This document shows, one piece after another, positions 1-39,860 of a stretch of 39,860 nucleotides of DNA. How positions within the stretch are numbered: position 1 is the first letter of the stretch; each line of letters begins with the position of its first letter. Source of the stretch: a virus; the UHGV virus genome UHGV-0224961, one strand, 5' to 3'. Under the pieces are notes generated by a model. That model saw only the letters and a program-made list of their open reading frames with translations, did not search any database and was not told where the DNA came from. Both the position numbers and the translations under genes were made by a program.

Positions 1-48
1 TTAACAGCTAACTCATAGCAAATCATTCCTATTCAGATGCCAACTCAA

Positions 49-79
49 CCCTCTGTTTTTGCAGAGGGTTTTTGTTTTT
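49..79 (+). terminator. Terminator-like hairpin upstream of int (ccctctg-N6-cagaggg followed by a T-run)
   Basis: 7-bp GC-rich stem at 49-55/62-68 followed by tttttgttttt; closely resembles the hairpin at 38472-38497. Confidence 0.5.
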
Positions 80-192
80 ACGTATTCATTTCTATTCACT
101 CTACACCATATTTTTCGGCGGTACAGGTGACGGTATTACCTTAAAGGTATACTCTCATACCGTCATGAAAATGGTTTCTATACGGGTGAATT

Positions 193-1443
193 GTGCTTAC
201 CGATACAAAATTAAAAAACCTCAAGCCACAGGACAAACTGTACAAAGTTTCCGATCGTGACGGGCTGTATGTAGCTGTGCTTACGTCAGGTACGGTCTCG
301 TTTCGCTATGACTACCGTATCAACGGTCGCCGCGAAACACTGGTAATCGGGCAGTATGGGCGTGACGGTATCAGCCTGGCAGAAGCGCGAGAAGAACTGA
401 TTGCTGCAAAGAAGCTGCTTAAAGCAGGCCAGTCGCCGGCTGCGGCTAAACGTGACGGTATCAAAAAGATTCGTGGTGCCGAGACGTTTGCGGTACATAC
501 CGACAGTTATATGAAACACGTCATCCTGGCTGAAAGTACCCGCGCAATGAAGCAGGCGGTGATCGACCGTGACATACTTCCGGTTCTTGGCAACAAAATG
601 ATGGCTGAAATTACCACATCGATGGTTCGTGATTTGTGTGACCGGATTGTCGAACGCGGTGGTCGGGCAACAGCAGTACAGGCCAGGGAGATCATCAGCA
701 GCGTATACCGTCACGCCAATGACCGTGGTCATGGTTTGTTTAATCCTGCTGCTGACATTAAACCTTCGTCTATCGCCATATTTAAACCACGAGAGCGAAC
801 ACTGACACCAGAAGAAATTGGTCTGTTCTTCCGCACGCTGGATGCCATTGGTGCTATGGGCACTATGAAAATGGCTTTAAAGCTGGTGCTTATCACTATG
901 GTTCGTAAAGGCGAATTCACCAATGCAACGTGGGATGAAATAGATTTTAAAAAATGGACATGGACAATTCCTTCAGACCGCATGAAGGGAAGCCGGGCGC
1001 ATGTTATTTACCTGCCTAAACAGGCTCAGGATATATTGGTCGGGTTGCAGATGTGCGCTGGTGGAAGTGAATATCTGGTTCCTGGTCGTTACAATTTCAG
1101 GAAGCCATTATCTAATGCCGCGCTGAACTCTCTGATCGACAGAACGGTGAAAATAATAAATGAAGATGGTGAGCATATTCAGGACTTCACCGTACACGAT
1201 ATGCGCCGTACAGCCAGTACGTTGTTGCATGAGGCTGGTTATCCTTCAGACTGGATTGAAAAGGCTCTGGCACATGAGCAGAAAGGTGTGCGCGCCGTAT
1301 ATAACAAAGCGGAATACGCCAGACAGCGCGCCTACATGTTGCAGCAGTGGTCCGATATGATTGATTCCTGGATTAACGGGGAGCATACGGATCTGATTCC
1401 GTTCTCCCCGTCGAAGTTTGAGAAGTGGATGGCGGGGGAATAA
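193..1443 (+). CDS. int: Tyrosine integrase, P4-type
   Basis: 416 aa; GTG start; N-terminus LTDTKLKNLKP..KLYKVSDRDGLY matches the conserved P4-like integrase arm-binding N-terminal domain; C-terminal catalytic region with HDMRRT and Y. Confidence 0.9.
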   Translation: MLTDTKLKNLKPQDKLYKVSDRDGLYVAVLTSGTVSFRYDYRINGRRETLVIGQYGRDGISLAEAREELIAAKKLLKAGQSPAAAKRDGIKKIRGAETFAVHTDSYMKHVILAESTRAMKQAVIDRDILPVLGNKMMAEITTSMVRDLCDRIVERGGRATAVQAREIISSVYRHANDRGHGLFNPAADIKPSSIAIFKPRERTLTPEEIGLFFRTLDAIGAMGTMKMALKLVLITMVRKGEFTNATWDEIDFKKWTWTIPSDRMKGSRAHVIYLPKQAQDILVGLQMCAGGSEYLVPGRYNFRKPLSNAALNSLIDRTVKIINEDGEHIQDFTVHDMRRTASTLLHEAGYPSDWIEKALAHEQKGVRAVYNKAEYARQRAYMLQQWSDMIDSWINGEHTDLIPFSPSKFEKWMAGE

Positions 1444-1446
1444 CGT

Positions 1447-1641
1447 TTAATAGTTCTGCTGATTTTCTTCCATCTCTGCTTCTGCTGCCAGTGATTCAAT
1501 TTTGTTTTCGAATATTGCTGACAGTGTTGCAAATTCAGCATCAGTGACAGCGGGAATTGGAACAAACCTGATCCCGCTGTGTGCAAGCATGTTTGCAGTT
1601 TCAAGGCATTTCCTTAAATCTGCTGGTGATGCCCTGTTCAT
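1447..1641 (-). CDS. Hypothetical small protein (64 aa), translationally coupled to the upstream methyltransferase
   Basis: In-frame ATG at 1641 forms an ATGA overlap with the methyltransferase stop; last gene of the leftward operon. Confidence 0.4.
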   Translation of the reverse strand: MNRASPADLRKCLETANMLAHSGIRFVPIPAVTDAEFATLSAIFENKIESLAAEAEMEENQQNY

Positions 1642-2288
1642 GCTGCACGCTCCCGCCCCTGGTTGTCTGTTGGTGACAGCGGAGCATTGCTGAATGCATT
1701 TGTTAATCTGGCAATATCCAACGCGTATCCAGGGTGTAGTTGCACTGCCGGGTCTTCGCACTGATTACCCCAAACATCGAAGCCATGAGACGACTGGCGG
1801 GCGAACAGTTCAATGCGAGAAACATCGCCTAACAATTGCACAAGTTTTTCACGAACGACATCTGGTTTTCTTGAATGCTCAAGCCGCGGTGCGGTAAATG
1901 ACTGAACGATCCCTGCATTAATGCGCGTAGGTAGTTTTCCCTTTACCGCAAACAGGCAATCTTCACTATTGGCGCGAGTCATGTGTCCCATACCCATAAC
2001 CAGTTTATCTGGTTGTCGACTACCACATTTTATCCACGTGAAGCCCTTCATGGTCATCAGACGGAATCCCCAGGCTTCAACAACTTTTAGTGCTTCGAGT
2101 GGTTGTGTTGGCACCCACCACATGGCCAACAGACAGTTTTCAGCGGTCAAATCCCACACAGGAAGGCGGCAGATATCCAGCACACTCATAACTGGATATT
2201 TAAAACCGGCACCGCGATTACCATCTGCGGCTTTGTCCCGGTATACCCATGGTGGATCTGCATAGATTAGCGTGTATTTCTTAGTCAT
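1638..2288 (-). CDS. MT-A70-family DNA N6-adenine methyltransferase
   Basis: 216 aa; N-terminal YADPPWVY (DPPW catalytic motif typical of the MT-A70 family). Confidence 0.8.
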   Translation of the reverse strand: MTKKYTLIYADPPWVYRDKAADGNRGAGFKYPVMSVLDICRLPVWDLTAENCLLAMWWVPTQPLEALKVVEAWGFRLMTMKGFTWIKCGSRQPDKLVMGMGHMTRANSEDCLFAVKGKLPTRINAGIVQSFTAPRLEHSRKPDVVREKLVQLLGDVSRIELFARQSSHGFDVWGNQCEDPAVQLHPGYALDIARLTNAFSNAPLSPTDNQGRERAA

Positions 2289-2580
2289 AAACCACCCCGC
2301 AACATCCTATGCCGCTATAGTCGCCACGGCGAAGGCCGTTACCTTTTGTGATACATTGGTCCCTGCGAACCGCGATCCTTGCACGCTCAACATCACCAGA
2401 AGCAACATCCATACACTGAAGCCAAAGGTGGGCGGCAATGCGGAACTGCCCTTTTTTCTCTCTTTCAATCGCGCGTTTTTCGAACTCTATCGCCGCAGGA
2501 GTAACGGCGATAACCTTTGAAGGACGGCGCATTGAAACCTTGTTCATGTGATATTTTTCAAGTCGGCTTAACTTTCTCAC
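2281..2580 (-). CDS. Hypothetical protein (start may be the internal Met near 2547)
   Basis: ORF on the operon strand, ending 2 nt before the methyltransferase start; no recognisable motif. Confidence 0.4.
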   Translation of the reverse strand: MRKLSRLEKYHMNKVSMRRPSKVIAVTPAAIEFEKRAIEREKKGQFRIAAHLWLQCMDVASGDVERARIAVRRDQCITKGNGLRRGDYSGIGCCGVVYD

Positions 2581-2689
2581 TTAATCCAACCCTCTCTGAA
2601 AATTAATGCCAGCAGATAAAGCCATGCTGAAACAGAGGCCAGGAATAAGTACCATCCTGACCATTTGCTCCAGTGCCTTAGCAGCGCAC

Positions 2690-2938
2690 TCATGCAGCGT
2701 TGCTCACAGGACGATATACACGTTGCTGAACAGGAGGCTTTTTACCCTGGAACTCTGCCGGGCTTGCTGCCTGACGTTCATCAAGCCAACGCTCAACTTC
2801 GTCACGGTTCCATGCGCAGCGTTTGTCAGTGATATACCAGCGTTTAGGAAATTCCCCTGCGCGCTCCATACGGTCGATAGTGCTCCATGACAGTGGCACC
2901 ACCGCCAGGAGTTCCTTCTTACCTAATGCACCTTTCAT
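2690..2938 (-). CDS. AlpA-family HTH regulator / excisionase candidate
   Basis: 82 aa; LLAVVPLSWSTIDRMERAGEFPKRWYITDKRCAWNRDEVERWL is the typical AlpA/Xis-like MerR-type HTH signature. Confidence 0.75.
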   Translation of the reverse strand: MKGALGKKELLAVVPLSWSTIDRMERAGEFPKRWYITDKRCAWNRDEVERWLDERQAASPAEFQGKKPPVQQRVYRPVSNAA

Positions 2939-2987
2939 AAATACCTCTCTTGGTTGCAGTGCGGCGCGCGTGGCGCCGCGGTGGTGG

Positions 2988-3869
2988 TTACATAGATGTT
3001 TCGTTTAATTCTTCCCGACGAACGCTGTAAACGTCGGTGGCTTTTGCCAGCAGTTCGTCATCATCTGAAAGTTTTTGTGCAATGTATTTGTAAGCCTTAT
3101 CCAGTTCGGAGACAGTGCTGTAATTCATCGCTGCGCTGGTAAAGGCCATCAGCATTTCTTCTGGATCACGGCTATCCGCTTTACGCGTTTGCTCATCAGG
3201 CTTTTTCACTGGTTTAGCGTTGATCAGACTGTTCATTCCCGCAGCAGTAGTCGTTTGCGGAGTAATGTCTCGCTCAACGCGCGGTGCCGTTTCCTGTAAT
3301 TCGTCAGGGGTGTAAACACCGAGAAGTACATCAGGAGCGTGCAGGCGAGCCCATCGTTTCGTGCAAAGATAGGCAAGCTGCTGGCGCGGATCCTGTTCCC
3401 ACAATGGAGAGTTACGCACTCCGGCTTGCGCCATACTGATGGTAAGCTCACGGGGTTCTGCTTCTCCTTTAAGAACTGCTGACACAGTTACCGTCAGATT
3501 CGGTGATTTATCTGTTTTGCCGTTAACATTCGACCAGTCACCGCTCCAGCGATAATTCAGGCGTGTCGCTAGCAGGCTGGAAGAGGATACGACCGCATTT
3601 ACCAACTGTGCTTCGTAGCCTAACGTTCCGTTTACCACATGCGTTTTCTGCGCCACGGCGAAAGGGTTCATTCCCCACTGTGCCGCCTGCATGGTCACCG
3701 CCAGACAATCGGCAGGTTTGCCTTCAAGATGTTTCGGTACAGTCGCTTTGCTTTGTGACATCAACTCCGCGAAACGCACCAGTTGATTCATGCCCTCCGG
3801 GCTGAAGATTGCCGCAGCAGTACCTACAGTTGCGCCTGGTTGTGATGTGATTGCGATATCATTGCTCAT
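2988..3869 (-). CDS. Single-strand annealing protein (Bet/Redbeta/RecT superfamily)
   Basis: 293 aa; WGMNPF and ERDITP segments resemble lambda Bet as recalled; directly downstream of and overlapping the Exo-like gene. Confidence 0.65.
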   Translation of the reverse strand: MSNDIAITSQPGATVGTAAAIFSPEGMNQLVRFAELMSQSKATVPKHLEGKPADCLAVTMQAAQWGMNPFAVAQKTHVVNGTLGYEAQLVNAVVSSSSLLATRLNYRWSGDWSNVNGKTDKSPNLTVTVSAVLKGEAEPRELTISMAQAGVRNSPLWEQDPRQQLAYLCTKRWARLHAPDVLLGVYTPDELQETAPRVERDITPQTTTAAGMNSLINAKPVKKPDEQTRKADSRDPEEMLMAFTSAAMNYSTVSELDKAYKYIAQKLSDDDELLAKATDVYSVRREELNETSM

Positions 3870-4687
3870 ACGTACATATCCTGTTTACGTGCCCAGTCAG
3901 GGCGTTTAATAATTTCCACTCCGCCCCACTCATCGTTGATGCGGCATTCGTGATAGGTATTCAGATCCCGGCGGAACAGAGCGTGCCCGGCATCGACATC
4001 CGGCGCATCCAGCTCGAACACGCGTACCGGATACCGACCACAATCAATGCTTTCGCTCACGGCAAGAAAGAAAAAACCATGCGGCTGACCAGTAACCCTC
4101 ATTGCGCCTTCGCGGTACATTGCGTCCTGCACGTGGTAGCGGAATTCCTCGATGTGGCGTGCAAAACGGTCCATATCTGCAACCTTTTTCACGTCGACGA
4201 TCACGTTGTGCTCGTTCAGCCATTTGTCTGGACGAATGCGGCACAACTCACCAGTCTCTTCATCATTCCAGTACATTGATGCTTCGCAGTAACCAGGTGC
4301 TTCCAGCATCCAGCGTGCCGCCGGGTGAGCCATTGCGCTATCACGCATAAGCTCCAGTTTCCGCCACTGCTCGGCATCAAGTACCGTAATCCCCATATCC
4401 GCTACATCACGAAGAAATGCTTCTTCGTCAGCTTTACCTTGTTTCGTCCGACGATCGAATTTCGGTGAAACAATGAAGCGTTTGTTGAATTCTCCAGGCT
4501 CCAGAAGCAGACAGTGCAATGCGGTTCCCATATCCAGTGCAGACTTTTTCTCTTCGTCTTCTGGTGCTGCCTGAACCCATTTAAGAAGCGCCGGATTCTT
4601 GGCAACCATGTCCAGTTGCGACTTACTCACGCCGTCACCGGCGTGGTAGTCTTCGTTGCTGATGTCGAAATAAATTCCCGGTTTCAT
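3866..4687 (-). CDS. YqaJ/lambda-Exo-like PD-(D/E)xK exonuclease
   Basis: 273 aa; IRPDKW...DVKK motif; paired with the annealing protein as a Red-like recombination module. Confidence 0.7.
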   Translation of the reverse strand: MKPGIYFDISNEDYHAGDGVSKSQLDMVAKNPALLKWVQAAPEDEEKKSALDMGTALHCLLLEPGEFNKRFIVSPKFDRRTKQGKADEEAFLRDVADMGITVLDAEQWRKLELMRDSAMAHPAARWMLEAPGYCEASMYWNDEETGELCRIRPDKWLNEHNVIVDVKKVADMDRFARHIEEFRYHVQDAMYREGAMRVTGQPHGFFFLAVSESIDCGRYPVRVFELDAPDVDAGHALFRRDLNTYHECRINDEWGGVEIIKRPDWARKQDMYV

Positions 4688-4983
4688 GCCGCGTCCCTCT
4701 GTCCATCAAGCTGATCCGCCAGATCCCAGCGGGCGATAATTGCCATTGCCTCTCGCCGATAGGCATCCATCAGTTCTTCGAACTCAGGGCTGTCTTTAGC
4801 AGCCTCCAGTACTTCCTGACGAACGCCTTTACCTGTTACAACGTCGAAAGTTGAGGACAGTTGATGAAGTCGGATGCTCTCAATCAGTTCAACTTGTCGG
4901 TCATATAGCTGTTCTGACAGGCGGTAGTCCTTGTCGAATGCCAGCATGATTTTTTGAAGATTTTTCTGCTGATTAACGTTCAT
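4684..4983 (-). CDS. Hypothetical early protein
   Basis: Start at ATG 4983 with GGGAGGG RBS 7 nt upstream; ATGA overlap with the exonuclease gene. Confidence 0.55.
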   Translation of the reverse strand: MNVNQQKNLQKIMLAFDKDYRLSEQLYDRQVELIESIRLHQLSSTFDVVTGKGVRQEVLEAAKDSPEFEELMDAYRREAMAIIARWDLADQLDGQRDAA

Positions 4984-4985
4984 TA

Positions 4986-5138
4986 TCAGCCCTCCCATAT
5001 CTCGTTATCGTTGGCCACATCGCGAGCTTCTTTGCTGACGAAAGCCCACTTGATGCCTTCCTGTAAGGTGCGGAACTTCCAGCTCATGAATCCGCATGCA
5101 GTAACGCAGTACCAACCGTTGATGATTTTCCACTGCAT
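4986..5138 (-). CDS. Small hypothetical protein (50 aa), first gene of the leftward early operon
   Basis: Hand-translated MQWKIINGWYCVTACGFMSWKFRTLQEGIKWAFVSKEARDVANDNEIWEG; GAGG RBS; stop overlaps the next start (TGATAATG); below the ORF-track size cutoff. Confidence 0.35.
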   Translation of the reverse strand: MQWKIINGWYCVTACGFMSWKFRTLQEGIKWAFVSKEARDVANDNEIWEG

Positions 5139-5144
5139 AACTTG

Positions 5145-5234
5145 TTACCTCGGTCTGTTACCGTTGAGGTAATGATTATGCGTATTTGGTTTGGTGTCAA
5201 TAGATATGAGTTAAAAAAATTACCCGTTAGGTAA
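5145..5234. promoter_or_regulatory. OL-like operator cluster: two perfect TTACC-N5-GGTAA palindromes (5158-5172, 5220-5234) plus a TTACC half-site
   Basis: Palindromes lie between the repressor terminator and the first leftward early gene. Confidence 0.6.
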
Positions 5235-5245
5235 TCAAATAAGCA

Positions 5246-5269
5246 ATAAAAAAGCCGCCAGAAGGCGGC
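5246..5269 (-). terminator. Rho-independent terminator of the repressor transcript
   Basis: gccgcc-agaa-ggcggc stem-loop with an A-run on the plus strand (U-run on minus) immediately 3' of the repressor stop. Confidence 0.65.
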
Positions 5270-5291
5270 TTACTTACTGAAAAATATGTTT

Positions 5292-5876
5292 TTATTGTTT
5301 GTTTTTTTCGTTCTGGTTGATGACAAATTCAATGTAACTTTCGATCTTTGCCTTCTCTGTTTCAGGTAACAATGCGTAGCGCGAGCGGTCATAGTTGATA
5401 GTCGCGGGGTCGTGCGGGTGAATCAGTAATTCATATCCGTGACGCCCAAATGCGGATGCAACATTCTCCAGGGTGGAAATGGAAACGCTGACCTCATTGT
5501 TTAACAGGCGGCTGATTGTTACCTGGGCGACGCCGGATGCGCGGTGAAGTTTTCCCTGCGTTGAAAGGTCGCGGCTTTCGCTCATCCAGCGTTCCAGGTT
5601 GTGAGCCGCCAGTTGACCAATGTCGCTTGGTCCGACAGGCTGAAAACCTTCCTGAGAAAGCGAGCGATCGATATCAAGCCAGTTACGGGGTTTATTGGCG
5701 GCAGCTTCAATTTTTCGCGCAACCTGGTCGCCGATAACCTTCTTGCCAAGAGCCCAGCGGTTTACCAGATTTGCCTGAGTTCCAAGTTTTTCAGCCATCC
5801 GCGTCTGAACACCATTGAATTCACGGTCGATCAAGTCGTTGAGATTTTGCCTGCGGACGTCCTGGATACTTTTCAT
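5292..5876 (-). CDS. CI-like repressor with two HTH-like regions and no S24 peptidase domain
   Basis: 194 aa; N-terminal XRE-type HTH (TRMAEKLGTQANLVNRWALGKK); second HTH-like segment (ASGVAQVTISRLLNNE); no G-S-M / Lys autocleavage motifs seen; flanked by operator clusters. Confidence 0.75.
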   Translation of the reverse strand: MKSIQDVRRQNLNDLIDREFNGVQTRMAEKLGTQANLVNRWALGKKVIGDQVARKIEAAANKPRNWLDIDRSLSQEGFQPVGPSDIGQLAAHNLERWMSESRDLSTQGKLHRASGVAQVTISRLLNNEVSVSISTLENVASAFGRHGYELLIHPHDPATINYDRSRYALLPETEKAKIESYIEFVINQNEKNKQ

Positions 5877-5931
5877 TTTCTGGAAAATCGCCTCATATCT
5901 GAATCAGAAGATGATTCAATTTAAAGCAATA

Positions 5932-5994
5932 TTACCCAACAGGTAAATGCACCTCATGGGTAACTATCCTTGATTTTTGTTACCTTATAGGTGA
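5932..5994. promoter_or_regulatory. OR-like operator cluster: TTACC-CAACA-GGTAA (5932-5946), GCACC-TCATG-GGTAA (5949-5963), TTACC-TTATA-GGTGA (5980-5994)
   Basis: One perfect and two imperfect palindromes in the 154-bp divergent region between the repressor and the cro-like gene. Confidence 0.65.
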
Positions 5995-6030
5995 ATATTT
6001 ATTATCTGAAATAAATATCAGGCAATAGCT

Positions 6031-6261
6031 ATGAGCGATAACGGACATTTCGATTTCAAAAAGCACTGGCTTGCACTTACTCCGGATGAGCGTGAAGCCT
6101 TCGCACAGGAAGCCGGAACGACGAGTCACTATATCCAGACTCACTTAACAGGTAAGCGCAAAATGCCAGGTAAGGTATTGATGAATGGGCTTTTTAAAGC
6201 CTGTAAATCAAGACAATGGCTGCGCTCAAAAGCAGAACTGGCATACTTCTTCTACTCATGA
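6031..6261 (+). CDS. Cro-like HTH protein
   Basis: 76 aa; divergent from the repressor; HTH-like segment LTPDEREAFAQEAGTTSHYIQTHLTGKRK. Confidence 0.65.
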   Translation: MSDNGHFDFKKHWLALTPDEREAFAQEAGTTSHYIQTHLTGKRKMPGKVLMNGLFKACKSRQWLRSKAELAYFFYS

Positions 6262-6411
6262 TATCCAGCCACAACCCTCTGTAGACCGCCATCCGGCGGT
6301 CTTTTCATATCTATTCGCACCTTGAGGGTAATAAAAAACCAAATGTGGTTGATCTTTTTTTTGTGTCAGCACAAAATGACCGTAATCCCAATACAAATAA
6401 CAGGGCTTACC

Positions 6412-6612
6412 ATGGAAATCATTACACGTATTGATGCCGCAAAGCGCGGACTTAAACGCTACTACACCGGAAAACCATGTAAGCACGGACATGACAGTGA
6501 ACGCTGGGTTTACAACGGACACTGTGTTGAGTGCACCATGGAATCAAACCGTCGTATCAGGGCAGAGATTAAGCAGATCATGATTAATTCCTCCCCACAA
6601 CATTCAAGCTGA
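6412..6612 (+). CDS. Small Cys/His-rich putative zinc-binding protein
   Basis: 66 aa from ATG 6412 (the track ORF extends to 6322); CKHGH...HCVEC cluster. Confidence 0.45.
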   Translation: MEIITRIDAAKRGLKRYYTGKPCKHGHDSERWVYNGHCVECTMESNRRIRAEIKQIMINSSPQHSS

Positions 6613-6627
6613 TAGCGGAGATTAATC

Positions 6628-7419
6628 ATGAGCAGACATGCAACAGATTGGGCCTGGGAGACAGATCCAGGTAGCTCGTCATTAAAGCTCATACTGCTCT
6701 CGATGGCTGACAGAGCAGATGAATATAACCTCTGCTACCCCAGCATAGAACGCCTCGTTAAAGACACTTGCCTGAATAAAAAAACCGTGCAGGCCGGGCT
6801 TATATCGCTCATGAAAATGGGGCTTATTTCAGATACCGGAGAGAGAAAGGGAGCGACAAAAAGAGTGCGGGTTTTCTCTCTTAATATAACCAAAAACGGG
6901 AACATTAAAGGCAACCGGGAGGGGGGCAATGAACCCGAAAACGGTAATGTTACCGAAAACGGGAATATACCCAAAAACGGGATGTTGAATGATCCCAAAA
7001 ACGGGATCCAGAACCAGTCATATAACCAGTCATTTAACCAAGAGAGGGAGAGCAGGACAAAAAACGGGGATTCTGTGCATCATGACCCCAACGCAAACAA
7101 CGCCGTGATGAATAACTTTGTTCCTCCTGGTGGGCCAGGGCAATTAGGCAAATTTGTCATGCATGAACAATGGCAGCCATCAGATGACTTTCTTCGGAAA
7201 AGCTCATTGCAGGGGATCTACCTGGACAGTCTGCCAACGGCACAGGAACTTGCAGAGTTCAGAATTTACTGGATGGCTGAGGGTAAGGCATACCATCAGG
7301 CACAGTGGGAGCAGAAGCTGGCAAGGCGGCTGCAGATTAGCAGACAGAAGCAATCAACATTACCTGATAACAACGTTCCGCACTGGAACAGCCCTGAAGC
7401 ATGGGAGGATTTCTTGTGA
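6628..7419 (+). CDS. Replication initiator (lambda O-like role; N-terminal winged-HTH-like domain)
   Basis: 263 aa; iterons embedded in the central coding region; immediately upstream of the P-like gene. Confidence 0.7.
   Translation: MSRHATDWAWETDPGSSSLKLILLSMADRADEYNLCYPSIERLVKDTCLNKKTVQAGLISLMKMGLISDTGERKGATKRVRVFSLNITKNGNIKGNREGGNEPENGNVTENGNIPKNGMLNDPKNGIQNQSYNQSFNQERESRTKNGDSVHHDPNANNAVMNNFVPPGGPGQLGKFVMHEQWQPSDDFLRKSSLQGIYLDSLPTAQELAEFRIYWMAEGKAYHQAQWEQKLARRLQISRQKQSTLPDNNVPHWNSPEAWEDFL
6889..7070. repeat. Origin-like iteron array inside the initiator gene
   Basis: Six or more copies of CC(C/G)AAAACGG(G/T)A at 6890, 6934, 6953, 6970, 6994 and 7057, followed by a direct repeat aaccagtcat x2 (7012-7033). 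Confidence 0.6.
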
Positions 7420-8201
7420 ACAACGTTTTTACCGCGATACAAAACCGTGACGGAGAAGCCCTTTCTCGCATGTCAGGTTATGAGCATCAGTACGTCAACA
7501 ATGACAATGTGGTGAACATGTCAGCAGAGAGGCTTGTTGATGCTCTTTTCAAACAGCTGAAACAGCTGTTTCCGGCGGCAGTGGTAACCAACCTGAAGAC
7601 GCCAGAGCAGGAAGTTGCTGCAAAACAGCAGTGGATTGCTGCGTTTGCCGAAGGTGGGATCCGAACCCGTGAACAGGTTTCTGCTGGTATGCGCCACGCC
7701 CGCGCCAGTGAATCTCCGTTCTGGCCGTCGCCAGGGCAATTTATCAAGTGGTGCAAAGACAGCAAGATGGTTCTTGGCGTCACCATTGACGATGTGATGG
7801 CGGAGTTTCACCGGTACAGCAAGGAAAAAAGTTTATATCCTGGTGGTCCCGAAAGATTCCCGTGGCGACATCCGGTTATGTACTGGGTCGTATGTGATAC
7901 CCGCCGTGCAATGTATCAGCGCCAGCTTAGCGAGATTGAGGTTGAGAAACACGCGCGCAGGCTGCTCGATGATTGGGCGAAAAAGGTGGCTTCCGGACAG
8001 CAGATACCCGATCCGGTGATCAGCATACAGGCAAAGCCAGAACCCATGAGTACGCCTCCGGACACAGGGAGAGACGTTTACCATCCACCAGGGCGAAGTT
8101 TCGGGTGTATGCCTAACGCCGCCACCCTGGGGGGAATAACACCGGCGCAGTGGCTGATGGAGGAATACAGGCGGGGAAAGGCGGCAGGATTTATCAAGTA
8201 A
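7416..8201 (+). CDS. Replication protein P-like (DnaB helicase loader)
   Basis: SPGQFIKWCKD and FPWRHPVMYWVV match lambda P segments as recalled; GTG 7416 with GGAGGA RBS, overlapping the initiator stop. Confidence 0.8.
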   Translation: MNNVFTAIQNRDGEALSRMSGYEHQYVNNDNVVNMSAERLVDALFKQLKQLFPAAVVTNLKTPEQEVAAKQQWIAAFAEGGIRTREQVSAGMRHARASESPFWPSPGQFIKWCKDSKMVLGVTIDDVMAEFHRYSKEKSLYPGGPERFPWRHPVMYWVVCDTRRAMYQRQLSEIEVEKHARRLLDDWAKKVASGQQIPDPVISIQAKPEPMSTPPDTGRDVYHPPGRSFGCMPNAATLGGITPAQWLMEEYRRGKAAGFIK

Positions 8202-8206
8202 TACCA

Positions 8207-8226
8207 GCGCGATAGCGCATTTTTTT
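8207..8226 (+). terminator. Weak terminator-like hairpin with T-run after the P-like gene
   Basis: gcgc-gata-gcgc followed by tttttt; stem only 4 bp. Confidence 0.3.
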
Positions 8227-8238
8227 ACGCCCACATGA

Positions 8239-8315
8239 TTACCTGATGGGTAATAAAATATTCTAGTATCTATTGATTTCATGTCTTATGTGGTTTTTAA
8301 TTACCTAAGGGGTAA
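8239..8315. promoter_or_regulatory. Two perfect TTACC-N5-GGTAA palindromes (8239-8253, 8301-8315) bracketing a TATCTA-N14-TATGTGGTT promoter-like motif
   Basis: Second palindrome ends 3 nt before the ATG at 8319. Confidence 0.55.
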
Positions 8316-8318
8316 ATC

Positions 8319-8663
8319 ATGAGAAAACAGATACAGGCTCTTGGTCGGCTCAAAACAGGCCAGATGAACAAAACAGAATCTGCGTATTGCCAGCACCTTG
8401 AGCTGCGTAAACGTGCAGGGGAAATCGCATGGTATCGATTCGAGGGTATCAAGCTGCGGTTAGCTGACAACACGTTCTATACGCCAGATTTCGCTGTGAT
8501 GCTCGCCACCGGAGAGATGGAACTGCACGAAGTGAAAGGTTTCTGGACCGACGACGCCAGGGTGAAAACCAAAGTCGCCGCAGATCAGTATCCGTTCCGA
8601 ATCATCGGGGTAACGGTTAAACCAAAGAAAGCAGGTGGTGGCTGGAACATCGAAGAGTTCTGA
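8319..8663 (+). CDS. Small PD-(D/E)xK-like nuclease (VRR-NUC/DUF1064-like)
   Basis: 114 aa; PDF...ELHEVKG arrangement consistent with a D-E-K nuclease core. Confidence 0.5.
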   Translation: MRKQIQALGRLKTGQMNKTESAYCQHLELRKRAGEIAWYRFEGIKLRLADNTFYTPDFAVMLATGEMELHEVKGFWTDDARVKTKVAADQYPFRIIGVTVKPKKAGGGWNIEEF

Positions 8664-8724
8664 ATCGACGATCTTTTTAGTTATCAATGTAATCAATAAG
8701 TTATGTGGATAAGCGAGGGTAAAG

Positions 8725-9153
8725 ATGGAAAGTAATATCAAAGGGTTAGTTGCCGCCGGGCATGAGATGGCTTCGGAACTGAAAGCAGAATGTGGTGCCG
8801 TTGATATGCGCAGTGTGGCAAAGCTGATCAGCGATTTGGCAACGCAACTGGAAGTGCAACTGGTGCGTGCTAATGCGCTGGCGGCGGAGAATGCAAAGCT
8901 GAAGAAGTTCTGCAAAGACGCTGCATTCGATGCCGATTACGAAGCAGAGCTAGGTATGGAGCGTGGTGGATTCAGTGATGCGCTTAACGAAATCAAAACC
9001 CCAGCCACCGATGCTTTTCTGGCTGAAGTACGGGCGCAGGGCGTGGAGATGGCTATGGAACATATGCAGTCGAGCGGTTCGTTAACATTTGGAGATTGCT
9101 ACATATCACTTAACGAGTTCGCCGCAGAGCTTCGCAAAGGAGGCAGCCAGTGA
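8725..9153 (+). CDS. Ea22-like family protein (paralog 1)
   Basis: C-terminal ATDAFLAEVRAQGV...FAAELRKGGSQ shared with the ORF at 10263. Confidence 0.55.
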   Translation: MESNIKGLVAAGHEMASELKAECGAVDMRSVAKLISDLATQLEVQLVRANALAAENAKLKKFCKDAAFDADYEAELGMERGGFSDALNEIKTPATDAFLAEVRAQGVEMAMEHMQSSGSLTFGDCYISLNEFAAELRKGGSQ

Positions 9154-9638
9154 CTGGAAATGCAGCAATCCTCGACATGTGCTGTGGCAGTCGCATGTTC
9201 TGGTTCGATAAGAATGACGACCGGGCGATATTTAGCGATATCAGAAAGGAAGAGCACACATTATGTGATGGACGACGCCTGATTATCAGTCCTGACCTGA
9301 TAGCTGATTTTCGTGCACTACCATTTGCAGACGCATCCTTTTCGATGGTTGTATTCGACCCTCCGCATCTTGAGCGTGTTGGTGATAACGCCTGGATGGG
9401 AAAGAAATATGGACGGCTGAATAAAGATACCTGGCGTGATGATTTGCGGCAGGGGTTTAAAGAAGCCTTTCGGGTGTTGTGGCCACACGGCGTTCTGATT
9501 TTTAAATGGAATGAAACGCAAATACCTGTTCGCCAGATATTGGCACTGACCGACAGAAAGCCTGTTATCGGTCAACGAACAGGAAAGGGTGACAAGACCC
9601 ACTGGATTATTTTTATGAAGGAGGCATCCAGTGAGTAA
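9150..9638 (+). CDS. Putative DNA amino-methyltransferase (DPPH motif)
   Basis: 162 aa; LDMCCGS (motif I-like) and VVFDPPH (motif IV-like); GTG start 6 nt after AAAGGAGG. Confidence 0.55.
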   Translation: MTGNAAILDMCCGSRMFWFDKNDDRAIFSDIRKEEHTLCDGRRLIISPDLIADFRALPFADASFSMVVFDPPHLERVGDNAWMGKKYGRLNKDTWRDDLRQGFKEAFRVLWPHGVLIFKWNETQIPVRQILALTDRKPVIGQRTGKGDKTHWIIFMKEASSE

Positions 9639-10275
9639 CCGTTTTTACATGATGTGCTTGCGTGAAACTGTGGGTAATAACGCCTCATTCCATTGCCATA
9701 ACGGCAATGGTTACAGTTCTGATATCGATCGCGCTCATGTTTACACGCTAGAAGAAGCCCAAAAAGCCTGGAATTGTGGGCGAGATATCGATCAGCCTGT
9801 TTGTGCCGATAGTGTGGATGCAATTGCTGTGTGGCACGTTGATTGCCAGTACATCCCTACAGAAAGCCTGATTGAGTCAGATTGCACTGCGTATGTGGCC
9901 TACAAAAAAGGTAGCTGGAACGGCAACGATGTTTACTGGCTTCAACACGGTGGATTGCCAACAGATGATTTCAGTAAAGCGACCATCTTTAGCGTCGCCA
10001 ACAAAAACGAACCAGGAATAGTTTGGTTGCCATTTCCCATTGCTGATGCAGCAAAGCGCCGGACGTTCAATATCAATAACTTTAACCGCAGAACAATGGT
10101 TCAGGGCGCAGGTTTGGTCATGCCTGACTGGTTGAAAGAGCAGAACAGAAGAAAGAAGTCGCGAAGCGGGAAGGTGCGTTGGAATTGTCCGCATTGCGGA
10201 AAAATCACCTGGCAGTACAGCCCATATGATTTTGAAGGCTGTAGTGATTACAACTGTGAAGGATGGCGAGAATGA
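9631..10275 (+). CDS. Hypothetical protein with C-terminal zinc-ribbon (CPHCG...C..C)
   Basis: 214 aa; overlapping gene starts typical of phage operons. Confidence 0.5.
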   Translation: MSNRFYMMCLRETVGNNASFHCHNGNGYSSDIDRAHVYTLEEAQKAWNCGRDIDQPVCADSVDAIAVWHVDCQYIPTESLIESDCTAYVAYKKGSWNGNDVYWLQHGGLPTDDFSKATIFSVANKNEPGIVWLPFPIADAAKRRTFNINNFNRRTMVQGAGLVMPDWLKEQNRRKKSRSGKVRWNCPHCGKITWQYSPYDFEGCSDYNCEGWRE

Positions 10276-10955
10276 CAATTGACTATCAGGTACTGCGCGA
10301 GGCGGCGGAACAGGCAACGCAAGATGAATGGGTAGCATATATTTTGCCGGGGCAAAACGGCACTTATCCTGCGCATACGTCTGAGGGTAGGCATTGCGGA
10401 TACTTTATTGACTGGCCTGGCATTGATGGACAGAGAAACGCTGGTGCCAATGCCCGTTATATCGCGGCTATCCCACCCAAAGTTGTGCTGGCTCTACTGG
10501 ATGAAATTAAGCGCCTGGAGGACACAAATATTGATGCTATGTGTCGAATTGCAGAGCTTGAGACTAATCTCGCGGCGCTGGTGGCGGAGAATGTGGGGCT
10601 AAAGGCGATATGTGATGACCGTCGCAGGTTCATCATGAATGGGGTGCAGATGGGTTATATCAAGGTGCCAGCAGCGGAAACAGATCCAGACCTTGAGACA
10701 ATTCGCATTGCTATATCACCACAAAAGCCCATTCCAGCCACTGATGCTTTCCTGTCTGAAGTGTGGGCGCAGGGGGTGGATGCTGCTATAGAAGCTGCAA
10801 AAAATCTGGTGGTCCAAGAATATGAGTATAAGGATTTCAAAGCGGCGCAGAGTGATTGCTGTATGCACCCTGGTTCAGACCTGGTAGGGAAGGTTGAAAT
10901 GACTGAGTGGTTAGTTGACTTTGCTGCCCAGCTTCGCAAAGGAGGCAACCAGTGA
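10263..10955 (+). CDS. Ea22-like family protein (paralog 2, mosaic)
   Basis: N-terminus IDYQVLREAAEQA resembles the ORF at 10952; C-terminus resembles the ORF at 8725. Confidence 0.55.
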   Translation: MARMTIDYQVLREAAEQATQDEWVAYILPGQNGTYPAHTSEGRHCGYFIDWPGIDGQRNAGANARYIAAIPPKVVLALLDEIKRLEDTNIDAMCRIAELETNLAALVAENVGLKAICDDRRRFIMNGVQMGYIKVPAAETDPDLETIRIAISPQKPIPATDAFLSEVWAQGVDAAIEAAKNLVVQEYEYKDFKAAQSDCCMHPGSDLVGKVEMTEWLVDFAAQLRKGGNQ

Positions 10956-11377
10956 GCGAAATTAATTACCAGGCACTGCGTGAGGCAGCACAGAACGCGA
11001 AAGATTTAGGTGAGATTAAGAATTACAAGCGAGGTGAGCAAGCTGTTGCCGAATTTGAGTCCTTAATAACGCCACGCATTGTGCTGGCGCTTCTGGATGA
11101 ACGGGAAAGAAACCAGCAATACATAAAACGCCGCGACCAGGAGAACGAGGATATTGCTCTTACTGTTGGGAAGCTGCGTGTTGAGCTTGAAGCCGCAGAG
11201 AAGCGCATTGCAGAACTGTCTGCTAGCCACAGCAAATTGCGCGACACAATGGCTGGCATCCACAACACAATCCGAATGGATGGCGGCTATACGCCACTGG
11301 CAGCAATCCTTAACGCTGCTAAACGCGCATATGAAGAATCAGCAAGCGCAGCTGGCATTCGCATCAAAGGAGAGTGA
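10952..11377 (+). CDS. Ea22-like family protein (paralog 3), coiled-coil
   Basis: N-terminus INYQALREAAQ and PRIVLALLDE shared with paralog 2. Confidence 0.55.
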   Translation: MSEINYQALREAAQNAKDLGEIKNYKRGEQAVAEFESLITPRIVLALLDERERNQQYIKRRDQENEDIALTVGKLRVELEAAEKRIAELSASHSKLRDTMAGIHNTIRMDGGYTPLAAILNAAKRAYEESASAAGIRIKGE

Positions 11378-11580
11378 GTGATATGGATAAAAATACCCCT
11401 GCTTACTGGAGTTTATCACTTGATACCGAATGTCCCAAATGTGGTCACAATTTCGATCTGCTTTGTGATCCAGATTTTTGGGAGTTTTCTGGAGCTAAAC
11501 AGGCATGTGAAGAAATAAAAGGTTACGAAACATGCTGTCCAGAATGTAACCATGAATTTAAAACAGATTTCGTGTATTGA
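11374..11580 (+). CDS. Small zinc-ribbon protein (CPKCG...CPEC)
   Basis: 68 aa with two CxxC pairs. Confidence 0.5.
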   Translation: MSDMDKNTPAYWSLSLDTECPKCGHNFDLLCDPDFWEFSGAKQACEEIKGYETCCPECNHEFKTDFVY

Positions 11581-11590
11581 GGCATAACAA

Positions 11591-12493
11591 ATGACCACTA
11601 TTACCAAAGAACAACTAATTGATCATATTAATGATCGCAAAGATGTCCGTCAGAGAATGTTGGATACCGCGACGGTTTCTTCTGGATTCCGAGAATATCT
11701 TGAAAGAGAACTTGCCACCGATCAGATTGCTCTGGCGTCGCTGGAAGCTGAACCTGTCCTGTATCAGTCCTGCACTCGCCCCACCTGGAATAGCGGTGTT
11801 CCGTGGACGGAATGGAAAGAACGTAGTCGTGAGGGCTACGAAGACGATTTGCGCTTTACAGACACGCCTGACCATGCCGGTTGGATATACAAATGTCGAA
11901 AACTATATACCACTCCGCCAGCGCCGATAGCGTTAGAGTCCATTGAAAACGCAATTGAATACATCCGCAGTATCGCTTTTCACATCGATGAAGACGATTA
12001 CCACGGCAAACATATTGCGTATTTCATGCAGCAAGCATTGGCCTGGCTGGAAGGGCATTCATGCAGCGACGACAGACTGGGTAAAGCCGAGAATCAACCA
12101 GTACGCGGCAACCAGGCTGCCGAATCCAATCGCGGTAATGAGTGGACTGGCAATCCTGATATTGATAACGCCATCATCATGCTCGACCGCATAGATACGG
12201 CGGAAAGTTGCGATGATGACCGTATTGAGGCTGTTAAGGCTGTTTTGCGTAGACTGGCTGGCAACTATCCGGTAACTCCGGATGGTTGGATAAGCTGTAG
12301 TGAGCGAATGCCGGAAGACACCAAAATGTTACTGGCATTTAGTCAAGGTGAAATCGTGGCCGCATATTGGAACTGGGTTGTAAATCCAATTGATTACAAA
12401 AAATATAGAGCTTTCACGTATTTATCAGGATATATCTTGGATGACGTAACTCACTGGATGCCGCTACCAGAACCTCCGCAGGAGGTGAAGTGA
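11591..12493 (+). CDS. DUF551-domain phage protein
   Basis: C-terminal WISCSERMPE...HWMPLPEPP signature recalled for DUF551. Confidence 0.55.
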   Translation: MTTITKEQLIDHINDRKDVRQRMLDTATVSSGFREYLERELATDQIALASLEAEPVLYQSCTRPTWNSGVPWTEWKERSREGYEDDLRFTDTPDHAGWIYKCRKLYTTPPAPIALESIENAIEYIRSIAFHIDEDDYHGKHIAYFMQQALAWLEGHSCSDDRLGKAENQPVRGNQAAESNRGNEWTGNPDIDNAIIMLDRIDTAESCDDDRIEAVKAVLRRLAGNYPVTPDGWISCSERMPEDTKMLLAFSQGEIVAAYWNWVVNPIDYKKYRAFTYLSGYILDDVTHWMPLPEPPQEVK

Positions 12494-12843
12494 TGGACTA
12501 TTCACAGTTAAGTGATTTTGAAATTAACAGAATGGTAGGAGACATAATTTTTAAAGGCCTTTGGGCGTGTAAACCGGAAACATCAGGGAATAACACCAAC
12601 AAATGGTATTACGGAAATACTGATACAACTTTTGAGCCATTAAACCCTTTACCTGACTACTGCAATAATCCATCGGATGCATGGCCTATTATTGTTGATA
12701 ATAAAATCAGTCTAACCTGCCACCAATCTCGCGGTGAGTGGTCAGCTGTTTTTAATACCGAGAATATTTGCTTTCATGCGAATAATCCACTCCGAGCCGC
12801 CATGATTGTATTTCTCATGATGCAGGAAAATCAGAATGGCTAA
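12490..12843 (+). CDS. NinX-like (DUF2591-like) protein
   Basis: N-terminus MDYSQLSDFEINRMV resembles NinX family proteins as recalled. Confidence 0.4.
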   Translation: MMDYSQLSDFEINRMVGDIIFKGLWACKPETSGNNTNKWYYGNTDTTFEPLNPLPDYCNNPSDAWPIIVDNKISLTCHQSRGEWSAVFNTENICFHANNPLRAAMIVFLMMQENQNG

Positions 12844-13174
12844 ATCAGCAGCAGAGCGCAAAGCCGCTCAGAGAGCCAGACAAGCTGCATCTGGTGTGCG
12901 TAAGCTGGAAATTGTGCTTGATGCTCAGGAAATTGAAATGCTGGAGCGTAACTGTGCCACGCGTCGCCCCGGGCGTGCGCCTTACGAATTTGGTGAGTAT
13001 ATAGCGTTACTGATCCGCCAGGATGATGCACGCGTGCGCGGGCGTATAAAATCGATCAGCAGAAAATGTTGCGGTAAGTGCGGCGAGAGAGTTCCAGTTA
13101 ATTCATGCCCGTGTAATGGTGACTCGCAATGCTGGATGACTAAAGGCTGGCATGAAACGAAATTAATAGTGTGA
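12836..13174 (+). CDS. Hypothetical protein with C-terminal Cys cluster; candidate regulator
   Basis: 112 aa; basic N-terminus; C-terminal CCGKCG...CPC...C; stop codon lies inside the GTGACATGTCAC palindrome. Confidence 0.5.
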   Translation: MAKSAAERKAAQRARQAASGVRKLEIVLDAQEIEMLERNCATRRPGRAPYEFGEYIALLIRQDDARVRGRIKSISRKCCGKCGERVPVNSCPCNGDSQCWMTKGWHETKLIV

Positions 13175-13182
13175 CATGTCAC
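13171..13182. promoter_or_regulatory. Perfect 12-bp palindrome GTGACATGTCAC at an operon end
   Basis: Same palindrome at 32649-32660 and a variant at 15436-15447. Confidence 0.45.
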
Positions 13183-13223
13183 GAGTAGATTATGCATGAT
13201 GAATTTGATGGGTTTTGAATACT

Positions 13224-13249
13224 GCCGCCAACTATGGCGGCTTTATTTT
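13224..13249 (+). terminator. Rho-independent terminator before the terminase operon
   Basis: gccgcca-acta-tggcggc followed by tttatttt. Confidence 0.65.
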
Positions 13250-13260
13250 GCATGGTACTA

Positions 13261-13293
13261 TTACCACAACGGTAACTATTACCACGGTGGTTA
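13261..13293. promoter_or_regulatory. Operator-like TTACC-ACAAC-GGTAA (13261-13275) plus imperfect TTACC-ACGGT-GGTTA (13279-13293) immediately upstream of terS
   Basis: Same palindrome family as at the repressor gene. Confidence 0.5.
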
Positions 13294-13295
13294 TG

Positions 13296-13889
13296 ATGCC
13301 TGCTGAACCTAAAACCTATAAACGCAAATCAACGCAATTTAAGCCACTAACAGCAATGCAGGAGGCTTATTGCCAGTCATACATCAAAACGCCTGAAAAC
13401 CAGACTCAGGCAGCGATTAACGCAGGATTCTCCCCAAATACAGCGGCAGTTAAAGCCAGTGTCATGATGCGCGATGAACGCATTCAAAAACGGATTGCCG
13501 AGTTGATGGAGGAGCGCAACAAACGAATGCGCGTCAGTGCTGATTACGTTCTCATGCGCCTGGTGGAGATCGACCAGATGGACGTGATAGACATCCTCAA
13601 CGACGATGGGAGCCTTAAACCAATCCGCGAGTGGCCGAAAATCTGGCGCACTACGCTTAGCGGCTTTGATCTGTCATCGACCATCATGAACATGAACGAG
13701 GATTCGATAGAGACAATCCTCAAAAAAATTAAATGGCCTGACAAGGTGAAGAACCTTGAGCTGATTGGTAAGCACGTCGATGTCAATGCATTCAAAGAAC
13801 GCCTGGATGTTAATGTGAATGTGACAATTGCTGATCGCATAGCGGCAGCCAGGAAGAGACTGAAAGAACGTCAGGATGGCAATCAGTGA
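13296..13889 (+). CDS. Terminase small subunit
   Basis: Directly upstream of and overlapping TerL; start taken at ATG 13293/13296 (the track ORF begins at a TTG at 13215 that runs through the operator and terminator). Confidence 0.65.
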   Translation: MPAEPKTYKRKSTQFKPLTAMQEAYCQSYIKTPENQTQAAINAGFSPNTAAVKASVMMRDERIQKRIAELMEERNKRMRVSADYVLMRLVEIDQMDVIDILNDDGSLKPIREWPKIWRTTLSGFDLSSTIMNMNEDSIETILKKIKWPDKVKNLELIGKHVDVNAFKERLDVNVNVTIADRIAAARKRLKERQDGNQ

Positions 13890-15361
13890 CAGATGCAGCG
13901 TTATCTCCTGAAGAGCAGTTGATCGAGGATATTGCAGGGTTCACTCACGATCCGCTTGGCTATGCCCTCTATGCGTTCCCGTGGGGGGAAGAGGGGACTG
14001 AATTAGCACATGCCACCGGTCCACGTCAGTGGCAGGCTGATGCGTTCAGAGAGATACGTGATCACCTGCAGAATCCAGAGACGCGATATCAGCCGCTTAT
14101 GCTGGCACGTGCTTCTGGTCACGGTATTGGTAAATCCGCATTCATCTCAATGCTGATCAACTGGGGCATGTCCACTTGCGAGGATTGTAAGGTCGTGGTG
14201 ACCGCCAACACCGACAACCAGCTACGAACGAAGACCTGGCCGGAAATTATCAAGTGGTCGAACCTTGCTATCACGAAAGACTGGTTTACCTGTACCGCTA
14301 CCGCGATGTACAGCAATGACCCTGGGCACGACAAGCGGTGGCGAGCTGACGCAATCCCTTGGTCTGAGCACAACACTGAGGCATTCGCCGGACTACACAA
14401 CGAGCGCAAACGCATCATCGTGGTATTCGATGAGGCGTCGAACATTGCGGATCTGGTGTGGGAAGTTGCCGAGGGTGCGCTAACGGACGAAGACACTGAG
14501 ATTATCTGGGTGGCGTTCGGAAACCCGACGCGTAATACCGGACGTTTCCGCGAATGTTTCCGCAAATATAAACACCGCTGGAAAACTGCGCAGATTGACA
14601 GCCGGACGGTGGAAGGCACTAACAAACAGCAGTTGCAGAAATGGGTTGATGACTACGGGGAAGACAGCGACTTCGTTAAAATCCGTGTGCGCGGCATATT
14701 CCCGGATGCATCTGAATTGCAGTTTATCCCTACCGGACTTACTGACGAGGCAATGAAACGGGTGGTCACCGCTGCGCAGGTGGCACATGCTCCGGTGATA
14801 ATCGGCGTTGACCCGGCATACTCCGGCGTTGATGACGCTGTGATATACCTGCGGCAGGGGCTGCACAGTAAGGTGCTGTGGACTGGCAACAAGACCACTG
14901 ACGATCTGATTATGGCGAAGCGTATCGCTGACTTTGAAGACCAGTACCAGGCTGACGCGGTGTTCATCGACTTCGGTTACGGTACCGGGCTGAAGTCAAT
15001 CGGTGACGGTTGGGGGCGTACATGGCAACTTGTTCCGTTCGGTGGCGCGTCTACTGACCCGCAGATGCTAAACAAGCGCGGGGAGATGTTCAACAGCTGC
15101 AAAACGTGGCTGAAGCTGGGCGGGATGCTGGATGACCAGGAAACAGCGGACGACCTGTCGGCGGCAGAGTACAAAGTTCGCGTGGACGGTAAAATCGTTA
15201 TCGAACCGAAGGAAGATATCAAGGAGCGGCTTGGGCGTTCGCCGGGTAAAGGCGATGCGCTACTGCTGACGTTTGCTTTCCCTGTGTCTAAGCGCCTGCG
15301 AATTCCCGGGCAGCAGAACCAGCAAGGTAAGGCCATCACAGATTACGATCCCTATGCTTAA
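13886..15361 (+). CDS. Terminase large subunit
   Basis: 491 aa; Walker A-like ARASGHGIGKS; C-terminal nuclease-like domain with acidic residues; GTG start overlapping the terS stop. Confidence 0.9.
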   Translation: MTDAALSPEEQLIEDIAGFTHDPLGYALYAFPWGEEGTELAHATGPRQWQADAFREIRDHLQNPETRYQPLMLARASGHGIGKSAFISMLINWGMSTCEDCKVVVTANTDNQLRTKTWPEIIKWSNLAITKDWFTCTATAMYSNDPGHDKRWRADAIPWSEHNTEAFAGLHNERKRIIVVFDEASNIADLVWEVAEGALTDEDTEIIWVAFGNPTRNTGRFRECFRKYKHRWKTAQIDSRTVEGTNKQQLQKWVDDYGEDSDFVKIRVRGIFPDASELQFIPTGLTDEAMKRVVTAAQVAHAPVIIGVDPAYSGVDDAVIYLRQGLHSKVLWTGNKTTDDLIMAKRIADFEDQYQADAVFIDFGYGTGLKSIGDGWGRTWQLVPFGGASTDPQMLNKRGEMFNSCKTWLKLGGMLDDQETADDLSAAEYKVRVDGKIVIEPKEDIKERLGRSPGKGDALLLTFAFPVSKRLRIPGQQNQQGKAITDYDPYA

Positions 15362-15411
15362 TCCGCTGGTGGGGATAATGTCGTTGATATCCTCTGATGA
15401 GGATAAAACAA

Positions 15412-15447
15412 AGCCAGCTTATCGGCTGGCTGTTTGTGACGTGTCAC
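15412..15447 (+). terminator. Hairpin (agccagc/gctggct) followed by palindrome GTGACGTGTCAC downstream of TerL
   Basis: Weak T-run; may act as a partial terminator or protein-binding site. Confidence 0.3.
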
Positions 15448-15488
15448 GACATTAAAATCCATCGAATTCGTATTTCATGATTCACACC

Positions 15489-15514
15489 TTAAAAAAATGC
15501 CCGGCGAACCGGGC
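15489..15514 (-). terminator. Rho-independent terminator on the minus strand
   Basis: gcccgg-cgaa-ccgggc with a 7-A run on plus (U-run on minus). Confidence 0.55.
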
Positions 15515-15591
15515 GAACTGGAAGCAATGAGTTATGCCTTCCGTGGCTGTACTGGTTTACAGCATGAAGTCATCGCAATGGCGTCCTGCTG

Positions 15592-15634
15592 TAAAAAGGG
15601 CGGTGATAGTCCTTCAAGGGAAACCATCACCGCC
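15592..15634 (-). terminator. Minus-strand terminator-like hairpin about 45 nt 3' of the tRNA
   Basis: 9-bp stem ggcggtgat/atcaccgcc followed on minus by UUUUU. Confidence 0.5.
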
Positions 15635-15677
15635 AAGCCCCTGGAACTTCTGGCATCACGGTCCTTAGGCGTGATTC

Positions 15678-15754
15678 TGGCGTGGCATGCAGGATTCGAA
15701 CCTGCGACCAACCGCTTAGAAGGCGGTTGCTCTGTCCAACTGAGCTAATGCCAC
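15678..15754 (-). tRNA. tRNA-Arg (anticodon UCU), phage-encoded
   Basis: Reverse complement folds as a canonical 77-nt cloverleaf: acceptor GTGGCAT/ATGCCAC, D-stem GCTC/GAGC, anticodon stem ACCGC/GCGGT, loop CTTCTAA, T-stem GCAGG/CCTGC, TTCGAAT loop, discriminator G, CCA encoded. Confidence 0.85.
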
Positions 15755-16076
15755 AACGCTGAGAGCACTTAGCCTGTTAAGGCGCCACACTTTGTCGCGG
15801 CTCCATAAATGCTCTCATCGTTGTACCCTCGTCTCTTCCGAGGCGTCACACCGAATCGCCGGGATGGTGAATCCCCGTGCGCGGAATAAAACCGCTCGAC
15901 TTGCACATTCCGGCTACCTGGTTCGTTTGCCCGAGCAAGGGAGGGTGCCCCTTAAACGTATCCAGACCGCTATCGTCGCATGTGCCATACGCCGTACTGC
16001 TCAAAATAAAAGCTCACTCCACCTGTTCAATTTAACGACAAGCCAGTCAGGTTAGTAACTGGAATGAACTCTTTGG

Positions 16077-16143
16077 TTACCTGAAAGGTAATAATTCTCG
16101 CGTTAAATGTCAACTATCTACGATAAATAAATCATATGTGGTT
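16077..16143. promoter_or_regulatory. Perfect operator TTACC-TGAAA-GGTAA (16077-16091) plus TATCTA-N14-TATGTGGTT motif (16115-16143) upstream of the head operon
   Basis: A minus-strand TTGACA -35-like hexamer at 16108-16113 points leftward toward the tRNA. Confidence 0.5.
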
Positions 16144-16181
16144 AAATTGGTAATAATTTAATTGCGTACGGAGTCATTGAT

Positions 16182-16388
16182 ATGTGCATGGGTAGCTCAC
16201 CATCAGTGCCTGCAACACCAGAAGTTCAGGCAGCACCACAGGAGCAGGATGCCGCCGTTGTTGATGCCCGCGACGAAGAAACACGTCGCCGTCGCGCTGC
16301 TGCTGGTCGTAGTTCTACGCTGCTTACCGGTTCTCAGGGCGACACATCAACCGCTAATACCAGCGGTAAAACGCTGCTTGGTCAGTAA
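16182..16388 (+). CDS. Small hypothetical head-operon protein (68 aa)
   Basis: Preferred over the overlapping 16162 frame because the 12 nt upstream (cggagtcattga) are identical to those upstream of the portal start. Confidence 0.5.
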   Translation: MCMGSSPSVPATPEVQAAPQEQDAAVVDARDEETRRRRAAAGRSSTLLTGSQGDTSTANTSGKTLLGQ

Positions 16389-16402
16389 CCGGAGTCATTG
16401 AA

Positions 16403-18082
16403 ATGGCGGAAACAACTAAAGAGCGATTGAACAAACAGTTCGCACAACTTGAAAGCGAGCGTCAGTCGTTCGAGCCGCACTGGCGCGAGTTGAGTGATTA
16501 CATCAACCCGCGTGGTTCCCGCTTTCTGACTTCTGAGGTCAACCGTAACGATCGACGCAATACACGCATTATTGATTCTACCGGTACTATGGCGGCGCGC
16601 ACTCTCGCCAGCGGCATGATGTCAGGCATCACAAGCCCCGCGCGTCCGTGGTTTCGCCTGGCTACGCCAGATCCTGAAATGATGGATTATGGCCCTGTTA
16701 AGTTGTGGCTTGAGGCGGTGCAGAACCGCATGAACGATATGTTCAATAAGTCGAATCTCTACCAGTCTCTTCCGCAGTTATACGGAAGCCTCGGCACATA
16801 CAGCACTGGTGCAATGGCGGTGCTGGAGGATGACGAGGACATCATTCGCACAATGCCATTCCCGATAGGCAGTTACTACCTGGCTAACTCACCTCGTGGC
16901 AGTGTGGACACCTGTTTTCGCAAGTTCTCTATGACTGTTCGTCAGCTTGTTCAGGAGTTCGGGCTAAATAACGTCAGCGAATCCGTAAAAAGCATGTGGG
17001 AAAGCGGCACCTACGAGAAGTGGATTGAAGTGATGCATTCGGTTTACCCGAACATTGACCGCGATACATCGAAGCTGGATAGCAAGAACAAGCCATTCAA
17101 ATCGGTTTATTACGAGGTTGGTGGCGATAACGACAAGTTGTTGCGTGAGTCCGGATTCGATGAGTTTCCAATTATGGCTCCGCGCTGGGAAGTTAACGGC
17201 GAAGATGTTTATGGATCATCATGCCCGGGTATGCTGGCGCTTGGACCTGTTAAGGCATTGCAGCTTCTCCAGAAGCGCAAGTCGCAGTTGATTGATAAAG
17301 CCACCAATCCGCCGATGGTTGCTCCGACTTCCCTCAAGAATCAGCGCGCCTCCCTTCTTCCTGGCGACATCACGTATATCGATCAGATTACTGGTCAGGA
17401 TGGTTTCAGGCCTGCTTATCTGGTTAACCCCAGTACAGCAGATCTGGTAGCAGACATTCAGGACACCCGCCAAATCATTAACAGCGCCTACTTTGTCGAT
17501 CTGTTCATGATGTTGCAGAACATCAATACCCGCTCGATGCCTGTTGAAGCGGTGATCGAAATGAAAGAAGAAAAACTTCTGATGTTGGGGCCGGTTCTGG
17601 AGCGTCTGAACGACGAATGTCTTAATCCTCTCATTGACCGCGCTTTCTCGATGATGGTGCGTAAAAACATGCTGCCGCCACCGCCTGACGCGATGGAAGG
17701 TATGCCCCTGAAGGTCGAATACATTTCTGTCATGGCTCAGGCGCAGAAGTCTATCGGCCTGTCCAGTCTGGCGTCCACGGTTAACTTCATTGGTCAACTT
17801 GCGCAAGCGAAACCAGAAGCTCTCGACAAACTCAACGTTGATCAGGCGATCGATGCATTCGCTGATATGTCCGGAGTGTCTCCAACCGTCATTGTTCCGC
17901 AGGAACAGGTTGAGCAGGCTCGCCAGCAACGGGCACAGCAACAACAGCAGCAACAAATGATGGCGATGGGGATGGCGGCGGCACAGGGTGCCAAGACGCT
18001 AAGCGAAGCTAAAACTTCGGATCCGAGTGTTTTGTCAGCTATGGCGAATGCAGTTAGTGGTCAGGGTGGGCAATCACAATGA
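16403..18082 (+). CDS. Portal protein
   Basis: 559 aa, follows TerL, precedes scaffold and capsid; Q-rich C-terminal tail. Confidence 0.8.
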   Translation: MAETTKERLNKQFAQLESERQSFEPHWRELSDYINPRGSRFLTSEVNRNDRRNTRIIDSTGTMAARTLASGMMSGITSPARPWFRLATPDPEMMDYGPVKLWLEAVQNRMNDMFNKSNLYQSLPQLYGSLGTYSTGAMAVLEDDEDIIRTMPFPIGSYYLANSPRGSVDTCFRKFSMTVRQLVQEFGLNNVSESVKSMWESGTYEKWIEVMHSVYPNIDRDTSKLDSKNKPFKSVYYEVGGDNDKLLRESGFDEFPIMAPRWEVNGEDVYGSSCPGMLALGPVKALQLLQKRKSQLIDKATNPPMVAPTSLKNQRASLLPGDITYIDQITGQDGFRPAYLVNPSTADLVADIQDTRQIINSAYFVDLFMMLQNINTRSMPVEAVIEMKEEKLLMLGPVLERLNDECLNPLIDRAFSMMVRKNMLPPPPDAMEGMPLKVEYISVMAQAQKSIGLSSLASTVNFIGQLAQAKPEALDKLNVDQAIDAFADMSGVSPTVIVPQEQVEQARQQRAQQQQQQQMMAMGMAAAQGAKTLSEAKTSDPSVLSAMANAVSGQGGQSQ

Positions 18083-18375
18083 CAGATTACGAAGATGATC
18101 AACTGAAAGAAGAAAACGCCCGTAAGCAACGTGACATGGCACAGCGTGAAATTGATGACATTCGCTTTGTCATGAGCAGTGAACAGGGGCGTCGCGTTGT
18201 CTGGTCGGTGCTGGAGAAAGGCCGTGTGTTTTCCGCTATCTCACCGATGGACGCTATGGCAATGGCATTTAATGAGGGGCAACGCAATCTGGCGCTGGAA
18301 CTGTTTCAGCGCGTTATGGCGCATTGCCCTGAACAGTATTTGAAGATGGCCAAAGAGGCCAGTGAACAGGAGTGA
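18079..18375 (+). CDS. Hypothetical head-assembly protein
   Basis: 98 aa, overlapping starts and stops with portal and scaffold. Confidence 0.5.
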   Translation: MTDYEDDQLKEENARKQRDMAQREIDDIRFVMSSEQGRRVVWSVLEKGRVFSAISPMDAMAMAFNEGQRNLALELFQRVMAHCPEQYLKMAKEASEQE

Positions 18376-18377
18376 TC

Positions 18378-19073
18378 ATGAATTTATTTGAGCGTTTGCT
18401 GTATCGCCGTCTTTGCAATGAGCAACCAGTCGATGGTGGAGCAGCTCCGGCTGCGTCAGAACCGTCAGCGCCTGCAGGTGATACCCCTGCTCCAGTTGGT
18501 GATCCATCACAACAGGAAGGTGATAAGCCACAACCTGTTGCTGATGGCGATAAACCTGCTGATGACAAAAAGCCTGAAAACGATAAGCAGGATGAAAAAA
18601 AGGGCGGCGATAAACCAGAGGGTGCGCCTGAGAAGTACGAGTTTCAGGCTGCCGAAGGCGTAGAGCTGGATACAGAAGCGTTGAAGGAATTCGAGCCGGT
18701 GGCGCGAGAACTTAACCTGACCAACGAGCAAGCGCAAAAGCTGGTTGATGCTTATCCGAAGATTCTGGCAGGTGTTCAGCAGCGCCAGGCAGAAGCCTGG
18801 CAGAAAACAACCGAGCAGTGGGCTGCGGATGTAAAAGCTGACAAAGAAATCGGTGGCGACAAGTTGATTTCTAACCTTAGCGCCGCACAGCGTGCGCTTG
18901 ACCAGTTCGGGACACCTGAACTCAAAGAATATCTGAACACCACCGGGCTGGGTAATCACCCTGATCTGGTCAAAACGTTCGTGAAAATCGGAAAGGCGAT
19001 GTCTGAAGATGGCATGGTCACCGGTGGTAATGAAGGCCAGCGTAGTGCGGCCGAAGTGCTCTATGGCAAATAA
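18378..19073 (+). CDS. Scaffolding protein candidate
   Basis: Acidic, low-complexity Pro/Asp/Lys-rich N-terminal half, helical C-terminal half; located between portal and major capsid. Confidence 0.6.
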   Translation: MNLFERLLYRRLCNEQPVDGGAAPAASEPSAPAGDTPAPVGDPSQQEGDKPQPVADGDKPADDKKPENDKQDEKKGGDKPEGAPEKYEFQAAEGVELDTEALKEFEPVARELNLTNEQAQKLVDAYPKILAGVQQRQAEAWQKTTEQWAADVKADKEIGGDKLISNLSAAQRALDQFGTPELKEYLNTTGLGNHPDLVKTFVKIGKAMSEDGMVTGGNEGQRSAAEVLYGK

Positions 19074-19081
19074 GAGAGGAA

Positions 19082-20074
19082 ATGACAATGGCTGTTAAAG
19101 GCTTAACTGCGCTAACGCTGGTTGACTGGGGTAAGCGCGTCGATCCAAACGGGAAAGTCGATAAGATTATCGAGCTTCTCGGTCAAACTAACCCGATCCT
19201 TCAGGATATGCCTTTTGTCGAAGGGAACCTTCCTACCGGACACCGAACCACCATTCGTTCTGGTTTACCTTCAGCTACCTGGCGTTTGCTGAACTATGGC
19301 GTACAGCCAAGCAAATCAACCACGGTGCAGGTCACCGATTACGTTGGCATGCTGGAAACCTATGCTGAAGTCGATAAGTCACTGGCTGATCTGAACGGCA
19401 ATACCGCCGAATTCCGCCTGTCTGAAGACCGCGCATTTATTGAAGCGATGAATCAGGCGATGGCGCAGACGCTGTTTTACGGTGATTCCAGCGTTAACCC
19501 TCAGCAGTTTATGGGACTGTCCTCCCGCTATTCCAGCCTGTCTGCGGGTAATGCTCAGAACATCATTGATGCTGGTGGCACGGGTACAGATAACACTTCA
19601 ATCTGGTTAGTGGTGTGGGGCGAAAACACCGTGCATGGCATCTTCCCGAAAGGGCAGAAGGCTGGCATCCAGATGGAAGATAAAGGCCAGGTGACACTGG
19701 AAGATGCTAATGGCGGCAAGTACGAAGGTTATCGTACCCATTATAAGTGGGACAACGGGCTGACATTGCGTGACTGGCGCTATGTTGTTCGCATTGCAAA
19801 CATCGATGTCAGCAATCTTTCAGAACCTTCCTCTGCCGCAAATATTGCGAAGTTGATGGTTAAAGCACTGCATCGCATTCCAAACCGTGGCATGGGCCGC
19901 CCGGTGTTCTACATGAACCGCACTGTAGGCCAGGCTCTTGATCTGCAGTCTCTGGAGAAAACATCTCTGGCTATCAGCGTAAAAGAGACTGAAGGCGAGT
20001 GGTGGACTTCATTCCGTGGTGTACCAATCCGTGAAACTGATGCGCTTCTGGAAACAGAAGCCCGCGTGGTGTAA
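19082..20074 (+). CDS. Major capsid protein
   Basis: 330 aa, position after scaffold; size matches epsilon15-type capsid proteins. Confidence 0.8.
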   Translation: MTMAVKGLTALTLVDWGKRVDPNGKVDKIIELLGQTNPILQDMPFVEGNLPTGHRTTIRSGLPSATWRLLNYGVQPSKSTTVQVTDYVGMLETYAEVDKSLADLNGNTAEFRLSEDRAFIEAMNQAMAQTLFYGDSSVNPQQFMGLSSRYSSLSAGNAQNIIDAGGTGTDNTSIWLVVWGENTVHGIFPKGQKAGIQMEDKGQVTLEDANGGKYEGYRTHYKWDNGLTLRDWRYVVRIANIDVSNLSEPSSAANIAKLMVKALHRIPNRGMGRPVFYMNRTVGQALDLQSLEKTSLAISVKETEGEWWTSFRGVPIRETDALLETEARVV

Positions 20075-20125
20075 CGCCTGTTATTAACCTGTGGGTCGTA
20101 ACAGACCCACTAATGGAGAAAGAAG

Positions 20126-20563
20126 ATGATCACCGACAAACTGTTGATGTTCTCCGAAGCTCAGGCGGTTACGAATACCGCGGCTTCTACTGACGTAATC
20201 GATCTCGGTCCAATTGATGGAAACCGTCGCGATATCGGCGTGGGTTATCCGCTTGAGTTTTGGGTGCTGGTTAACGAAGCCGCCACGGCAAGTGGTGAGG
20301 CAACTGTAAACATCCAGTTGCAGACGAGTGAGAATAACAGCTCATGGTCCACTATTTATGATAGTGGCGCACTGGCAAAGGCTACCCTGACAGCAGGTAA
20401 ACGAGTTGTTTCTGCAAAGGTGCCTGCCGGTGTTCAGCGATATCTGCGTGTTAACTACTCCGTCGCAACTGGCCCACTAACGGCCGGCAAATTCACTGCG
20501 GGTATCAGTCTGGATGTTGATGCCAATACGCCGTACCCGATCCGCTCAAAAGTAACTGGTTAA
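20126..20563 (+). CDS. Virion-associated protein (capsid decoration candidate)
   Basis: 145 aa, beta-rich composition, immediately after the capsid gene. Confidence 0.5.
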   Translation: MITDKLLMFSEAQAVTNTAASTDVIDLGPIDGNRRDIGVGYPLEFWVLVNEAATASGEATVNIQLQTSENNSSWSTIYDSGALAKATLTAGKRVVSAKVPAGVQRYLRVNYSVATGPLTAGKFTAGISLDVDANTPYPIRSKVTG

Positions 20564-20564
20564 G

Positions 20565-20909
20565 GTGATATCGATGTCAGGTGAGAAACCAAGATACCGC
20601 GTTCTGCGCCTCTCTCATATCCATAACACACTGTGGCCGGAGGGGGCAGAAATCGAATACGAAGGTGAGCCTGGTAGCGCACTGGAACCTGTTAACGATG
20701 CAGCCAGACAGGCAAAAGCAAAGGTAGCAGGAAAGGTGTCTATGGCAGCAACCAGCACCAAAATCATCAACGATGTGTCAGATGATGGTGAACTGGATAA
20801 GCTCCGTGAAGAGTACGAATTGCTCTTTAACGAGAAGCCACACCATAACGCTAAAGCCGAAACGCTCCGCGAGAAGATCGCAGATAAGCGTAAAGAACTG
20901 GGCGTGTAA
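20565..20909 (+). CDS. Hypothetical structural-region protein
   Basis: 114 aa. Confidence 0.5.
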   Translation: MISMSGEKPRYRVLRLSHIHNTLWPEGAEIEYEGEPGSALEPVNDAARQAKAKVAGKVSMAATSTKIINDVSDDGELDKLREEYELLFNEKPHHNAKAETLREKIADKRKELGV

Positions 20910-20925
20910 GCCTCGCGAATCCGAC

Positions 20926-20947
20926 AAGGGGCTTCGGCCCCTTTATT
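20926..20947 (+). terminator. Rho-independent terminator after the head module
   Basis: aaggggc-ttcg-gcccctt followed by tattg. Confidence 0.6.
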
Positions 20948-20959
20948 GCAGGAGTGTAT

Positions 20960-21283
20960 ATGGAACTCGTAAACCTCAAAACCGGCACTGACAGCTACCA
21001 GGATGAGAGCGGAGAAACCAGAACTCGCGATGAATACCCGTGGGGGCTGTGCATCACTCTTAATAACGACACATTGAATAAGCTGAAGGCGCAACCTCAG
21101 GGCGTCGGAACAGAAGTGATGATAACTGCAAAGGCTGTTATTCGAGGCCTGTCTGCCAGAGAAACTGACGATGGTGTTAATCGCAGCGCCGATCTGCAGA
21201 TCACTGATATGGCGATCGCTCCTGTTTCCAGGGATGTAGAAAAATCAGCGGCTGAAACTCTGTACGGTAACGGAGGTGAGTGA
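20960..21283 (+). CDS. Hypothetical virion protein
   Basis: 107 aa from ATG 20960 with GGAG RBS. Confidence 0.5.
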   Translation: MELVNLKTGTDSYQDESGETRTRDEYPWGLCITLNNDTLNKLKAQPQGVGTEVMITAKAVIRGLSARETDDGVNRSADLQITDMAIAPVSRDVEKSAAETLYGNGGE

Positions 21284-21888
21284 TGGCCTCTGTAGTAGAG
21301 ATCTGTAATCGTGCGCTGTCCAATATTGGCAACAGCCGCAGTATTAACAGCCTGACGGAAGCCAGCAAGGAAGCGGGTGAATGTTCGCTGCACTTTGAGG
21401 CCTGCCGTGATGCTGTTCTTTCTGATTTTGACTGGAACTTTGCTACCAAACGCGTGGCGCTTGCAGATACGAGCAATCCACCGCCTGACTGGGAATATGC
21501 GTACCAGTACCCGTCCGATTGTCTGCGCATTACTGAAATTATGCTTCCTGGTGTACGCAATCCAACAGCAGCAATGCGCGTTCAGTACGAAGTTGGTGCA
21601 GACACCAACGGAACAGGAAAGTTGATCTACACAGACCAGCCGCAGGCATGGCTCAAGTATGTCTCTCGCGTTTCAGATGTGAACATGTTTGATGCCATTT
21701 TTATGGAGGCGTTGGCCTGGCGTCTTGCGGCAGCTATTAACATGGCGCTGACTGGGAATGCAGACCTCGGTACGTTTGCCCTCAATATGTACAATCGCGT
21801 GATTCTTAGTGCTGGCTCGCATAGCCAGAATGAATCACAGGAACCACAGCCACCGGTTGACGAGTTTACCATTGCGAGGTTGTCCTGA
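21283..21888 (+). CDS. Tail tubular protein A-like (T7 gp11-like adaptor)
   Basis: 201 aa; N-terminal pattern resembles T7 gp11 as recalled; position before the gp12-like gene. Confidence 0.55.
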   Translation: MASVVEICNRALSNIGNSRSINSLTEASKEAGECSLHFEACRDAVLSDFDWNFATKRVALADTSNPPPDWEYAYQYPSDCLRITEIMLPGVRNPTAAMRVQYEVGADTNGTGKLIYTDQPQAWLKYVSRVSDVNMFDAIFMEALAWRLAAAINMALTGNADLGTFALNMYNRVILSAGSHSQNESQEPQPPVDEFTIARLS

Positions 21889-24359
21889 TGGCTATCAGTT
21901 GGATCCAGCCCAGCTTTGCCGGTGGTGAGATTGGACCGTCGTTGTACGGTCGTATCGACATGGCGAAGTACCAGGTGGCATTGCGCAAGTGCGATAACTT
22001 TATCGTGCGGCAGTATGGCGGCGTTGAGAATCGACCTGGTACGCGTTTTGTCGGTGCCGCCAAATACCCAAATCGGAAATGCCGCCTGATCCCGTTCCAG
22101 TTCTCGACGGTTCAGACTTATGCTCTGGAGTTCGGACACCAGTACATGCGCGTTATCAAAGATGGTGCGTTGGTGCTGAACAGCAGCAATGTTATTTATG
22201 AAATTGCCACGCCATATACTGAAGCCGATCTGTACCGAATTAAATTCACGCAAAGCGCAGACGTGCTTACGCTGGTTCATCCGGCATACCCGCCGAAAGA
22301 GTTGCGCCGCTATGCGCATGACAACTGGCAACTGGTTGATGTGGTAACGAAGAACGGGCCATTTGAAGATATCAATATTGACGATTCAGTGACGGTTTAT
22401 GCCAGCGCCAGCACCGGGACAATTACGTTAACGGCAAGCGCCTCAATTTTTGGCGCGGAGCAGGTAGGCAAATTGTTCTATCTGGAACAGCCTGCAGTGG
22501 ATTCTGTGCCGGTATGGGAAACCAGTAAGAGTACGTCGATTGGCGATATTCGCCGTGCAGACAGTAACTACTATCGCGCCGTTACAGCAGGCAAAACAGG
22601 CACTTTGCGCCCTTCGCATACAGAAGGCACATCATGGGATGGCTGGGGCGGATCCGGTGATGATGATACCGGCATTGAGTGGGAGTATCTGCACAGTGGT
22701 TTTGGCATTGCCCGTATCTCTGCTGCAAATGGAACTACTGCAACTGCCGAGGTGATTTCCTATATCCCTTCGCAGGTAGTTGGCGAGGATAATGCCAGCT
22801 ATAAATGGGCTAAATATGCCTGGAACAGTATTAACGGTTATCCTGGCACTGTTGTTTATTATCAACAACGCCTTTACTTCGCCGCATCGACTGCGTTCCC
22901 TCAGACTATCTGGGCCAGCCGTACCGGGGATTATAAGGATTTTGGCAAAAGCAATCCTACGCAGGATGACGACAGAATTATCTACACCTATGCCGGGCGT
23001 CAGGTTAATGAGATCCGTCACCTGATTGATGTTGGTTCGCTGGTGGCGCTGACTTCCGGAGGTGAGTACGTCATCACTGGCGACCAGAACAAAGTGCTTA
23101 CCCCATCATCATTTGCATTCAGCTCTCAGGGATCAAATGGCTCGAGCAATATCCCACCAATTGCCGTGGCGAATATTGCTCTGTTCGTCCAGGAGAAAGG
23201 CAGTGTTGTCCGTGATCTGGCCTACTCATTCGATGTTGACGGCTATCAGGGGAACGACCTGACCATCCTTGCCAATCATCTTTTTCAGAAGCACAGCATT
23301 GTTGACTGGTGCTTCTCGATTGTCCCTTACTCCAGCGCCTTCTGCATTCGTGATGACGGTAAATTACTGGTGATGACATATTTGCGTGATCAGCAGGTTT
23401 TTGCATGGGCACCACAATCCAGTACCGGAAAATATGAAAGCACATGCAGTATCAGCGAAGGCAATGAAGATGCGGTGTATTTCGTCGTTAACCGAACCGT
23501 TAACGGGCAAACAGTGAGATACATAGAGCGACTGTCCAGCCGTTTATTTACCAGCGATGAAGATGCTTTCTTTGTTGATTCTGGCCTTAGCTATGATGGA
23601 AGAAATACGTCTGACAGAACGATGATCGTCACTGGTGGTTCTGGCGAATGGGATTACCGCGCGGAATATACAATCAGTGTTTCTGGTGGTGCGTACTTCA
23701 CCAGTAGTGATGTCGGTGCTCAACTACAGTTCCCGTATACCGGAACTGATCCTGATACTGGCGATGAAGTGTCAAAAGAATTACGTTGCGACATCATTTC
23801 TGTAACCAGCAATACCGCTGTAGTGGTTCGTGCTAACAGGAACGTCCCGCCATCCCTCAGGAATGTGGCTACCACGAACTGGCAGATGGCGCGCCGGACA
23901 TTTGGAGGCCTGTCTCATCTTGAAGGCCAGACCGTAAACATTCTCTCTGATGCGAACGTGGAACCACAGAAAGTGGTTTCCGGAGGTGCCGTCACGCTGG
24001 AATCACCTGGGGCTGTTGTGCACATCGGCCTGCCAATAACTGCTGAATTCGAAACACTGGATATCAACATTAACGGACAGGAAACGCTGCTGGACAAAAA
24101 ACAGGTGATCCCGTCCGTTACTCTGGTTGTGAATGCCAGTCGCGGCATCTGGGCGACTACGCCCGGCGGTAAATGGTACGAATATCCACAGCGTGAATTC
24201 GAGTTCTACGATGATCCTGTTGATGACGCTACCGGAAAAGTAGAAGTGAAACTGGACAGTAACTGGGGCAAAAACGGACGTGTAAGAATCCGTCAGCTTG
24301 ACCCGTTGCCGCTGTCTGTTCTTGCCGTTATTCCTCGTCTTACTGTTGGGGGATTCTGA
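21888..24359 (+). CDS. Tail tubular protein B-like (T7 gp12-like nozzle)
   Basis: 823 aa; N-terminus with GGEIGPS resembles the gp12 N-terminus as recalled. Confidence 0.6.
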   Translation: MAISWIQPSFAGGEIGPSLYGRIDMAKYQVALRKCDNFIVRQYGGVENRPGTRFVGAAKYPNRKCRLIPFQFSTVQTYALEFGHQYMRVIKDGALVLNSSNVIYEIATPYTEADLYRIKFTQSADVLTLVHPAYPPKELRRYAHDNWQLVDVVTKNGPFEDINIDDSVTVYASASTGTITLTASASIFGAEQVGKLFYLEQPAVDSVPVWETSKSTSIGDIRRADSNYYRAVTAGKTGTLRPSHTEGTSWDGWGGSGDDDTGIEWEYLHSGFGIARISAANGTTATAEVISYIPSQVVGEDNASYKWAKYAWNSINGYPGTVVYYQQRLYFAASTAFPQTIWASRTGDYKDFGKSNPTQDDDRIIYTYAGRQVNEIRHLIDVGSLVALTSGGEYVITGDQNKVLTPSSFAFSSQGSNGSSNIPPIAVANIALFVQEKGSVVRDLAYSFDVDGYQGNDLTILANHLFQKHSIVDWCFSIVPYSSAFCIRDDGKLLVMTYLRDQQVFAWAPQSSTGKYESTCSISEGNEDAVYFVVNRTVNGQTVRYIERLSSRLFTSDEDAFFVDSGLSYDGRNTSDRTMIVTGGSGEWDYRAEYTISVSGGAYFTSSDVGAQLQFPYTGTDPDTGDEVSKELRCDIISVTSNTAVVVRANRNVPPSLRNVATTNWQMARRTFGGLSHLEGQTVNILSDANVEPQKVVSGGAVTLESPGAVVHIGLPITAEFETLDININGQETLLDKKQVIPSVTLVVNASRGIWATTPGGKWYEYPQREFEFYDDPVDDATGKVEVKLDSNWGKNGRVRIRQLDPLPLSVLAVIPRLTVGGF

Positions 24360-24823
24360 TGATCGATGTTCGAATTATTCCCGCCACCGAAGAGCATCTT
24401 CAGATGATTTTGCCGGATGTTCGTCAGGCTGATATTGACGAACTGTATGCGGTATCGCTGATGACTACCGAAGATGCGCTGCGTGTTGGTCTTCGCACTG
24501 CGACTATGGCCTGGTCAGGGTTCGCGAACGGAGAACTGGTAACCATGTTTGGTGTATCTCCGGCGTCAATGATCGGTGGCAATGGTACACCCTGGCTGGT
24601 CGGAACCAGCCGTATTGAAAAATATCAGAAGACATTTCTTCGCCACTGCCGACCTGTATTGCAGCAGATGCTGGCAGTTTATCCGCGCCTGGAAAACTAC
24701 GTCGACGAGCGAAACCATGTTGCCAAAGCATGGCTGCACTGGCTTGGATTCAGGCTTGAAGAAGCCGCGCCTTATGGTGCTCTTGGTCTTAATTTCCACA
24801 GATTTCACATGGAGAGAAAATAA
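24359..24823 (+). CDS. Internal virion protein (gp13-like position)
   Basis: 154 aa, ATGA-coupled. Confidence 0.45.
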   Translation: MIDVRIIPATEEHLQMILPDVRQADIDELYAVSLMTTEDALRVGLRTATMAWSGFANGELVTMFGVSPASMIGGNGTPWLVGTSRIEKYQKTFLRHCRPVLQQMLAVYPRLENYVDERNHVAKAWLHWLGFRLEEAAPYGALGLNFHRFHMERK

Positions 24824-25368
24824 TGTGCGATCCGGTTATTGCTGGTGGCGCAATGCTCGCCATGAGTGGCATTCAGGCATACACCCAGTACCAACAGGGA
24901 AAGTATGCCTCGAAGGTTGCAGAAGCGAACGCAGATATAGCCACTGCTCAGGCAAATGATGCAATAAACAGAGGTAACGCTGAAGCTGAGCAACGGCGCA
25001 GAGAGACCCGACAGCGGCTTGGTACACAAGCGGCGACAATGGGGGCGACCGGCGCCGATTTATCTACCGGTAACGCGCTGGATATATTTGGCGACACTGC
25101 CCAGTTTGGCGCTCTTGATTCGCTGACGACGGTGAATAACGCGCAACGCGAGGCTTACGGTTATCAGGTTCAGGCTGCCAACTATAAAGCAGAAGCCAGT
25201 TCAGCCCGTAAACAGGGGAATGTGGGAGCAGCAACAACATTGCTCACTGCGCCTCTGAAGGCATACGGTGCGTACCAGATGTTTGGTGGGACGTGGAGTC
25301 CGTTTACTCAAAGCACCCCTGCGCCAATCGGGGCAGCAGCAGGAACCAGATTACCCGGAGGATTATAA
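24823..25368 (+). CDS. Internal virion / ejection protein (gp14-like position)
   Basis: 181 aa, Ala/Gln-rich. Confidence 0.45.
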   Translation: MCDPVIAGGAMLAMSGIQAYTQYQQGKYASKVAEANADIATAQANDAINRGNAEAEQRRRETRQRLGTQAATMGATGADLSTGNALDIFGDTAQFGALDSLTTVNNAQREAYGYQVQAANYKAEASSARKQGNVGAATTLLTAPLKAYGAYQMFGGTWSPFTQSTPAPIGAAAGTRLPGGL

Positions 25369-27881
25369 TGCCAGTCGTACCAACAGTATCCGGACGCCAG
25401 GTTGAGAGCCGTGGAGTTCAGTCAGCAGGCTTGCAGACGTTTTCTCAGCCAGGTATTGGTGATGCTTTTGTTCGGGCAGGGACAGAGGCAATTGATGTTT
25501 TGGGGCAGGCAAAACAGCGTGCCAATATCGCTCTGGCTCAGGAGGCATCTCTTAACCTCAGTCAGATAAGCAGTGATCTGCTGAATAACCCTGAAACAGG
25601 TTTGCTTAACCTGAAAGGGAAAAATGCTATTGGAAAAGGCCATGAGTATACGCAGCAGTTTGATGCTCAGGTCGAACAACTGGCTATGTCGCTGCCGGAT
25701 GAACAGGCTCGTAATGCTTTCATGCAGCAGGCGCAGCAGCAGCGCATTCAGTTCACTACGCAGGCCGGGCGGCACGAGATAGGGCAAATTAATGCCTACG
25801 AAGAAGGTCAGTTTCAGGCGACGCTGCTGAACAATGGTAAAAATGCCGCAGCATTATATGGCGACAATGCCGCATACGTATTGGCTAATAAGCAAACTTT
25901 CCAGCAAATTGAGGAGTACGGTGCTGCACATGGCTGGAGCGACGAGCAAATACAGGCCAAGAAAATCGAGTTTAAAGAGAAGGTTGCTGATGCAGCATTG
26001 TCCCAGTGGTCGGCAAACAATGCGACCGCATTCATCCAAAGTAATGGCGAGTTAAGTGATACTGCTGCTGGAGCTCGCCGTGCTGTAACAGATAGTGGCT
26101 CTTCCGAGCGTGTCCGTGGCATACGCAACAATAACCCCGGAAATCTCGAATACAGCAAAACTAATCCGTGGGTAGGCCAGACCGGTGATGATGGTAGATT
26201 TGCTAAATTCGAAACACCTGAACACGGGATTCGTGCATTAGGGCGGAACCTGATGTCGTATCAGCGGCAGGGTATTGATACCGTCAGCGAGATAATTAAT
26301 CGCTGGGCACCGCCTACTGATAAAAATGACACTATGTCGTATATCAAAGCAGTGTGCGAACAACTTGGCGTTTCTGCTGATGAGCCTCTCGATGCATCAA
26401 ATCCTGATACCCTGAAGGCGCTTTGTGCAGCCATTATCCATCATGAGAACGGTAGCCAGCCATACAGTGATCAGCAGTTAACTGCTGGTGTCAGTGCAGC
26501 ACTTGGTTTATCAACAATTCCAACCAACACCAAACGCTATACCGGTAATGCAGCATTCGATGCGGCATCTCCTGAGGCTCAGGCAAGTTTTATGCGGCAG
26601 GCGGATCAACTGCGTCGGCAGCAGCAGGCTGAATATAAAACGATGATTGACAGCCAGGTTCGCGATGCGACGGCTGCGTATATGCGTGGCGTTGAATTTC
26701 CTAACCCACCTGGTGAGGCTGATTTTATTGCAGCTTATGGAGTCAGAGAAGGAAACCTGCGATATACCGAGTTTAAGAATACGCAGATCGCCGGACAGTA
26801 TATAGGCTCTTTCCGCAACATGCCGACAAGCAGCATTACAGCATATGTTGAGCAATTACGCCCGGATACTGGTGAGACAGGGGAGGGTTATGCGGCTCGC
26901 GCAGCTCTTTATGACAACGTTGTTTCGGCTGCAAATCAGGTGATAAAGCAGCGGCAGTCTGATCCTGTGCAGTTCTCTCTTGCCTCTGGACAGGCAAAGC
27001 CTATCGACATGAGCAATAAGGATAACTTTGGACAGAGCGTTGCCTTGCGTGCCGCTCAGGTCAGTGACCTTGCTAAGTCATATGGCACTCCACTGACGTT
27101 CTTTTCCAAAGACGAGGCCAATCAGATCGGTGTTTTTTTTCGTGATGCTCCAGTTTCCCAACAGGCAGCATATCTCGATACCATCAGGCAGAGCACTGGT
27201 GGTGGGCAGGTGTATATGTCAGCACTACAGCAGATCAGTGCCAACGCTCCATCTGCTGCCGTTGCCGGGATACTGATGGATAAGCCTGGTGGTATTTTGG
27301 CAGAAAAAAACTGGTTTAATCCGGATGTTTCCGTGTCTCCTGAAACCGCTGCGCAGACAATTCTTGCTGGCGCGGCGGCTCGTAAAGGTACTGATGATGC
27401 GAAAGGTATTCCGATGCCTAAAGATGCTGATCTTCGCCTTGAGTTTTCTGACATGGTGAAGGATGCATTTGCTGGTGACGCTCAGGGGGCATCAATGGCA
27501 TACGAGATCGCAAAGGATTATTACGCTGGTGTGATGGCGAAAAAAGGCGTGGTATCAGGCGAAATTGACAATGATGTATGGAAACAGGCTGTTAACGTAG
27601 CTACAGGTGGCGTGCATGACTATAACGGAATGGGGAATGTCCTTTTGCCGTGGGGAATGTCTGCAGAGCAATTCGATAAGCAGGTTAATCAGGCTTGGAA
27701 TGAACAAGTTGTCGGCTCTGGGATAAAAACACCGCCTGGTCAGTATGGTTTGCAAAGTTACGGCGATAGTCAGTACCTGGTGAAACTTGGTACTGGTTAT
27801 CTGCTGAAAGATGATGGTTCTCCCGTTGTTCTTAATCTGACACAGAAGCGTCAGAGATTCTCCGGAGATATTCCGCAATGA
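25368..27881 (+). CDS. Internal core / ejection protein (gp15-like position)
   Basis: 837 aa from ATG 25368 (TAATG overlap with the previous gene). Confidence 0.6.
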   Translation: MPVVPTVSGRQVESRGVQSAGLQTFSQPGIGDAFVRAGTEAIDVLGQAKQRANIALAQEASLNLSQISSDLLNNPETGLLNLKGKNAIGKGHEYTQQFDAQVEQLAMSLPDEQARNAFMQQAQQQRIQFTTQAGRHEIGQINAYEEGQFQATLLNNGKNAAALYGDNAAYVLANKQTFQQIEEYGAAHGWSDEQIQAKKIEFKEKVADAALSQWSANNATAFIQSNGELSDTAAGARRAVTDSGSSERVRGIRNNNPGNLEYSKTNPWVGQTGDDGRFAKFETPEHGIRALGRNLMSYQRQGIDTVSEIINRWAPPTDKNDTMSYIKAVCEQLGVSADEPLDASNPDTLKALCAAIIHHENGSQPYSDQQLTAGVSAALGLSTIPTNTKRYTGNAAFDAASPEAQASFMRQADQLRRQQQAEYKTMIDSQVRDATAAYMRGVEFPNPPGEADFIAAYGVREGNLRYTEFKNTQIAGQYIGSFRNMPTSSITAYVEQLRPDTGETGEGYAARAALYDNVVSAANQVIKQRQSDPVQFSLASGQAKPIDMSNKDNFGQSVALRAAQVSDLAKSYGTPLTFFSKDEANQIGVFFRDAPVSQQAAYLDTIRQSTGGGQVYMSALQQISANAPSAAVAGILMDKPGGILAEKNWFNPDVSVSPETAAQTILAGAAARKGTDDAKGIPMPKDADLRLEFSDMVKDAFAGDAQGASMAYEIAKDYYAGVMAKKGVVSGEIDNDVWKQAVNVATGGVHDYNGMGNVLLPWGMSAEQFDKQVNQAWNEQVVGSGIKTPPGQYGLQSYGDSQYLVKLGTGYLLKDDGSPVVLNLTQKRQRFSGDIPQ

Positions 27882-29680
27882 GTTACTTTGGCCTTAATCC
27901 AGTAAACCAGAATCAGCAGCTTGACGAAGCAGCATCAAATCCAGCTGGCTTTAACAGCGATGTTGGTTTTTTCGACAATGCTGTAGGAGCGGCATTGTCT
28001 GGTTTGTACTCAGGGCTGGTGGCAAAGCCAGATCAGTTGCTATGGGCAGGGATGGATAAAATCGTATCCCCGATTGCTCAGTTTGTTAACGAAAACACCT
28101 CGCTCAATGATACTTCAGTTTCATACATTGCCGAGCAGAGAAAACTAGCAGAGCAGCAGGTTAAGCGGCTGACGCCTGATGCCGCGACAACTGGAACCGC
28201 TGGGCAGGTTCTTTATGGGTTGTTCGATATGGGCGGGCAGGCTGTTGTCGGTACAACGCTCGGTGGTTCTGTCGGAGGTGCAGCAGCGGTAACTTCGCTA
28301 CAGGGTTTTTCTGAGTTTGAACGGCTGACAGCACAGGGTGTTGATTTCAGGACGGCGCAGGAAGCGGGATTAGTGCAGGGCATTACTGCTGGTGCCGGAA
28401 CGCTGATCCCTATGAGCCTCGGGTTACGTGCTGGTGGTGCGCTGGCGGAAGGTGTGGCGGCTCAGCTTGCGCGGACGGGTGAGAGTTCAGTGCGACGCGC
28501 CGCAGCAACAGCAGTACGTGCAACGCCAGATATTGCCTATGCCGCAGGTACAAATATTGCGTTCGGTATGGCACAGCGTGGGCTTACTGCAAAAACACTT
28601 CGTGATGGTGGCTATAGCGAAATGGCTAACCAGTATGATGTGTTGGATCGACAGGCAATTGCTATTGATGCTGTTCTTGGGGTGGCGTTTGGTGGTGTCG
28701 GCAGATTTATTAACTCTCGCGGCGAGTCTACAAACGCACCAAATTTTTCACCAGTTGATATCGATGCTGCACTGGCGGCGAATGCCGCTCATCATGCTGA
28801 AATTGATATTGCGCCCGGCGTGCCGATCAACGTGCTTTCGCGCAATTCTCACATTCAGGCTCTGCGAAAAGCTATGTCTGATGTTAGCCAGGGGAGACCT
28901 GTAGACGTTGCCAGCATTGTTGAGTCTGCATCTTTCAGTGAAATTCCTTGGCGCAAGAGTCTGCTGTCTCAGGCAGTTAATGAGGCTCTGTCATCTGTAG
29001 ATGATGGAGTAACGGCGCGCGCTATAGAAAATCGGTTGCTTGAAGAACAGGCCGCGCAGCTTTTGCCGCGTGGAGATAGACAGGTTTACCAGTCTGAAAT
29101 CGCTAATAGCCAACGAATTATTGAAAATCTCACTGAACAGCGTGCACAAATTCTTGCAGAAGAGCCAACCGGTAGCGGTAAAGCTTTGTCTCGTGCTCGA
29201 TCAGATAAACAGGCCAGACTTCGCGATATTGATCAACGAATCCGGCAGGCACAAGAACGCCTGGAATTTTCCCGTAACGCGTTGGCACCGCACGAGCCTG
29301 GCGGTCAGTTTTTTGAAGCTCGAGCAGAACTGGCTCGGAGACAGCAGGCAGAAAGTGAACTTAATGCTCAGGCTGTTTCATTCTATAAAACAGCAGAGGT
29401 CAGGACGCCAGACGAAGTAGCTCCTTTTGAGCCTGATAAAATATTGCAACAGGCAGAACAAAAAATGATGTCAGATCAGGCAGGAGATATTGATCTGCGC
29501 ATAGCTGAAGACTCGCTGCTTGAATCACCTGACATGATAATCACCGTGCTGGATGATGATGGTAATCCACAATCGCGCAGTGCGCGTGAAGTACTGGATG
29601 AAGCGAACAGGGAAAGTGAGCAGGTAATACAGGATTCCAGCCTGTTTGATGTTGCTGTGGCGTGTTTCTTGAGAGGTTAA
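27878..29680 (+). CDS. Internal core / ejection protein
   Basis: 600 aa; Ala/Gly-rich N-terminal half. Confidence 0.55.
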   Translation: MSYFGLNPVNQNQQLDEAASNPAGFNSDVGFFDNAVGAALSGLYSGLVAKPDQLLWAGMDKIVSPIAQFVNENTSLNDTSVSYIAEQRKLAEQQVKRLTPDAATTGTAGQVLYGLFDMGGQAVVGTTLGGSVGGAAAVTSLQGFSEFERLTAQGVDFRTAQEAGLVQGITAGAGTLIPMSLGLRAGGALAEGVAAQLARTGESSVRRAAATAVRATPDIAYAAGTNIAFGMAQRGLTAKTLRDGGYSEMANQYDVLDRQAIAIDAVLGVAFGGVGRFINSRGESTNAPNFSPVDIDAALAANAAHHAEIDIAPGVPINVLSRNSHIQALRKAMSDVSQGRPVDVASIVESASFSEIPWRKSLLSQAVNEALSSVDDGVTARAIENRLLEEQAAQLLPRGDRQVYQSEIANSQRIIENLTEQRAQILAEEPTGSGKALSRARSDKQARLRDIDQRIRQAQERLEFSRNALAPHEPGGQFFEARAELARRQQAESELNAQAVSFYKTAEVRTPDEVAPFEPDKILQQAEQKMMSDQAGDIDLRIAEDSLLESPDMIITVLDDDGNPQSRSAREVLDEANRESEQVIQDSSLFDVAVACFLRG

Positions 29681-29685
29681 ATTAA

Positions 29686-32160
29686 ATGAGACAGGAATGT
29701 ATACAAGCGGTCCAGCAGGCGGCGCAGCGCACGTTAACGGCGCGAGAAATACAGAACATTGAAGACCGCATTTATCGAAATATGCGCTCCATTGCTCGTG
29801 ATGACCCGATGTCGTGGCGACAACTTTCCGAATCAGAACGGTTGTATCGTGCAGCACAATTGGCATCTGAAGAATTACAGCGAGAAGCGGCATTAAAGAA
29901 ACGTCGTGTGGCCCTCACTATAGCCGCACGTCAGAGATTGGATAAATTTATCAATAGCTATCAAGGGGCTGATGGGAAACTTGGCGCTCTTAACCGTACT
30001 ATTGCTTTTAATGCAGACGGTAAATCGAATTTCCTCTCTGTTGAATCCAGAACAAAAGCCACCCGTGATTATGCATTGAGTCAATTGCAGGAGGCATTCG
30101 AAGCAGTTGATCCTCGCTTTTTTGGTCTGTTTGAAGATGAAGCGGGCGTACGTGACCTGGTATATGAAATGCGGGGGCAAAATACTGGCAATGCTAAAGC
30201 AAGAAAAGGTGCTAAGGCGTGGAGAGAAGTTACAGAGCTGCTGCGCCGCAGGTTTAATGATGCTGGTGGGGACATTGGCTATCTCGAAAACTGGGGGATC
30301 CCTCAACATCATTCTATGGAAAAGGTTGGGGCGGTATCAAAAGATAAATGGGTTAGCGATGTTATAGGTAAGCTGGATCGCAAATATTATACCCGAGCCG
30401 ATGGACAACTGATGAACGATGCCGAGTTGTCTGCATTTCTTGGAGAGGCTTATAACACGATCGCTACTGGTGGGCTGAATAAGCTTACTGATACCGGAAT
30501 GCGAATTTCCGGCGCACGTGCTAACCGTGGTAATGCATCACGACAGATACATTTCAAAGATGCAGATTCCTATCTGCAATATCAGCAACTTTATGGCGAT
30601 CGCTCTCTATGGGAAATCATGGTCGGTCACCTTGAAGGTATCAGTAAAGATATTGCACTGGTGGAAACATATGGCCCAAACCCCGATCATGTTTTCCGCT
30701 CTCTTCTTGATCAGGTGAAGGCAGAAACGGCAACAGCTAACCCGAGTAAAACCGGTAAAGTCGAGCGGCTGGCGAACAACACAGAGAATCTGTACAACTT
30801 TATTTCCGGAAAGACACAGCCTGTAGCGAATCCGCACATCGCGCGATGGTCTGACAATATCCGCAACTGGCTGGTTGCCAGCAGACTCGGATCCGCGTTG
30901 CTGTCATCGTTCTCTGATCTTGGAACCATGTATCTGTCTGCGAAGGTTACCAACCTTCCAATGAACCAGTTATTCCGCAACCAGCTTGAAGCTATGGACC
31001 CAACGAACCGTACAGAACTTGCGCGGGCGCGCCGCGCTGGTCTGGCGATGGAATCTCTACTTGGCAGCGTTAACCGCTGGGCGATGGATAATATGGGGCC
31101 GTCTGTGTCTCGTTGGGCTGCAACGGCGGTAATGCGTGCCAGTGGGCTTACAGCATGGTCAGATGCGCACAAGCGCGCCTATGGCGTAACCATGATGGGA
31201 AGCCTGGGAGAAGTAGTGTCACGGACACCAGACCTTCGTAGCCTCGATGATTCTGATTTTCGTATCCTGAAAAGCAAAGGGATTACTGACACAGACTGGA
31301 GCGTATGGAAGCTGGCGCAACAGGAGGACTGGGGGAACGGCAATAATACGATGCTGACACCGGAAAGCATTATGCGTATCCCTGATTCAGCAGTTAAACA
31401 TCTTGGTGAGCCTGAACGCGTGAAATTTGAGGCAATGCGTAAACTGCTCGGTGCCGTAACTGAAGAAGTTGATATGGCTGTTATTACACCGGGAGCACGT
31501 GAGCAACTGATAACCGGTTCTGGTATTCAGCGTGGAACATGGAAAGGTGAATTAACGAGAAGTGTTTTCCTGTTTAAATCGTTCCCTATCTCGGTGGTTA
31601 TGCGTCACTGGTCACGCGCTATGGGTATGCCGTCTGCTGGTGGGCGTGCGGCATATATTGCGACGTTTATTGCCAGTACGACCATTCTTGGCGCTTTGTC
31701 GCAGCAACTTAACGACCTTGCGTCTGGTCGTAATCCTCGCGAGATGACAGGAGAAGATGCTGCTAAATTTTGGCTTGGTGCTCTACTGAAAGGTGGTGGT
31801 CTTGGCCTTTACGGTGACTTTTTATTGTCAGATCACACTAGGTACGGAAGCGGCGCGCTGGCGTCGATGCTTGGCCCGGTAGCTGGTCTGGTTGATGACG
31901 TAGTGAAGATTGCTCAGGGCATACCGTTAAATGCTGTGGAAGGGAAGAGTGAGCAGACTGGTGGTGATCTGGTGAAGCTGGGGAAAGGTTTGATGCCAGG
32001 TGCGAATCTCTGGTACTTAAAGGCGGCTCTCGATCATATGATCTTTAACCAGATGCAGGAGTATTTTTCACCAGGCTATTTGCGTAAAATGGAGCAACGT
32101 TCGAAGAAAGAGTTTAACCAGACATACTGGTGGCGACCTCAGGATGTCACTCCGCAATAA
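29686..32160 (+). CDS. Internal core / ejection protein (gp16-like position)
   Basis: 824 aa; last large gene before the tailspike region. Confidence 0.55.
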   Translation: MRQECIQAVQQAAQRTLTAREIQNIEDRIYRNMRSIARDDPMSWRQLSESERLYRAAQLASEELQREAALKKRRVALTIAARQRLDKFINSYQGADGKLGALNRTIAFNADGKSNFLSVESRTKATRDYALSQLQEAFEAVDPRFFGLFEDEAGVRDLVYEMRGQNTGNAKARKGAKAWREVTELLRRRFNDAGGDIGYLENWGIPQHHSMEKVGAVSKDKWVSDVIGKLDRKYYTRADGQLMNDAELSAFLGEAYNTIATGGLNKLTDTGMRISGARANRGNASRQIHFKDADSYLQYQQLYGDRSLWEIMVGHLEGISKDIALVETYGPNPDHVFRSLLDQVKAETATANPSKTGKVERLANNTENLYNFISGKTQPVANPHIARWSDNIRNWLVASRLGSALLSSFSDLGTMYLSAKVTNLPMNQLFRNQLEAMDPTNRTELARARRAGLAMESLLGSVNRWAMDNMGPSVSRWAATAVMRASGLTAWSDAHKRAYGVTMMGSLGEVVSRTPDLRSLDDSDFRILKSKGITDTDWSVWKLAQQEDWGNGNNTMLTPESIMRIPDSAVKHLGEPERVKFEAMRKLLGAVTEEVDMAVITPGAREQLITGSGIQRGTWKGELTRSVFLFKSFPISVVMRHWSRAMGMPSAGGRAAYIATFIASTTILGALSQQLNDLASGRNPREMTGEDAAKFWLGALLKGGGLGLYGDFLLSDHTRYGSGALASMLGPVAGLVDDVVKIAQGIPLNAVEGKSEQTGGDLVKLGKGLMPGANLWYLKAALDHMIFNQMQEYFSPGYLRKMEQRSKKEFNQTYWWRPQDVTPQ

Positions 32161-32169
32161 GGAAGTGTT

Positions 32170-32343
32170 GTGTTTTTAATTATTTTGAGTGTGATAATTT
32201 CTGGTGGGTTGTTATTTATTGACCGCTACAAATATTTTCTTAACCCTCAGACTCAAGCTATTTGCTGGTTCATCTTTGTTGTGCAGGGAATAGTTCTTGT
32301 TGCAAGCCTTATTGAGGGGAGGCCTCTGATTTTTACTGGGTAA
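32170..32343 (+). CDS. Small hydrophobic protein (57 aa; GTG start)
   Basis: Hand-translated VFLIILSVIISGGLLFIDRYKYFLNPQTQAICWFIFVVQGIVLVASLIEGRPLIFTG; GGAAG RBS; below the ORF-track cutoff. Confidence 0.3.
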   Translation: MFLIILSVIISGGLLFIDRYKYFLNPQTQAICWFIFVVQGIVLVASLIEGRPLIFTG

Positions 32344-32355
32344 ATAGGTGACTAC

Positions 32356-32652
32356 ATGCAAGCTATAGGATTCATTGTTTATATCGTCGTTGGTCTTTTT
32401 CAGTTGGCAGCAATTATGGCTGGGCTTGAATCATGGTGGGGATTGCACTGGATAATTGCAGCCCCCATTGCTTTCATCGTGAGCTATATTCCATTTGTTG
32501 GAGCGATTGTTGGTATGGTTGGCGCTGTGGATGTATGGCGGTGGGAGTGGTGGCAGGCTGGCCTTCTCTTCTTTGGTGGGATCATCTTTGCTATTGTCTG
32601 CGGTGGAATGTCATCATTTTTCGAATGGCTATCATTCAGAAAAAGAGCGTGA
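32356..32652 (+). CDS. Small integral membrane protein (about 3 TM segments)
   Basis: 98 aa, very hydrophobic; stop codon lies inside GTGACATGTCAC. Confidence 0.5.
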   Translation: MQAIGFIVYIVVGLFQLAAIMAGLESWWGLHWIIAAPIAFIVSYIPFVGAIVGMVGAVDVWRWEWWQAGLLFFGGIIFAIVCGGMSSFFEWLSFRKRA

Positions 32653-32660
32653 CATGTCAC
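32649..32660. promoter_or_regulatory. Perfect 12-bp palindrome GTGACATGTCAC
   Basis: Identical to 13171-13182; followed by the hairpin at 32661-32678. Confidence 0.45.
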
Positions 32661-32686
32661 AGGCCGCTCTTGCGGCCTTTAAATTT
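32661..32686. terminator. Terminator-like hairpin aggccgc-tctt-gcggcct between convergent genes
   Basis: 7-bp stem followed by ttaaattt. Confidence 0.5.
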
Positions 32687-32942
32687 ACCGGGTTTGTTTT
32701 CGTAATTGTTCGGCACAATAGTCGAGATGTGTTTGCAGATCCCGCATAGACATCTGTGAGCTGGTGACGTAGTTAATCAGTGCAGTCAGTTCGGCAAGTG
32801 GGCCATCGACATTAAATCCATCCTTATCGAGATCCCGGAGTAATTTCATCAAGTGCGATCCCTCCACCAGTGACCTGACGCCTCCCGGCGTGTGAATCCT
32901 TTCGGTAAATCCGTCTTCCAGTGGATAGTGATACTGCTGCAT
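32685..32942 (-). CDS. Small protein (85 aa) behind a LexA box; candidate SOS-inducible antirepressor
   Basis: Start ATG 32942 with GGAGAAG RBS; LexA box 22-37 nt upstream; an alternative start at 33008 would place the box inside the coding sequence. Confidence 0.5.
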   Translation of the reverse strand: MQQYHYPLEDGFTERIHTPGGVRSLVEGSHLMKLLRDLDKDGFNVDGPLAELTALINYVTSSQMSMRDLQTHLDYCAEQLRKQTR

Positions 32943-32963
32943 CTTATCTTCTCCATGCAATAA

Positions 32964-32979
32964 CTGTATATTTATACAG
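32964..32979. promoter_or_regulatory. LexA (SOS) box CTGT-ATATTTAT-ACAG
   Basis: aACTGTATATTTATACAGTa matches the E. coli consensus TACTGT(AT)4ACAGTA with one spacer change; contains a TATAAAT -10-like element on the minus strand. Confidence 0.7.
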
Positions 32980-33018
32980 TAGCAAATAATTTGTTTGCTA
33001 TCCAGCACGTTTTGCGAA

Positions 33019-33073
33019 TCACCTGAAAGGTAATATCTGTTCGTATTTATGGGTTATCTATCCATATGTGGTT
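33019..33073. promoter_or_regulatory. Operator-like TCACC-TGAAA-GGTAA (33019-33033) plus TATCTA...TATGTGGTT motif (33055-33073) upstream of the tailspike
   Basis: Same motif family as at 8239 and 16077. Confidence 0.5.
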
Positions 33074-33137
33074 TTTCAGGTAATAGAATAACCGGATATG
33101 CGGCGCAACGGGTGCTGCGACTATCTGGAGATTTAAC

Positions 33138-36113
33138 ATGACGGTCTCAACCGAAGTTGACCACAACGAATACACAGGTAACGGCGTTACGACATCATTT
33201 CCGTATACCTTTAGGGTTTTCAAGGAATCTGATCTGGCAGTACAGGTGGTTGACCTTGACGAAAATATCGCTGTGCTGGCTCTTGATACTGATTACACTG
33301 TCACTGGGGCTGGTGGATATAATGGCGGTAATGTAATTCTGTCGAAGGCGTTAGCTAACGGTTATCAGATTTCTATATCACGAGAGCTACCGGTTACGCA
33401 GGAAACTGATCTGCGAAATCAGGGAAAGTTTTTCGCTGAGGTGCATGAAGACGCGTTAGATAAGCTGACGATGCTGATACAGCAAGTCCGCAGTTGGTTT
33501 AGCCTGGCGCTGCGCAAACCATCATTTGTGGCAAACTATTACGATGCTTTGAATAATTACATCCGTAATTTGCGCGATCCTTCCAAGCCTCAAGATGCAG
33601 CTACAAAGAATTATGTTGATAATATTGTTAATGTGAATATTAACAGGACATTACGGGTTCCAGATAATTTTATTGAACCACTTCCTCCAGTTCATTTACT
33701 GGAAGAAACTGTCATTGGTATCGTCAATGGTAAACCTATAGGTGTACCTGTGCCTTCTGGCAGTGCCGCAGATGTTCTTCTGCAATTATCTAGCGCAGGA
33801 GAAGGAAAAGGTGATGCATTAATTGGTGTAAGGCAGCCATTTGCCGGGGCTGTAACTATAACTCAGCATGAAAACAATGCTCTTTTCTTAAATGTAAAAC
33901 AATTCGGAGCAATTGGGGATGGGAAATATCATCCATTATCTGAGAGGTTTTCTTCAATTTCTGAAGCAAAATCCTTATATCCTTTTGTTGACTCATTATC
34001 TCAGTCAATAGACTGGGCCGCGTGGCAAGCTGCCATTAACACAGGAAAGGTTATTTATGGTACTGATAATGCGTATGTAATAACGGATACGTTAACACCT
34101 GTTTCTGGTGGTGGGATAATTGGTCTTGGTGTGGGCAAATGGGTCTCTGGATATACTGCAACATTTGCTCCTGATATTACCACAGGGACCACATTCCTGA
34201 TGTACGGTGTAGGAAATAAAAAATATACTGTAGATTGTGTTTCTAATATGGATGTTAGTGGTGGTGTGGTTTCTAATCCATCTTCCGAAGACCCGTATAC
34301 AACAACGGCACCTGCGTCATCATATGATTTATTGGATTTTACTAACGGTGATGCTAATGGGGCTACAAGAGCCACGCTTAAACCATTCTCTGCCGCAATA
34401 TTGATGCCAGAGACAGGATGTGTTCGCCTTGAGAACTTTCGTATTGTTCCATATTTCAATGGGCTGGATGGTTATAAAGACATTGCAAATACCGGTCTTG
34501 GCGATGAGTGGGATGTAGGTATTTGGTCACGTGCGTCTTTTGGCAATGAATACCGCAATTTGCAGGTGGTTGGATACTGGCGCAAGACGGCACTTTTAAA
34601 AACGAACATTCCTGTATCTGGCACGCTGGCCGCTCAGGGCGAGGATGAAAACTATTATCACTGTAGATTCCAGGGATTCAAGGGTGTTTCGATCCGCGCC
34701 CATGATGTATTCCGAATTACAGCGGTAACGTCCAGCACTATCGAAATCCCATGGTCATCAAGCCACACCTTCGAAACGTCCGGGGTTTTAAGATCGGGAG
34801 GCAGGAATTTCACTTATTCAGGATTATCCGTATCCGGTGATAAGTTAGTATTTACTGGAGTGTCTAACGCTTCTGAGGCAACAGTAGGTTCTACTATACG
34901 GCGAAATGACATAGATAACTTTGGTATGGCGGGAACGCAATTTTTCGATTGCTACATTACCAGCCTGTATCACCACACACATCTGCTTGCCACATCGCAA
35001 TACCTGTCTCAGCCATTCAGCCGGCCATCAGAGTGTATGGAGGTTTCAGGGGAACCAGTTCGCGGTGTACAGGTACATGCGGGAACCATTCAGGGATGGG
35101 ATGATGTTCTTATTCATCTGCATGACTGTGGAAATATGAACTTTTACAGTACATATTTCGAAAGCCAGCAAGCATATGTAACTATAAATGGTGGTAATGC
35201 TATTGGTTATGGAGCACGTATGATAGCTTCCCGGCAATCAACAAGCTCATTACCATATGCAGCAGGGAATACTCGAGTGCTTAGAATGGTCGGGTGCTCT
35301 GAAGGCAATGGCGTTGACTGGGGTCCTGTATTTAACAACTATACAGGAGGAAGATATAATTCTGGAGACGGTGTATTTAACCCCCGCGATGCATTTATAG
35401 ACCATAAATCTCTTCCTGAGCAGTCAGGAGGTGAGTCAAGACTCGTATCACAAAAAGGAAATGCCAGAGTAGTATGTGGTGTTGGTAAAACTGTACTGCT
35501 TGGACCAACGTCAGGAGATTGTAATTTACAGAGCAATACTGGAAGTTTAAATATTAGAAGTGGGATAAGAGTAAGAATCGGTCACGCTGATGGAACAGAC
35601 TGGTGGTTGGCAGATGCTAATAAAATAGCTCCTGTTGATGATAATGTTAAAGCTATTGGACAGCCATCAAACAGATGCTCTGTTATCTATGCAGGAACCG
35701 GGTCAATCAATACGTCAGATGAAACTCTTAAAACAAGATATGATATTCTTAATGCAGAGCGTAATGCCGCTATTGAAATAAAGTCAGTCATCTATAAATT
35801 TAAATTTAATGACTCAATTAATCACAAAGGAATTGAGTCGTCCAGGTATCATTTTGGCGTTGGCGCTCAAACCGTAGGGGATATTCTTAGAAAGCATGGT
35901 TTAAACCCTGAGCAATATGCTTTTTGGTGTTACGATGAATGGCCTGACGTATGGGATGAAGAGGTGATAACTGAAGAGAGCACAGATCCTGATACAGGTG
36001 AGAAAATTTATTCTCAATATAAAACAGGAGATATGATTCTTGTAAAAAAAGCAGGAGGACGCTACGGAATTCGTTATGACGAATTAGCCATGTTTATATT
36101 AATGTCAATGTAA
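33138..36113 (+). CDS. Tailspike with C-terminal intramolecular chaperone-like domain
   Basis: 991 aa; central region likely beta-helix (FGAIGDGKYHP); C-terminal region resembles S74-type self-cleaving chaperone domains of tail fibres as recalled; AT-rich from about 33500 onward. Confidence 0.8.
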   Translation: MTVSTEVDHNEYTGNGVTTSFPYTFRVFKESDLAVQVVDLDENIAVLALDTDYTVTGAGGYNGGNVILSKALANGYQISISRELPVTQETDLRNQGKFFAEVHEDALDKLTMLIQQVRSWFSLALRKPSFVANYYDALNNYIRNLRDPSKPQDAATKNYVDNIVNVNINRTLRVPDNFIEPLPPVHLLEETVIGIVNGKPIGVPVPSGSAADVLLQLSSAGEGKGDALIGVRQPFAGAVTITQHENNALFLNVKQFGAIGDGKYHPLSERFSSISEAKSLYPFVDSLSQSIDWAAWQAAINTGKVIYGTDNAYVITDTLTPVSGGGIIGLGVGKWVSGYTATFAPDITTGTTFLMYGVGNKKYTVDCVSNMDVSGGVVSNPSSEDPYTTTAPASSYDLLDFTNGDANGATRATLKPFSAAILMPETGCVRLENFRIVPYFNGLDGYKDIANTGLGDEWDVGIWSRASFGNEYRNLQVVGYWRKTALLKTNIPVSGTLAAQGEDENYYHCRFQGFKGVSIRAHDVFRITAVTSSTIEIPWSSSHTFETSGVLRSGGRNFTYSGLSVSGDKLVFTGVSNASEATVGSTIRRNDIDNFGMAGTQFFDCYITSLYHHTHLLATSQYLSQPFSRPSECMEVSGEPVRGVQVHAGTIQGWDDVLIHLHDCGNMNFYSTYFESQQAYVTINGGNAIGYGARMIASRQSTSSLPYAAGNTRVLRMVGCSEGNGVDWGPVFNNYTGGRYNSGDGVFNPRDAFIDHKSLPEQSGGESRLVSQKGNARVVCGVGKTVLLGPTSGDCNLQSNTGSLNIRSGIRVRIGHADGTDWWLADANKIAPVDDNVKAIGQPSNRCSVIYAGTGSINTSDETLKTRYDILNAERNAAIEIKSVIYKFKFNDSINHKGIESSRYHFGVGAQTVGDILRKHGLNPEQYAFWCYDEWPDVWDEEVITEESTDPDTGEKIYSQYKTGDMILVKKAGGRYGIRYDELAMFILMSM

Positions 36114-36123
36114 TAATAAATGC

Positions 36124-36160
36124 AATAACCCCGAATAAAACAGCGGGGTTATTGTTATTA
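36124..36160 (+). terminator. Terminator hairpin after the tailspike
   Basis: 10-bp stem aataaccccg/cggggttatt followed by T-rich sequence. Confidence 0.55.
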
Positions 36161-36519
36161 TAATAATGCTCTTAACTTCTTAAATGATATTTATATGCAC
36201 TTAGATTATTAAATCTATATTATGCCTGTTATTTATGTGTTCTGTTATATGTTTTGCAGGCACTGTTGGCAGCATTAAAGGAAATTGTATTTATGGCGAA
36301 ATAGCTGGTATCGTGTTTTTATTGTGCGTAAAAATAACAGACTGCATATATTATTGTATAAAGTTTTGGAAATGAAAACACTCAAACTTACCGCTGTGGA
36401 TATGTTTTGACCATCGCGAATTGGATTGGTAATATTGGGTAACAAAAAACCATAAATGGTTTATCATGCGTAATGCTTTACTGTTCAGGAGGTAGTTATG
36501 CATATAAACGGTGGAAAAC

Positions 36520-36924
36520 ATGTCAGCTCAACTAACCAGTGAAACTTTAAATCAGTGGCTTAGCATGAGTTCTTTGGCGGCAGTGATAGCAGGAGTTCCT
36601 CCTGAGGTTGCTTTGGGGTCTTTGGCTGGGGCGGTGATTTTTGTTACCTCTGCGGTAGAGTATCCCATTCGTCGTCGCGTGCTCTTGTCGATGCTTAGCT
36701 TTCTCTGCGGACTTCTATTCTACAAACCAGCAGCATCAATTCTTATCGGCATAGCCAGCCTGATCCCTACAATCACACAGGATTCTTTCGAGAAAGGGAT
36801 TGTTTTCTCTGCCGGTGCATTTGTGTCAGCAATCGTCGCTGTGCGAATTGGGATCTGGCTCTATCACCGTTCCGATAATCCACGCGAGTTAATTCCGGGG
36901 AGAAAAGACGATGGTAACTCATGA
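36520..36924 (+). CDS. Holin-like membrane protein
   Basis: Multiple TM segments; first gene of the lysis cassette; start ambiguous between GTG 36511 and ATG 36520. Confidence 0.5.
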   Translation: MSAQLTSETLNQWLSMSSLAAVIAGVPPEVALGSLAGAVIFVTSAVEYPIRRRVLLSMLSFLCGLLFYKPAASILIGIASLIPTITQDSFEKGIVFSAGAFVSAIVAVRIGIWLYHRSDNPRELIPGRKDDGNS

Positions 36925-37219
36925 GCTTTTTTTGCTTATCACCAATGCGGTTATTTGCGCCGGTATAGCAGTTCGAGTTGCCACATTTCGGAGAAACGGT
37001 TCTCAACACAGGCGATGGGGTGGGTGGCTTGCTTATTTCCTGATTGTTGCTGCGGCCAGCATTCCAGTTCGTGTCGCTTATGCAATCTGGTTACGCACGC
37101 CAATGGTTGTGGATTTATCTGAGGTCATTATCAACGCTGTCATGCTTGCTGCAGTCATTAAAACGCGCGGTAACGTAGTTCAGATTTTCAAAATAACGAG
37201 GTCTAAACATGGAGATTAA
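36911..37219 (+). CDS. Holin / holin-associated membrane protein
   Basis: 102 aa, about 3 TM segments, charged C-terminus; overlaps the endolysin start. Confidence 0.5.
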
Positions 37220-37838
37220 ACAATTCCAGCGAGCTGCTGGTATCAGCGAGGAACTGGCCGCTCGCTGGTTCTCGCATATAACTTCTGCGATGAAAGAGTT
37301 TGGTATCAGCAAACCAGAAGATCAGGCAATGTTTATTGCTCAGGTCGGGCATGAGTCTGGAGGCTTCACCCGGTTGCAGGAAAATTTCAACTACAGCGTA
37401 ACCGGATTGGCTAACTTCGTTCGGGCTGGGCGTCTCACTCAGGGGCAGGCTAATGCACTTGGTCGCCGTGCTGGTGAACCACCATTGCCACTCGAGCGCC
37501 AGCGCGCGATCGCAAATCTGGTGTACAGCAAACGCATGGGGAACAATGCCCCTGGTGATGGCTGGAATTACCGTGGGCGCGGGCTTATCCAGATTACCGG
37601 TTTGAATAACTATCGTGACTGTGGAAACGGTCTGAAAGTTGACCTGCTGGAGAATCCTGAACTGTTGGCGCAGGACGAATACGCGGCTCGTAGCGCGGCG
37701 TGGTTCTTCTCCAGCAAAGGTTGCATGAAGTATACCGGAGATATTGCACGTGTAACTCTGCTTATCAATGGTGGCCGGAACGGCATTGATGACCGGCGCG
37801 CGCGATACATCACTGCCAGTAAGGTGCTGGCGGTATGA
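37209..37838 (+). CDS. Endolysin, glycoside hydrolase family 19-like
   Basis: 209 aa; [12 protein letters not shown] and GRGLIQITG motifs typical of GH19 phage endolysins. Confidence 0.85.
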
Positions 37839-38317
37839 TCTGGGCATTCGCAAAAGCATACTGGAAACAGTTGGTTATCATGGCGATGCTTGCTGTTCTG
37901 GTCATATCAGGAGTTGTAGCCTGGAATGCACACGGCAGTCGTCAGTACGATGCCGGGTATGCGCAGGCGAAGGAAGACCGCAAAGCTGAAGATGAGATAG
38001 TTCGTCAGCACTACGAACAGGAGAAATCGATCAATGAACGTGAAGCGCAGCAGAGGATCGACCAGGCGCGCAATGATTCTCTTGATGCTGCCGCTCGCGC
38101 TGGCCGGTTGCAGCAACAACTCTTTGCCATCCGTGAGCAGCTCAGGCAGTATAACGCCATTGTCGGCGCTGGGACGTCAGCCGCAGACACCGGAGTTTTG
38201 CTTGCCGACGTGCTCAGCAAATCTCTCGAGAGAAACAGACAACTGGCAGAGTATGCTGACCGGGCAGCCGAAGCCGGAAGAGTCTGCGAAAAACAATACG
38301 ACACCCTGACCAGATAG
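37835..38317 (+). CDS. Rz-like i-spanin
   Basis: N-terminal TM ([18 protein letters not shown]) followed by charged coiled-coil; ATGA overlap with the endolysin. Confidence 0.75.
38034..38309 (+). CDS. Rz1-like o-spanin lipoprotein embedded in Rz (+1 frame)
   Basis: Lipobox LALAGC; Pro-rich mature part; start could be 38034 or 38073. Confidence 0.6.
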   Translation: MNVKRSRGSTRRAMILLMLPLALAGCSNNSLPSVSSSGSITPLSALGRQPQTPEFCLPTCSANLSRETDNWQSMLTGQPKPEESAKNNTTP

Positions 38318-38471
38318 CATGGCATTTTTCATGGTACTGATTTCCGGTGACGGTATATAAAACGGTACTAGAAAAATGAAGTTTTGGAAAAATGTTATCA
38401 CTCAATTGGTTATGATTGTCGTAAATAATTGAGTGGGAATGATTTGATCCCTGCACTATGAATTAGCAAAA

Positions 38472-38497
38472 CCCTCTGTTACTACAGAGGGTTTTTT
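38472..38497 (+). terminator. Rho-independent terminator ccctctg-ttacta-cagaggg + TTTTTT
   Basis: Near-duplicate of the hairpin at 49-79. Confidence 0.65.
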
Positions 38498-38535
38498 ATA
38501 CTCACGAATCATAGGATTGAAGTTACTGACATCGC

Positions 38536-39075
38536 TTAGTTAAACCAGCTGTCCGATTTGTTCTCTTCTGCTTTGCCCACGCTTTTCATCAGATCGCGAC
38601 CGCCTTCAGTCATATTCCTGTTTGCGTCAGCTTCAGATTGCACCACATCGGTTTGCGCAGCTTTGTGCTTCAGTTCCTGATCGATAAATTCGTTTTCTCG
38701 CTTAACGCGGGCTTCTTCTTTCGCCAGCGCCAGTTTTTGTTTCTGAATCTCTAAGCTGCGTAGCTCATCTTCATAACTTTGATCGCGTTTCTTGTCCGCA
38801 GTGGCTTCGGCGTCCAGTTTATCCTGACGAGCTTTCTTATTCGCCGCTGCCGTTGCCGCTCTTTTATTAGCCGCGGCCTGGGCGTTTGCGCGACGTTGCT
38901 TCTCTTGCTGGATTTCCCTGTTGCGCTCCGCGACCCATTCGTCATGCTGCCTTTGCTCTTCATTTTTACCTTGCTGTTCCGCTTCTGCGACAGCAGAGAG
39001 TTGATCCTGCAATGATGAGGCGATAGCCGGATAGCTTAAGGAGGCTAAGATGGCGCAAAGAAAAACTTTCTTCAT
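38536..39075 (-). CDS. Secreted charged coiled-coil protein (probable host or cargo gene)
   Basis: Signal peptide MKKVFLCAILASLSYPAIA; Lys/Glu/Ala/Gln-rich. Confidence 0.6.
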   Translation of the reverse strand: MKKVFLCAILASLSYPAIASSLQDQLSAVAEAEQQGKNEEQRQHDEWVAERNREIQQEKQRRANAQAAANKRAATAAANKKARQDKLDAEATADKKRDQSYEDELRSLEIQKQKLALAKEEARVKRENEFIDQELKHKAAQTDVVQSEADANRNMTEGGRDLMKSVGKAEENKSDSWFN

Positions 39076-39090
39076 GACTCCTCCTGATTA

Positions 39091-39609
39091 TTAGCTCTTT
39101 TCAGGACATTTGGTATTTGGCTGAATACGCGTTTCGTTATACGTCGTGGTAATAACAACGGCTAAACCTGTCGTAAACTGGCACTCTTTACCCACCTGGG
39201 TGGAGGTATACACTTTGGTGCCTTCCTTATACGTTAGAGAAACACCTTCCACTAAGGTTTTATCATTCACCATAGAACCTGCTGCCGCGCCAACAGCTCC
39301 GCCGCCAACTGCACCTGCCGTCGTTCCGGAATTGCTGCCAGACCCCACGTTGTGGCCGATAACACCGCCAGCGACTGCACCAATAAGCGCGCCGAAGGCT
39401 TGTGCGTTTCGTTTATTTTGGGAGTTGTCTACGGCAACTTTTGCGGGAAGAATGGAAATAATATTAACGGTTTTAGTTTCTTGTTTGGTATTCAGTTGAT
39501 CGGTTTGATAAACATCGGCGGCATGATCATCAGCATTTGACTGGCATCCTGCCAGAGTGAATGACGCTAACATTGCCACAGGCAGAAGACATTTTTTAAA
39601 TTTCATCAC
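39091..39609 (-). CDS. Lipoprotein with glycine-zipper motif (YcfJ-like)
   Basis: Lipobox FTLAGC; GALIGAVAGGVIGHNVGSG glycine zipper. Confidence 0.7.
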   Translation of the reverse strand: MMKFKKCLLPVAMLASFTLAGCQSNADDHAADVYQTDQLNTKQETKTVNIISILPAKVAVDNSQNKRNAQAFGALIGAVAGGVIGHNVGSGSNSGTTAGAVGGGAVGAAAGSMVNDKTLVEGVSLTYKEGTKVYTSTQVGKECQFTTGLAVVITTTYNETRIQPNTKCPEKS

Positions 39610-39733
39610 TATTCCTTGTTATACACATTACGAAAAATAAGATATTTAAGATCATCAAAAGAGGAAAGTAAATGTATTGCGTATAAAGGAATAGATTAAA
39701 TTTATTAAAATTCATGCTGGAAATAATTTATAA

Positions 39734-39771
39734 AAATACATCATCACAACATATGTATTAATGATGTATTT
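39734..39771. repeat. Inverted repeat AAATACATCAT-N16-ATGATGTATTT in the AT-rich upstream region
   Basis: Perfect 11-bp arms; spacer contains the ACATATGT palindrome. Confidence 0.5.
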
Positions 39772-39860
39772 ATTTCGCAGCCGAACAGGATGAACTTCAG
39801 TCAGAACAAAGACGTAAAATTTAAGATGAAAGAATATCTGCCGCTTTGATAATCTCAAAG

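Follow-up and report, generated by a model that had tools for sequence, protein, structure and literature searches.

The 39,860-nt window, by which we mean the whole stretch of DNA analysed, is the genome of an epsilon15/phiV10-type (Uetakevirus) phage, from a genus whose integration site is guaA (PMC9782041). Its early-right operon closes with a gene of the epsilon15 gp49/N15 gp46 family, located directly behind a NinX homologue, and the stop codon of this gene is embedded in a 12-bp palindrome that recurs at two further junctions. The features are:

12836..13174, plus strand: candidate binder gene, 112 aa, epsilon15 gp49/N15 gp46 family (PHROG 536)
13171..13182, no strand: site 1, perfect copy, GTGACATGTCAC
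13224..13248, plus strand: terminator t1, hairpin GCCGCCAACTATGGCGGC followed by a T-run, separating site 1 from the operator-bearing region upstream of TerS
15412..15435, no strand: terminator t2, bidirectional, hairpin AGCCAGCTTATCGGCTGGCT with an A-run before and a T-run after it, directly before site 2
15436..15447, no strand: site 2, variant copy with centre GT, GTGACGTGTCAC
32649..32660, no strand: site 3, perfect copy, GTGACATGTCAC
32661..32686, plus strand: terminator t3, hairpin AGGCCGCTCTTGCGGCCT and T-rich tail, directly after site 3

The preliminary description had reported these three copies, a TGA stop at the same place in both perfect ones, the variant 75 nt after TerL and a hairpin beside each copy, and all of this is borne out. 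GTGAC-RT-GTCAC occurs three times in the window and in 0 of 100 dinucleotide-preserving shuffles; base composition predicts ~0.036 copies of GTGAC-N2-GTCAC. Site 1 covers the stop of the gp49-family ORF (13172-13174) and site 3 that of ORF 32356..32652 (32650-32652), a small membrane-protein gene closing the virion-gene operon; the TGA takes up palindrome positions 2-4 in both. Site 1 precedes the TerS ATG (13296) by 114 nt and site 2 begins 75 nt past the end of the TerL ORF (15361), and together they bracket the terminase operon exactly. Sites 2 and 3 are flanked by convergent genes. In this genus, the early, terminase and virion operons each have a site at the 3' end, beside a terminator. 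A one-mismatch copy (GTGACATGGCAC) at 18131, within a coding region, is common to the E. coli relatives and absent from epsilon15.

The t1 hairpin (13224-13241) lies 41 nt downstream of site 1, the t2 hairpin (15412-15431) ends 4 nt upstream of site 2, and the t3 hairpin (32661-32678) abuts site 3 with a gap of 0 nt. In Salmonella relatives t2 is scored as a terminator on the minus strand only, and the hairpin that follows TerL on the plus strand in epsilon15, Tyrion and SPN1S has no proper T-run, the site coming directly after it. These real terminator hairpins adjoin the palindromes and are separate from them, the palindrome itself not being a GC-rich terminator hairpin with a U-run. Being transcribed at operon ends beside terminator hairpins, the palindrome might nevertheless act in RNA, as a small hairpin within the terminators or as a processing or translation signal; in the Vibrio phages, 4/6 sites stand 19-20 nt upstream of start codons, and the palindrome lies ~7 nt upstream of Shine-Dalgarno sequences. 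We regard an RNA role as highly improbable. Alone, the palindrome yields a 4-bp stem of only -1.2 kcal/mol, and an Rfam search at the palindromes returns no RNA family. Among the relatives compared, the terminator stems vary by compensatory changes, whereas the palindrome is invariant; its Y/R flanks, strict half-sites and free centre are what is typically seen where a protein binds DNA.

The palindrome is also unrelated in sequence to the repressor-operator-like sites TTACC-N5-GGTAA, found at 5158-5980 (immunity region) and at the late-operon starts. Its placement upstream of operator-bearing promoter regions, as first described, is true only loosely: operator-like sites 13261/13279 follow site 1 after 79 nt, and the next ones lie ~630 nt after site 2 (16077, with a minus-strand tRNA gene between) and ~360 nt after site 3 (33019, with a minus-strand gene between). 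The window has a promoter-like pair, GTGACA-18-CATGAT (9/12 matches, poor -10 element). In Salmonella and Enterobacter relatives, the site provides a -35-like GTGACA 17 bp from TAAATT; no promoter was found at the N15 and Vibrio sites.

Conservation at syntenic positions in related phages, the check that the preliminary description had proposed, is evident: phiV10, epsilon15, Tyrion and SPN1S carry the palindrome at all three junctions and BUCT711 at two. Epsilon15, SPN1S and Tyrion have the 12-mer intact at every position; the site 1 copy of phiV10 is split over the record ends, and BUCT711 retains sites 1 and 3 plus two other copies. Site 1 is likewise in place in TL-2011b. Grouped by host, the E. 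coli, Salmonella and Enterobacter relatives match 12/12 at every site and the Klebsiella relative at 2/3, within flanks that are ~80% identical. Site 1 is kept in 75/80 close IMG/VR relatives, with a second copy within 10 kb downstream in ~51/80, and single-base decayed copies occur among them. Individual sites are dispensable: site 1 is point-mutated in a few close relatives, and an intact site 2 is missing in about a third.

Where relatives carry site 2, it has the centre AT and is followed by a minus-strand accessory gene. Site 3 persists in phiV10, epsilon15, Tyrion, SPN1S and BUCT711, although the preceding gene differs among them. Sites 2 and 3 are points where homology to relatives ends and where, immediately alongside, variable accessory genes have been inserted on the minus strand, as might be expected of a passive linker at mosaic boundaries that is maintained by inter-phage recombination and binds nothing.

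The wider distribution makes such a linker very unlikely. Homologues of the gp49-family protein are present in N15-like, P2/186-like, Pantoea, Vibrio, Pseudoalteromonas and Pseudomonas phages, and the family comprises 153 clusters at 50% identity from at least seven phage lineages, with hosts mostly among Enterobacterales, Vibrio, Aeromonas and Pseudoalteromonas. In most of these lineages the stop codon of the gene lies inside or beside Y-GTGAC-NN-GTCAC-R (motif string YGTGACNNGTCACR), with 1-3 further copies elsewhere in the genome. The stop is inside the site in Pantoea myophage AH07 (57% identity, centre CT), in the Yersinia P2-like phage vB_YenM_56.17 (centre GC) and in N15, whose gp46 is 35% identical (centre TG). 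The same holds for 49/49 N15-like loci and 46/50 P2/186-like loci (the other 4 have the site 10 bp past the stop), as well as for Vibrio phage 10N.237, a Pseudomonas lurida prophage, a Pseudoalteromonas prophage and two further 186-like prophage loci. Departures are seen in the Vibrio K303 group, with the site ~230 bp downstream of the homologue, in an Aeromonas phage with only a degenerate copy, and in Pseudoalteromonas ruthenica L203, L194 and L196, which have no site at the stop of the homologue. N15, Vibrio K303 and a V. parahaemolyticus prophage each have 3 copies, as does the Pseudomonas prophage, within 9.9 kb. Each lineage surrounds the site with different neighbours, which leaves gp49 as the only gene beside it that they share.

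The spacing of the half-sites is equally distinctive. Twelve non-redundant genomes (424 kb) contain 31 copies at spacing 2, against 0.4 expected, and 0-2 copies at each of the other spacings (0, 1, 3-10). The everted arrangement at spacing 2 is not found in this set, and P2 and lambda, which lack a gp49-family gene, have 0 sites. A pyrimidine always precedes and a purine always follows the 31 copies. A linker would not explain this enrichment at one spacing, the tie of one copy always to the same gene, or the persistence of the half-sites, but not of the centre, in lineages with only 30-40% protein identity. Judged from the sequences, gene and site are one inherited module, with one copy at the gene's own stop codon and usually overlapping it. 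The preliminary description had remarked on neither this link to the adjacent gene nor the near-identity of the site to matS.

The gp49-family protein is predicted to begin with a conserved basic helix, continue through a ribbon-helix-helix (RHH) core and a long helix, and end in a Cys/His cluster (C79, C82, C91, C93, C99 and H106); the strand-helix-helix fold is present in the monomer prediction. Members from epsilon15, phiV10, N15, phiKO2 and P2/186-like phages are annotated only as 'hypothetical' or 'transcriptional regulator'. Specific similarity to MatP is weak: aligning the family with E. coli MatP in hhalign gives no significant score, and Foldseek with the gp49-family structure finds nothing; with a poorer structure model, MatP ranks only 23rd. 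Taken together, the co-occurrence of gene and site and the predicted fold indicate that the palindromes are copies of a 14-bp site, Y-GTGAC-NN-GTCAC-R, and that the phage's own gp49-family protein is probably the molecule that binds it. With the RHH core and the basic helix before it, a dimer would read the two inverted GTGAC half-sites much as MatP reads matS. Such a module would be self-contained, with no need for host MatP.

The earlier proposal of a second regulatory protein-binding site stands in part: the sites are distinct from the repressor operators, syntenic, and track a DNA-binding protein gene across unrelated temperate phages. A terminator-associated or factor-dependent termination element is unsupported, as terminator adjacency is found mainly in the window's genus and in P2/186-like phages, whereas four of the six Vibrio sites precede start codons and N15 has one site 12 nt before the next ATG inside an operon and another inside repA. 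With positions varying in this way between lineages, no single mechanism is indicated.

Most probably, the bound protein would modulate the passage of RNA polymerase at operon junctions. It could do so as a roadblock or insulator, halting polymerase at operon ends, backing partly weak terminators and separating convergent units. In the genus all three sites are at operon 3' ends and within 41 nt of a hairpin, the convergent genes at sites 2 and 3 and the T-run-deficient hairpins after TerL in epsilon15, Tyrion and SPN1S would suit such a device, and a symmetric site would stop polymerase from both directions. The Vibrio arrangement argues against it, since the 19-20 nt between site and TerS start codon leave no space for a promoter and a strong block would silence the terminase; the N15 copy within an operon presents a similar difficulty. 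Moreover, sites 1 and 3 are upstream of their hairpins rather than downstream, so polymerase would stall before the terminator is transcribed. As a full account of the sites, the roadblock is rather unlikely. Granted the putative binding by the gp49-family protein, a licence for read-through by a factor loaded at the site is a tentative possibility, to which we lean slightly over a roadblock or insulator that reinforces termination. The latter is more doubtful and ranks level with an architectural role, MatP-like DNA bridging being a close third; some other consequence is less likely again.

One speculative extension, which we consider doubtful, is that the gp49/gp46 family represents a new class of DNA-site-loaded elongation factor. 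The RHH domain would anchor the protein to its 12-bp sites at the junctions between operons, leaving a TraR-like zinc domain to contact RNA polymerase as it passes and to license or abort its passage through neighbouring terminators. An equal variant is a phage counterpart of MatP that would organise the phage chromosome or keep SMC complexes off it. If the protein does act on RNA polymerase at junctions, this would be a new control of phage late transcription. Even the binding assignment alone gives phage proteins annotated as hypothetical or regulators a concrete candidate DNA target, a 14-bp site whose half-sites and spacing are fixed, and the motif can help annotators to locate operon ends and the places where accessory genes have been inserted in such prophages.

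Several known systems offer partial parallels. The DksA/TraR C4 zinc-finger proteins bind the secondary channel of RNA polymerase; the gp49 family's long helix and CxxCG..LP...C segment give a weak alignment to TraR and YbiI (hmmsearch E ~0.02; hhalign E 1.9e-4, probability 48%), and no zf-dskA_traR match is listed from Pfam. The gp49 gene also occupies the slot of lambdoid Q, as the last early gene, after the NinX homologue and before the late genes. Like the Q unit of QBE, promoter and terminator, site 1 is followed by a terminator within ~50 nt, and in Salmonella and Enterobacter relatives the -35-like element comes from the site. Unlike Q, the gp49 family has no homology to Q-lambda, Q21 or Q82, Pfam and PDB sequence searches giving no such hit; the window's -10 element is poor, each genome has several sites, and homologues occur alongside a Q-like protein (N15, AH07) or Ogr (P2-like). 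The stoperators of mycobacteriophage L5, said to have been described by Brown et al. in 1997, are reportedly short, scattered in intergenic junctions and in some cases placed over stop codons, with elongating polymerase as their proposed target. The phage palindromes resemble them in length, in both aspects of location and in the proposed target. Stoperators are, however, reportedly asymmetric, about 30 in number and bound by the immunity repressor, whereas the palindromes are symmetric and few, and the repressor has its own, different operators. RHH regulators (Arc, Mnt, CopG, MetJ, PutA, TA antitoxins, TraM/TraY) usually bind operators at their own promoters; the phage sites instead lie where the gene ends and at further operon junctions, and the gp49 family has an added zinc-type C-terminal domain. 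The symmetric site is compatible with an RHH dimer that would place its two-stranded sheet in the major groove.

The closest parallel is MatP/matS. The matS consensus, GTGACRNYGTCAC, is 13 bp long with a 3-bp centre and is bound by MatP with a Kd of ~8 nM (PMC6907758) through the alpha4 helix and beta1 strand (PMC8669397). Its inverted GTGAC...GTCAC half-sites are identical to those of the phage site, with the same purine/pyrimidine pattern next to the centre, which might suggest that host MatP occupies the sites. This is very unlikely, as the phage half-sites are strictly 2 bp apart (31 copies, with a single one at the 3-bp spacing of matS) and the site's occurrence follows that of the phage gene, the Pseudomonas prophage included. 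One central bp fewer would displace the half-sites by ~36 degrees and 3.4 Å, which would normally abolish dimer binding. The phage protein might instead work as MatP does, bridging or condensing the phage chromosome or excluding host SMC, with transcription not its target. A basic helix preceding the RHH strand, which in MatP also enters the major groove, the few dispersed sites not linked to promoter operators, the exact bracketing of the terminase operon and the host range are all consistent with such an organiser. We judge it unlikely, given that the 112-aa protein with its Cys/His cluster has neither the N-terminal four-helix bundle nor the C-terminal coiled coil of MatP, and that the module occurs in a Pseudomonas prophage. 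To our knowledge, Pseudomonas has neither MatP nor MukBEF. The phage site is 12 bp with a 2-bp centre, similarity between the proteins is absent at the sequence level, and the sites lie on phage genomes, one fused to the stop of the gene, and not in a host terminus macrodomain. With these differences, the module comes closer than anything yet seen to a mobile-element version of MatP/matS, and it could show how this mode of RHH recognition evolved and whether spacing alone divides phage from host specificity.

The window carries all or nearly all of the genome of a temperate podovirus of the epsilon15/phiV10 type (genus Uetakevirus), with 96-97% identity to Escherichia phages HEMP4, ZX5, phiv142-3, phiV10, and TL-2011b and ~80% to Salmonella epsilon15, Enterobacter Tyrion, and Klebsiella relatives. 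The preliminary description had placed three non-random copies of a 12-bp palindrome in it, each beside a hairpin and the two perfect ones enclosing a stop codon. All three were found as claimed:

Site 1, 13171-13182: perfect copy GTGACATGTCAC; holds the TGA stop of ORF 12836..13174 (+); hairpin at 13224-13241
Site 2, 15436-15447: variant copy GTGACGTGTCAC; starts 75 nt after TerL; hairpin at 15412-15431
Site 3, 32649-32660: perfect copy GTGACATGTCAC; holds the TGA stop of ORF 32356..32652; hairpin at 32661-32678

None of 100 shuffled window sequences contains a match, both upstream ORFs end within the perfect copies, and a terminator-like hairpin adjoins each palindrome. The further statement that the copies lie upstream of operator-bearing promoters holds loosely, as operators do follow, at 79 nt (site 1), ~630 nt (site 2), and ~360 nt (site 3) downstream. 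These are repressor-operator-like sequences of the form annotated in the epsilon15 GenBank record:

TTACC-N5-GGTAA in the window: 5158, 5220, 5932, 5980, 8239, 8301, 13261, 13279, 16077, 33019

They occur at the immunity region and ahead of the terminase, head, and tailspike operons, an arrangement that makes direct control of the late operons by a CI-type repressor, in a P1-like multi-operator layout, seem likely. The palindrome differs from this operator sequence and is thus not itself a repressor operator. Nor does it represent an RNA family or hairpin, as Rfam matches only a tRNA and the palindrome hairpin reaches just -1.2 kcal/mol. Stop-codon recoding through a UGA-C context is likewise rejected, because some sites have no stop overlap (site 2; P2/186-like loci L186-L189).

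Several other features of the genome were recorded. The minus-strand gene 32685-32945 (PHROG 450), a weak anti-repressor match, is closely preceded by a perfect LexA-box-like sequence (CTGTATATTTATACAG, 32964-32979), which suggests that this gene may encode an SOS-controlled anti-repressor like ORF4 of the 97% identical phage ZX5, reported as such in a paper devoted to the repressor, anti-repressor, and integrase only (PMC9782041). The tRNA-Arg(TCT) gene at 15678-15754 (minus) overlaps the plus-strand ORF 15497-15748 (PHROG 4647), and both cannot easily be real genes. A one-mismatch copy of the palindrome, GTGACATGGCAC, is found at 18131-18142 inside ORF 18079-18375; it is common to phiV10 and TL-2011b and absent from epsilon15, and is therefore probably incidental.

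Conservation at syntenic positions, which had been proposed as a check, is observed. Epsilon15, SPN1S, and Tyrion all keep the 12-mer at the three corresponding junctions, which are the stop of gp49 (the gene ending in site 1), the position downstream of TerL, and the point where the virion operon ends. The phiV10 record splits the gp49-stop copy between its two ends, and Klebsiella phage BUCT711 keeps two of the three positions and has two other copies. The 12-mer remains intact despite diverged flanks, and unrelated small genes replace the one before site 3. Among 80 near-identical IMG/VR relatives, site 1 is kept in 75 and a second copy follows within 10 kb downstream in ~51; where a site is not intact, single bases have changed or a segment has been replaced. 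A fourth, decayed copy covers the Rz stop in SPN1S (GTGACATGTCAT, locus L007 26722) and epsilon15 (GTGACATGGCAT, locus L004 26618). The window has lost the intact copy and retains a relic at 38314-38325 that reads ATAGCATGGCAT; this operon-end copy appears to be decaying. Sites 2 and 3 also coincide with insertion and mosaic breakpoints. Different minus-strand accessory genes directly follow site 2 in phiV10 (p03), epsilon15 (gp50), TL-2011b (gp23), and Tyrion, and such a gene is missing from the window (15448-15500 versus L001 2274-2660). The region behind site 3 is variable and, in phiV10 and Tyrion, contains Bro-N and anti-repressor genes.

The product of the ORF ending in site 1 is 112 aa long and belongs to PHROG 536 ("transcriptional regulator"); it is equivalent to epsilon15 gp49, which the epsilon15 GenBank record describes as resembling N15 gp46. 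Searches with tblastn and profiles identify homologues in very different phages; phage 186 itself is not among the tblastn matches listed. The homologue's TGA stop lies inside GTGAC-NN-GTCAC in Pantoea myophage AH07 (center CT), the Yersinia P2-like phage vB_YenM_56.17 (center GC), and N15 (gp46, center TG). The stop is inside the site in all 49 N15-like loci and in 46 of 50 P2/186-like loci, with the site 10 bp past the stop in the remaining four. The same overlap is seen in Vibrio phage 10N.237, a Pseudomonas lurida prophage, a Pseudoalteromonas prophage, and two further 186-like prophage loci. Exceptions are the Vibrio K303 group, in which the nearest site is ~230 bp downstream of the homologue, and an Aeromonas phage with only a degenerate copy; no site was found at the homologue stop in Pseudoalteromonas ruthenica and two metagenomic loci. 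The other genes adjacent to the site vary by lineage (NinX, replication gene A, gp45.1, an HNH gene, integrase), leaving the gp49-family gene as its only constant partner.

Most homologue-bearing genomes have further copies, with three each in N15, Vibrio K303, a 9.9-kb Pseudomonas contig, and a V. parahaemolyticus prophage. Two N15 copies (L010 33237 and 28550) lie inside repA and between gene 33 and a terminator, respectively. The former is ~620 nt from the repA start and is kept in all N15-like loci with sequence reaching there. These positions are a hint that the sites may help to control plasmid-prophage replication. A perfect GTGACATGTCAC within the Q-like antiterminator gene of AH07 (L008 34430-34441) encodes part of a CxxCxGxG zinc-finger motif (CVTCHG). 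P2/186-like phages also conserve an additional half-site (GTGACGYG.. or ..CGCGTCAC) that lies ~30 bp farther downstream than the full site (L009 8500-8520; L141-L190), which suggests a second, weaker binding position there. Together, these loci show a conserved protein-site module, with one site welded to the 3′ end of the gene and others at junctions.

The site itself is sharply defined. Across 12 non-redundant genomes (424 kb), GTGAC-N2-GTCAC occurs 31 times versus 0.4 expected from composition. Spacings of 0, 1, and 3-10 yield 0-2 copies each, the everted arrangement at spacing 2 is absent, and P2 and lambda, both without the gene, have no GTGAC-N2-GTCAC copy. All 31 copies are preceded by a pyrimidine and followed by a purine, and the unit is therefore Y-GTGAC-NN-GTCAC-R. 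The central dinucleotide (AT, GT, CT, GC, TG, AC, CC, or CG) is mostly uniform within a lineage. By these comparisons, the palindromes are real, non-random, and presumably functional, and the earlier idea of a regulatory protein-binding site gains support from their conservation and their linkage to the gp49-family gene. None of the papers searched contains GTGACATGTCAC.

A dimer of the gp49-family protein would bind each site, and three roles then come nearly equal. We lean slightly toward factor loading, in which the protein would load at the site and allow RNA polymerase through the next terminator. In its placement between NinX and the late genes, the gene takes the lambdoid "Q slot." A terminator lies downstream of sites 1 and 3, of the P2-like site, and of N15 site C. 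The association of sites with terminators, on which the earlier idea of a termination element would rest, is found mainly in this genus and P2/186-like phages. The Vibrio sites just upstream of TerS leave no room for a promoter. Of six sites in Vibrio phages, four stop 19-20 nt short of the start codon of TerS or of one of two other genes:

L011 35942: site near a start codon
L011 21342: site near a start codon
L204 13141: site near a start codon
L204 451: site near a start codon

However, every late operon in the window is served by an upstream region of its own that is under repressor control, which lessens the need for such loading. Alternatively, the bound site could act as a roadblock or insulator, strengthening termination where transcription units converge. 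Site 2 comes immediately after its hairpin, which in the Salmonella relatives has no T-run, but site positions in Vibrio phages and N15 do not fit. A general -35 element of bidirectional promoters is rejected, as a plausible -10 accompanies only site 1 of the Salmonella and Enterobacter relatives, with none found for the other two sites or in N15 and Vibrio phages. A pac or cos signal is also rejected, given three copies that are mostly far from TerS and none at the N15 cos. This genus and the Vibrio phages do have one copy shortly before TerS, and one Vibrio site falls within the HNH-TerS interval, the usual place of HK97-like cos sites.

In the family alignment, a basic and conserved N-terminal helix (..ERK..QR.R..) leads into an extended segment and then two helices, of which the second is long; a C-terminal C-x2-C...C...C cluster follows. 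AlphaFold models reach pLDDT 64 and 75 (residues 30-75 score ~87-91 in the better model), and the predicted ribbon-helix-helix (RHH) fold is solid. A specific relationship to MatP, the Ter macrodomain organizer of E. coli, is only suggestive, because Foldseek returned no match in the PDB and hhalign of the family against E. coli MatP (sequence identical to chain 4d8j_B) was not significant; phmmer against the PDB with a single protein query also gave nothing relevant. Weak alignment of the C-terminal half to two DksA/TraR-type zinc-finger proteins, TraR and YbiI (E ~0.02; hhalign probability 48%), offers no more than a lead that it might contact RNA polymerase. A "gp46" that may be the homologue is among nine phage proteins detected in a telomere-phage lysogen proteome (PMC12042878).

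The third role, a MatP-like architectural one, is suggested by the DNA site and disfavored by the missing MatP interaction domains. MatP binds matS, GTGACRNYGTCAC (PMC6907758, Table 2), and the phage site equals matS minus one central base. Vibrio K303 bears, besides three spacing-2 sites, one of just two spacing-3 copies among all loci examined (GTGACACCGTCAC, L011 19491-19503), which fits the true matS consensus. Unlike matS, the phage sites differ in spacing and lie outside the host terminus, and the protein, unlike MatP, has neither the four-helix bundle nor the coiled coil, and no sequence similarity. Host MatP is rejected as the binder, given the wrong spacing and the module in Pseudomonas; Pseudomonas is not known to have MatP, and the phage system therefore does not depend on it. 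MatP reads matS through helix α4 and strand β1 (PMC8669397), and the phage protein has an equivalent basic helix directly ahead of its strand. That an RHH protein should be paired with half-sites identical to those of matS is unlikely to be a coincidence, and the palindrome is best described as the putative recognition site of a widespread, uncharacterized phage RHH/zinc protein with MatP/matS-like DNA recognition.

Follow-up and report, generated by a model that had tools for sequence, protein, structure and literature searches.

We identified a conserved, pseudoknotted RNA of roughly 245 nucleotides that is encoded by seemingly empty DNA directly upstream of a tRNA-Arg(UCU) gene in a phage genome of 39,860 nucleotides (UHGV-0224961; this whole stretch is called the window below). 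The RNA corresponds to positions 15996–15755 of the minus strand, and its 3' end coincides with the 5' end of the tRNA. It is a genuine minus-strand, non-coding RNA and a mobile module: in temperate enterobacterial phages that differ widely, operons under the primary repressor carry it at or close to their start. As far as can be told, it constitutes an undescribed family in a known functional niche.

The window derives from a phiV10/epsilon15-type podophage of the genus Uetakevirus. The original prediction described an island of about 800 bp without a convincing ORF between the terminase and portal genes. From the terminase stop at 15361 to 16181 we indeed found only mechanical ORFs (15497–15748 and 15792–16055, plus strand), which overlap the tRNA and the structured RNA and show no conserved frame across homologues. 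The description is thus accurate. Beyond the non-coding stretch, a small conserved gene (16182–16388), a homologue of epsilon15 gp3 (phrog_831), lies ahead of the portal gene, which starts at 16403. The island is 97–98% identical to its counterparts in phiv142-3, phiV10, ZX5, and O157 typing phages 9 and 10, and a 100% identical copy of the structured RNA is present in one E. coli chromosome. Hypothetical ORFs of earlier annotations, among them PhiV10p04, drawn over the tRNA, and mEp460_037, drawn over the structured RNA, overlie RNA genes, and the annotation is corrected here.

ARAGORN found a single tRNA in the whole window, a tRNA-Arg with the anticodon tct at position 35 and an encoded CCA end (15678–15754, minus strand). 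The cloverleaf and its coordinates are those originally predicted, and the Rfam tRNA model (RF00005) matches with 73.3 bits against a gathering score of 29 (E about 1e-15). A tRNA-Arg is already annotated in phiv142-3, O157 typing phages 9 and 10, and SPN9TCW, and one tRNA has been reported for ZX5 (PMC9782041). The tRNA-Arg itself is an ordinary feature already known in this phage group, and this part of the finding is routine. AGA accounts for 7.1 per 1000 codons in the ORFs of the window (11.5% of arginine codons). Early, tail and tailspike genes contain most of these codons, and the genes from the portal to the major capsid contain none. In E. coli AGA is used about 2 times per 1000 codons. 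Since use in the phage is about three times this average, the usual reading that the tRNA supplements AGA decoding is reasonable. In this respect the tRNA-Arg does not differ from other phage-borne rare-codon tRNAs, trnI of P1 among them: a rare codon is read by the phage tRNA, and AGA is more frequent in the phage than in the host. The ileZ-argN-argO cluster of Stx phages is another case.

The tRNA is followed on the minus strand by terminators. A scan of this strand of the island region returned four sites in 1.3 kb compared with 1.4 expected, and the two terminators originally placed at 15592–15634 and 15489–15514 were recovered with coordinates right to within a few bases. Terminator 1 (15590–15634; 15634–15599 in the scan) consists of a 14-pair stem, GGCGGTGATGG...CTATCACCGCC, and a U-run (CTTTTT). 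The same hairpin, with compensatory changes, also follows the RNA in the tRNA-less lambdoid phage mEp460. Terminator 2 (15489–15514; 15514–15499 in the scan, plus ATTTTTTT) consists of GCCCGGTTCGCCGGGC and T7, and is kept in phiV10, phiv142-3 and epsilon15. A further hairpin, AGCCAGC..GCTGGCT (15405–15431; 15431–15412 in the scan), is a two-way terminator that closes the leftward unit as well as the terminase operon, and the phiV10 record lists it as a terminator.

Between terminator 2 and the terminase terminator lies an empty accessory-gene slot of about 60 bp (15432–15488, minus strand; alignment A5) with an eight-codon mini-ORF at 15478–15452. In phiV10 and epsilon15 this slot holds p03 (Pfam Phage_gp49_66), and in Klebsiella phage ST512-KPC3phi13.3 it holds a Tad2-like (Thoeris anti-defence 2-like) gene, the slot proteins being assigned by Pfam PF13876 and PF11195. 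The slot of phiv142-3 resembles that of the window, with about 60 bp, an eight-codon ORF and no accessory gene. The possibility had been raised that related phages carry a protein-coding gene here that is disrupted in this copy. This is partly the case: relatives carry p03 or the Tad2-like gene downstream, and in the window the accessory gene has been lost, leaving only the mini-ORF.

The structured RNA is built from five nested helices and one pseudoknot, with a closing helix on the 3' side. In alignments of the minus strand, conserved blocks alternate with hairpins of variable sequence. The core (15819–15996) scores 141 bits with our covariance model R1 (E 1.4e-37). It begins with a local hairpin, H1 (15994–15974), followed by H2 (15966–15963 paired with 15920–15917), which encloses a variable arm with its own arm helix. 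An invariant 19-mer, GGUAGCCGGAAUGUGCAAG (15918–15900), leads to the variable helix H3 (about 15898–15877) and to H4 (15875–15861). The H4 loop (15869–15866) forms the pseudoknot with a downstream GGUG (15852–15849), as indicated by covariation, and H5 (15843–15827) carries the loop GAAGAGA. The 3' domain (15755–15823) is a long hairpin closed by helix H6, in which GAGAGCA (15816–15810) pairs with UGCUCUC (15767–15761). This closing helix is present in most of 87 unique sequences and shows compensatory variants, including AAGAGCA/UGCUCUU, GAGCGCAC/GUGCGCUC and GAGAGUA/UACUCUC. The homology to mEp460 ends exactly at the tRNA boundary, 15755, and restarts at terminator 1.

The folding energy of the window copy taken alone is not unusual (z = -1.59), so the case for an RNA structure rests on covariation. 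In an alignment of 27 representatives less than 94% identical (A4), in which 30 base pairs were scored, 93.5% of cells are paired compared with 30–49% when the 3' partners are slid by 1–3 columns. Both sides have changed in 16 of the 30 pairs, and the covariation score of 0.387 (0.166 after shuffling) was equaled in none of 500 shuffles. The pseudoknot itself covaries, with CACC:GGUG exchanging for AACC:GGUU. The model R1, built from A4, was then applied to an independent set of 72 loci found with another anchor, located in H5 (A6). Here 95.7% of cells are paired, the score is 0.369 compared with 0.151 after shuffling, again with 0 of 500 shuffles as high, and H1 contains three doubly changed pairs. 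G-U pairs make up about 13% of the paired cells in A4 and would be A-C mismatches on the plus strand. Additionally, all 46 tRNAs and all 66 cI-like genes that adjoin the element share its strand. A protein gene is ruled out for this region, as no frame is open across all homologues and the lengths of the arms differ by non-multiples of three.

A long-range pairing between the 19-mer and the H1 region, proposed by RNAalifold, was rejected as it shows no covariation and is contradicted by variants of H1. This pairing bears on whether the RNA could be a riboswitch-like sensor of a small molecule, or of a host or phage protein, that acts as a conformational gate on the early operon and perhaps on anti-defence genes. 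The complex conserved fold with its pseudoknot and invariant junctions would suit such a role, as would a terminator downstream of the RNA and a Tad2-like or gp49_66 gene in the downstream slot. The alternative pairing, with 14 potential pairs and 98.7% of cells paired, would suggest two conformers. However, besides the missing covariation, its outer helices cannot form in H1 variants such as CGCUGUAU..AUGCAGCG. The RNA and the terminator are 70–200 nt apart, separated by a variable domain or a whole tRNA, which leaves no overlapping expression platform, and a comparison of the window with mEp460 by eye revealed no consistent anti-terminator pairing between H4 and the terminator. The downstream genes are also heterogeneous, and we consider a sensor improbable. 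All that may be left of the long-range pairing is a contact of 4 bp, in which the H1 loop (GCAC) meets GUGC.

The RNA is widespread among phages of Enterobacterales. BLAST searches with 15755–16160 showed that 15755–15995 is about 83% identical to sequences in the lambdoid phages mEp460, cdtI and 2H10, in Stx2c phages and in some Stx2a phages, and that 15833–15995 is about 80% identical to P1, P7, D6 and SJ46. The core region 15808–15920 is about 75% identical to Klebsiella phage SopranoGao, Stenotrophomonas phages BUCT708 and BUCT709, and mEp390. Most of these phage records have no feature annotated at the RNA, and a few have hypothetical ORFs. An exact scan of IMG/VR with the 19-mer gave at least 120 matches. 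A scan of GTDB species representatives gave 24 loci, all in Enterobacterales except for two MAG bins that we suspect of being mis-binned. Among 5426 complete E. coli genomes, 1064 (about one in five) contain the stretch, in 1241 places of which 276 are on plasmids, and the carriers include P1-type plasmid prophages and Stx2-converting phages. No annotation lies under the match in any of the 25 listed of these 1241. The cryptic prophage CPS-53 of E. coli K-12 lacks the RNA though it keeps the homologous early-left genes yfdP-yfdQ, which may explain why work on K-12, including transcriptomics, has not reported it.

The order RNA, tRNA, terminator is common to Uetakeviruses of E. coli, Klebsiella and Salmonella, and there is one copy of the RNA per phage. 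In epsilon15 a deletion starts midway through the RNA, ends past terminator 1 and includes the tRNA, leaving a remnant that scores 34 bits with R1. Other shortened copies sit in the PL leader, where full-length copies of lambdoid phages also lie: the loci L161, L177 and L212 retain model positions 74–154, and L168 retains only GGUGUGAC and H5, about 25 nt past a promoter and directly downstream of a cI-like gene.

The original prediction viewed the antisense tRNA as a moron insertion with its own transcription unit. In its simplest form, this would be a tRNA moron with its own promoter and terminators, the remaining DNA being non-functional spacer. The tRNA and terminators are real and AGA use is raised. 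In addition, there is a leftward unit antisense to the packaging and head genes, which contains the tRNA and ends in terminators. However, it is not a private insertion: alignment with relatives shows the unit in most Uetakeviruses, with only the downstream gene slot varying. Nor are the 400 bp upstream of the tRNA spacer; they encode the covarying structured RNA common to lambdoid and P1-like phages. The supposed spacer is 70–83% identical in unrelated phage types, with compensatory changes, and in most loci the RNA is present without any tRNA. A simple tRNA moron is therefore extremely unlikely, and its reading of the upstream DNA as plain spacer is excluded.

The unit does not appear to be autonomous either. 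A perfect palindrome, TTACCTGAAAGGTAA (16077–16091), lies in the predicted promoter region and is a putative operator of the prophage repressor. The corresponding motif, TTACCT-N3-AGGTAA (also written TTACC-N5-GGTAA), occurs 14 times in the window with up to two mismatches compared with 0.79 expected, and the copies cluster on both sides of an HTH Cro/C1-type repressor-like gene (5292–5876, minus strand). In epsilon15 the site homologous to the palindrome at 16077–16091 is annotated as repressor binding. Given this perfect operator copy, the unit looks like a repressor-controlled early unit rather than an autonomous moron. We read two candidate leftward promoters from the sequence. The first, TTGACA(16113–16108)-17-TACCTT(16090–16085), has a perfect TTGACA and a -10 element that overlaps the operator, and it scores under the threshold of the promoter scan. 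The second, TTGAAC(16030–16025)-16-TATTTT(16008–16003), would start transcription about 2 nt ahead of H1. The region upstream of the RNA in the window is AT-rich.

Repressor genes are also found next to the RNA in other phages. A cI/LexA-type repressor gene lies 80–200 nt upstream on the same strand in 66 of 130 loci, and in lambdoid phages the RNA follows the stop codon of the repressor gene and precedes the early-left genes. The gap between cI and the RNA in mEp460 contains the cI terminator, two operator palindromes like those of OR, and a PL-like promoter, from which the RNA would start at about +45 of the PL transcript. The RNA is followed by about 70 nt, a strong terminator, about 120 nt and the first gene (mEp460_035/YfdP type), whose protein has no arginine-rich N-like motif and no Pfam match. 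In P1, the RNA is 15 nt after trnI and just ahead of ban, within the C1-controlled ban operon. In all three phage types, lambdoid, P1 and Uetakevirus, the RNA is in an operon under the primary prophage repressor.

The RNA abuts a tRNA in 46 of 130 loci, on the 5' side of a tRNA-Arg in 29 and on the 3' side of a tRNA-Ile/Met(CAU) in 17. Such an arrangement could reflect a processing or stability module that ensures correct maturation of embedded tRNAs and of mRNAs further downstream by protecting 5' ends or directing RNase cleavage, and the epsilon15 record has an RNase III site annotated by its authors in the area. However, no tRNA is nearby in 84 of 130 loci, and a pseudoknot with invariant single strands exceeds the needs of a stabilizing hairpin. 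We doubt strongly that this is the function of the RNA.

In 101 non-redundant loci, we searched the 500 nt following H5 and found an intrinsic terminator on the sense strand in 75, most often at a distance of about 220 nt. The antisense strand has one in 31 of 101, and a control segment 1.5 kb further on in 19 of 83. Sense-strand terminators are thus about three-fold enriched downstream of the RNA. The first early-left gene of the lambdoid phages comes after this terminator, as does p03 in epsilon15 and phiV10. There is no terminator between the RNA and ban in the P1-type copies.

We tentatively propose, at somewhat less than even confidence, that the RNA is a cis-acting early-leader RNA that gives polymerase read-through of terminators, with the tRNA as a passenger in a repressor-controlled leftward unit. 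Three observations combine to suggest a cis-acting RNA that uses host machinery: the layout of repressor-controlled promoter, RNA, terminator and early gene, the lack of an N gene, and the occurrence in phages without common proteins. The island would be a leftward early unit composed of the operator and promoter, a leader RNA of about 245 nt, the tRNA-Arg(UCU), two or three terminators and an emptied accessory slot. Its target in cis may be the transcribing RNA polymerase, Rho or Nus factors, and the outcome would be processive read-through of the following terminators and untranslated RNA genes. In phages without an N gene at that position, the RNA would correspond in function to lambda nutL or HK022 putL. 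The tRNA-Arg, set between the leader RNA and its terminator, would help decode AGA, and cleavage by RNase P at its 5' end would also free the 3' end of the leader.

The same terminators could instead mark the end of a discrete, stable trans-acting ncRNA (an sRNA, a sponge or a protein-binding decoy) made early after derepression. Where a tRNA is present, RNase P would cut there and so set the 3' end of such an RNA; elsewhere the terminator would. The single-stranded 19-mer would be its recognition surface. All 8 BLAST-retrieved homologues that retain the element have an identical 19-mer, GGUAGCCGGAAUGUGCAAG, and 55 of 68 testable second-anchor loci have it exactly or with 1–5 substitutions. 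A strong terminator follows in 74% of loci, the boundary with the tRNA is exact, each phage has a single copy, and a host target is implied by the presence of the RNA in phages without proteins in common. The stem of terminator 1 is unusually long (14 pairs). One paper reportedly ties long terminator stems to resistance against antitermination, and on this ground terminator 1 could simply end a discrete RNA gene. However, no target was found, and the length and multi-helix pseudoknotted fold are unlike those of typical Hfq-dependent sRNAs. In lambdoid phages the RNA lies inside the only plausible early-left leader, so transcription must run on past it. Additionally, the P1 copies have no terminator of their own, and truncated copies keep H5 only and not the 19-mer. 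A trans-acting RNA is the main alternative, though rather unlikely; the sensor and the processing module are less likely still.

The closest precedents for read-through by a leader RNA are putL and putR of HK022 and the putL-like RNA of HK639. Like these, the RNA described here is structured, cis-encoded and located just past a repressor-controlled early promoter in N-less lambdoid phages. As with HK022 put, terminators to be read through follow and no phage protein is evidently required. The put-like location is found in mEp460, in the 66 of 130 loci where the RNA follows cI, and in the window with its operator at 16077–16091. To our knowledge, the HK022 put family contains the only phage RNAs that modify RNA polymerase without a protein partner. 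Such RNAs suppress downstream terminators without added factors, by binding the zinc-binding domain of the beta-prime subunit of RNA polymerase; for the RNA described here, the three-fold enrichment of sense-strand terminators would be indirect support for a comparable activity. However, put RNA is about 70 nt long with two stems in a V shape, and the cryo-EM study of put aligned just ten sequences (PMC9378689). The RNA described here has a core of 160–185 nt, a 3' domain of 70–110 nt and a pseudoknot, and it occurs once per phage, unlike HK022 put, with no copy in the right operon. An nhmmer profile of the element matched HK022 only in a chance 16-mer inside nun, and R1 found no match in HK022 or in HK639, where the putL-like RNA is annotated at 34187–34312. 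These searches rule out membership in the HK022 put family. The string ACGGCG...CAUGCGUCG, which is common with putL, is absent from putR and disagrees with the published put pairing.

The lambda nut sites share the PL-leader position, and H5 is a 5-bp hairpin with a purine loop that starts GAAGA, as does the boxB loop of lambda nutL. However, the H5 loop has 7 nt and not 5, and H5 is embedded in a far larger conserved fold. A reading of the alignments revealed no boxA on the sense strand, the boxA-like TGCTCT being present only as one strand of helix H6. The RNA is not a lambda nut site, as it lacks boxA and the protein encoded downstream has neither an arginine-rich N-like motif nor a Pfam match; it also occurs in P1-like phages and Uetakeviruses. 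The lack of a sense-strand boxA and of similarity to the HK022 and HK639 put RNAs argues against the read-through model, and so does the lack of a terminator ahead of ban in the P1-type copies. In the window, nothing useful is left past the terminators, and epsilon15 persists although it has lost most of the RNA, which is therefore dispensable for this phage type.

The c4 RNA of P1 and P7 and the CI RNA of P4 are also phage RNAs that arise from early leader transcripts in a repressor-linked context, and RNase P is involved in the processing of such leader-derived immunity RNAs. However, no antisense target is evident here, and the Rfam C4 model is silent on this RNA, yet finds a genuine C4/isrK pair elsewhere in mEp460. 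Searches of Rfam 15 with the window at E up to 1 returned the tRNA only, and with six other loci at E up to 0.05 they returned nothing over the element. The models for AgvB, AsxR, Esr41 and STnc100 do not match over the element, and these RNAs and the Pas sRNAs are in other prophage regions. Elsewhere in the P1 locus there is a weak STnc100-like match. We regard as spurious a weak RprA-like match just 3' of the element in a Stenotrophomonas phage, which at 50 bits stays below the gathering score of 70. The 19-mer contains GGTAGC, reminiscent of the RfaH ops site, the consensus of which is GGCGGTAGnnTG. The preceding bases form the covarying 3' strand of H2, and we consider the resemblance a coincidence. 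A T-box, a CsrA sponge and a Y-RNA were rejected, having neither sequence support nor an Rfam match. A full-text search of the searchable literature for a 15-mer of the 19-mer, in both orientations and as DNA or RNA, returned no paper, and searches of it for put-like or N-independent leader RNAs yielded nothing relevant.

Even if its mechanism differs from that proposed, this phage RNA is large, pseudoknotted and strongly covarying, and RNA databases do not list it. The RNA occupies the place of nutL or putL in N-less lambdoid phages, and may be a second RNA-based route to early antitermination, and a much more widespread one. It is conceivable, though doubtful, that the RNA is the first of a new class of processive antiterminators or elongation-complex modifiers that consist of RNA only and are self-sufficient. 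Such a mobile module would replace N/nut in the immediate-early operons of lambdoid, P1-like and Uetakevirus phages, and would drive whatever follows, including tRNAs and Tad2-like anti-defence genes.

Naturally shortened copies of the structured RNA occupy the same PL-leader position as the full RNA. In three loci (L161, at 8821-8900, L177 and L212) the shortened RNA consists of the 3' half only, and in a fourth (L168, at 616-648) it is reduced to GGUGUGAC and H5 alone. These copies hint that the smallest functional unit of the RNA is H5 together with its 5' flank. A different part of the RNA is left in epsilon15, where the remnant (2618-2723) comprises only H1 and part of H2 and is joined directly to sequence that is found 3' of terminator 1 in the window. 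The epsilon15 deletion took the remaining RNA, the tRNA and terminator 1. An RNase III site (2720-2819) is annotated in the epsilon15 record just upstream of the remnant, on the same strand as the RNA.

The invariant 19-mer is very strictly conserved and could contact the H1 region (window 15993-15969 with 15918-15898). There are 14 potential pairs, which are 98.7% paired in the alignment of 27 representatives (columns 7-31 with 99-115). We found no covariation in this pairing in the alignment, and its outer part is disrupted in some H1 variants. The pairing may represent a transient or tertiary contact.

Matches to the 19-mer also occur in two metagenome-assembled genome bins among the genome contigs, labelled Oscillospiraceae and Bacillota (L141 and L153). 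L153 carries a full-length copy of the RNA (170 bits), and L141 a fragment (12 bits). As all remaining genome loci with the 19-mer are from Enterobacterales, both bins probably hold mis-binned enterobacterial phage contigs. In Stenotrophomonas phage BUCT708, an RprA-like match (2355-2474) lies directly 3' of the element and spans the 3' domain and terminator; its score of 50 bits falls short of the gathering score (70), and the match is probably due to chance. Two opposite-strand genes annotated as hypothetical proteins, PhiV10p04 (phiV10 2672-2923), which overlies the tRNA-Arg, and mEp460_037 (mEp460 2934-3302), which overlies the structured RNA, are probably spurious gene calls.

The lambdoid phage mEp460 also encodes an isrK and C4 antisense RNA pair (5351-5539; Rfam, 67 and 84 bits) within a region annotated as Rha regulatory protein. 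This pair resembles a c4/ant module of the P1 immI kind, here in a lambdoid phage. In the window, the palindrome TTACC-N5-GGTAA occurs 14 times compared with 0.79 expected, including copies at 136, 5158, 5220, 5932, 5980, 6141, 8239, 8301, 13261, 16077 and 33019. The copies cluster around a helix-turn-helix gene (5292-5876, minus strand), with others upstream of several operons, and probably serve together as the phage's repressor operators.

The stretch between terminators 1 and 2 (window 15515-15598, minus strand; CAGCAGGACGCCAUUGCGAUGACUUCAUGCUG...), which has a hairpin of its own, shows conservation across epsilon15, phiV10 and the Klebsiella relative. The content of the accessory slot 3' of the terminators differs from relative to relative. 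In phiV10 the slot is occupied by p03 (2278-2649; PF13876, N4 Gp49/Sf6 gene 66 family), which is also the occupant in epsilon15 (PF13876). In Klebsiella phage ST512-KPC3phi13.3 the slot is filled by a Tad2-like (Thoeris anti-defence 2-like) gene (1635-2156), and in the window (15432-15488) it has an 8-codon mini-ORF only. The slot may be a site for anti-defence cargo.

Follow-up and report, generated by a model that had tools for sequence, protein, structure and literature searches.

A pseudoknotted RNA module common to early transcripts of three groups of enterobacterial temperate phages, with a possible role in antitermination

Here, we present an analysis of the leader region upstream of a tRNA gene in the virus genome UHGV-0224961, the whole 39,860-nucleotide stretch of which is referred to as the window. 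The window represents an entire temperate podophage of the epsilon15/phiV10 type (genus Uetakevirus) and is ~98% identical to the Escherichia phages phiv142-3 and phiV10. The leader locus has the large terminase gene (13886-15361, plus strand) on one side and, on the other, a small conserved ORF (16182-16388, plus strand) that is followed by the portal gene (16403-18082, plus strand). Read in the leftward direction, the locus contains the following features:

Positions 16085-16113, minus strand: candidate leftward sigma-70 promoter with the −35 hexamer TTGACA, a 17-nt spacer, and the −10 hexamer TACCTT (16090-16085); predicted start at ~16078.
Positions 16077-16091, no strand: operator-type palindrome TTACCTGAAAGGTAA, recognized by motif count, conservation in five phages, and the epsilon15 annotation.
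Positions 16008-16073, minus strand: hairpin A, a long imperfect hairpin at the 5' end of the leader, based on a predicted fold and comparison and followed by a U-rich run (16007-16000).
Positions 15823-15996, minus strand: core structured RNA module, based on a match to the covariance model R1 (135.7 bits, E = 2e-43), covariation, and homologs.
Positions 15755-15825, minus strand: Y-shaped 3' extension that links the core to the tRNA, with pair-preserving variation.
Positions 15678-15754, minus strand: tRNA-Arg (anticodon UCU), identified by ARAGORN and by the Rfam tRNA model (73.3 bits); co-transcribed cargo.
Positions 15590-15634, minus strand: T1, intrinsic terminator-like, with the 14-bp stem GGCGGUGAUGG...CACCGCC (15634-15599), then CUUUUUACA.
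Positions 15489-15514, minus strand: T2, intrinsic terminator-like, with GCCCGG-UUCG-CCGGGC (15514-15499), then AUUUUUUU.

The best explanation for this arrangement is that positions 16113-15489 (minus strand) form one repressor-controlled, non-coding early transcription unit, in which the promoter/operator, hairpin A, the ~175-nt pseudoknotted module, the Y-shaped linker, tRNA-Arg(UCU), and the two tandem intrinsic terminators follow one another. In the window, this unit contains no protein gene, and no cargo gene lies behind T2. The predicted start and the tRNA gene are separated by ~320 nt.

A preliminary description of this locus, made from the sequence alone, had proposed a leftward promoter with a consensus −35 hexamer and an operator overlapping its −10 region. 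Both elements are present: the plus strand reads TGTCAA at 16108-16113, which gives TTGACA on the minus strand, and the palindrome, a perfect TTACC-N5-GGTAA, covers the −10 hexamer and the start region. Because the −10 hexamer agrees with the consensus at only three of six positions (T1, A2, and T6), the promoter is not listed in a simple sigma-70 scan. The TTACC-N5-GGTAA motif (≤1 mismatch) occurs in 12 copies in the window compared with an expected 0.66 ± 0.82, and none of 100 shuffles reached 12; four of the copies flank the gene for an HTH repressor (5292-5876), and the homologous palindrome in the GenBank record of epsilon15 is annotated as a repressor (binding) site. Among the window, Tyrion, a Klebsiella phage, SPN9TCW, and epsilon15, five Uetakeviruses from Escherichia, Enterobacter, Klebsiella, and Salmonella, the −35 hexamer, the spacing, the −10 hexamer, and the operator are all conserved, the palindrome being invariant, while the spacer sequence differs in each. 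Conserved hexamers and operator around a diverging spacer are the pattern expected of a functional promoter-operator pair; thus, the five-phage comparison supports the candidate, which we predict from its conservation to be active.

The leader had also been suggested to be structured. The folding energy of the whole leader is unexceptional on both strands (z ~ −1.6 by single-sequence folding), and the support for structure on the minus strand is therefore comparative. At the 5' end of the leader, the base stem of hairpin A has compensatory changes among the window, Tyrion, the Klebsiella phage, and epsilon15, as read by eye, and three of its G-U pairs are possible solely in the minus-strand RNA. 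SPN9TCW has no hairpin A; in the epsilon15 record, the homologous hairpin is annotated as an RNase III site. At the 3' end of the leader, the long-range pairing of gagagca (15761-15767) with tgctctc (15811-15817), to which the preliminary description had drawn attention, exists and is part of the stable Y-shaped fold (−38.5 kcal/mol and z = −5.8 for 15830-15750, minus strand). Across 12 variants, 98.9% of the cells in this fold pair and all changes are pair-preserving, which is modest evidence, the sequences being 93% identical. The pairing of the Y-shaped linker reaches the first bases of the tRNA. Outside the window, this extension is common to only one subgroup of lambdoid phages and is ~82% identical to its counterparts in cdtI, mEp460, and Stx2c phages.

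Between these flanking structures lies the core module, which is matched once in the window by R1 (15996-15823, minus strand). The module is ~175 nt long and consists of four covarying helices and an H-type pseudoknot. It begins with the 5' hairpin H1 (ACGGCRUAUG-GCA-CAUGYGYCGU); the helix H2 (UCYG/CRGG) closes a variable hairpin and is followed by the invariant sequence GGUAGCCGGAAUGUGCAAG and a second variable hairpin; the pseudoknot arises where the loop of hairpin H4, CACC, pairs with GGUG further downstream; and the hairpin H5 (CCUCG-GAAGAGA-CGAGG) carries the loop GAAGAGA. A 19-nt core, GGTAGCCGGAATGTGCAAG, is nearly invariant, and 55 of the 156 model positions are invariant columns. In an alignment of 29 representatives with less than ~90% mutual identity, in which the sense strand corresponds to the minus strand of the window, standard pairs are found in 95.9% of the cells compared with 87.3% after shuffling and 29-52% with slid partners. 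Double-sided changes affect 11 pairs among these representatives and 13 pairs (214 cells) among 76 distinct sequences, which were aligned using a covariance model without the pseudoknot and in which 95.9% of the cells pair against 85% after shuffling. In the first pair of the pseudoknot, 51 sequences have C-G and 18 have A-U, the latter being the natural state of mEp460. Of all cells, 12.4% are G-U pairs, and because a reading of the opposite strand pairs just 83.9% of the cells, the RNA is the minus-strand transcript. These data show that the module is a real, strand-specific, and structurally constrained RNA family. The RNAalifold consensus contains, in addition, a long-range GCACAU/AUGUGC pairing that competes with the covarying 5' hairpin; its bases are all invariant, so it has no covariation support, and it is possibly a tertiary or alternative contact.

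Among the checks that the preliminary description had raised were comparison of the structure of the leader across related phages and an Rfam covariance search. The first yielded the covarying helices and the pseudoknot described above; the second found no known family over the module. With Rfam 15, only the tRNA passes the gathering thresholds in the window, and at E values up to 10, no match in 15350-16420 overlaps the module on the minus strand; in the homologous loci of P1, mEp390, Stx2a_1447, and SPN9TCW, searches at E values up to 1 returned tRNAs and noise only. A full-text literature search for the conserved sequence strings gave no result, and we found no description of the module in the literature on put, antiterminator RNAs, phiV10/epsilon15, or AgvB. 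We conclude that the module is an apparently undescribed and unannotated phage RNA, belonging in kind with the early-leader regulatory RNAs of temperate phages.

The module is not confined to Uetakeviruses. Based on blastn, positions 15755-15995 of the window are ~82% identical to unannotated DNA of the lambdoid phages cdtI, mEp460, Ayreon, and 2H10 and of Stx2c- and Stx2a-converting phages, and positions 15833-15995 are ~80% identical to P1, P7, D6, SJ46, and RCS47. Module sequence is present in 1,840 of 5,426 complete Escherichia coli genomes (34%), where no annotated feature is listed under the matches, and in 591 plasmid records, most of which are P1-like. The 19-mer was found in at least 120 stretches of viral contigs. 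By scanning one genome per species with an independent motif from the 5' part, we identified 23 true members, all from Enterobacterales except for one 1.7-kb contig labelled as a Bacillota MAG. Because 22 of these 23 members carry the exact 19-mer, its invariance is not an artefact of having been used in the search.

Our analyses show that three groups of temperate enterobacterial phages, unrelated to one another, have the module in common, in every case within an early transcript under repressor control. Its orientation is invariably that of transcription, and among the Uetakeviruses and the lambdoids, the two larger groups, it lies close to the promoter. In Uetakeviruses, it is located behind the operator-overlapped promoter, starting ~80 nt past the predicted start in the window and ~35 nt past it in SPN9TCW. 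At 58 loci, the first same-strand gene upstream encodes a CI-type repressor, labelled cI or repressor in annotated records, and is 93-233 nt away. In Ayreon, a promoter with 11 of 12 consensus positions (TTGACA-16-CATAAT) directly follows the cI terminator, and the module lies ~45 nt further on; this is the position of the PL leader, i.e., the place of nutL or putL in other lambdoids. In P1, a gap of 15 nt separates trnI from the module, which is followed by ban and belongs to the ban operon repressed by C1; in both P1 and SopranoGao, it is operon-internal and has neither T1 nor T2 behind it.

What lies next to the module varies. Its 3' flank consists of a tRNA, genes, or convergent morons, and at one locus (L075) a gene starts only 11 nt away. 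Nearby tRNAs are all co-oriented with the module and lie 64-130 nt downstream in Uetakeviruses and upstream in P1-like phages (Ile2); however, 86 of 134 module loci have no tRNA within 1.5 kb, and the homology between the window and the lambdoids ends exactly at the tRNA boundary. Each phage record contains one module, and the locus sequences examined have no second, putR-like copy on the PR side. The borders of the module coincide with mosaic junctions, and at one locus (L032), a tandem and partly decayed duplication has left module copies on both sides of a moron. epsilon15 is a deletion derivative that keeps approximately the first 60 nt of the module and is missing the remainder, the tRNA, and half of T1.

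Intrinsic terminators are a recurrent feature downstream of the module. Among 118 non-identical loci, a T1-type motif is present on the sense strand in 77, a T2-type motif in 45, and at least one of the two in 92, whereas neither occurs in antisense at any of them; because the loci are phylogenetically related, these counts do not represent independent events. The terminators at these loci were identified by an RNAfold-based scan and by motif counts. T1 and T2 lie 170-640 nt downstream of the module, not at its end, and the intervening sequence varies. The cargo behind T2 differs among phiV10, epsilon15, SPN9TCW, and the Klebsiella phage and includes a Phage_gp49_66 protein, an unrelated 168-aa protein, and a DUF2829 protein. 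In the sequences of phiV10 and epsilon15, the ribosome-binding site of the cargo gene begins right after the U-tract of T2, leaving no space for a promoter; the translated upstream extensions of the ORFs in SPN9TCW and the Klebsiella phage suggest that these two phages have the same junction. Similarly, the first PL gene of mEp460 starts ~35 nt after a terminator hairpin of −38.8 kcal/mol. No N-like protein is annotated or was detected among the first PL genes, for which Pfam and PHROGs returned only families of unknown function. Lambdoids that lack N and whose early antitermination is unexplained were noted in a recent survey (PMC12315714), and 2H10, a relative named there, carries the module.

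Based on these observations and by analogy with the put RNAs of HK022 and HK639, to which the module is not homologous, we propose that the module is a cis-acting, put-like RNA for processive antitermination, a reading to which we assign a probability of roughly 0.4. According to this model, the module would fold co-transcriptionally just past the promoter and, like the put RNA of HK022, act in cis on the elongating RNA polymerase; the modified polymerase would be resistant to T1 and T2 as intrinsic terminators, and probably to Rho as well on the long untranslated stretch. Transcription would thereby reach the tRNA and the genes directly behind the terminators, which in the N-less lambdoids would be the PL operon. 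The position of the module, its independence from the 3' neighbor, the terminators right before the first genes, and the absence of N argue for this model; in particular, the variable 3' flanks fit an element that acts on the polymerase and not on adjacent sequence. Several observations argue against it: (i) there is a single copy per phage; (ii) in P1 and SopranoGao, the module is operon-internal with no T1 or T2 behind it; (iii) three loci have a boxA; (iv) the layout also suits a discrete ncRNA gene ending at T1/T2; and (v) R1 has no similarity to put.

The put RNAs of HK022 (putL and putR) and the putL-like RNA of HK639 bind the zinc-binding domain of the RNA polymerase β' subunit and cause factor-independent processive antitermination in cis (PMC9378689). 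Like the module, they are non-coding and structured, they lie within approximately the first 100 nt of a repressor-controlled early promoter in lambdoids without N (in HK639, putL starts 74 nt after the annotated pL), and they are followed by terminators that transcription of the early genes must pass. By eye, the first hairpin of the module shares ACGGCG...CAUGCGUCG with stem I of put; however, this similarity is not significant (blast E = 2.3), and blast of the module against put returned only a 9-mer and 6- to 8-mers. R1 found nothing in the putL regions of HK022 (~808-749 of locus L136) or HK639 (9313-9188 of locus L168), either by default or with filters off on 300-nt stretches. Moreover, put is ~70 nt long with two stem-loops, whereas the module is ~175 nt long with four helices and a pseudoknot. 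We therefore reject homology to put, given the lack of an R1 match and the different architecture. The two also differ in number and distribution: HK022 has a left and a right put copy and phages with the module have one; unlike put, the module, which would resemble put in function by analogy, extends to podoviruses (Uetakevirus) and P1-like phages and frequently has tRNAs as neighbors.

The module shares its place in the PL leader, and the same terminator problem, with the antiterminators of lambda nut and of rrn operons, in which boxA and boxB act together with N and Nus factors. boxB is much smaller and less conserved than the module, and no N-like protein was found downstream. An rrn-type boxA (UGCUCUUUAACAA-like) follows the module in 3 of 124 loci, indicating that another antitermination signal can coexist with it, and no boxA consensus of the YGCUCUUUAACAA type is present in or beside the module in the window; for these reasons, we also reject an identity with nut-type boxA-boxB elements.

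P4 CI RNA and the C4 RNA of P1 and P7 are immunity RNAs that derive from early leader transcripts and are partly processed by RNase P; they act by pairing with nearby target repeats. Like the module, they are phage non-coding RNAs of repressor-related early leaders, from which they are excised by tRNA-type processing enzymes; P1 carries C4 as well as the module. However, we saw no target repeats of this type around the module, these RNAs and the module have no similarity in sequence or model, and Rfam, which includes the C4 family, gave no match.

The main alternative to antitermination, somewhat less probable, is that the module is the functional core of a stable, trans-acting ncRNA that is made from the repressor-controlled promoter and ends at T1/T2. 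Such an RNA would be trimmed by RNase III at hairpin A and by RNase P/E at the tRNA, and its role early in lytic growth would be to bind or sequester a factor of the host or the phage, for instance as a protein sponge, as a decoy against a defence system, or as a base-pairing regulator. This alternative gains from the presence of a promoter of its own together with conserved, co-oriented terminators 170-640 nt downstream, from the ready processing sites that flanking tRNAs and an annotated RNase III hairpin provide, and from the unit in the window being free of protein genes; in addition, the many invariant single-stranded nucleotides suggest a binding surface, and the module spreads as a unit among unrelated phages. 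However, it would leave the early-left genes of the lambdoids behind terminators with no visible promoter, and in P1 the module lies mid-operon, directly before ban. An sRNA, one of the products envisaged in the preliminary description, is a possible reading, but a cis-acting leader element is the better fit for a module that does not carry its own terminator and whose 3' flanks vary, with a gene start only 11 nt away at L075.

We consider it unlikely that the module is a riboswitch-like leader that senses a ligand or condition and gates early lytic transcription according to the state of the host. Its pattern of conservation is aptamer-like, with 55 of 156 positions invariant, a pseudoknot, and variable peripheral hairpins; it occupies a 5' leader position; and the H1 loop GGCACAU could instead pair with the invariant AUGUGC, a possible switch. 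However, that alternative pairing involves invariant bases only, the sequence after H5 is variable and has no U-tract, arguing against a conserved expression platform, and Rfam 15 gave no riboswitch match in the window or the four homologous loci. Because the downstream element can be a tRNA, control of translation is excluded.

Less probable still is that the module serves only as a 5' leader of a tRNA-Arg precursor or as a scaffold for its processing. The distance of 64-130 nt to the tRNA in Uetakeviruses and the pairing of the Y-shaped linker up to the first tRNA bases would suit such a role, and the tRNA precursor that the preliminary description had considered is borne out to the extent that a tRNA does lie downstream in the window. 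However, the distribution contradicts this reading: the module is not tRNA-specific, as the 86 of 134 loci without a nearby tRNA, the upstream tRNA of the P1-like phages, and the end of lambdoid homology at the tRNA boundary indicate. Because the module is an independent element that is also found after PL and in P1, the tRNA-precursor leader is true of the window only incidentally.

The most improbable reading is a decayed or small coding gene, or a DNA-level site such as a recombination linker or packaging site, for which the hypothetical ORFs annotated over the module (mEp460 gp37, mEp390_036, Ayreon 0037, and Tyrion gp54), its borders at mosaic junctions, and the copies that flank a moron at L032 could be cited; however, the annotated ORFs differ in strand and frame, the variable hairpins are 26-50 nt and 20-41 nt long and include every length class modulo 3, the four overlapping ORFs in the window have no Pfam match, and the compensatory changes and G-U pairs fit one RNA strand only. 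We therefore reject a protein-coding gene on the basis of out-of-frame indels, the lack of Pfam matches, and covariation. The same evidence disposes of the suggestion that homologs would reveal a decayed protein gene, and it agrees with the doubt cast earlier on the ORFs of the leader, which find no support on either strand. Alongside the function of its RNA, the module could also serve as a recombination hotspot at the DNA level.

More tentatively, and going beyond antitermination as such, we suggest that the module may represent a new class of polymerase-modifying RNA that is unrelated to put and may be the missing early antitermination device of many N-less lambdoids, with epsilon15- and P1-like phages using it as well. 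In the latter two groups, it would drive transcription through untranslated, tRNA-containing stretches and the tandem terminators that gate moron genes.

To our knowledge, put is the sole natural RNA family that reprograms bacterial RNA polymerase unaided. If the module does act in antitermination, polymerase-modifying RNAs would include a second class with a different structure. Many lambdoids without N have no explained route past their early terminators, and the module is a candidate for this function with clear covariation. Its carriers include Stx2c- and Stx2a-converting prophages, P1-type plasmid prophages, and O157-typing phages, and it is present in one-third of complete E. coli genomes. 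The unexplained leader in the window is one instance of a widespread and strongly constrained module and is neither junk nor a decayed gene. Altogether, annotation has so far missed a structured RNA that is widespread among phages, whatever its mechanism, and several records describe it as hypothetical proteins.

Copies of the operator-type palindrome TTACC-N5-GGTAA are dispersed over the whole genome in the window, as pairs in the immunity region and as one or two copies upstream of several operons:

136-150, TTACC-N5-GGTAA
5158-5234, TTACC-N5-GGTAA
5932-5994, TTACC-N5-GGTAA
8239-8315, TTACC-N5-GGTAA
13261-13293, TTACC-N5-GGTAA
16077-16091, TTACC-N5-GGTAA
33019-33033, TTACC-N5-GGTAA
36644-36658, TTACC-N5-GGTAA

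This layout is more like that of the C1 operators scattered through P1 than like a lambda-type switch. Between the leftward −35 element and the small ORF lie 70 nt (16114-16181), including TTAAATTGGTAATAATTTAA, that are near-invariant across five Uetakeviruses and conserved far above the adjoining spacer. This stretch probably serves the structural operon, either as the rightward late promoter or as a site for a regulator.

Public records annotate hypothetical proteins, on varying strands and in varying frames, antisense to the tRNA or over the conserved structured RNA module of the leftward leader:

Window 15497-15748 (+), ORF
phiV10 locus (L003) 1519-1770, PhiV10p04
mEp460 locus (L007) 2430-2798, gp37
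mEp390 locus (L013) 1342-1584, mEp390_036
L166 5061-5180, ORF
L010 1350-1511, ORF

These are probably false gene calls. Behind T2, the second of the two terminator-like hairpins 3' of the tRNA-Arg gene, lies a slot whose content differs among related phages:

Window 15362-15498, slot with no cargo gene
phiV10 locus (L003) 1125-1496, slot
L004 1088-1594, slot
L009 635-1156, slot

In phiV10 and epsilon15, the slot encodes a Phage_gp49_66 protein; in SPN9TCW, it holds a protein unrelated to this one, and in a Klebsiella phage, it encodes a DUF2829 protein. The slot behaves like a moron site, with the terminator ahead of the cargo gene rather than after it.

The surroundings of the module vary between loci. 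In P1 (L006 2400-2480, minus strand), it is immediately followed on its 3' side by an ORF of 15 codons that has a good ribosome-binding site. The stop codon of this ORF overlaps the start codon of ban (UAAUG), which suggests that ban is translationally coupled to a leader peptide. At three other loci (L094, L038, and L051), an exact rrn-type boxA (UGCUCUUUAACAA; 3357-3372 in L094), with a hairpin on its 5' side, lies ∼25-30 nt 3' of the module; here, the module coexists with a Nus-factor-dependent signal. The first hairpin of the module itself has elements in common with stem I of the put antiterminator RNAs of HK022 (L136 ∼749-808, minus strand) and HK639 (L168 9188-9313, minus strand), namely, 5' ACGGCG, 3' CAUGCGUCG, and an identical G-U pair; this likeness alone is not significant (blast E = 2.3).

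Two copies are recorded under unexpected hosts. A typical enterobacterial copy (L162 1157-1313) lies on a contig of 1.7 kb that was binned into a Bacillota MAG, and the copy in phage BUCT708 (L012 1512-1663), the recorded host of which is Stenotrophomonas, closely matches that of a Klebsiella prophage. Both cases point to mis-binning or to a host range other than expected.

Truncated and duplicated copies also occur. In the type phage epsilon15 (L005 1446-1536), the module is reduced to its first ∼60 nt, and the remainder, together with the tRNA-Arg gene and the 5' half of T1, the first terminator-like hairpin, was lost by a single deletion. The L032 prophage carries tandem copies (3996-4154 and 4803-4959), of which the second is partly decayed, with a convergent membrane-protein gene in between. 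In the L094 prophage, 32 nt 5' of the module recur beyond a convergent gene (3128-3160 and 4097-4130). The module flanks seem to be used as recombination joints for the insertion of morons. Moreover, the lambdoid PL leader in L094 (4150-4270) contains sequences like T1 and like hairpin A, which precedes the module in the window, including its GUCGUUAAAU loop region, and their order differs from that of the window counterparts:

Window 16008-16073 (-), hairpin A
Window 15599-15634 (-), T1

The entire leftward unit of the Uetakeviruses looks like an assembly of modules that circulate among PL leaders.

Follow-up and report, generated by a model that had tools for sequence, protein, structure and literature searches.

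What might two small hydrophobic proteins, encoded between the last ejection gene and the tailspike gene of a prophage, do for the phage or for its host? The window (the whole stretch of 39,860 nucleotides analysed here) is a phiV10/epsilon15-type (Uetakevirus) prophage inside an E. coli chromosome; an integrase gene (193-1443) opens it and bacterial genes are found past ~38.5 kb. The region around the two genes shows 97-99% nucleotide identity to phiV10, PAS61, HEMP4 and phiv142-3, and positions 32100-32700 are 100% identical to E. coli FT130 (NZ_CP040090). The original prediction, made by analogy with epsilon15 and P22, was that these proteins of 57 and 98 amino acids (here ORF57 and ORF98) are candidates for lysogenic conversion or for exclusion of superinfecting phages. 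The features on which the analysis draws are the following (coordinates in the window, strand, description):

29686..32160, + strand: last internal-core/ejection gene, 824 aa, full-length match to phrog_684; 5′ border of the slot discussed below
32170..32343, + strand: ORF57, 57 aa, GTG start, predicted two-helix membrane hairpin (ORF list, hydropathy, AlphaFold2)
32346..32351, + strand: Shine-Dalgarno sequence of ORF98, AGGTGA, at which the conserved ORF98 module begins
32356..32652, + strand: ORF98, 98 aa, ATG start, predicted four-helix membrane protein, phrog_3075 (ORF list, hydropathy, AlphaFold2)
32649..32660, no strand: perfect 12-bp palindrome GTGACATGTCAC, which overlaps the ORF98 stop codon TGA; conserved 3′ border of the slot
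32661..32687, + strand: intrinsic terminator AGGCCGC-TCTT-GCGGCCT (32661-32678) followed by the T-run TTTAAATTT; ends the late structural transcript
32685..32942, − strand: epsilon15 gp19-like gene, 85 aa from its ATG, phrog_450 and phrog_1760 (anti-repressor C-terminal part)
36511-38317: complete lysis cassette (Phage_holin_8, Phage_holin_3_7, GH19 endolysin, DUF2514 Rz-like protein)
38034-38309: embedded ORF at the Rz1 position, assigned via its position and lipoprotein-like sequence

Two genes for small membrane proteins

Both ORFs were recovered on the + strand and were strongly hydrophobic on the Kyte-Doolittle scale, in agreement with the original prediction, which was also right in placing them behind the last internal-core gene and outside the lysis cassette. 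The 824-aa core gene is the counterpart of phiV10 gp20 and epsilon15 gp17, the latter a homologue of IVP-D (gp16), the D member of T7's internal virion proteins (Hardies et al., PMC4819975). The lysis cassette lies 3.9 kb away from ORF98, which is not adjacent to the endolysin or spanin genes; the ORF at the Rz1 position matched no Pfam family, and the interval 36114-36510 contains no credible gene. ORF57 and ORF98 are co-directional with the core gene, with gaps of 9 and 12 nt, and each has a separate Shine-Dalgarno sequence; that of ORF57, which starts 9 nt past the core-gene stop, is GGAAG, 4 nt upstream of the GTG.

Topology prediction, proposed earlier as a check, was performed with AlphaFold2. 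ORF57 was modelled as a hairpin of two helices (residues 2-20 and 26-49; pLDDT 75.6) and ORF98 as four helices (2-28, 32-42, 46-59 and 65-97) with a pLDDT of 91.7 and a pTM of 0.74. ORF98 is thus predicted to be a membrane-integral protein that has several transmembrane helices. Its conserved features are Q16, the motif G49xxxG53xxG56A57, the segment W61xW63xWWQ and a basic C-terminal tail.

Lack of conservation had been named beforehand as a ground for rejecting the prediction, and both genes proved to be conserved, albeit to different degrees. For ORF98, 52 clusters of homologues were found, the most distant at 44% identity; they all come from Enterobacterales, and none carries a Pfam domain. 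When compared with the Klebsiella- and Salmonella-type copies, its dN/dS was 0.02-0.05, based on 6-13 residue differences and a dS of 0.8-2, which is near saturation; the adjacent essential core gene gave values of 0.02-0.03, so that ORF98 is equally constrained. The ORF57 family is narrow (13 homologue clusters, all at least 74% identical) and its constraint is weaker than that of ORF98 (dN/dS 0.2-0.3). ORF57 has a GC content of 0.39-0.41, against ~0.5 in its neighbours, and is present, conserved though unannotated, in Klebsiella phage BUCT711. The pair was found in 205 of the 5426 complete E. coli genomes (~4%), annotated solely as "hypothetical protein". Given the homologue clusters, the low dN/dS values and this presence in E. 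coli genomes, ORF57 and ORF98 are genuine, selected genes, and chance ORFs are ruled out. Carriers of ORF98 are scarce among phage records (7 of 50,697); all are temperate and phiV10-like, and those with a genus assignment belong to Uetakevirus.

ORF98 matched the phrog_3075 HMM with an E-value of 2.2e-54 over residues 1-97 of its 98, and is a full-length member of this family, the label of which carries no assigned function. Searched with a profile, 1.84 billion representative proteins yielded 749 clusters, 320 of them at E <=1e-10. Distant relatives occur in Microvirga, Desulfovibrio, Thermoflexus and Buttiauxella, in non-phage contexts; around those in Microvirga, Desulfovibrio, Buttiauxella and others, no neighbour with a known function kept recurring. 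This wide family also includes tandem copies and fusions to the DUF805 and RDD membrane domains. These arrangements were considered as a functional clue and gave no lead, all being uncharacterised membrane modules. The breadth of the family (its 749 clusters, non-phage contexts and membrane-domain fusions) suggests a generic membrane activity. The family was found solely in temperate elements and bacterial chromosomes.

Searches against reference collections returned nothing for ORF98 in NCBIfam or PADLOC, no Pfam match above threshold, and no significant match in the PDB, by fold (Foldseek) or by sequence profile, or in BFVD. The top fold matches, which were non-significant (E >=4), were to K+-channel pores and holins. 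A holin identity was rejected: the match to Pfam Phage_holin_5_2/Hol44 had an E-value of 0.027 and 15.2 bits, below the cutoff of 29.2, and was obtained for one of 56 family members. The profiles gave no sign of kinship to the systems that had served as models either, all the hhalign probabilities being below 1%: 0.2% for ORF98 against P22 SieA, and at most 0.5% for both ORF98 and ORF57 against epsilon15 gp22. The comparisons of ORF57 with epsilon15 gp18 and phiV10 gp21 were likewise null.

The slot behind the core gene

To survey what follows the core gene, 80 IMG/VR loci were retrieved using the C-terminal 299 residues of the core protein as the query (96-100% identical). Since retrieval used the core protein alone, the sample is unbiased for the small genes. 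The slot, limited on its 5′ side by an IVP-D-type core gene and on its 3′ side by the conserved palindrome and terminator, had these contents:

ORF57 + ORF98: 38 of 80 loci
46-aa protein of the phiV10 gp21 type, with two transmembrane helices: 25 of 80 loci
43-aa ORF + 138-aa lipoprotein: 8 of 80 loci
126-aa lipoprotein alone: 1 of 80 loci
Slot too short, or palindrome not found: 8 of 80 loci

Other combinations were seen elsewhere: ORF57 with a gene of the epsilon15 gp18 type, ORF57 with a 92-aa protein having two transmembrane helices, and ORF57 with a 93-aa protein and ORF98. The further occupants comprise membrane proteins of 92, 93 and 103 aa, the epsilon15 gp18 type and a 123-aa secreted protein; all the alternative occupants are envelope proteins. 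Because unrelated genes replace ORF57 and ORF98 behind core genes that are at least 96% identical, the two genes are dispensable for the phage and swappable.

ORF57 and ORF98 assort independently. ORF57 is restricted to sites behind the 824-aa core type and is frequently found without ORF98. ORF98 stands alone directly behind core genes that are not homologous to that of the window: one of 849 aa in Cronobacter prophages, 1 nt away, and one of 833 aa in a Salmonella prophage whose gene order is T7-like; a copy ~94% identical lies behind an 848-aa core gene whose C-terminus is unlike that of the window's core gene. Since it is found behind core genes of 849, 833 and 848 aa, ORF98 is tied to a position rather than to a particular core protein, and it does not co-vary with the core type. 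We are confident that ORF57 and ORF98, which encode small cytoplasmic-membrane proteins, are accessory genes independent of each other, and that they occupy a recombination-prone slot with which the late operon of this phiV10-like prophage ends.

This slot opens onto a larger accessory region. In relatives, the interval between the core gene and the tailspike holds Bro-N antirepressors and toxin-antitoxin-like genes, comparable to the sieA-immI region of P22. In the window, the epsilon15 gp19-like gene belongs to this region too and faces ORF98 convergently; by itself it represents the C-terminal domain of Bro-N antirepressors, and if a GTG start is used, its ORF extends to position 33008.

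A simple consensus scan of positions 29600-32400, which weak or non-sigma70 promoters could escape, detected no promoter-like site on the + strand. ORF98 loci with four unrelated upstream genes (ORF57, and the genes for the 103-aa protein with two transmembrane helices, the 123-aa secreted protein and the 93-aa membrane protein) were compared. Homology started ~15 nt 5′ of the ATG, at AGGTGA, and in the Uetakevirus-type loci inspected it ran on through the palindrome and the terminator. Since this homology spans the Shine-Dalgarno sequence to the terminator, the mobile unit would be made up of the Shine-Dalgarno sequence, ORF98, the palindrome and the terminator, and would not include a promoter. 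The lack of a promoter-like site, together with a module boundary at −15, points to transcription as the tail of the late operon, and in this lineage the gene layout indicates that ORF57 and ORF98 are the terminal genes of the late virion operon. Their products would be made late, with the virion proteins, and in the lysogen presumably at most by leaky read-through. The mode of expression may vary between lineages across the ORF98 family, since in Yersinia an opposite-strand gene lies between the ORF98 homologue and the core genes, and in one metagenomic lineage the homologue is free-standing beside an integrase, with a 185-bp upstream spacer.

The 3′ border of the slot deserves a description of its own. 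The palindrome is kept in all Uetakevirus-type loci regardless of which small gene precedes it, and terminators equivalent to that of the window are annotated in epsilon15 and phiV10. In the prophage, GTGACATGTCAC occurs at three equivalent places, one copy having a single mismatch: between the gp49-like regulator gene (12836-13174) and terS, just upstream of the latter; behind terL; and behind the last small membrane gene. In epsilon15 all three copies are exact (3 against 0.11 expected), while phiV10 has two exact ones, its record ending at the third position. Every copy adjoins an intrinsic terminator, and the motif is unannotated in the epsilon15 and phiV10 records. A possible role is to control whether the late transcript is read through into the genes for the tailspike and for lysis.

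What the two proteins may do

Our preferred reading, put forward tentatively, is that ORF57 and ORF98 most plausibly hinder the entry of DNA from superinfecting phages, i.e. that they provide exclusion at the level of the envelope. It is favoured because the slot is positionally equivalent to the sieA/immI region of P22, because its alternative occupants, small inner-membrane proteins and lipoproteins, are typical exclusion protein types, and because phage growth does not require the genes, which occur solely in temperate elements. The usual effectors of exclusion are lipoproteins and small proteins of the inner membrane, such as T5 Llp, Cor, HK97 gp15 and T4 Imm. Both proteins would insert into the inner membrane, ORF98 with its basic C-terminal tail in the cytoplasm and its Trp-rich loop (residues 58-67) in the periplasm. 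They would probably act by disturbing the trans-envelope channel where it ends in the inner membrane, or a conserved membrane factor of the host on which this channel depends; it is unlikely that they recognise one core protein directly. Several points count against exclusion. The library and fold searches and the comparison with SieA gave ORF98 no link to a function. Exclusion genes are normally expressed from the prophage, whereas the layout of ORF57 and ORF98 indicates late expression; and fast evolution is usual in exclusion proteins, in contrast to the extreme conservation of ORF98. The late layout, the extreme conservation of ORF98 and its broad non-phage family fit a generic membrane activity at least equally well.

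Late expression would also suit an effector of the lytic cycle. ORF98, possibly as an oligomer, would perturb the inner membrane or the proton-motive force late in infection and so tune holin triggering and the timing of lysis, as a viroporin, antiholin or auxiliary holin. The near-invariant, glycine-zipper-like G49xxxG53xxG56A57 motif, the buried Q16 and the short paired helices 32-42 and 46-59 are in line with such a role, as are the channel and holin folds among the best matches and the Hol44 hit; none of these matches was significant, however, and the hit was confined to a single family member. Lysis is already fully provided for 4 kb away, by a cassette that encodes two holin-family proteins and an endolysin and has genes at the spanin positions, and close relatives such as phiV10 are viable without ORF98. 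We consider a lytic role rather unlikely.

A rather improbable explanation, too, is that the genes are fitness morons of the lysogen, in which low-level expression from the prophage would alter the physiology of the host envelope (stress, serum or antimicrobial tolerance, transport) and not phage entry. The restriction of the ORF98 family to temperate elements and bacterial chromosomes is compatible with this, as is the GC content of ORF57, lower than that of its neighbours. The Yersinia and integrase-adjacent metagenomic arrangements imply an own promoter in those cases; in the present lineage, the consensus scan revealed no promoter-like sequence and the module boundary lies at −15. The evidence from phiv142-3, a prophage of APEC DE142, is divided as well: orf10, a neighbouring slot gene, has been reported to raise serum resistance (PMC7724020), but orf12, the ORF98 homologue, is absent among the regulated genes of the lysogen in a qRT-PCR study that lists serum-induced genes only, a result that says nothing about the basal level.

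A bolder reading, which we regard as quite unlikely, is the following: ORF98 would be the phage member of a large, unnamed and structurally new four-helix family, acting as a generic "gatekeeper" of the cytoplasmic membrane or as a small channel. Its fold would consist of a transmembrane helix, a short helical hairpin and another transmembrane helix, with a glycine zipper, and ORF98 made late would bar many types of phage from bringing further DNA into the cell. Such proteins would constitute a late-operon, promoter-less class of exclusion or viroporin-like proteins, distinct from the known Sie, holin and conversion families, and the palindrome-terminator unit would belong to a switch that regulates read-through to the genes for the tailspike and for lysis.

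Very unlikely is a role in the virion or its assembly, in which ORF57 and ORF98 would be packaged with the core proteins, or chaperone them, and help to build the pore in the inner membrane when the next cell is infected. In three different podophage lineages they keep strict synteny with the last core gene, within the same operon, and ORF98 is as constrained as the core gene. Nevertheless, proteins that are nearly all transmembrane would be expected to enter the membrane of the producing cell rather than particles, unrelated genes take their place behind core genes at least 96% identical, and ORF98 does not co-vary with the core-gene type.

Conversion of the O-antigen, one of the two functions originally predicted, is the least supported reading and highly improbable: the host's O-antigen polymerase, or one of its modification enzymes, would be inhibited by ORF57 and/or ORF98 in the manner of epsilon15 gp22, and ORF57 does match gp22 (66 aa, two transmembrane helices) in size and two-helix topology, the tailspike of the phage binds O-antigen and the usual post-tailspike conversion module is missing from the prophage; but neither protein is related to gp22 in sequence, the epsilon15 and phiV10 conversion genes are found beyond the tailspike, on the opposite strand and paired with a polymerase or acetylase (the ORF list of the prophage shows no gene for either enzyme, and no gtr, at the positions beside the tailspike that hold oac, wzy or gtr in relatives), late-operon timing would alter the LPS too late, and the cassette is paired with many tailspikes, also in Klebsiella, Salmonella and Citrobacter, unmatched to any O-antigen chemistry.

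Taken by themselves, ORF57 and ORF98 are hypothetical phage membrane proteins of a routine kind. The locus is of modest interest for its defined slot for envelope proteins, for the highly constrained ORF98 family, which has no Pfam or NCBIfam family, and for the unexplained palindrome. Apart from its presence in E. coli genomes, the cassette is carried by many Klebsiella, Salmonella, Citrobacter and Cronobacter prophages. If ORF98 blocks the entry of phage DNA, there would be consequences for the host range of therapeutic phages and for competition between prophages, and exclusion, if true, would add a transcriptionally unusual family (late-operon, promoter-less) to those known. The bounded slot, from the core-gene stop to the palindrome and terminator, would also be a convenient natural insertion site for phiV10-type reporter phages.

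Comparison with known systems

P22 SieA is a protein of the inner membrane, with three transmembrane helices, that blocks DNA injection, and escape mutations map to the ejection proteins (PMC10883804). As with ORF57 and ORF98, the gene for a small inner-membrane protein lies directly behind the last ejection gene (16) and before the tailspike, in an accessory region that also contains antirepressor genes. The likeness ends there. SieA has 162-164 aa compared with the 98 of ORF98, and no sequence or profile similarity was found; sieA runs on the opposite strand, has an annotated promoter to itself and is expressed from the prophage, whereas ORF57 and ORF98 are on the strand of the late operon and have no promoter-like site; and SieA proteins are extensively diverse (PMC10883804), whereas the dN/dS of ORF98 is ~0.03. 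The original interpretation is therefore supported in part: the analogy with P22 stands for the position in the accessory region between core gene and tailspike, and fails for strand, promoter and homology.

Within the genus, epsilon15 gp18 and phiV10 gp21 occupy the same position, behind an IVP-D-type core gene and before the palindrome and terminator, and are likewise small proteins with two transmembrane helices; we found no paper on the function of either. They belong to different families (phrog_29212 and phrog_7892, respectively) and their sequences are unrelated to that of ORF57. The gp18 type co-occurs with ORF57 (locus L018), which indicates alternative or additive cargo and not orthologues. 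Epsilon15 gp22, an inhibitor of the O-antigen alpha-polymerase, and phiV10 Oac are small and/or membrane proteins that act on the envelope and are encoded near the tailspike. Unlike ORF57 and ORF98, however, epsilon15 gp21/gp22 and phiV10 oac lie beyond the tailspike on the opposite strand, and are paired with, or act as, O-antigen enzymes.

The lambdoid morons (HK97 gp15, lambda lom and bor) offer a further parallel. A classical moron has its own promoter, whereas the consensus scan detected none for ORF57 and ORF98, and the conserved module begins at the Shine-Dalgarno sequence. In other respects they are alike: these too are variably present accessory genes for envelope proteins within or at the end of the virion operon, they also end at a terminator, and ORF57 has a lower GC content than its neighbours. 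The variable presence among near-identical phages that characterizes morons was seen here both in the slot survey and in the comparison of phiV10 with the window.

Envelope-protein cassettes behind the last core gene

The cargo slot, i.e. the interval running from the stop codon of the 824-aa core gene to a 12-bp palindrome (32161–32660 in the window), was compared with its equivalent in L116–L195, a set of 80 IMG/VR loci retrieved by the C-terminal 299 residues of the core protein only. Across the window and these loci, at least six unrelated envelope-protein cassettes occupied this slot, behind core genes that were 96–100% identical. Its occupants are:

ORF57 (32170–32343, +), ORF98 (32356–32652, +), phiV10 gp21 and epsilon15 gp18
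a 126/138-aa lipoprotein (phrog_3716)
membrane proteins of 92, 93 and 103 aa

The domain that makes up ORF98 is a widespread, unnamed membrane module with 749 representative clusters. Fusions of it to a DUF805 or RDD membrane domain occur in other bacteria (among proteins P0072, P0083, P0086 and P0088 of the profile search), and P0072 contains tandem copies of it (four matched stretches). A homologue 54% identical to ORF98 lies directly 3′ of the last core gene in a Salmonella enterica prophage (L010–L012, 1–12285), where the next gene is a Bro-N gene; the gene order there is T7-like, with a gp14-like gene followed by three large core genes and then by the genes for the small and large terminase subunits. 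One prophage carries an ORF98 copy with a premature stop (L092, 6001–6297; W91*, codon 91), as a result of which the basic C-terminal tail is lost.

The terminator palindrome and its neighbours

The palindrome that bounds the slot, GTGACATGTCAC in its perfect form, adjoins the three intrinsic terminators spaced along the rightward late transcript. Copies were located as follows:

13171–13182, window: 3′ of the gp49-like regulator gene
15436–15447, window: one mismatch, 3′ of terL
32649–32660, window: 3′ of the last small membrane gene
39612, 2142 and 19517: epsilon15 (L114)
2262 and 19493: phiV10 (L115)

The genes whose stop codons it overlaps are unrelated to one another; it is conserved from epsilon15 through to Cronobacter prophages, and the reference records carry no annotation for it. 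The palindrome may bind a regulator or control read-through. A tRNA gene (15681–15754, −; Rfam RF00005, 73 bits) lies in the interval from terL to the portal gene.

Two kinds of gene were found next to the terminator that follows ORF98:

32685–33008, −: epsilon15 gp19-like ORF (phrog_450; C-terminal part of phrog_1760)
L005 5595–5753, L006 5586–5747, L052 6333–6485 and L013 5694–5846, −: secreted Cys/Gly/Arg-rich peptide

The first, whose true start is probably the ATG at 32942, is a free-standing copy of the domain found at the C-terminus of Bro-N antirepressors, which relatives encode at this place; in the epsilon15 record, the interval separating gp19 from the tailspike gene carries an annotated repressor-binding site. 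The second, a peptide of 50–53 aa, is encoded on the opposite strand in many relatives, directly 3′ of the ORF98 terminator, and is absent from the window. Its family, phrog_14503, is labelled as a moron ('membrane associated protein'), and phiv142-3 orf10, which lies near the position of this peptide, has been reported to raise serum resistance (PMC7724020).

Tailspike and conversion-module position

The 991-aa tailspike (33138–36113) has the conserved Uetakevirus adaptor at its N-terminus. At its C-terminus it reaches the gathering score for Peptidase_S74, the endosialidase intramolecular chaperone, a match that suggests self-cleaving maturation. Two lipoprotein/secreted-protein genes beyond the Rz gene (38536–39609, −) are taken to be bacterial flanking genes, with the right prophage end near 38.3–38.5 kb. 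The interval from the tailspike to the lysis cassette (36114–36510) contains only an AT-rich stretch of 400 bp with no credible ORF, and no O-antigen-modifying gene. The usual conversion module is missing from this prophage, which has neither of the arrangements seen at the equivalent position in its reference phages: oac in phiV10, and gp21/gp22 in epsilon15.

Follow-up and report, generated by a model that had tools for sequence, protein, structure and literature searches.

The question raised by this locus was whether a small gene transcribed away from a tailspike gene, with a LexA box in front of it, is the switch through which DNA damage induces a prophage whose repressor lacks a self-cleavage domain. 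The window, i.e., the whole stretch of 39,860 nucleotides that was analysed (virus genome UHGV-0224961), represents a phage genome similar to phiV10 and carries integrase, RecET, rep/cro, replication, terminase, portal, tailspike, and lysis genes. In the initial annotation, a near-consensus SOS box was placed upstream of an 85-aa minus-strand ORF, which was proposed to encode a LexA-repressed antirepressor acting on a non-self-cleaving repressor. This proposal is borne out by homology to Ant and Rep of phage SPC32H, by the missing S24 domain of the repressor, and by the conserved box. With high confidence, the module is regarded as the switch from SOS response to lysis in a temperate E. coli podophage of the epsilon15/phiV10 type (Uetakevirus), and as orthologous to SPC32H Ant-Rep-LexA. 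The locus is thus not the unexplored candidate it was taken for, as the Ant/Rep switch is already known (genetics published in 2013, crystal structure in 2016).

The ORF (ant, 32685..32942, minus strand) exists as described, has an ATG start, and is transcribed away from the tailspike gene (33138-36113; 991 aa). A Shine-Dalgarno sequence GGAG was read from the sequence 8 nt upstream of the ATG (32951..32954, minus strand) and is invariant across an alignment of ten phages. A search of the 85-aa product against antirepressor families, which had been suggested as a check, overturned the statement that its sequence matches nothing. A single PDB sequence was matched by phmmer, namely 5D50 chain E (“Anti-repressor protein,” E = 1.4e-46), 72 of 83 residues (87%) are identical to SPC32H Ant, and the protein was assigned to phrog_450 (E = 7e-48). 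Additionally, the C-terminal part of the phrog_1760 “anti-repressor” profile matches residues 27-75. Since the protein is 87% identical to one of solved structure, its identity is considered settled. The gene is labelled “ant: anti-repressor protein” in the SPC32H record (KC911856), and the same label is used for SPC32N. With Pfam, neither a Bro-N, KilA-N, ANT, or P22_AR domain (E ≤ 0.1) nor a DinI match was found in Ant, and no family model of Pfam or NCBIfam covers the protein; a DUF724 match (17 bits vs. a cut-off of 38 bits) was discarded as noise. A 107-aa reading starting from a GTG at 33008 was likewise rejected because the LexA box and the conserved GGAG would fall within the coding sequence, and because the ATG start is the one supported by alignment with the homologues, the crystallised protein of 86 aa among them. 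Between ant and the convergent membrane-protein genes lies a GC-rich stem-loop (32661..32678; 7 pairs, 6 of them G-C) that was assigned as a terminator; in the epsilon15 record, the counterpart is listed as a rho-independent terminator.

Ant presumably targets the prophage repressor Rep (rep, 5292..5876, minus strand; 194 aa), from which a cro-like gene diverges at 6031..6261 (plus strand; phrog_35 “transcriptional repressor,” E = 9e-13). The initial observation that this CI-like repressor shows no S24/LexA-like autocleavage motifs was upheld by Pfam profile search, in which Peptidase_S24 was sought and only HTH_3 and weak HTH-type matches were obtained. At E ≤ 0.01, the PDB sequences matched were 5D50 and 5D4Z only, with 5D50 chain A (“Repressor”) matched along residues 1-190 (E = 4e-42), and the protein is homologous to SPC32H Rep over its full length at 42% identity. 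Within the last 35 residues, 13 (I160, Y162, D163, Y167, L170, P171, E174, K175, K177, I178, F184, Q188, and N189) are invariant in an alignment of six Rep sequences spanning three deep types. According to PMC9986798, Rep interacts with Ant through its C-terminal “CAD” domain, which mediates tetramerisation. The 13 invariant tail residues therefore suggest that the Ant-facing part of Rep has been conserved despite an overall identity of 42%; the Ant-Rep contact predicted for this phage is extrapolated from a crystallised Rep with which its own Rep has only 42% identity.

Searching a phage collection with tblastn yielded Ant in 35 phage records, without exception podophages of the epsilon15/phiV10 type (Uetakevirus) from Escherichia, Salmonella, Enterobacter, and Klebsiella. 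Rep was found in 37 phage records, the two sets being nearly identical. Among the relatives compared, Ant identity ranges from 59 to 99%, and Rep falls into three deep types (42-78%). The disparity between an Ant conserved at 87% and a Rep conserved at 42%, together with the two module copies seen in some E. coli genomes, would fit an Ant that no longer acts on the diverged resident Rep and either has another role or induces only co-resident prophages. Such an uncoupling is improbable given that the phage records with Ant largely coincide with those with Rep and that the C-terminal tail with its invariant residues is retained in all Rep types. Moreover, phage Tyrion combines a Salmonella-like Ant (12 differences from SPC32H Ant in 86 positions) with a Rep of the E. 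coli type that is 78% identical to the one in the window, which argues that Ant recognises a conserved surface. Induction of phiV10-type prophages by DNA damage speaks against the uncoupling as well: in E. coli gut isolates, a DNA-damaging microcin led to 21- and 47-fold induction of phiV10-species prophages (bioRxiv 10.64898/2026.05.26.727859, 2026 preprint).

The preferred reading, in which the small Ant itself would disable the resident Rep, also has to be weighed against larger Bro-N antirepressors such as ORF4 of vB_EcoP_ZX5, which might mainly drive induction with the small gene as an accessory. Overexpression of ZX5 ORF4 resulted in fewer lysogens (PMC9782041), and in phiV10 and Tyrion ant is immediately followed by a Bro-N gene on its own strand (phiV10 p23, L004:1771-2355; Tyrion gp20, L005:1773-2477). 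Tyrion gp20 has an Ant-like C-terminal domain, its last ~80 aa matching the entire Ant at 40% identity (E = 4e-20), and phiV10 p23 retains just the first ~30 aa of the Ant-like part. These Bro-N “anti-repressors” (Tyrion gp20, phiV10 p23, phrog_1760) thus have a C-terminal module in common with Ant, and from the matches to the C-termini of gp20 and phrog_1760 it follows that the Ant fold is a module also found fused to Bro-N; Ant differs in being devoid of the Bro-N domain, and the fusion gene is absent from the window. A leading role for a Bro-N protein is even harder to credit here than the uncoupling of Ant from Rep, as a search of the window for a second Ant-like sequence returned the ORF at 32685-32942 only, no antirepressor family was matched among the other window ORFs tested, SPC32H has no Bro-N gene either, and the slot taken by Bro-N in relatives is filled in the window by two plus-strand membrane-protein ORFs. 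These ORFs (32170-32343 and 32356-32652; 57 and 98 aa, hydrophobic) occupy a variable slot between the injection-protein gene and ant. The latter ORF belongs to phrog_3075, and the stretch 32170-32652 is, among phage records, common only to YDC107_2 and a Phi05_1999 fragment. Both ORFs may be superinfection-exclusion cargo.

The LexA (SOS) box that would place the small ant gene under SOS control was confirmed in coordinates and sequence at 32962-32981 (AACTGTATATTTATACAGTA, or TACTGTATAAATATACAGTT in ant sense; 20 bp, unstranded). It covers the positions 20-39 nt upstream of the ant ATG, with the CTGT-N8-ACAG core 22-37 nt upstream as initially annotated. Compared with the perfectly palindromic LexA consensus TACTGTATATATATACAGTA, it has 2 mismatches; no other site in the 39.9-kb window has ≤ 3, and 100 dinucleotide-preserving shuffles yielded no site at this threshold. 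The site was scored, as had been suggested, with a position weight matrix (PWM) for E. coli LexA, symmetrised and derived from 22 textbook E. coli SOS boxes, the entries of which may be imperfect in individual letters. These boxes reportedly go back to the compilations of Lewis from 1994 and of Fernandez de Henestrosa from 2000. The box reached 27.4 bits and thereby exceeded all known E. coli boxes tested (7.1 to 25.6 bits, leave-one-out), the runner-up site in the window (12.0 bits), and the top site of 200 shuffles (19.8 bits). The claim that the window holds no other CTGT-N8-ACAG site proved wrong, since exact matches were also found at 15547-15562 and 20089-20104. Both are poor LexA sites and were rejected as boxes, the former at 10.0 bits and the latter because it lies outside the eight top PWM sites of the window and hence scores at most 8.0 bits. 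The weak LexA-like site (10 bits, 15545-15564) is located near a tRNA-Arg(TCT) gene (15678-15754, minus strand) that is flanked by the terminase and portal genes, an arrangement also seen in SPC32H. A search of the window against Rfam gave one tRNA only and nothing near ant or the LexA box.

For the region from the tailspike start to the ant start, the window was aligned with nine relatives. The distance from the box to the ant start is equal in all ten Uetakeviruses (from Escherichia, Salmonella, Enterobacter, and Klebsiella), and the box has conserved arms and eight variable central bases, which is the pattern expected of a LexA site. In the SPC32H genome, exactly one near-consensus LexA box was found, at the ant promoter. 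Across 38,689 bases, SPC32H and SPC32N differ at exactly two, one being G19960T in the CTGT arm of the ant LexA box (equivalent to G32966 in the window) and the second being in the tailspike gene. By PWM, G19960T lowers the SPC32H box from 24.9 to 18.2 bits. These findings are in line with the 2013 abstract of Kim and Ryu, in which two nucleotide differences are reportedly described, with the mutation in the LexA site leading to constitutive Ant production and lytic behaviour.

A promoter for ant (P_ant) is proposed on the minus strand with a putative −10 hexamer TACTGT at 32976..32981, formed by the first 6 nt of the LexA box, and a putative −35 hexamer TGGATA at 32999..33004, i.e., 17 nt upstream of the −10. 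This proposal draws on conservation and on likeness to phage 186: CTGGA.A around the putative −35 is invariant in all ten aligned phages, TACTGT is invariant or nearly so, and the arrangement has the geometry of the 186 p95 promoter. The two hexamers agree with the sigma-70 consensus at just 7 of 12 positions, and a scan for that consensus gave no ant promoter at the proposed position. LexA bound at the box would cover the −10 and the transcription start. Beside the LexA box, a 10-nt inverted repeat (TAGCAAATAA/TTGTTTGCTA, 32980-33000) fills the spacer of the putative ant promoter; it is present in phiV10 and absent from the Salmonella, Enterobacter, and Klebsiella relatives. The location of the box in a shared divergent intergenic region and the negative consensus scan notwithstanding, the least credible reading is that the palindrome is a chance match or a tailspike regulator with the ORF outside SOS control, as no equally good site arose in 100 or 200 shuffles, the box lies 157 nt from the tailspike ATG and only 20 nt from the ant ATG, it is conserved genus-wide, and one of the two differences between SPC32H and SPC32N falls within it.

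A second element of the intergenic region from which ant and the tailspike gene diverge is a 17-bp palindrome, ATTACC-N5-GGTGAT (33018..33034, unstranded), and 13 bp separate it from the putative ant −35 downstream. It is conserved in the ten-phage alignment and is probably an operator of Rep. The family ATTACC-N5-GGTAAT, at ≤ 2 mismatches, has 36 matches in the window vs. 4.6 expected. Copies of the palindrome precede each transcription unit and were recorded at 135-151, 5157-5173, 5219-5235, 5931-5947, 5979-5995, 8238-8254, 8300-8316, 13260-13294, 16076-16092, and 33018-33034; the pair at 5931-5947 and 5979-5995 (unstranded) constitutes two Rep-operator palindromes within the rep-cro intergenic region (5931..5995). 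In the epsilon15 record, the homologous sites are marked as protein_bind “repressor,” including the counterpart of 33018-33034. The same palindrome is found at equivalent places in SPC32H (with the rep-cro operator equivalents at 34389-34452), although its Rep is only 42% identical. On the tailspike side, a conserved candidate promoter (TCCATA-17 nt-TAGAAT, 33061-33089) was noted that the consensus scan did not detect, and its −10 overlaps an operator half-site GGTAAT (33079-33084) that is invariant in 10 of 10 relatives. The tailspike protein itself (33138-36113, plus strand) has a borderline match to Peptidase_S74 (C-terminal endosialidase-type chaperone; 22.0 bits, at the cut-off) and a sub-threshold match to End_tail_spike (22.7 bits vs. 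a cut-off of 25). It is followed by about 400 bp (36114-36510) without an ORF over 60 aa, where SPC32H has O-antigen modification genes.

With the operator at 33018-33034 so close to P_ant, ant might be controlled by two inputs, the LexA box and a damping of P_ant by Rep, and one Ant might induce Uetakevirus prophages of differing Rep types in trans; this extension of the model is speculative and on balance doubtful. Action in trans on several Rep types is suggested because Ant is conserved, whereas Rep falls into three deep types. If Rep does damp P_ant, Ant would boost its own synthesis by inactivating Rep, and the resulting positive feedback would render induction irreversible.

The switch would operate as follows. 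In the lysogen, host LexA is predicted to sit on the box at 32962-32981, and, with the −10 and the likely start of transcription thereby covered, ant would be silent, while Rep on the ATTACC-N5-GGTAAT operators would keep the lytic promoters off. RecA should be unable to inactivate Rep directly, as Rep has no S24 autocleavage domain. DNA damage would instead lead to RecA-stimulated self-cleavage of LexA, by which P_ant would be freed and the 85-aa Ant produced. Ant, a tetramer in SPC32H, would then bind the C-terminal and N-terminal domains of Rep and split the DNA-binding Rep tetramer into dimers, so that Rep would be released from its operators and the lytic cycle would begin. The binding of LexA to the box and of Ant to Rep in this phage is what we infer from the SPC32H system, as described in later papers: Ant is made after self-cleavage of LexA and inhibits the repressor by protein-protein interaction (PMC7380047, citing Kim and Ryu 2013), and Rep binds DNA as a tetramer, which is broken when tetrameric Ant attaches to two dimers of Rep (PMC9638917, citing Kim et al. 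2016).

Every sequence-level defining feature of the SPC32H Ant/Rep system that was looked for was found in the window, and at that level the module is a member of it. Both phages belong to the genus Uetakevirus and have a single LexA box at equal distance from ant; in both, the injection-protein gene is followed by one or more small membrane-protein genes, by ant in opposite orientation, and by the tailspike gene; the two Ant proteins share 87% identity, the homology of the Rep proteins extends along their whole length, and ATTACC-N5-GGTAAT operators are located at equivalent positions. The system is said to have been described by Kim and Ryu (J Virol, 2013) and by Kim et al. (PNAS, 2016), with the structures PDB 5D50 and 5D4Z. 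The window phage differs in having E. coli as its host, in its Rep (only 42% identical), in a box nearer to the consensus (2 vs. 3 mismatches, 27.4 vs. 24.9 bits), in the genes between the injection-protein gene and ant, and in that the E. coli orthologue is not named ant in the databases.

The analogy initially drawn to phage 186 (Tum) and the Gifsy/Fels-type prophages holds for function and promoter layout, but not for homology. In 186, the CI repressor is likewise non-cleavable and is inactivated by a small antirepressor under LexA repression. The annotated p95 promoter of 186 and the putative P_ant have the same −10, TACTGT, which forms the first six bases of the 20-bp LexA box in both, and the distance from the end of the box to the start codon is 18 bases for p95/tum and 19 for P_ant/ant; the 186 box (TACTGTATGTTTATACAGTA) is identical to that of epsilon15. 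Homology between Ant and Tum was rejected (BLASTP E = 0.056, 14 of 47 positions identical with gaps; no DinI match in Pfam). Tum has 146 aa and is named a DinI-type RecA filament binding protein in its record, and 186 is a myovirus with a repressor of another family. By analogy, the shared p95 layout shows that Ant probably works like Tum; family membership is not thereby conferred. The Gifsy/Fels-type Salmonella antirepressors and AntC of N15 are small, LexA-repressed, and trans-acting proteins that bind the repressor without cleaving it; LexA control of the Gifsy/Fels-type antirepressors was reportedly described by Lemire et al. in 2011. They are set apart from Ant, by description, as other protein families. 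An antirepressor gene beside the tailspike gene of a temperate podophage is also known from P22, where immI (mnt-arc-ant) adjoins tailspike gene 9. P22 Ant is an unrelated protein of about 300 aa under the control of Mnt, Arc, and sar RNA instead of LexA, and the P22 c2 repressor self-cleaves.

The window contains a single copy (38428-38444) of ATTGAGTGGGAATGATT, which is given in PMC9782041 as the attP core of phiV10, epsilon15, and ZX5. Two minus-strand genes (38536-39609) separate it from the integrase gene (193-1443, plus strand) across the window ends, one of them DUF5384 and the other with glycine-zipper and weak TraT-like matches. Both may be cargo.

Because a published switch with a crystal structure was re-found, the biology adds little, and the practical value lies in the annotation of Ant. 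About 10% of complete E. coli genomes (529 of 5426) have the module, and among the matches listed the protein is labelled “hypothetical protein” in 15 of 15 records. In the 2022 paper on vB_EcoP_ZX5, a near relative, the name “anti-repressor” is given to another gene, the Bro-N gene ORF4 (PMC9782041); the ZX5 Rep is 100% identical to that of the window, and the ZX5 orthologue of ant (ZX5 2092-2346), 98.8% identical, is a “hypothetical protein” in GenBank. A correct label would explain how antibiotics and bacteriocins that damage DNA can elicit a response in phiV10-type prophages, among them prophages of O157 and other pathogenic E. coli, despite the non-cleavable repressor of these prophages.

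Follow-up and report, generated by a model that had tools for sequence, protein, structure and literature searches.

The tailspike gene of this prophage raises the question of whether its receptor-binding part was exchanged on an anchor that is common to its relatives, and whether the AT-rich DNA that follows the gene belongs to the same import. A reading made from the letters alone (the sequence-only reading) had proposed such a mosaic, with a conserved N-terminus, an AT-rich catalytic and chaperone body and an AT-rich downstream spacer. The window (the whole stretch of 39,860 nt that was analyzed, UHGV-0224961) is an epsilon15-like (Uetakevirus) prophage of E. coli, which is 99% identical to 'phage YDC107_2' over the region and agrees in gene order with phiV10, epsilon15, Tyrion and phiv142-3. 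The tailspike flanks are collinear with those of the same four phages, and the gene occupies the position typical of the genus, after the virion structural genes and a small minus-strand gene and before the membrane protein, holin, endolysin and Rz cassette. Epsilon15 gp20 and phiV10 gp25 hold the equal position, between a small gp19-like gene and the lysis cassette, and the variable slot 3' of the tailspike gene is identical in location. The N-terminal arm and the genomic position both fit membership of the Uetakeviruses, to which the tailspike belongs as judged by sequence. The sole host strain for which a serotype was recovered, from the literature, is YDC107, of serotype O102:H6. We consider it highly probable that 33138-36113 encodes a Uetakevirus tailspike composed of the genus arm and a horizontally exchanged cassette, and that the AT-rich DNA downstream is the remains of the slot. 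The parts of the locus are:

33138-36113, + strand: tailspike, a single open reading frame of 991 aa
33138-33803, + strand: anchor (phage-binding) part, aa 1-222, from homology to the epsilon15 and phiV10 tailspikes
33806-36158, + strand: receptor-binding cassette (beta-helix body, stalk, chaperone, stop codon and hairpin), common to P22-like prophages
33807-35714, + strand: mature body, aa 224-859 (N-terminal cap, predicted right-handed parallel beta-helix, presumed polysaccharide depolymerase, C-terminal stalk)
35715-36113, + strand: putative intramolecular chaperone (Peptidase_S74-like), aa 860-991 and stop codon, from matches to PF13884 and structure entries
36122-36155, + strand: terminator-like hairpin with a 12-bp stem, GCAATAACCCCG / CGGGGTTATTGT, from RNA folding
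36159-36234, no strand: AT-rich DNA of about 75 nt between the cassette end and the gene relic
36235-36429, + strand: decayed relic of a gene for a small membrane protein (phrog_1443; phiv142-3 Orf5 family), from alignment of its read-through translation
36423-36519, + strand: conserved backbone leader of the lysis cassette, from nucleotide identity to relatives

The conserved N-terminus is borne out by comparison with phiV10, epsilon15 and Tyrion, to which windowed identity is 83-97% over aa 1-150 and declines to 30-47% over aa 166-222. Within the genus, the first 160 residues are strongly conserved, and residues 161-222 form a diverged, AT-rich neck of Uetakevirus type. By tblastn, aa 1-219/230 are 70-76% identical to phiV10 and epsilon15, and the N-terminus of Dpo31/Dpo36 in the PDB matches aa 1-129 (E 2.7e-25). 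At the DNA level, homology to the Uetakevirus relatives extends as far as 33485, 33547 or 33620, according to which relative is compared. The neck DNA is present only in the 11 complete genomes that have exactly this tailspike gene, and a search of E. coli genomes, phage records and IMG/VR found no source for it (33621-33805). The phage-binding domain of the epsilon15 tailspike has been described as residues 1-247 with a flexible kink at its end (bioRxiv 10.64898/2026.07.31.742079), and anchors have been set at 205 aa in phiV10 and 124 aa in HK620 (PMC10408124). Residues 1-222 form the genus-specific arm that fixes the spike to the tail. Identity as a P22-like (Lederbergvirus) tailspike was considered and rejected; Pfam finds no PF09008 head-binding domain in the window tailspike, the N-terminus is of epsilon15 type, and only the body is common to PF09008-bearing proteins.

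Beyond approximately aa 223 the epsilon15 and phiV10 tailspikes are unrelated to that of the window; the epsilon15 spike has an endorhamnosidase helix and an esterase 'petal', and no S74 C-terminus is seen in the C-terminal sequences of either phage. The fusion hinge is at aa 223/224, in KGDALIGV, and the cassette begins at nt 33806 (aa 224). At least 11 P22-like loci have exactly 33806-36158 in common with the window at 98-99% nucleotide identity (98.1-98.9% for L004 and L026-L036), and the end points are always these two. The encoded tailspikes in these P22-like E. coli prophages (901 aa in total; WP_110221334 of strain CH10508 is an example) are 97% identical in amino acid sequence from aa 224 up to the stop codon, with the DNA match continuing through the hairpin, and carry the P22 head-binding PF09008 N-terminus in place of the epsilon15-type arm; the loci are flanked by P22-like phage genes, namely those for ejection proteins, Arc and IntS. 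The cassette is 95% identical to that of L037, which has a third anchor type, and about 74% identical to those of L039 and L040, and is found on at least five different anchor types. Residues 217-991, chaperone included, are 72% identical to the tailspike of Kayfunavirus YZ1 (AUX83623), a T7-like lytic phage whose spike has a T7-type adaptor N-terminus, unlike that of the window; there the DNA identity is only about 70%, and the composition of the module is adjusted to the YZ1 genome (GC3 0.53, compared with 0.33 here). The segment 35664-36158 alone is 85% identical at the nucleotide level to P22-like tailspikes with unrelated bodies (L045-L052), and the chaperone together with the hairpin is a smaller exchange unit by itself. 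A scan of species-representative genomes for the module returned only two distant relatives, at 29-36% identity, and NCBIfam contains no family matching the tailspike.

Homology to the Uetakevirus backbone thus stops at 33485-33620 and resumes at 36423-36448, and the DNA between includes a cassette 98-99% identical in P22-like prophages, as expected if a receptor-binding module was replaced on a conserved anchor. Collinear homology of the whole gene with the related phages, which the sequence-only reading had set against its own proposal, is not seen, and the junctions could be located by comparison.

Base composition is likewise not uniform, as windowed GC and GC3 both confirm. The tailspike gene has a GC content of 42.5%, compared with a mean of 49.9% over the remainder of the window (sd 1.6 for stretches of that size), and no equal-length window elsewhere is as GC-poor; values are 42.0% for 33500-36113, 42.2% for the cassette (33806-36158) and 35.8% for the last 399 nt (35715-36113). 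The gene had been described as AT-rich from about 33500 to its end, and the low GC is confirmed, with a modest step near 33500 (from 45.3% in 33138-33437 to 40.7% in 33438-33737, per 300 nt) and a second drop at 35720 (from 43.6% to 34.0%). The onset, however, is already near 32030: fitted with two change points, the low-GC block spans 32030-36569 (41.8%, against 50.3% and 50.2% in the flanks), and it therefore begins about 1.1 kb 5' of the tailspike gene, where the DNA has 98% identity with a relative, such that low GC alone is no marker of import. At third codon positions, GC3 is 0.33 for the cassette module compared with 0.505 pooled over 13 backbone genes (body, 0.33; chaperone, 0.27 at 36% GC; anchor, 0.44 at 45.2% GC; neck, 0.21 at 39.8% GC). 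Homologous modules in L039, L040 and L043 have a GC3 of 0.46-0.57, and in the P22-like backbone too the composition of the module is out of place (42% versus 50.6%), such that GC content points to neither phage type as the donor.

Asn, Ile, Tyr, Ser and Thr are abundant in tailspike bodies, and the low-GC block from 32030 also spans adjacent backbone genes, so the AT-richness could be ascribed to the amino acid composition or codon selection of a beta-helix tailspike, in a gene inherited vertically while the relatives changed theirs. We regard this as extremely improbable, and the GC3 comparison already contradicts it: the bias is carried by third codon positions, the YZ1 homologue has a GC3 in line with its own genome, and P22-like prophages have nearly identical DNA joined to an unrelated anchor, with sharp, shared ends. 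Since the AT bias is at third positions and homologues have a higher GC3, amino acid content is not its cause, and the AT-richness of the tailspike is a signature of lineage.

Horizontal exchange is the most probable origin of the cassette. Together with its own hairpin it would have come from a lower-GC gene pool, with near-identical DNA now on the P22-like head-binding domain and diverged, GC-adjusted versions on T7-like and other anchors. Among Uetakeviruses the exchange would be guided by conserved DNA on either side, that coding for the anchor to the left and the lysis-cassette leader to the right, which probably serve as arms for recombination; between the two lies a variable slot in which relatives also have O-antigen-modifying genes. 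The Uetakevirus and P22-like copies of the cassette fall into two groups, with differences at 31-47 of the 2358 sites; 16 of these are fixed between the groups and cluster at the cassette ends. Ongoing gene conversion between two prophage copies in one cell was considered and rejected, because the two copies in SBF22 differ at 37 sites and are as different as copies from separate genomes. That receptor-binding domains pass horizontally among Uetake-, Lederberg- and Kayfunaviruses has been described, and the YZ1 receptor-binding protein discussed as one such shared domain (PMC10408124). Module exchange among the tailspikes of these genera is therefore already published, and the present locus is a clear but ordinary example that leaves the understanding of tailspike modularity unchanged. 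What it supplies are base-pair end points (33806 to 36158) for a receptor-binding cassette, of use in the engineering of chimeric tailspikes, in predicting host range from prophages and in correcting a misleading 'endosialidase' annotation.

The central domain of the cassette is predicted to be a right-handed parallel beta-helix, of which sequence methods detect only the first ~100 residues. The best sequence-profile and Foldseek matches of the body are LKA1 gp49 (4ru4) and phi297 gp27 (4ru5), which have the cap motif (NVKxFGAxGDG ... SxDWAAxQAA) and the right-handed helix in common with it; Foldseek TM-scores are low (0.26-0.31), identity is about 12-20%, and sequence similarity is limited to the first ~100 residues. 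With similarity so low and local, neither the substrate nor the lyase or hydrolase chemistry of those proteins is transferable to the window tailspike. Among 61 homologues D459, R520, D523, H612, E635 and E675 are invariant or nearly so; the alignment was drawn from a representative library, a plain homologue search being saturated by near-identical E. coli copies. The body would bind, and most likely cleave, a host surface polysaccharide. YZ1-type receptor-binding proteins have been found in prophages of O1, O6, O102 and O153 strains (PMC10408124), the host YDC107 is of type O102:H6, and the receptor of this module family may be a widely shared surface glycan and not a serogroup-specific O-antigen, in which case the cassette would be a broad-range depolymerase passed among at least three phage types. 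This idea is tentative, and we rate it, jointly with the operator proposal given below, as rather unlikely.

The C-terminus had been said to resemble a self-cleaving chaperone domain, and this is supported. The Pfam S74 profile (PF13884) matches aa 860-922 with 22.0 bits, right at the cut-off of 22 (E 2e-4), and the domain matches 7y5s, 3gw6 (endoNF), 4uw8 (T5 pb1), 6eu4 and 3gud with E values from 1e-9 to 1e-23. As in the K1F endosialidase (3gw6) and the T5 L-shaped fibre protein pb1 (4uw8), it is a domain of approximately 130 residues at the extreme C-terminus (860-991 of 991), here immediately after a stalk of endosialidase type. Ser860 and Lys865 (in TSDETLK) align with the Ser and Lys positions of 7y5s, 3gw6 and 4uw8, which are Ala in the 3gw6 and 4uw8 entries; both residues of the autocleavage dyad are conserved in the alignment, and the corresponding endoNF dyad is Ser911/Lys916. 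The chaperone would drive folding of the trimer and then cut itself off, with autocleavage predicted between Thr859 and Ser860 by the Ser860/Lys865 dyad. Identity as an endosialidase was considered and rejected. Positions 126-160 of the PF12219 stalk profile match aa 825-859, which amounts to the last 35 of 160 positions with 22.7 bits against a cut-off of 25, and the body is a predicted beta-helix, whereas that of the K1F endosialidase is a sialidase beta-propeller. The name 'putative endo-N-acetylneuraminidase' on one database copy (P0059) is based only on the stalk and chaperone match.

Downstream of the stop codon the AT-richness is confirmed, with a GC content of 31.5% in the 406 bp after the gene and 31.8% in 36120-36500, as low as only 0.08% of windows elsewhere. 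The description of 36120-36500 as free of open reading frames holds for frames of at least 60 aa, although several of 41-56 aa are present. The stretch, described as a spacer, is not a single import and is instead a composite of the hairpin, about 75 nt, the gene relic and the conserved lysis leader. The hairpin is immediately 3' of the stop codon, within the DNA common to P22-like prophages, and travels with the cassette. Its RNA fold has a free energy of -20.8 kcal/mol (z -4.7), a value reached by none of 200 shuffles, and a consensus terminator scan does not call it because the loop is 10 nt long and the T-run is interrupted. For the next segment (36159-36234), E. coli genomes, phage records and IMG/VR gave matches only in prophages with the same tailspike.

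The alignments show, by both protein and DNA scores, that 36235-36429 is a decayed, AT-drifted relic of a phrog_1443 backbone gene. Its read-through translation, which has an in-frame TGA at 36373-36375 and is truncated at both the N- and C-termini, aligns with phiv142-3 Orf5 (itself a match to phrog_1443, E 6e-55) and with the L005 orthologue at BLOSUM62 scores of 96-98, compared with 24-34 in the other frames and 26 +/- 4.5 for shuffles (maximum 48; 0 of 1000 reach it); the DNA local score is 42 versus 19 +/- 2.3. Of the mismatched sites, 35 have A/T here against G/C in the relative, and five the reverse. Relatives fill this slot with oac (phiV10), gp21/gp22 (epsilon15), an O-antigen acetylase gene (Tyrion) or phrog_1443 genes. 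Epsilon15 and phiV10 thus carry O-antigen-modifying genes where the window prophage has only the relic; the AT-rich stretch would be the remains of a slot that relatives also fill with such genes, and the variable slot of Uetakeviruses can decay until only a gene relic is left.

The same stretch might instead be functional: it could encode a small RNA or a membrane peptide of 46 aa (36235-36375), or could control the lysis cassette as an H-NS-bound silencer or promoter region. In every one of the 11 complete genomes and eight IMG/VR contigs with this gene it is conserved at 99-100%; it has promoter-like sites on both strands, and includes a 46-aa frame that retains the hydrophobic core of the phrog_1443 protein. 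All copies are nearly identical, however, which makes their conservation uninformative, and no Rfam family reaches threshold in 36050-36600 (best match 23 bits, gathering score 114). The 46-aa frame lacks a ribosome-binding site and both ends of the parental gene, and homologous sequence continues in frame after its TGA; the AT-directed substitutions fit relaxed selection. A functional role is therefore improbable, and decay of a slot gene accounts better for the stretch.

The 14-bp palindrome reported near the end of this region exists, at 36448-36461, and the 36446-36459 first given was 2 nt too far to the left. It is the interrupted inverted repeat AACCATAAATGGTT, with arms of 6+2+6, or of 7+2+7 when read as AAACCAT-AA-ATGGTTT. 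A repeat with 7-bp arms occurs in 20% of shuffles of the 406-nt stretch and is not unusual by itself, such that its significance derives from conservation in related phages and not from statistics. The surrounding leader is 92% identical to phiv142-3 and E. coli prophages from 36423/36439 and 82% identical to phiV10 from 36448, and contains the inverted repeat, an AGGAGG ribosome-binding site, a short upstream open reading frame and the promoter-like hexamers GTAACA (36439-36444) and TATCAT (36462-36467), separated by 17 nt. The palindrome is therefore part of the conserved backbone and not of imported AT-rich DNA; it is kept in phiV10 and Tyrion as AACCATATATGGTT and diverged in epsilon15 as TTCCATATGTGGTT.

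Its proximity, within ~25-40 nt, to the point at which Uetakevirus homology resumes could suggest that it marks a recombination junction or the end of the import, either as the site of a site-specific recombinase or as a hairpin terminator. We think this very unlikely, as the palindrome is on the backbone side of the junction, is conserved next to wholly different tailspikes and slot genes (in phiv142-3, two E. coli prophages, phiV10 and Tyrion, with epsilon15 diverged), can form no stable hairpin with a loop of 2 nt, and fits exactly within the 17-nt spacer of the promoter-like pair. A candidate regulatory protein-binding site fits better. Copies related to the conserved inverted repeat, AACCATWWATGGTT, precede the early region, the tailspike gene and the lysis cassette. 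For the four copies of the repeat a shared, regular sigma-70 promoter layout was considered and rejected, as the flanking hexamers are inconsistent among them. An undescribed Uetakevirus regulator of tailspike and lysis transcription might use the repeat as its operator, a proposal that, taken together with the shared-glycan receptor, we rate as rather unlikely.

The window represents a Uetakevirus (epsilon15-like) E. coli prophage. Across 32000-37300 it is 99% identical to the record 'Escherichia phage YDC107_2', and phiv142-3, phiV10, HEMP4 and numerous prophages of E. coli match the flanks of this segment. The region of interest is filled by a single 991-residue tailspike ORF (33138-36113, plus strand) at the position of epsilon15 gp20 and phiV10 gp25, with a small minus-strand gene upstream and a membrane-protein/holin/endolysin/Rz cassette downstream.

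The sequence-only reading proposed that a receptor-binding module had been replaced on a conserved anchor, and comparison with the tailspikes of related phages bears this out, in that the gene as a whole is not collinear with its Uetakevirus counterparts. Depending on the relative, pairwise BLAST homology to Uetakeviruses ends inside the gene at 33485, 33547 or 33620 and restarts at 36423, 36439 or 36448. Within this interval, 33806-36158 (the cassette) has 98.7% DNA identity to the tailspike gene that a P22-like prophage of strain CH10508 carries; that prophage encodes ejection proteins and Arc, with IntS next to a tRNA-Arg gene. Eleven P22-like IMG/VR contigs share identical end points (98.1-98.9% identity), one contig whose N-terminus is of a third type has 33846-36158 in common (95% identity), and two further contigs are about 74% identical to the cassette. 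In the protein database the module occurs in two architectures, 991 aa with an epsilon15-type N-terminus and 901 aa with PF09008, the P22 head-binding domain, and the lytic, T7-like Kayfunavirus YZ1 carries it at 72% amino acid identity (residues 217-991).

Residues 1-150 of the anchor have 83-97% protein identity to phiV10, epsilon15 and Tyrion, and homology is still recognisable (30-47%) up to about residue 222; from K224 (KGDALIGVRQPF) onward the sequence becomes highly identical to that of the P22-like proteins and YZ1. This junction fits both the epsilon15 structure, in which the flexible phage-binding arm comprises residues 1-247, with a kink at its end (bioRxiv 10.64898/2026.07.31.742079), and the anchor limits of Pas et al. 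2023 (205 aa in phiV10, 124 aa in HK620; PMC10408124). It is a well-resolved case of the tailspike modularity previously described among Uetake-, Lederberg- and Kayfunaviruses (PMC10408124), to which we add the exact junctions, a chaperone sub-unit, an argument from composition, and a reinterpretation of the downstream spacer and its palindrome. Upstream, at 32679-32685, the window lacks a block of about 1.96 kb that in phiv142-3 holds a Bro-N/antirepressor gene and three small ORFs, between small membrane-protein genes and a gp19-like gene.

Pfam matches in the tailspike are limited to Peptidase_S74 (aa 860-922), which scores 22.0 bits where the cut-off is 22, and the end of the endosialidase stalk (last 35 profile positions, aa 825-859). 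The chaperone also has good matches to the solved domains 7y5s (Kp7 fibre), 3gw6 (endoNF), 4uw8 (T5 pb1), 6eu4 (AS12) and 3gud (GA-1-type appendage), with Ser860 and Lys865 (TSDETLK) aligning with the catalytic Ser/Lys positions, the former being Ala in entries 3gw6 and 4uw8. The C-terminus therefore looks like the self-cleaving chaperone first suggested, and by analogy cleavage at Thr859/Ser860 would free a 132-residue fragment. For the body, which belongs to a family of 1348 clusters at 50% identity (E up to 1e-3), an AlphaFold2 monomer model of residues 224-859 built from 61 diverse sequences (pLDDT 88.5, pTM 0.86), together with top matches to LKA1 gp49 and phi297 gp27 by Foldseek and sequence profiles, settles the predicted fold as a right-handed parallel beta-helix. 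Confidence is low solely in the last ~90 residues, a result to be expected when the intertwined stalk of a trimer is modelled as a single chain. The name 'endo-N-acetylneuraminidase' given to one database copy finds no support, its basis being the match of stalk and chaperone. YZ1-type receptor-binding proteins occur in prophages of several O-serogroups (Pas et al., PMC10408124), and the one host whose type was recovered from the literature is O102:H6.

A second level of exchange is seen at the 3' end of the cassette. The segment 35664-36158 (stalk end, chaperone and hairpin) has 85% nucleotide identity to a set of P22-like tailspikes (loci L045-L052) whose bodies share only 38% protein identity; the chaperone with its hairpin is thus exchanged as a separate, smaller unit. 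This 3' end, always terminating at 36158, is frequent in P22-like phages, from which we infer, at moderate confidence, that the P22-like pool was the source of the Uetakevirus cassette.

Quantitative analysis shows that composition is not uniform. The tailspike gene is 42.5% GC (35.8% in its last 399 nt) and the 406 nt between its stop codon and the next gene, correctly described as AT-rich, 31.5%, against a mean of 49.9% for the rest of the window, where every window of the gene's length has a higher GC content. A shift to AT had been placed at about 33500; a step is present between the first and next 300 nt of the gene (45.3% to 40.7%), but the main drop from backbone level lies at about 32030, 1.1 kb upstream of the gene, and a second at about 35720. 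Codon usage places the AT bias at third positions, with GC3 values of 0.33 for the body, 0.27 for the chaperone and 0.21 for the neck (the diverged part of the anchor, aa 161-222), relative to 0.505 for 13 pooled backbone genes; the anchor (0.44) is within the backbone range. Since homologous modules have GC3 of 0.53 in YZ1, matching its own genome, and 0.46-0.57 in comparison loci L039, L040 and L043, the low GC belongs to this DNA lineage and is not imposed by the protein. The genes upstream of the P22-like copy are 50.6% GC, and the module is compositionally foreign to Uetakevirus and P22-like backbones alike. The start of the low-GC block (32030-33137), with small membrane-protein genes and the gp19-like gene, has 98% and 87% DNA identity to phiv142-3, so the accessory region beside the tailspike is AT-rich in the backbone itself. 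The sole other stretch of the window with GC down to 31-36% is 39361-39860, at its end, past two minus-strand lipoprotein-like ORFs.

Among 5426 complete E. coli genomes, the Uetakevirus version is present in 11, the P22-like version in eight and both in four (SBF22, 702/18, DLL7555 and OZ547246); this co-occurrence in 4 of 11 suggests a shared target host lineage for the two phages. The versions form two groups differing at 31-47 of 2358 sites, with 16 fixed differences clustered at both cassette ends, a pattern that speaks for a single exchange in the past, after which the two groups descended separately. Continuing gene conversion between prophage copies was considered and rejected, as copies within one genome (SBF22, DLL7555) are not homogenised, being no closer than copies from different genomes. 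We note that an IS2-like element of 1.3 kb, with an ORF for an IS3-family transposase, interrupts the tailspike of IMG/VR contig 2541047946_000017 (L015/L041) at window position ~35580, and that the P22-like copy in strain 702/18 (NZ_CP074701.1 4845217-4849359) is split by an IS3-family transposase.

The downstream spacer, taken at first to be ORF-free, does lack any ORF of at least 60 aa but is a composite of four parts, one of them a gene relic.

Parts of the sequence downstream of the tailspike gene
36122-36155, plus strand: hairpin with 12-bp stem, part of the cassette (-20.8 kcal/mol, z -4.7)
36159-36234: no match in E. coli genomes, phage records or IMG/VR outside prophages with this same gene
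36235-36429, plus strand: relic of a small membrane-protein gene (phiv142-3 Orf5, phrog_1443)
36423-36519, plus strand: conserved lysis-cassette leader, homologous to relatives

The hairpin was not called by a terminator scan and has no clean U-run. E. coli relatives carry the small membrane-protein gene in the slot of the relic, which is without both gene ends; read through an in-frame TGA, it scores 96-98 against the relatives' proteins (shuffles 26 +/- 4.5, other frames 24-34), and DNA similarity is also significant. Its mismatches are strongly AT-directed (35 versus 5), in keeping with decay. The slot between tailspike and lysis genes holds oac in phiV10, O-polymerase and inhibitor genes in epsilon15 and an O-antigen acetylase in Tyrion; as only the relic lies here, the window prophage appears to be without an intact conversion gene in it. 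A short upstream ORF (36498-36542, MHINGGKHVSSTNQ and stop), which has a strong ribosome-binding site (AGGAGG), extends past position 36520, where the first lysis-cassette gene begins; its nucleotides are conserved in relatives, but its reading frame is not maintained in epsilon15.

The palindrome reported in the spacer is present as an interrupted repeat, 2 nt from the position first given, at 36448-36461; shuffling the region produces a repeat of its size about 20% of the time. The palindrome lies inside the conserved lysis leader and is also found in phiv142-3, two E. coli prophages, phiV10 and Tyrion, the last two having it as a perfect AACCATATATGGTT; epsilon15 has TTCCATATGTGGTT in otherwise diverged surroundings. 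It fills the 17-nt spacer of promoter-like hexamers (GTAACA/TATCAT), and a motif close to AACCATWWATGGTT has five hits in all at up to two mismatches, where 0.52 are expected and none of 100 shuffles reaches five.

Copies of the motif
6337-6350, plus strand: two mismatches, regulatory position in the repressor/early divergent region
16130-16143, plus strand: two mismatches, regulatory position in the 1-kb gap before the ORF at 16403
33060-33073, plus strand: two mismatches, regulatory position, 78 nt before the start codon of the tailspike gene
35180-35193: inside the tailspike ORF
36448-36461, plus strand: the lysis-leader palindrome itself

The most economical reading is that the palindrome is a putative binding site for a regulator of lysis-cassette transcription, and the AACCATWWATGGTT-like family may be a phage operator or promoter element. 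Upstream of the tailspike, 33017-33034 (AATCACCTGAAAGGTAAT) resembles the annotated repressor-binding site of epsilon15, ATTACCTGTAAGGTAAT, which is at the equivalent position, and CACC...GGTAAT-like sequences adjoin the 6337 motif.
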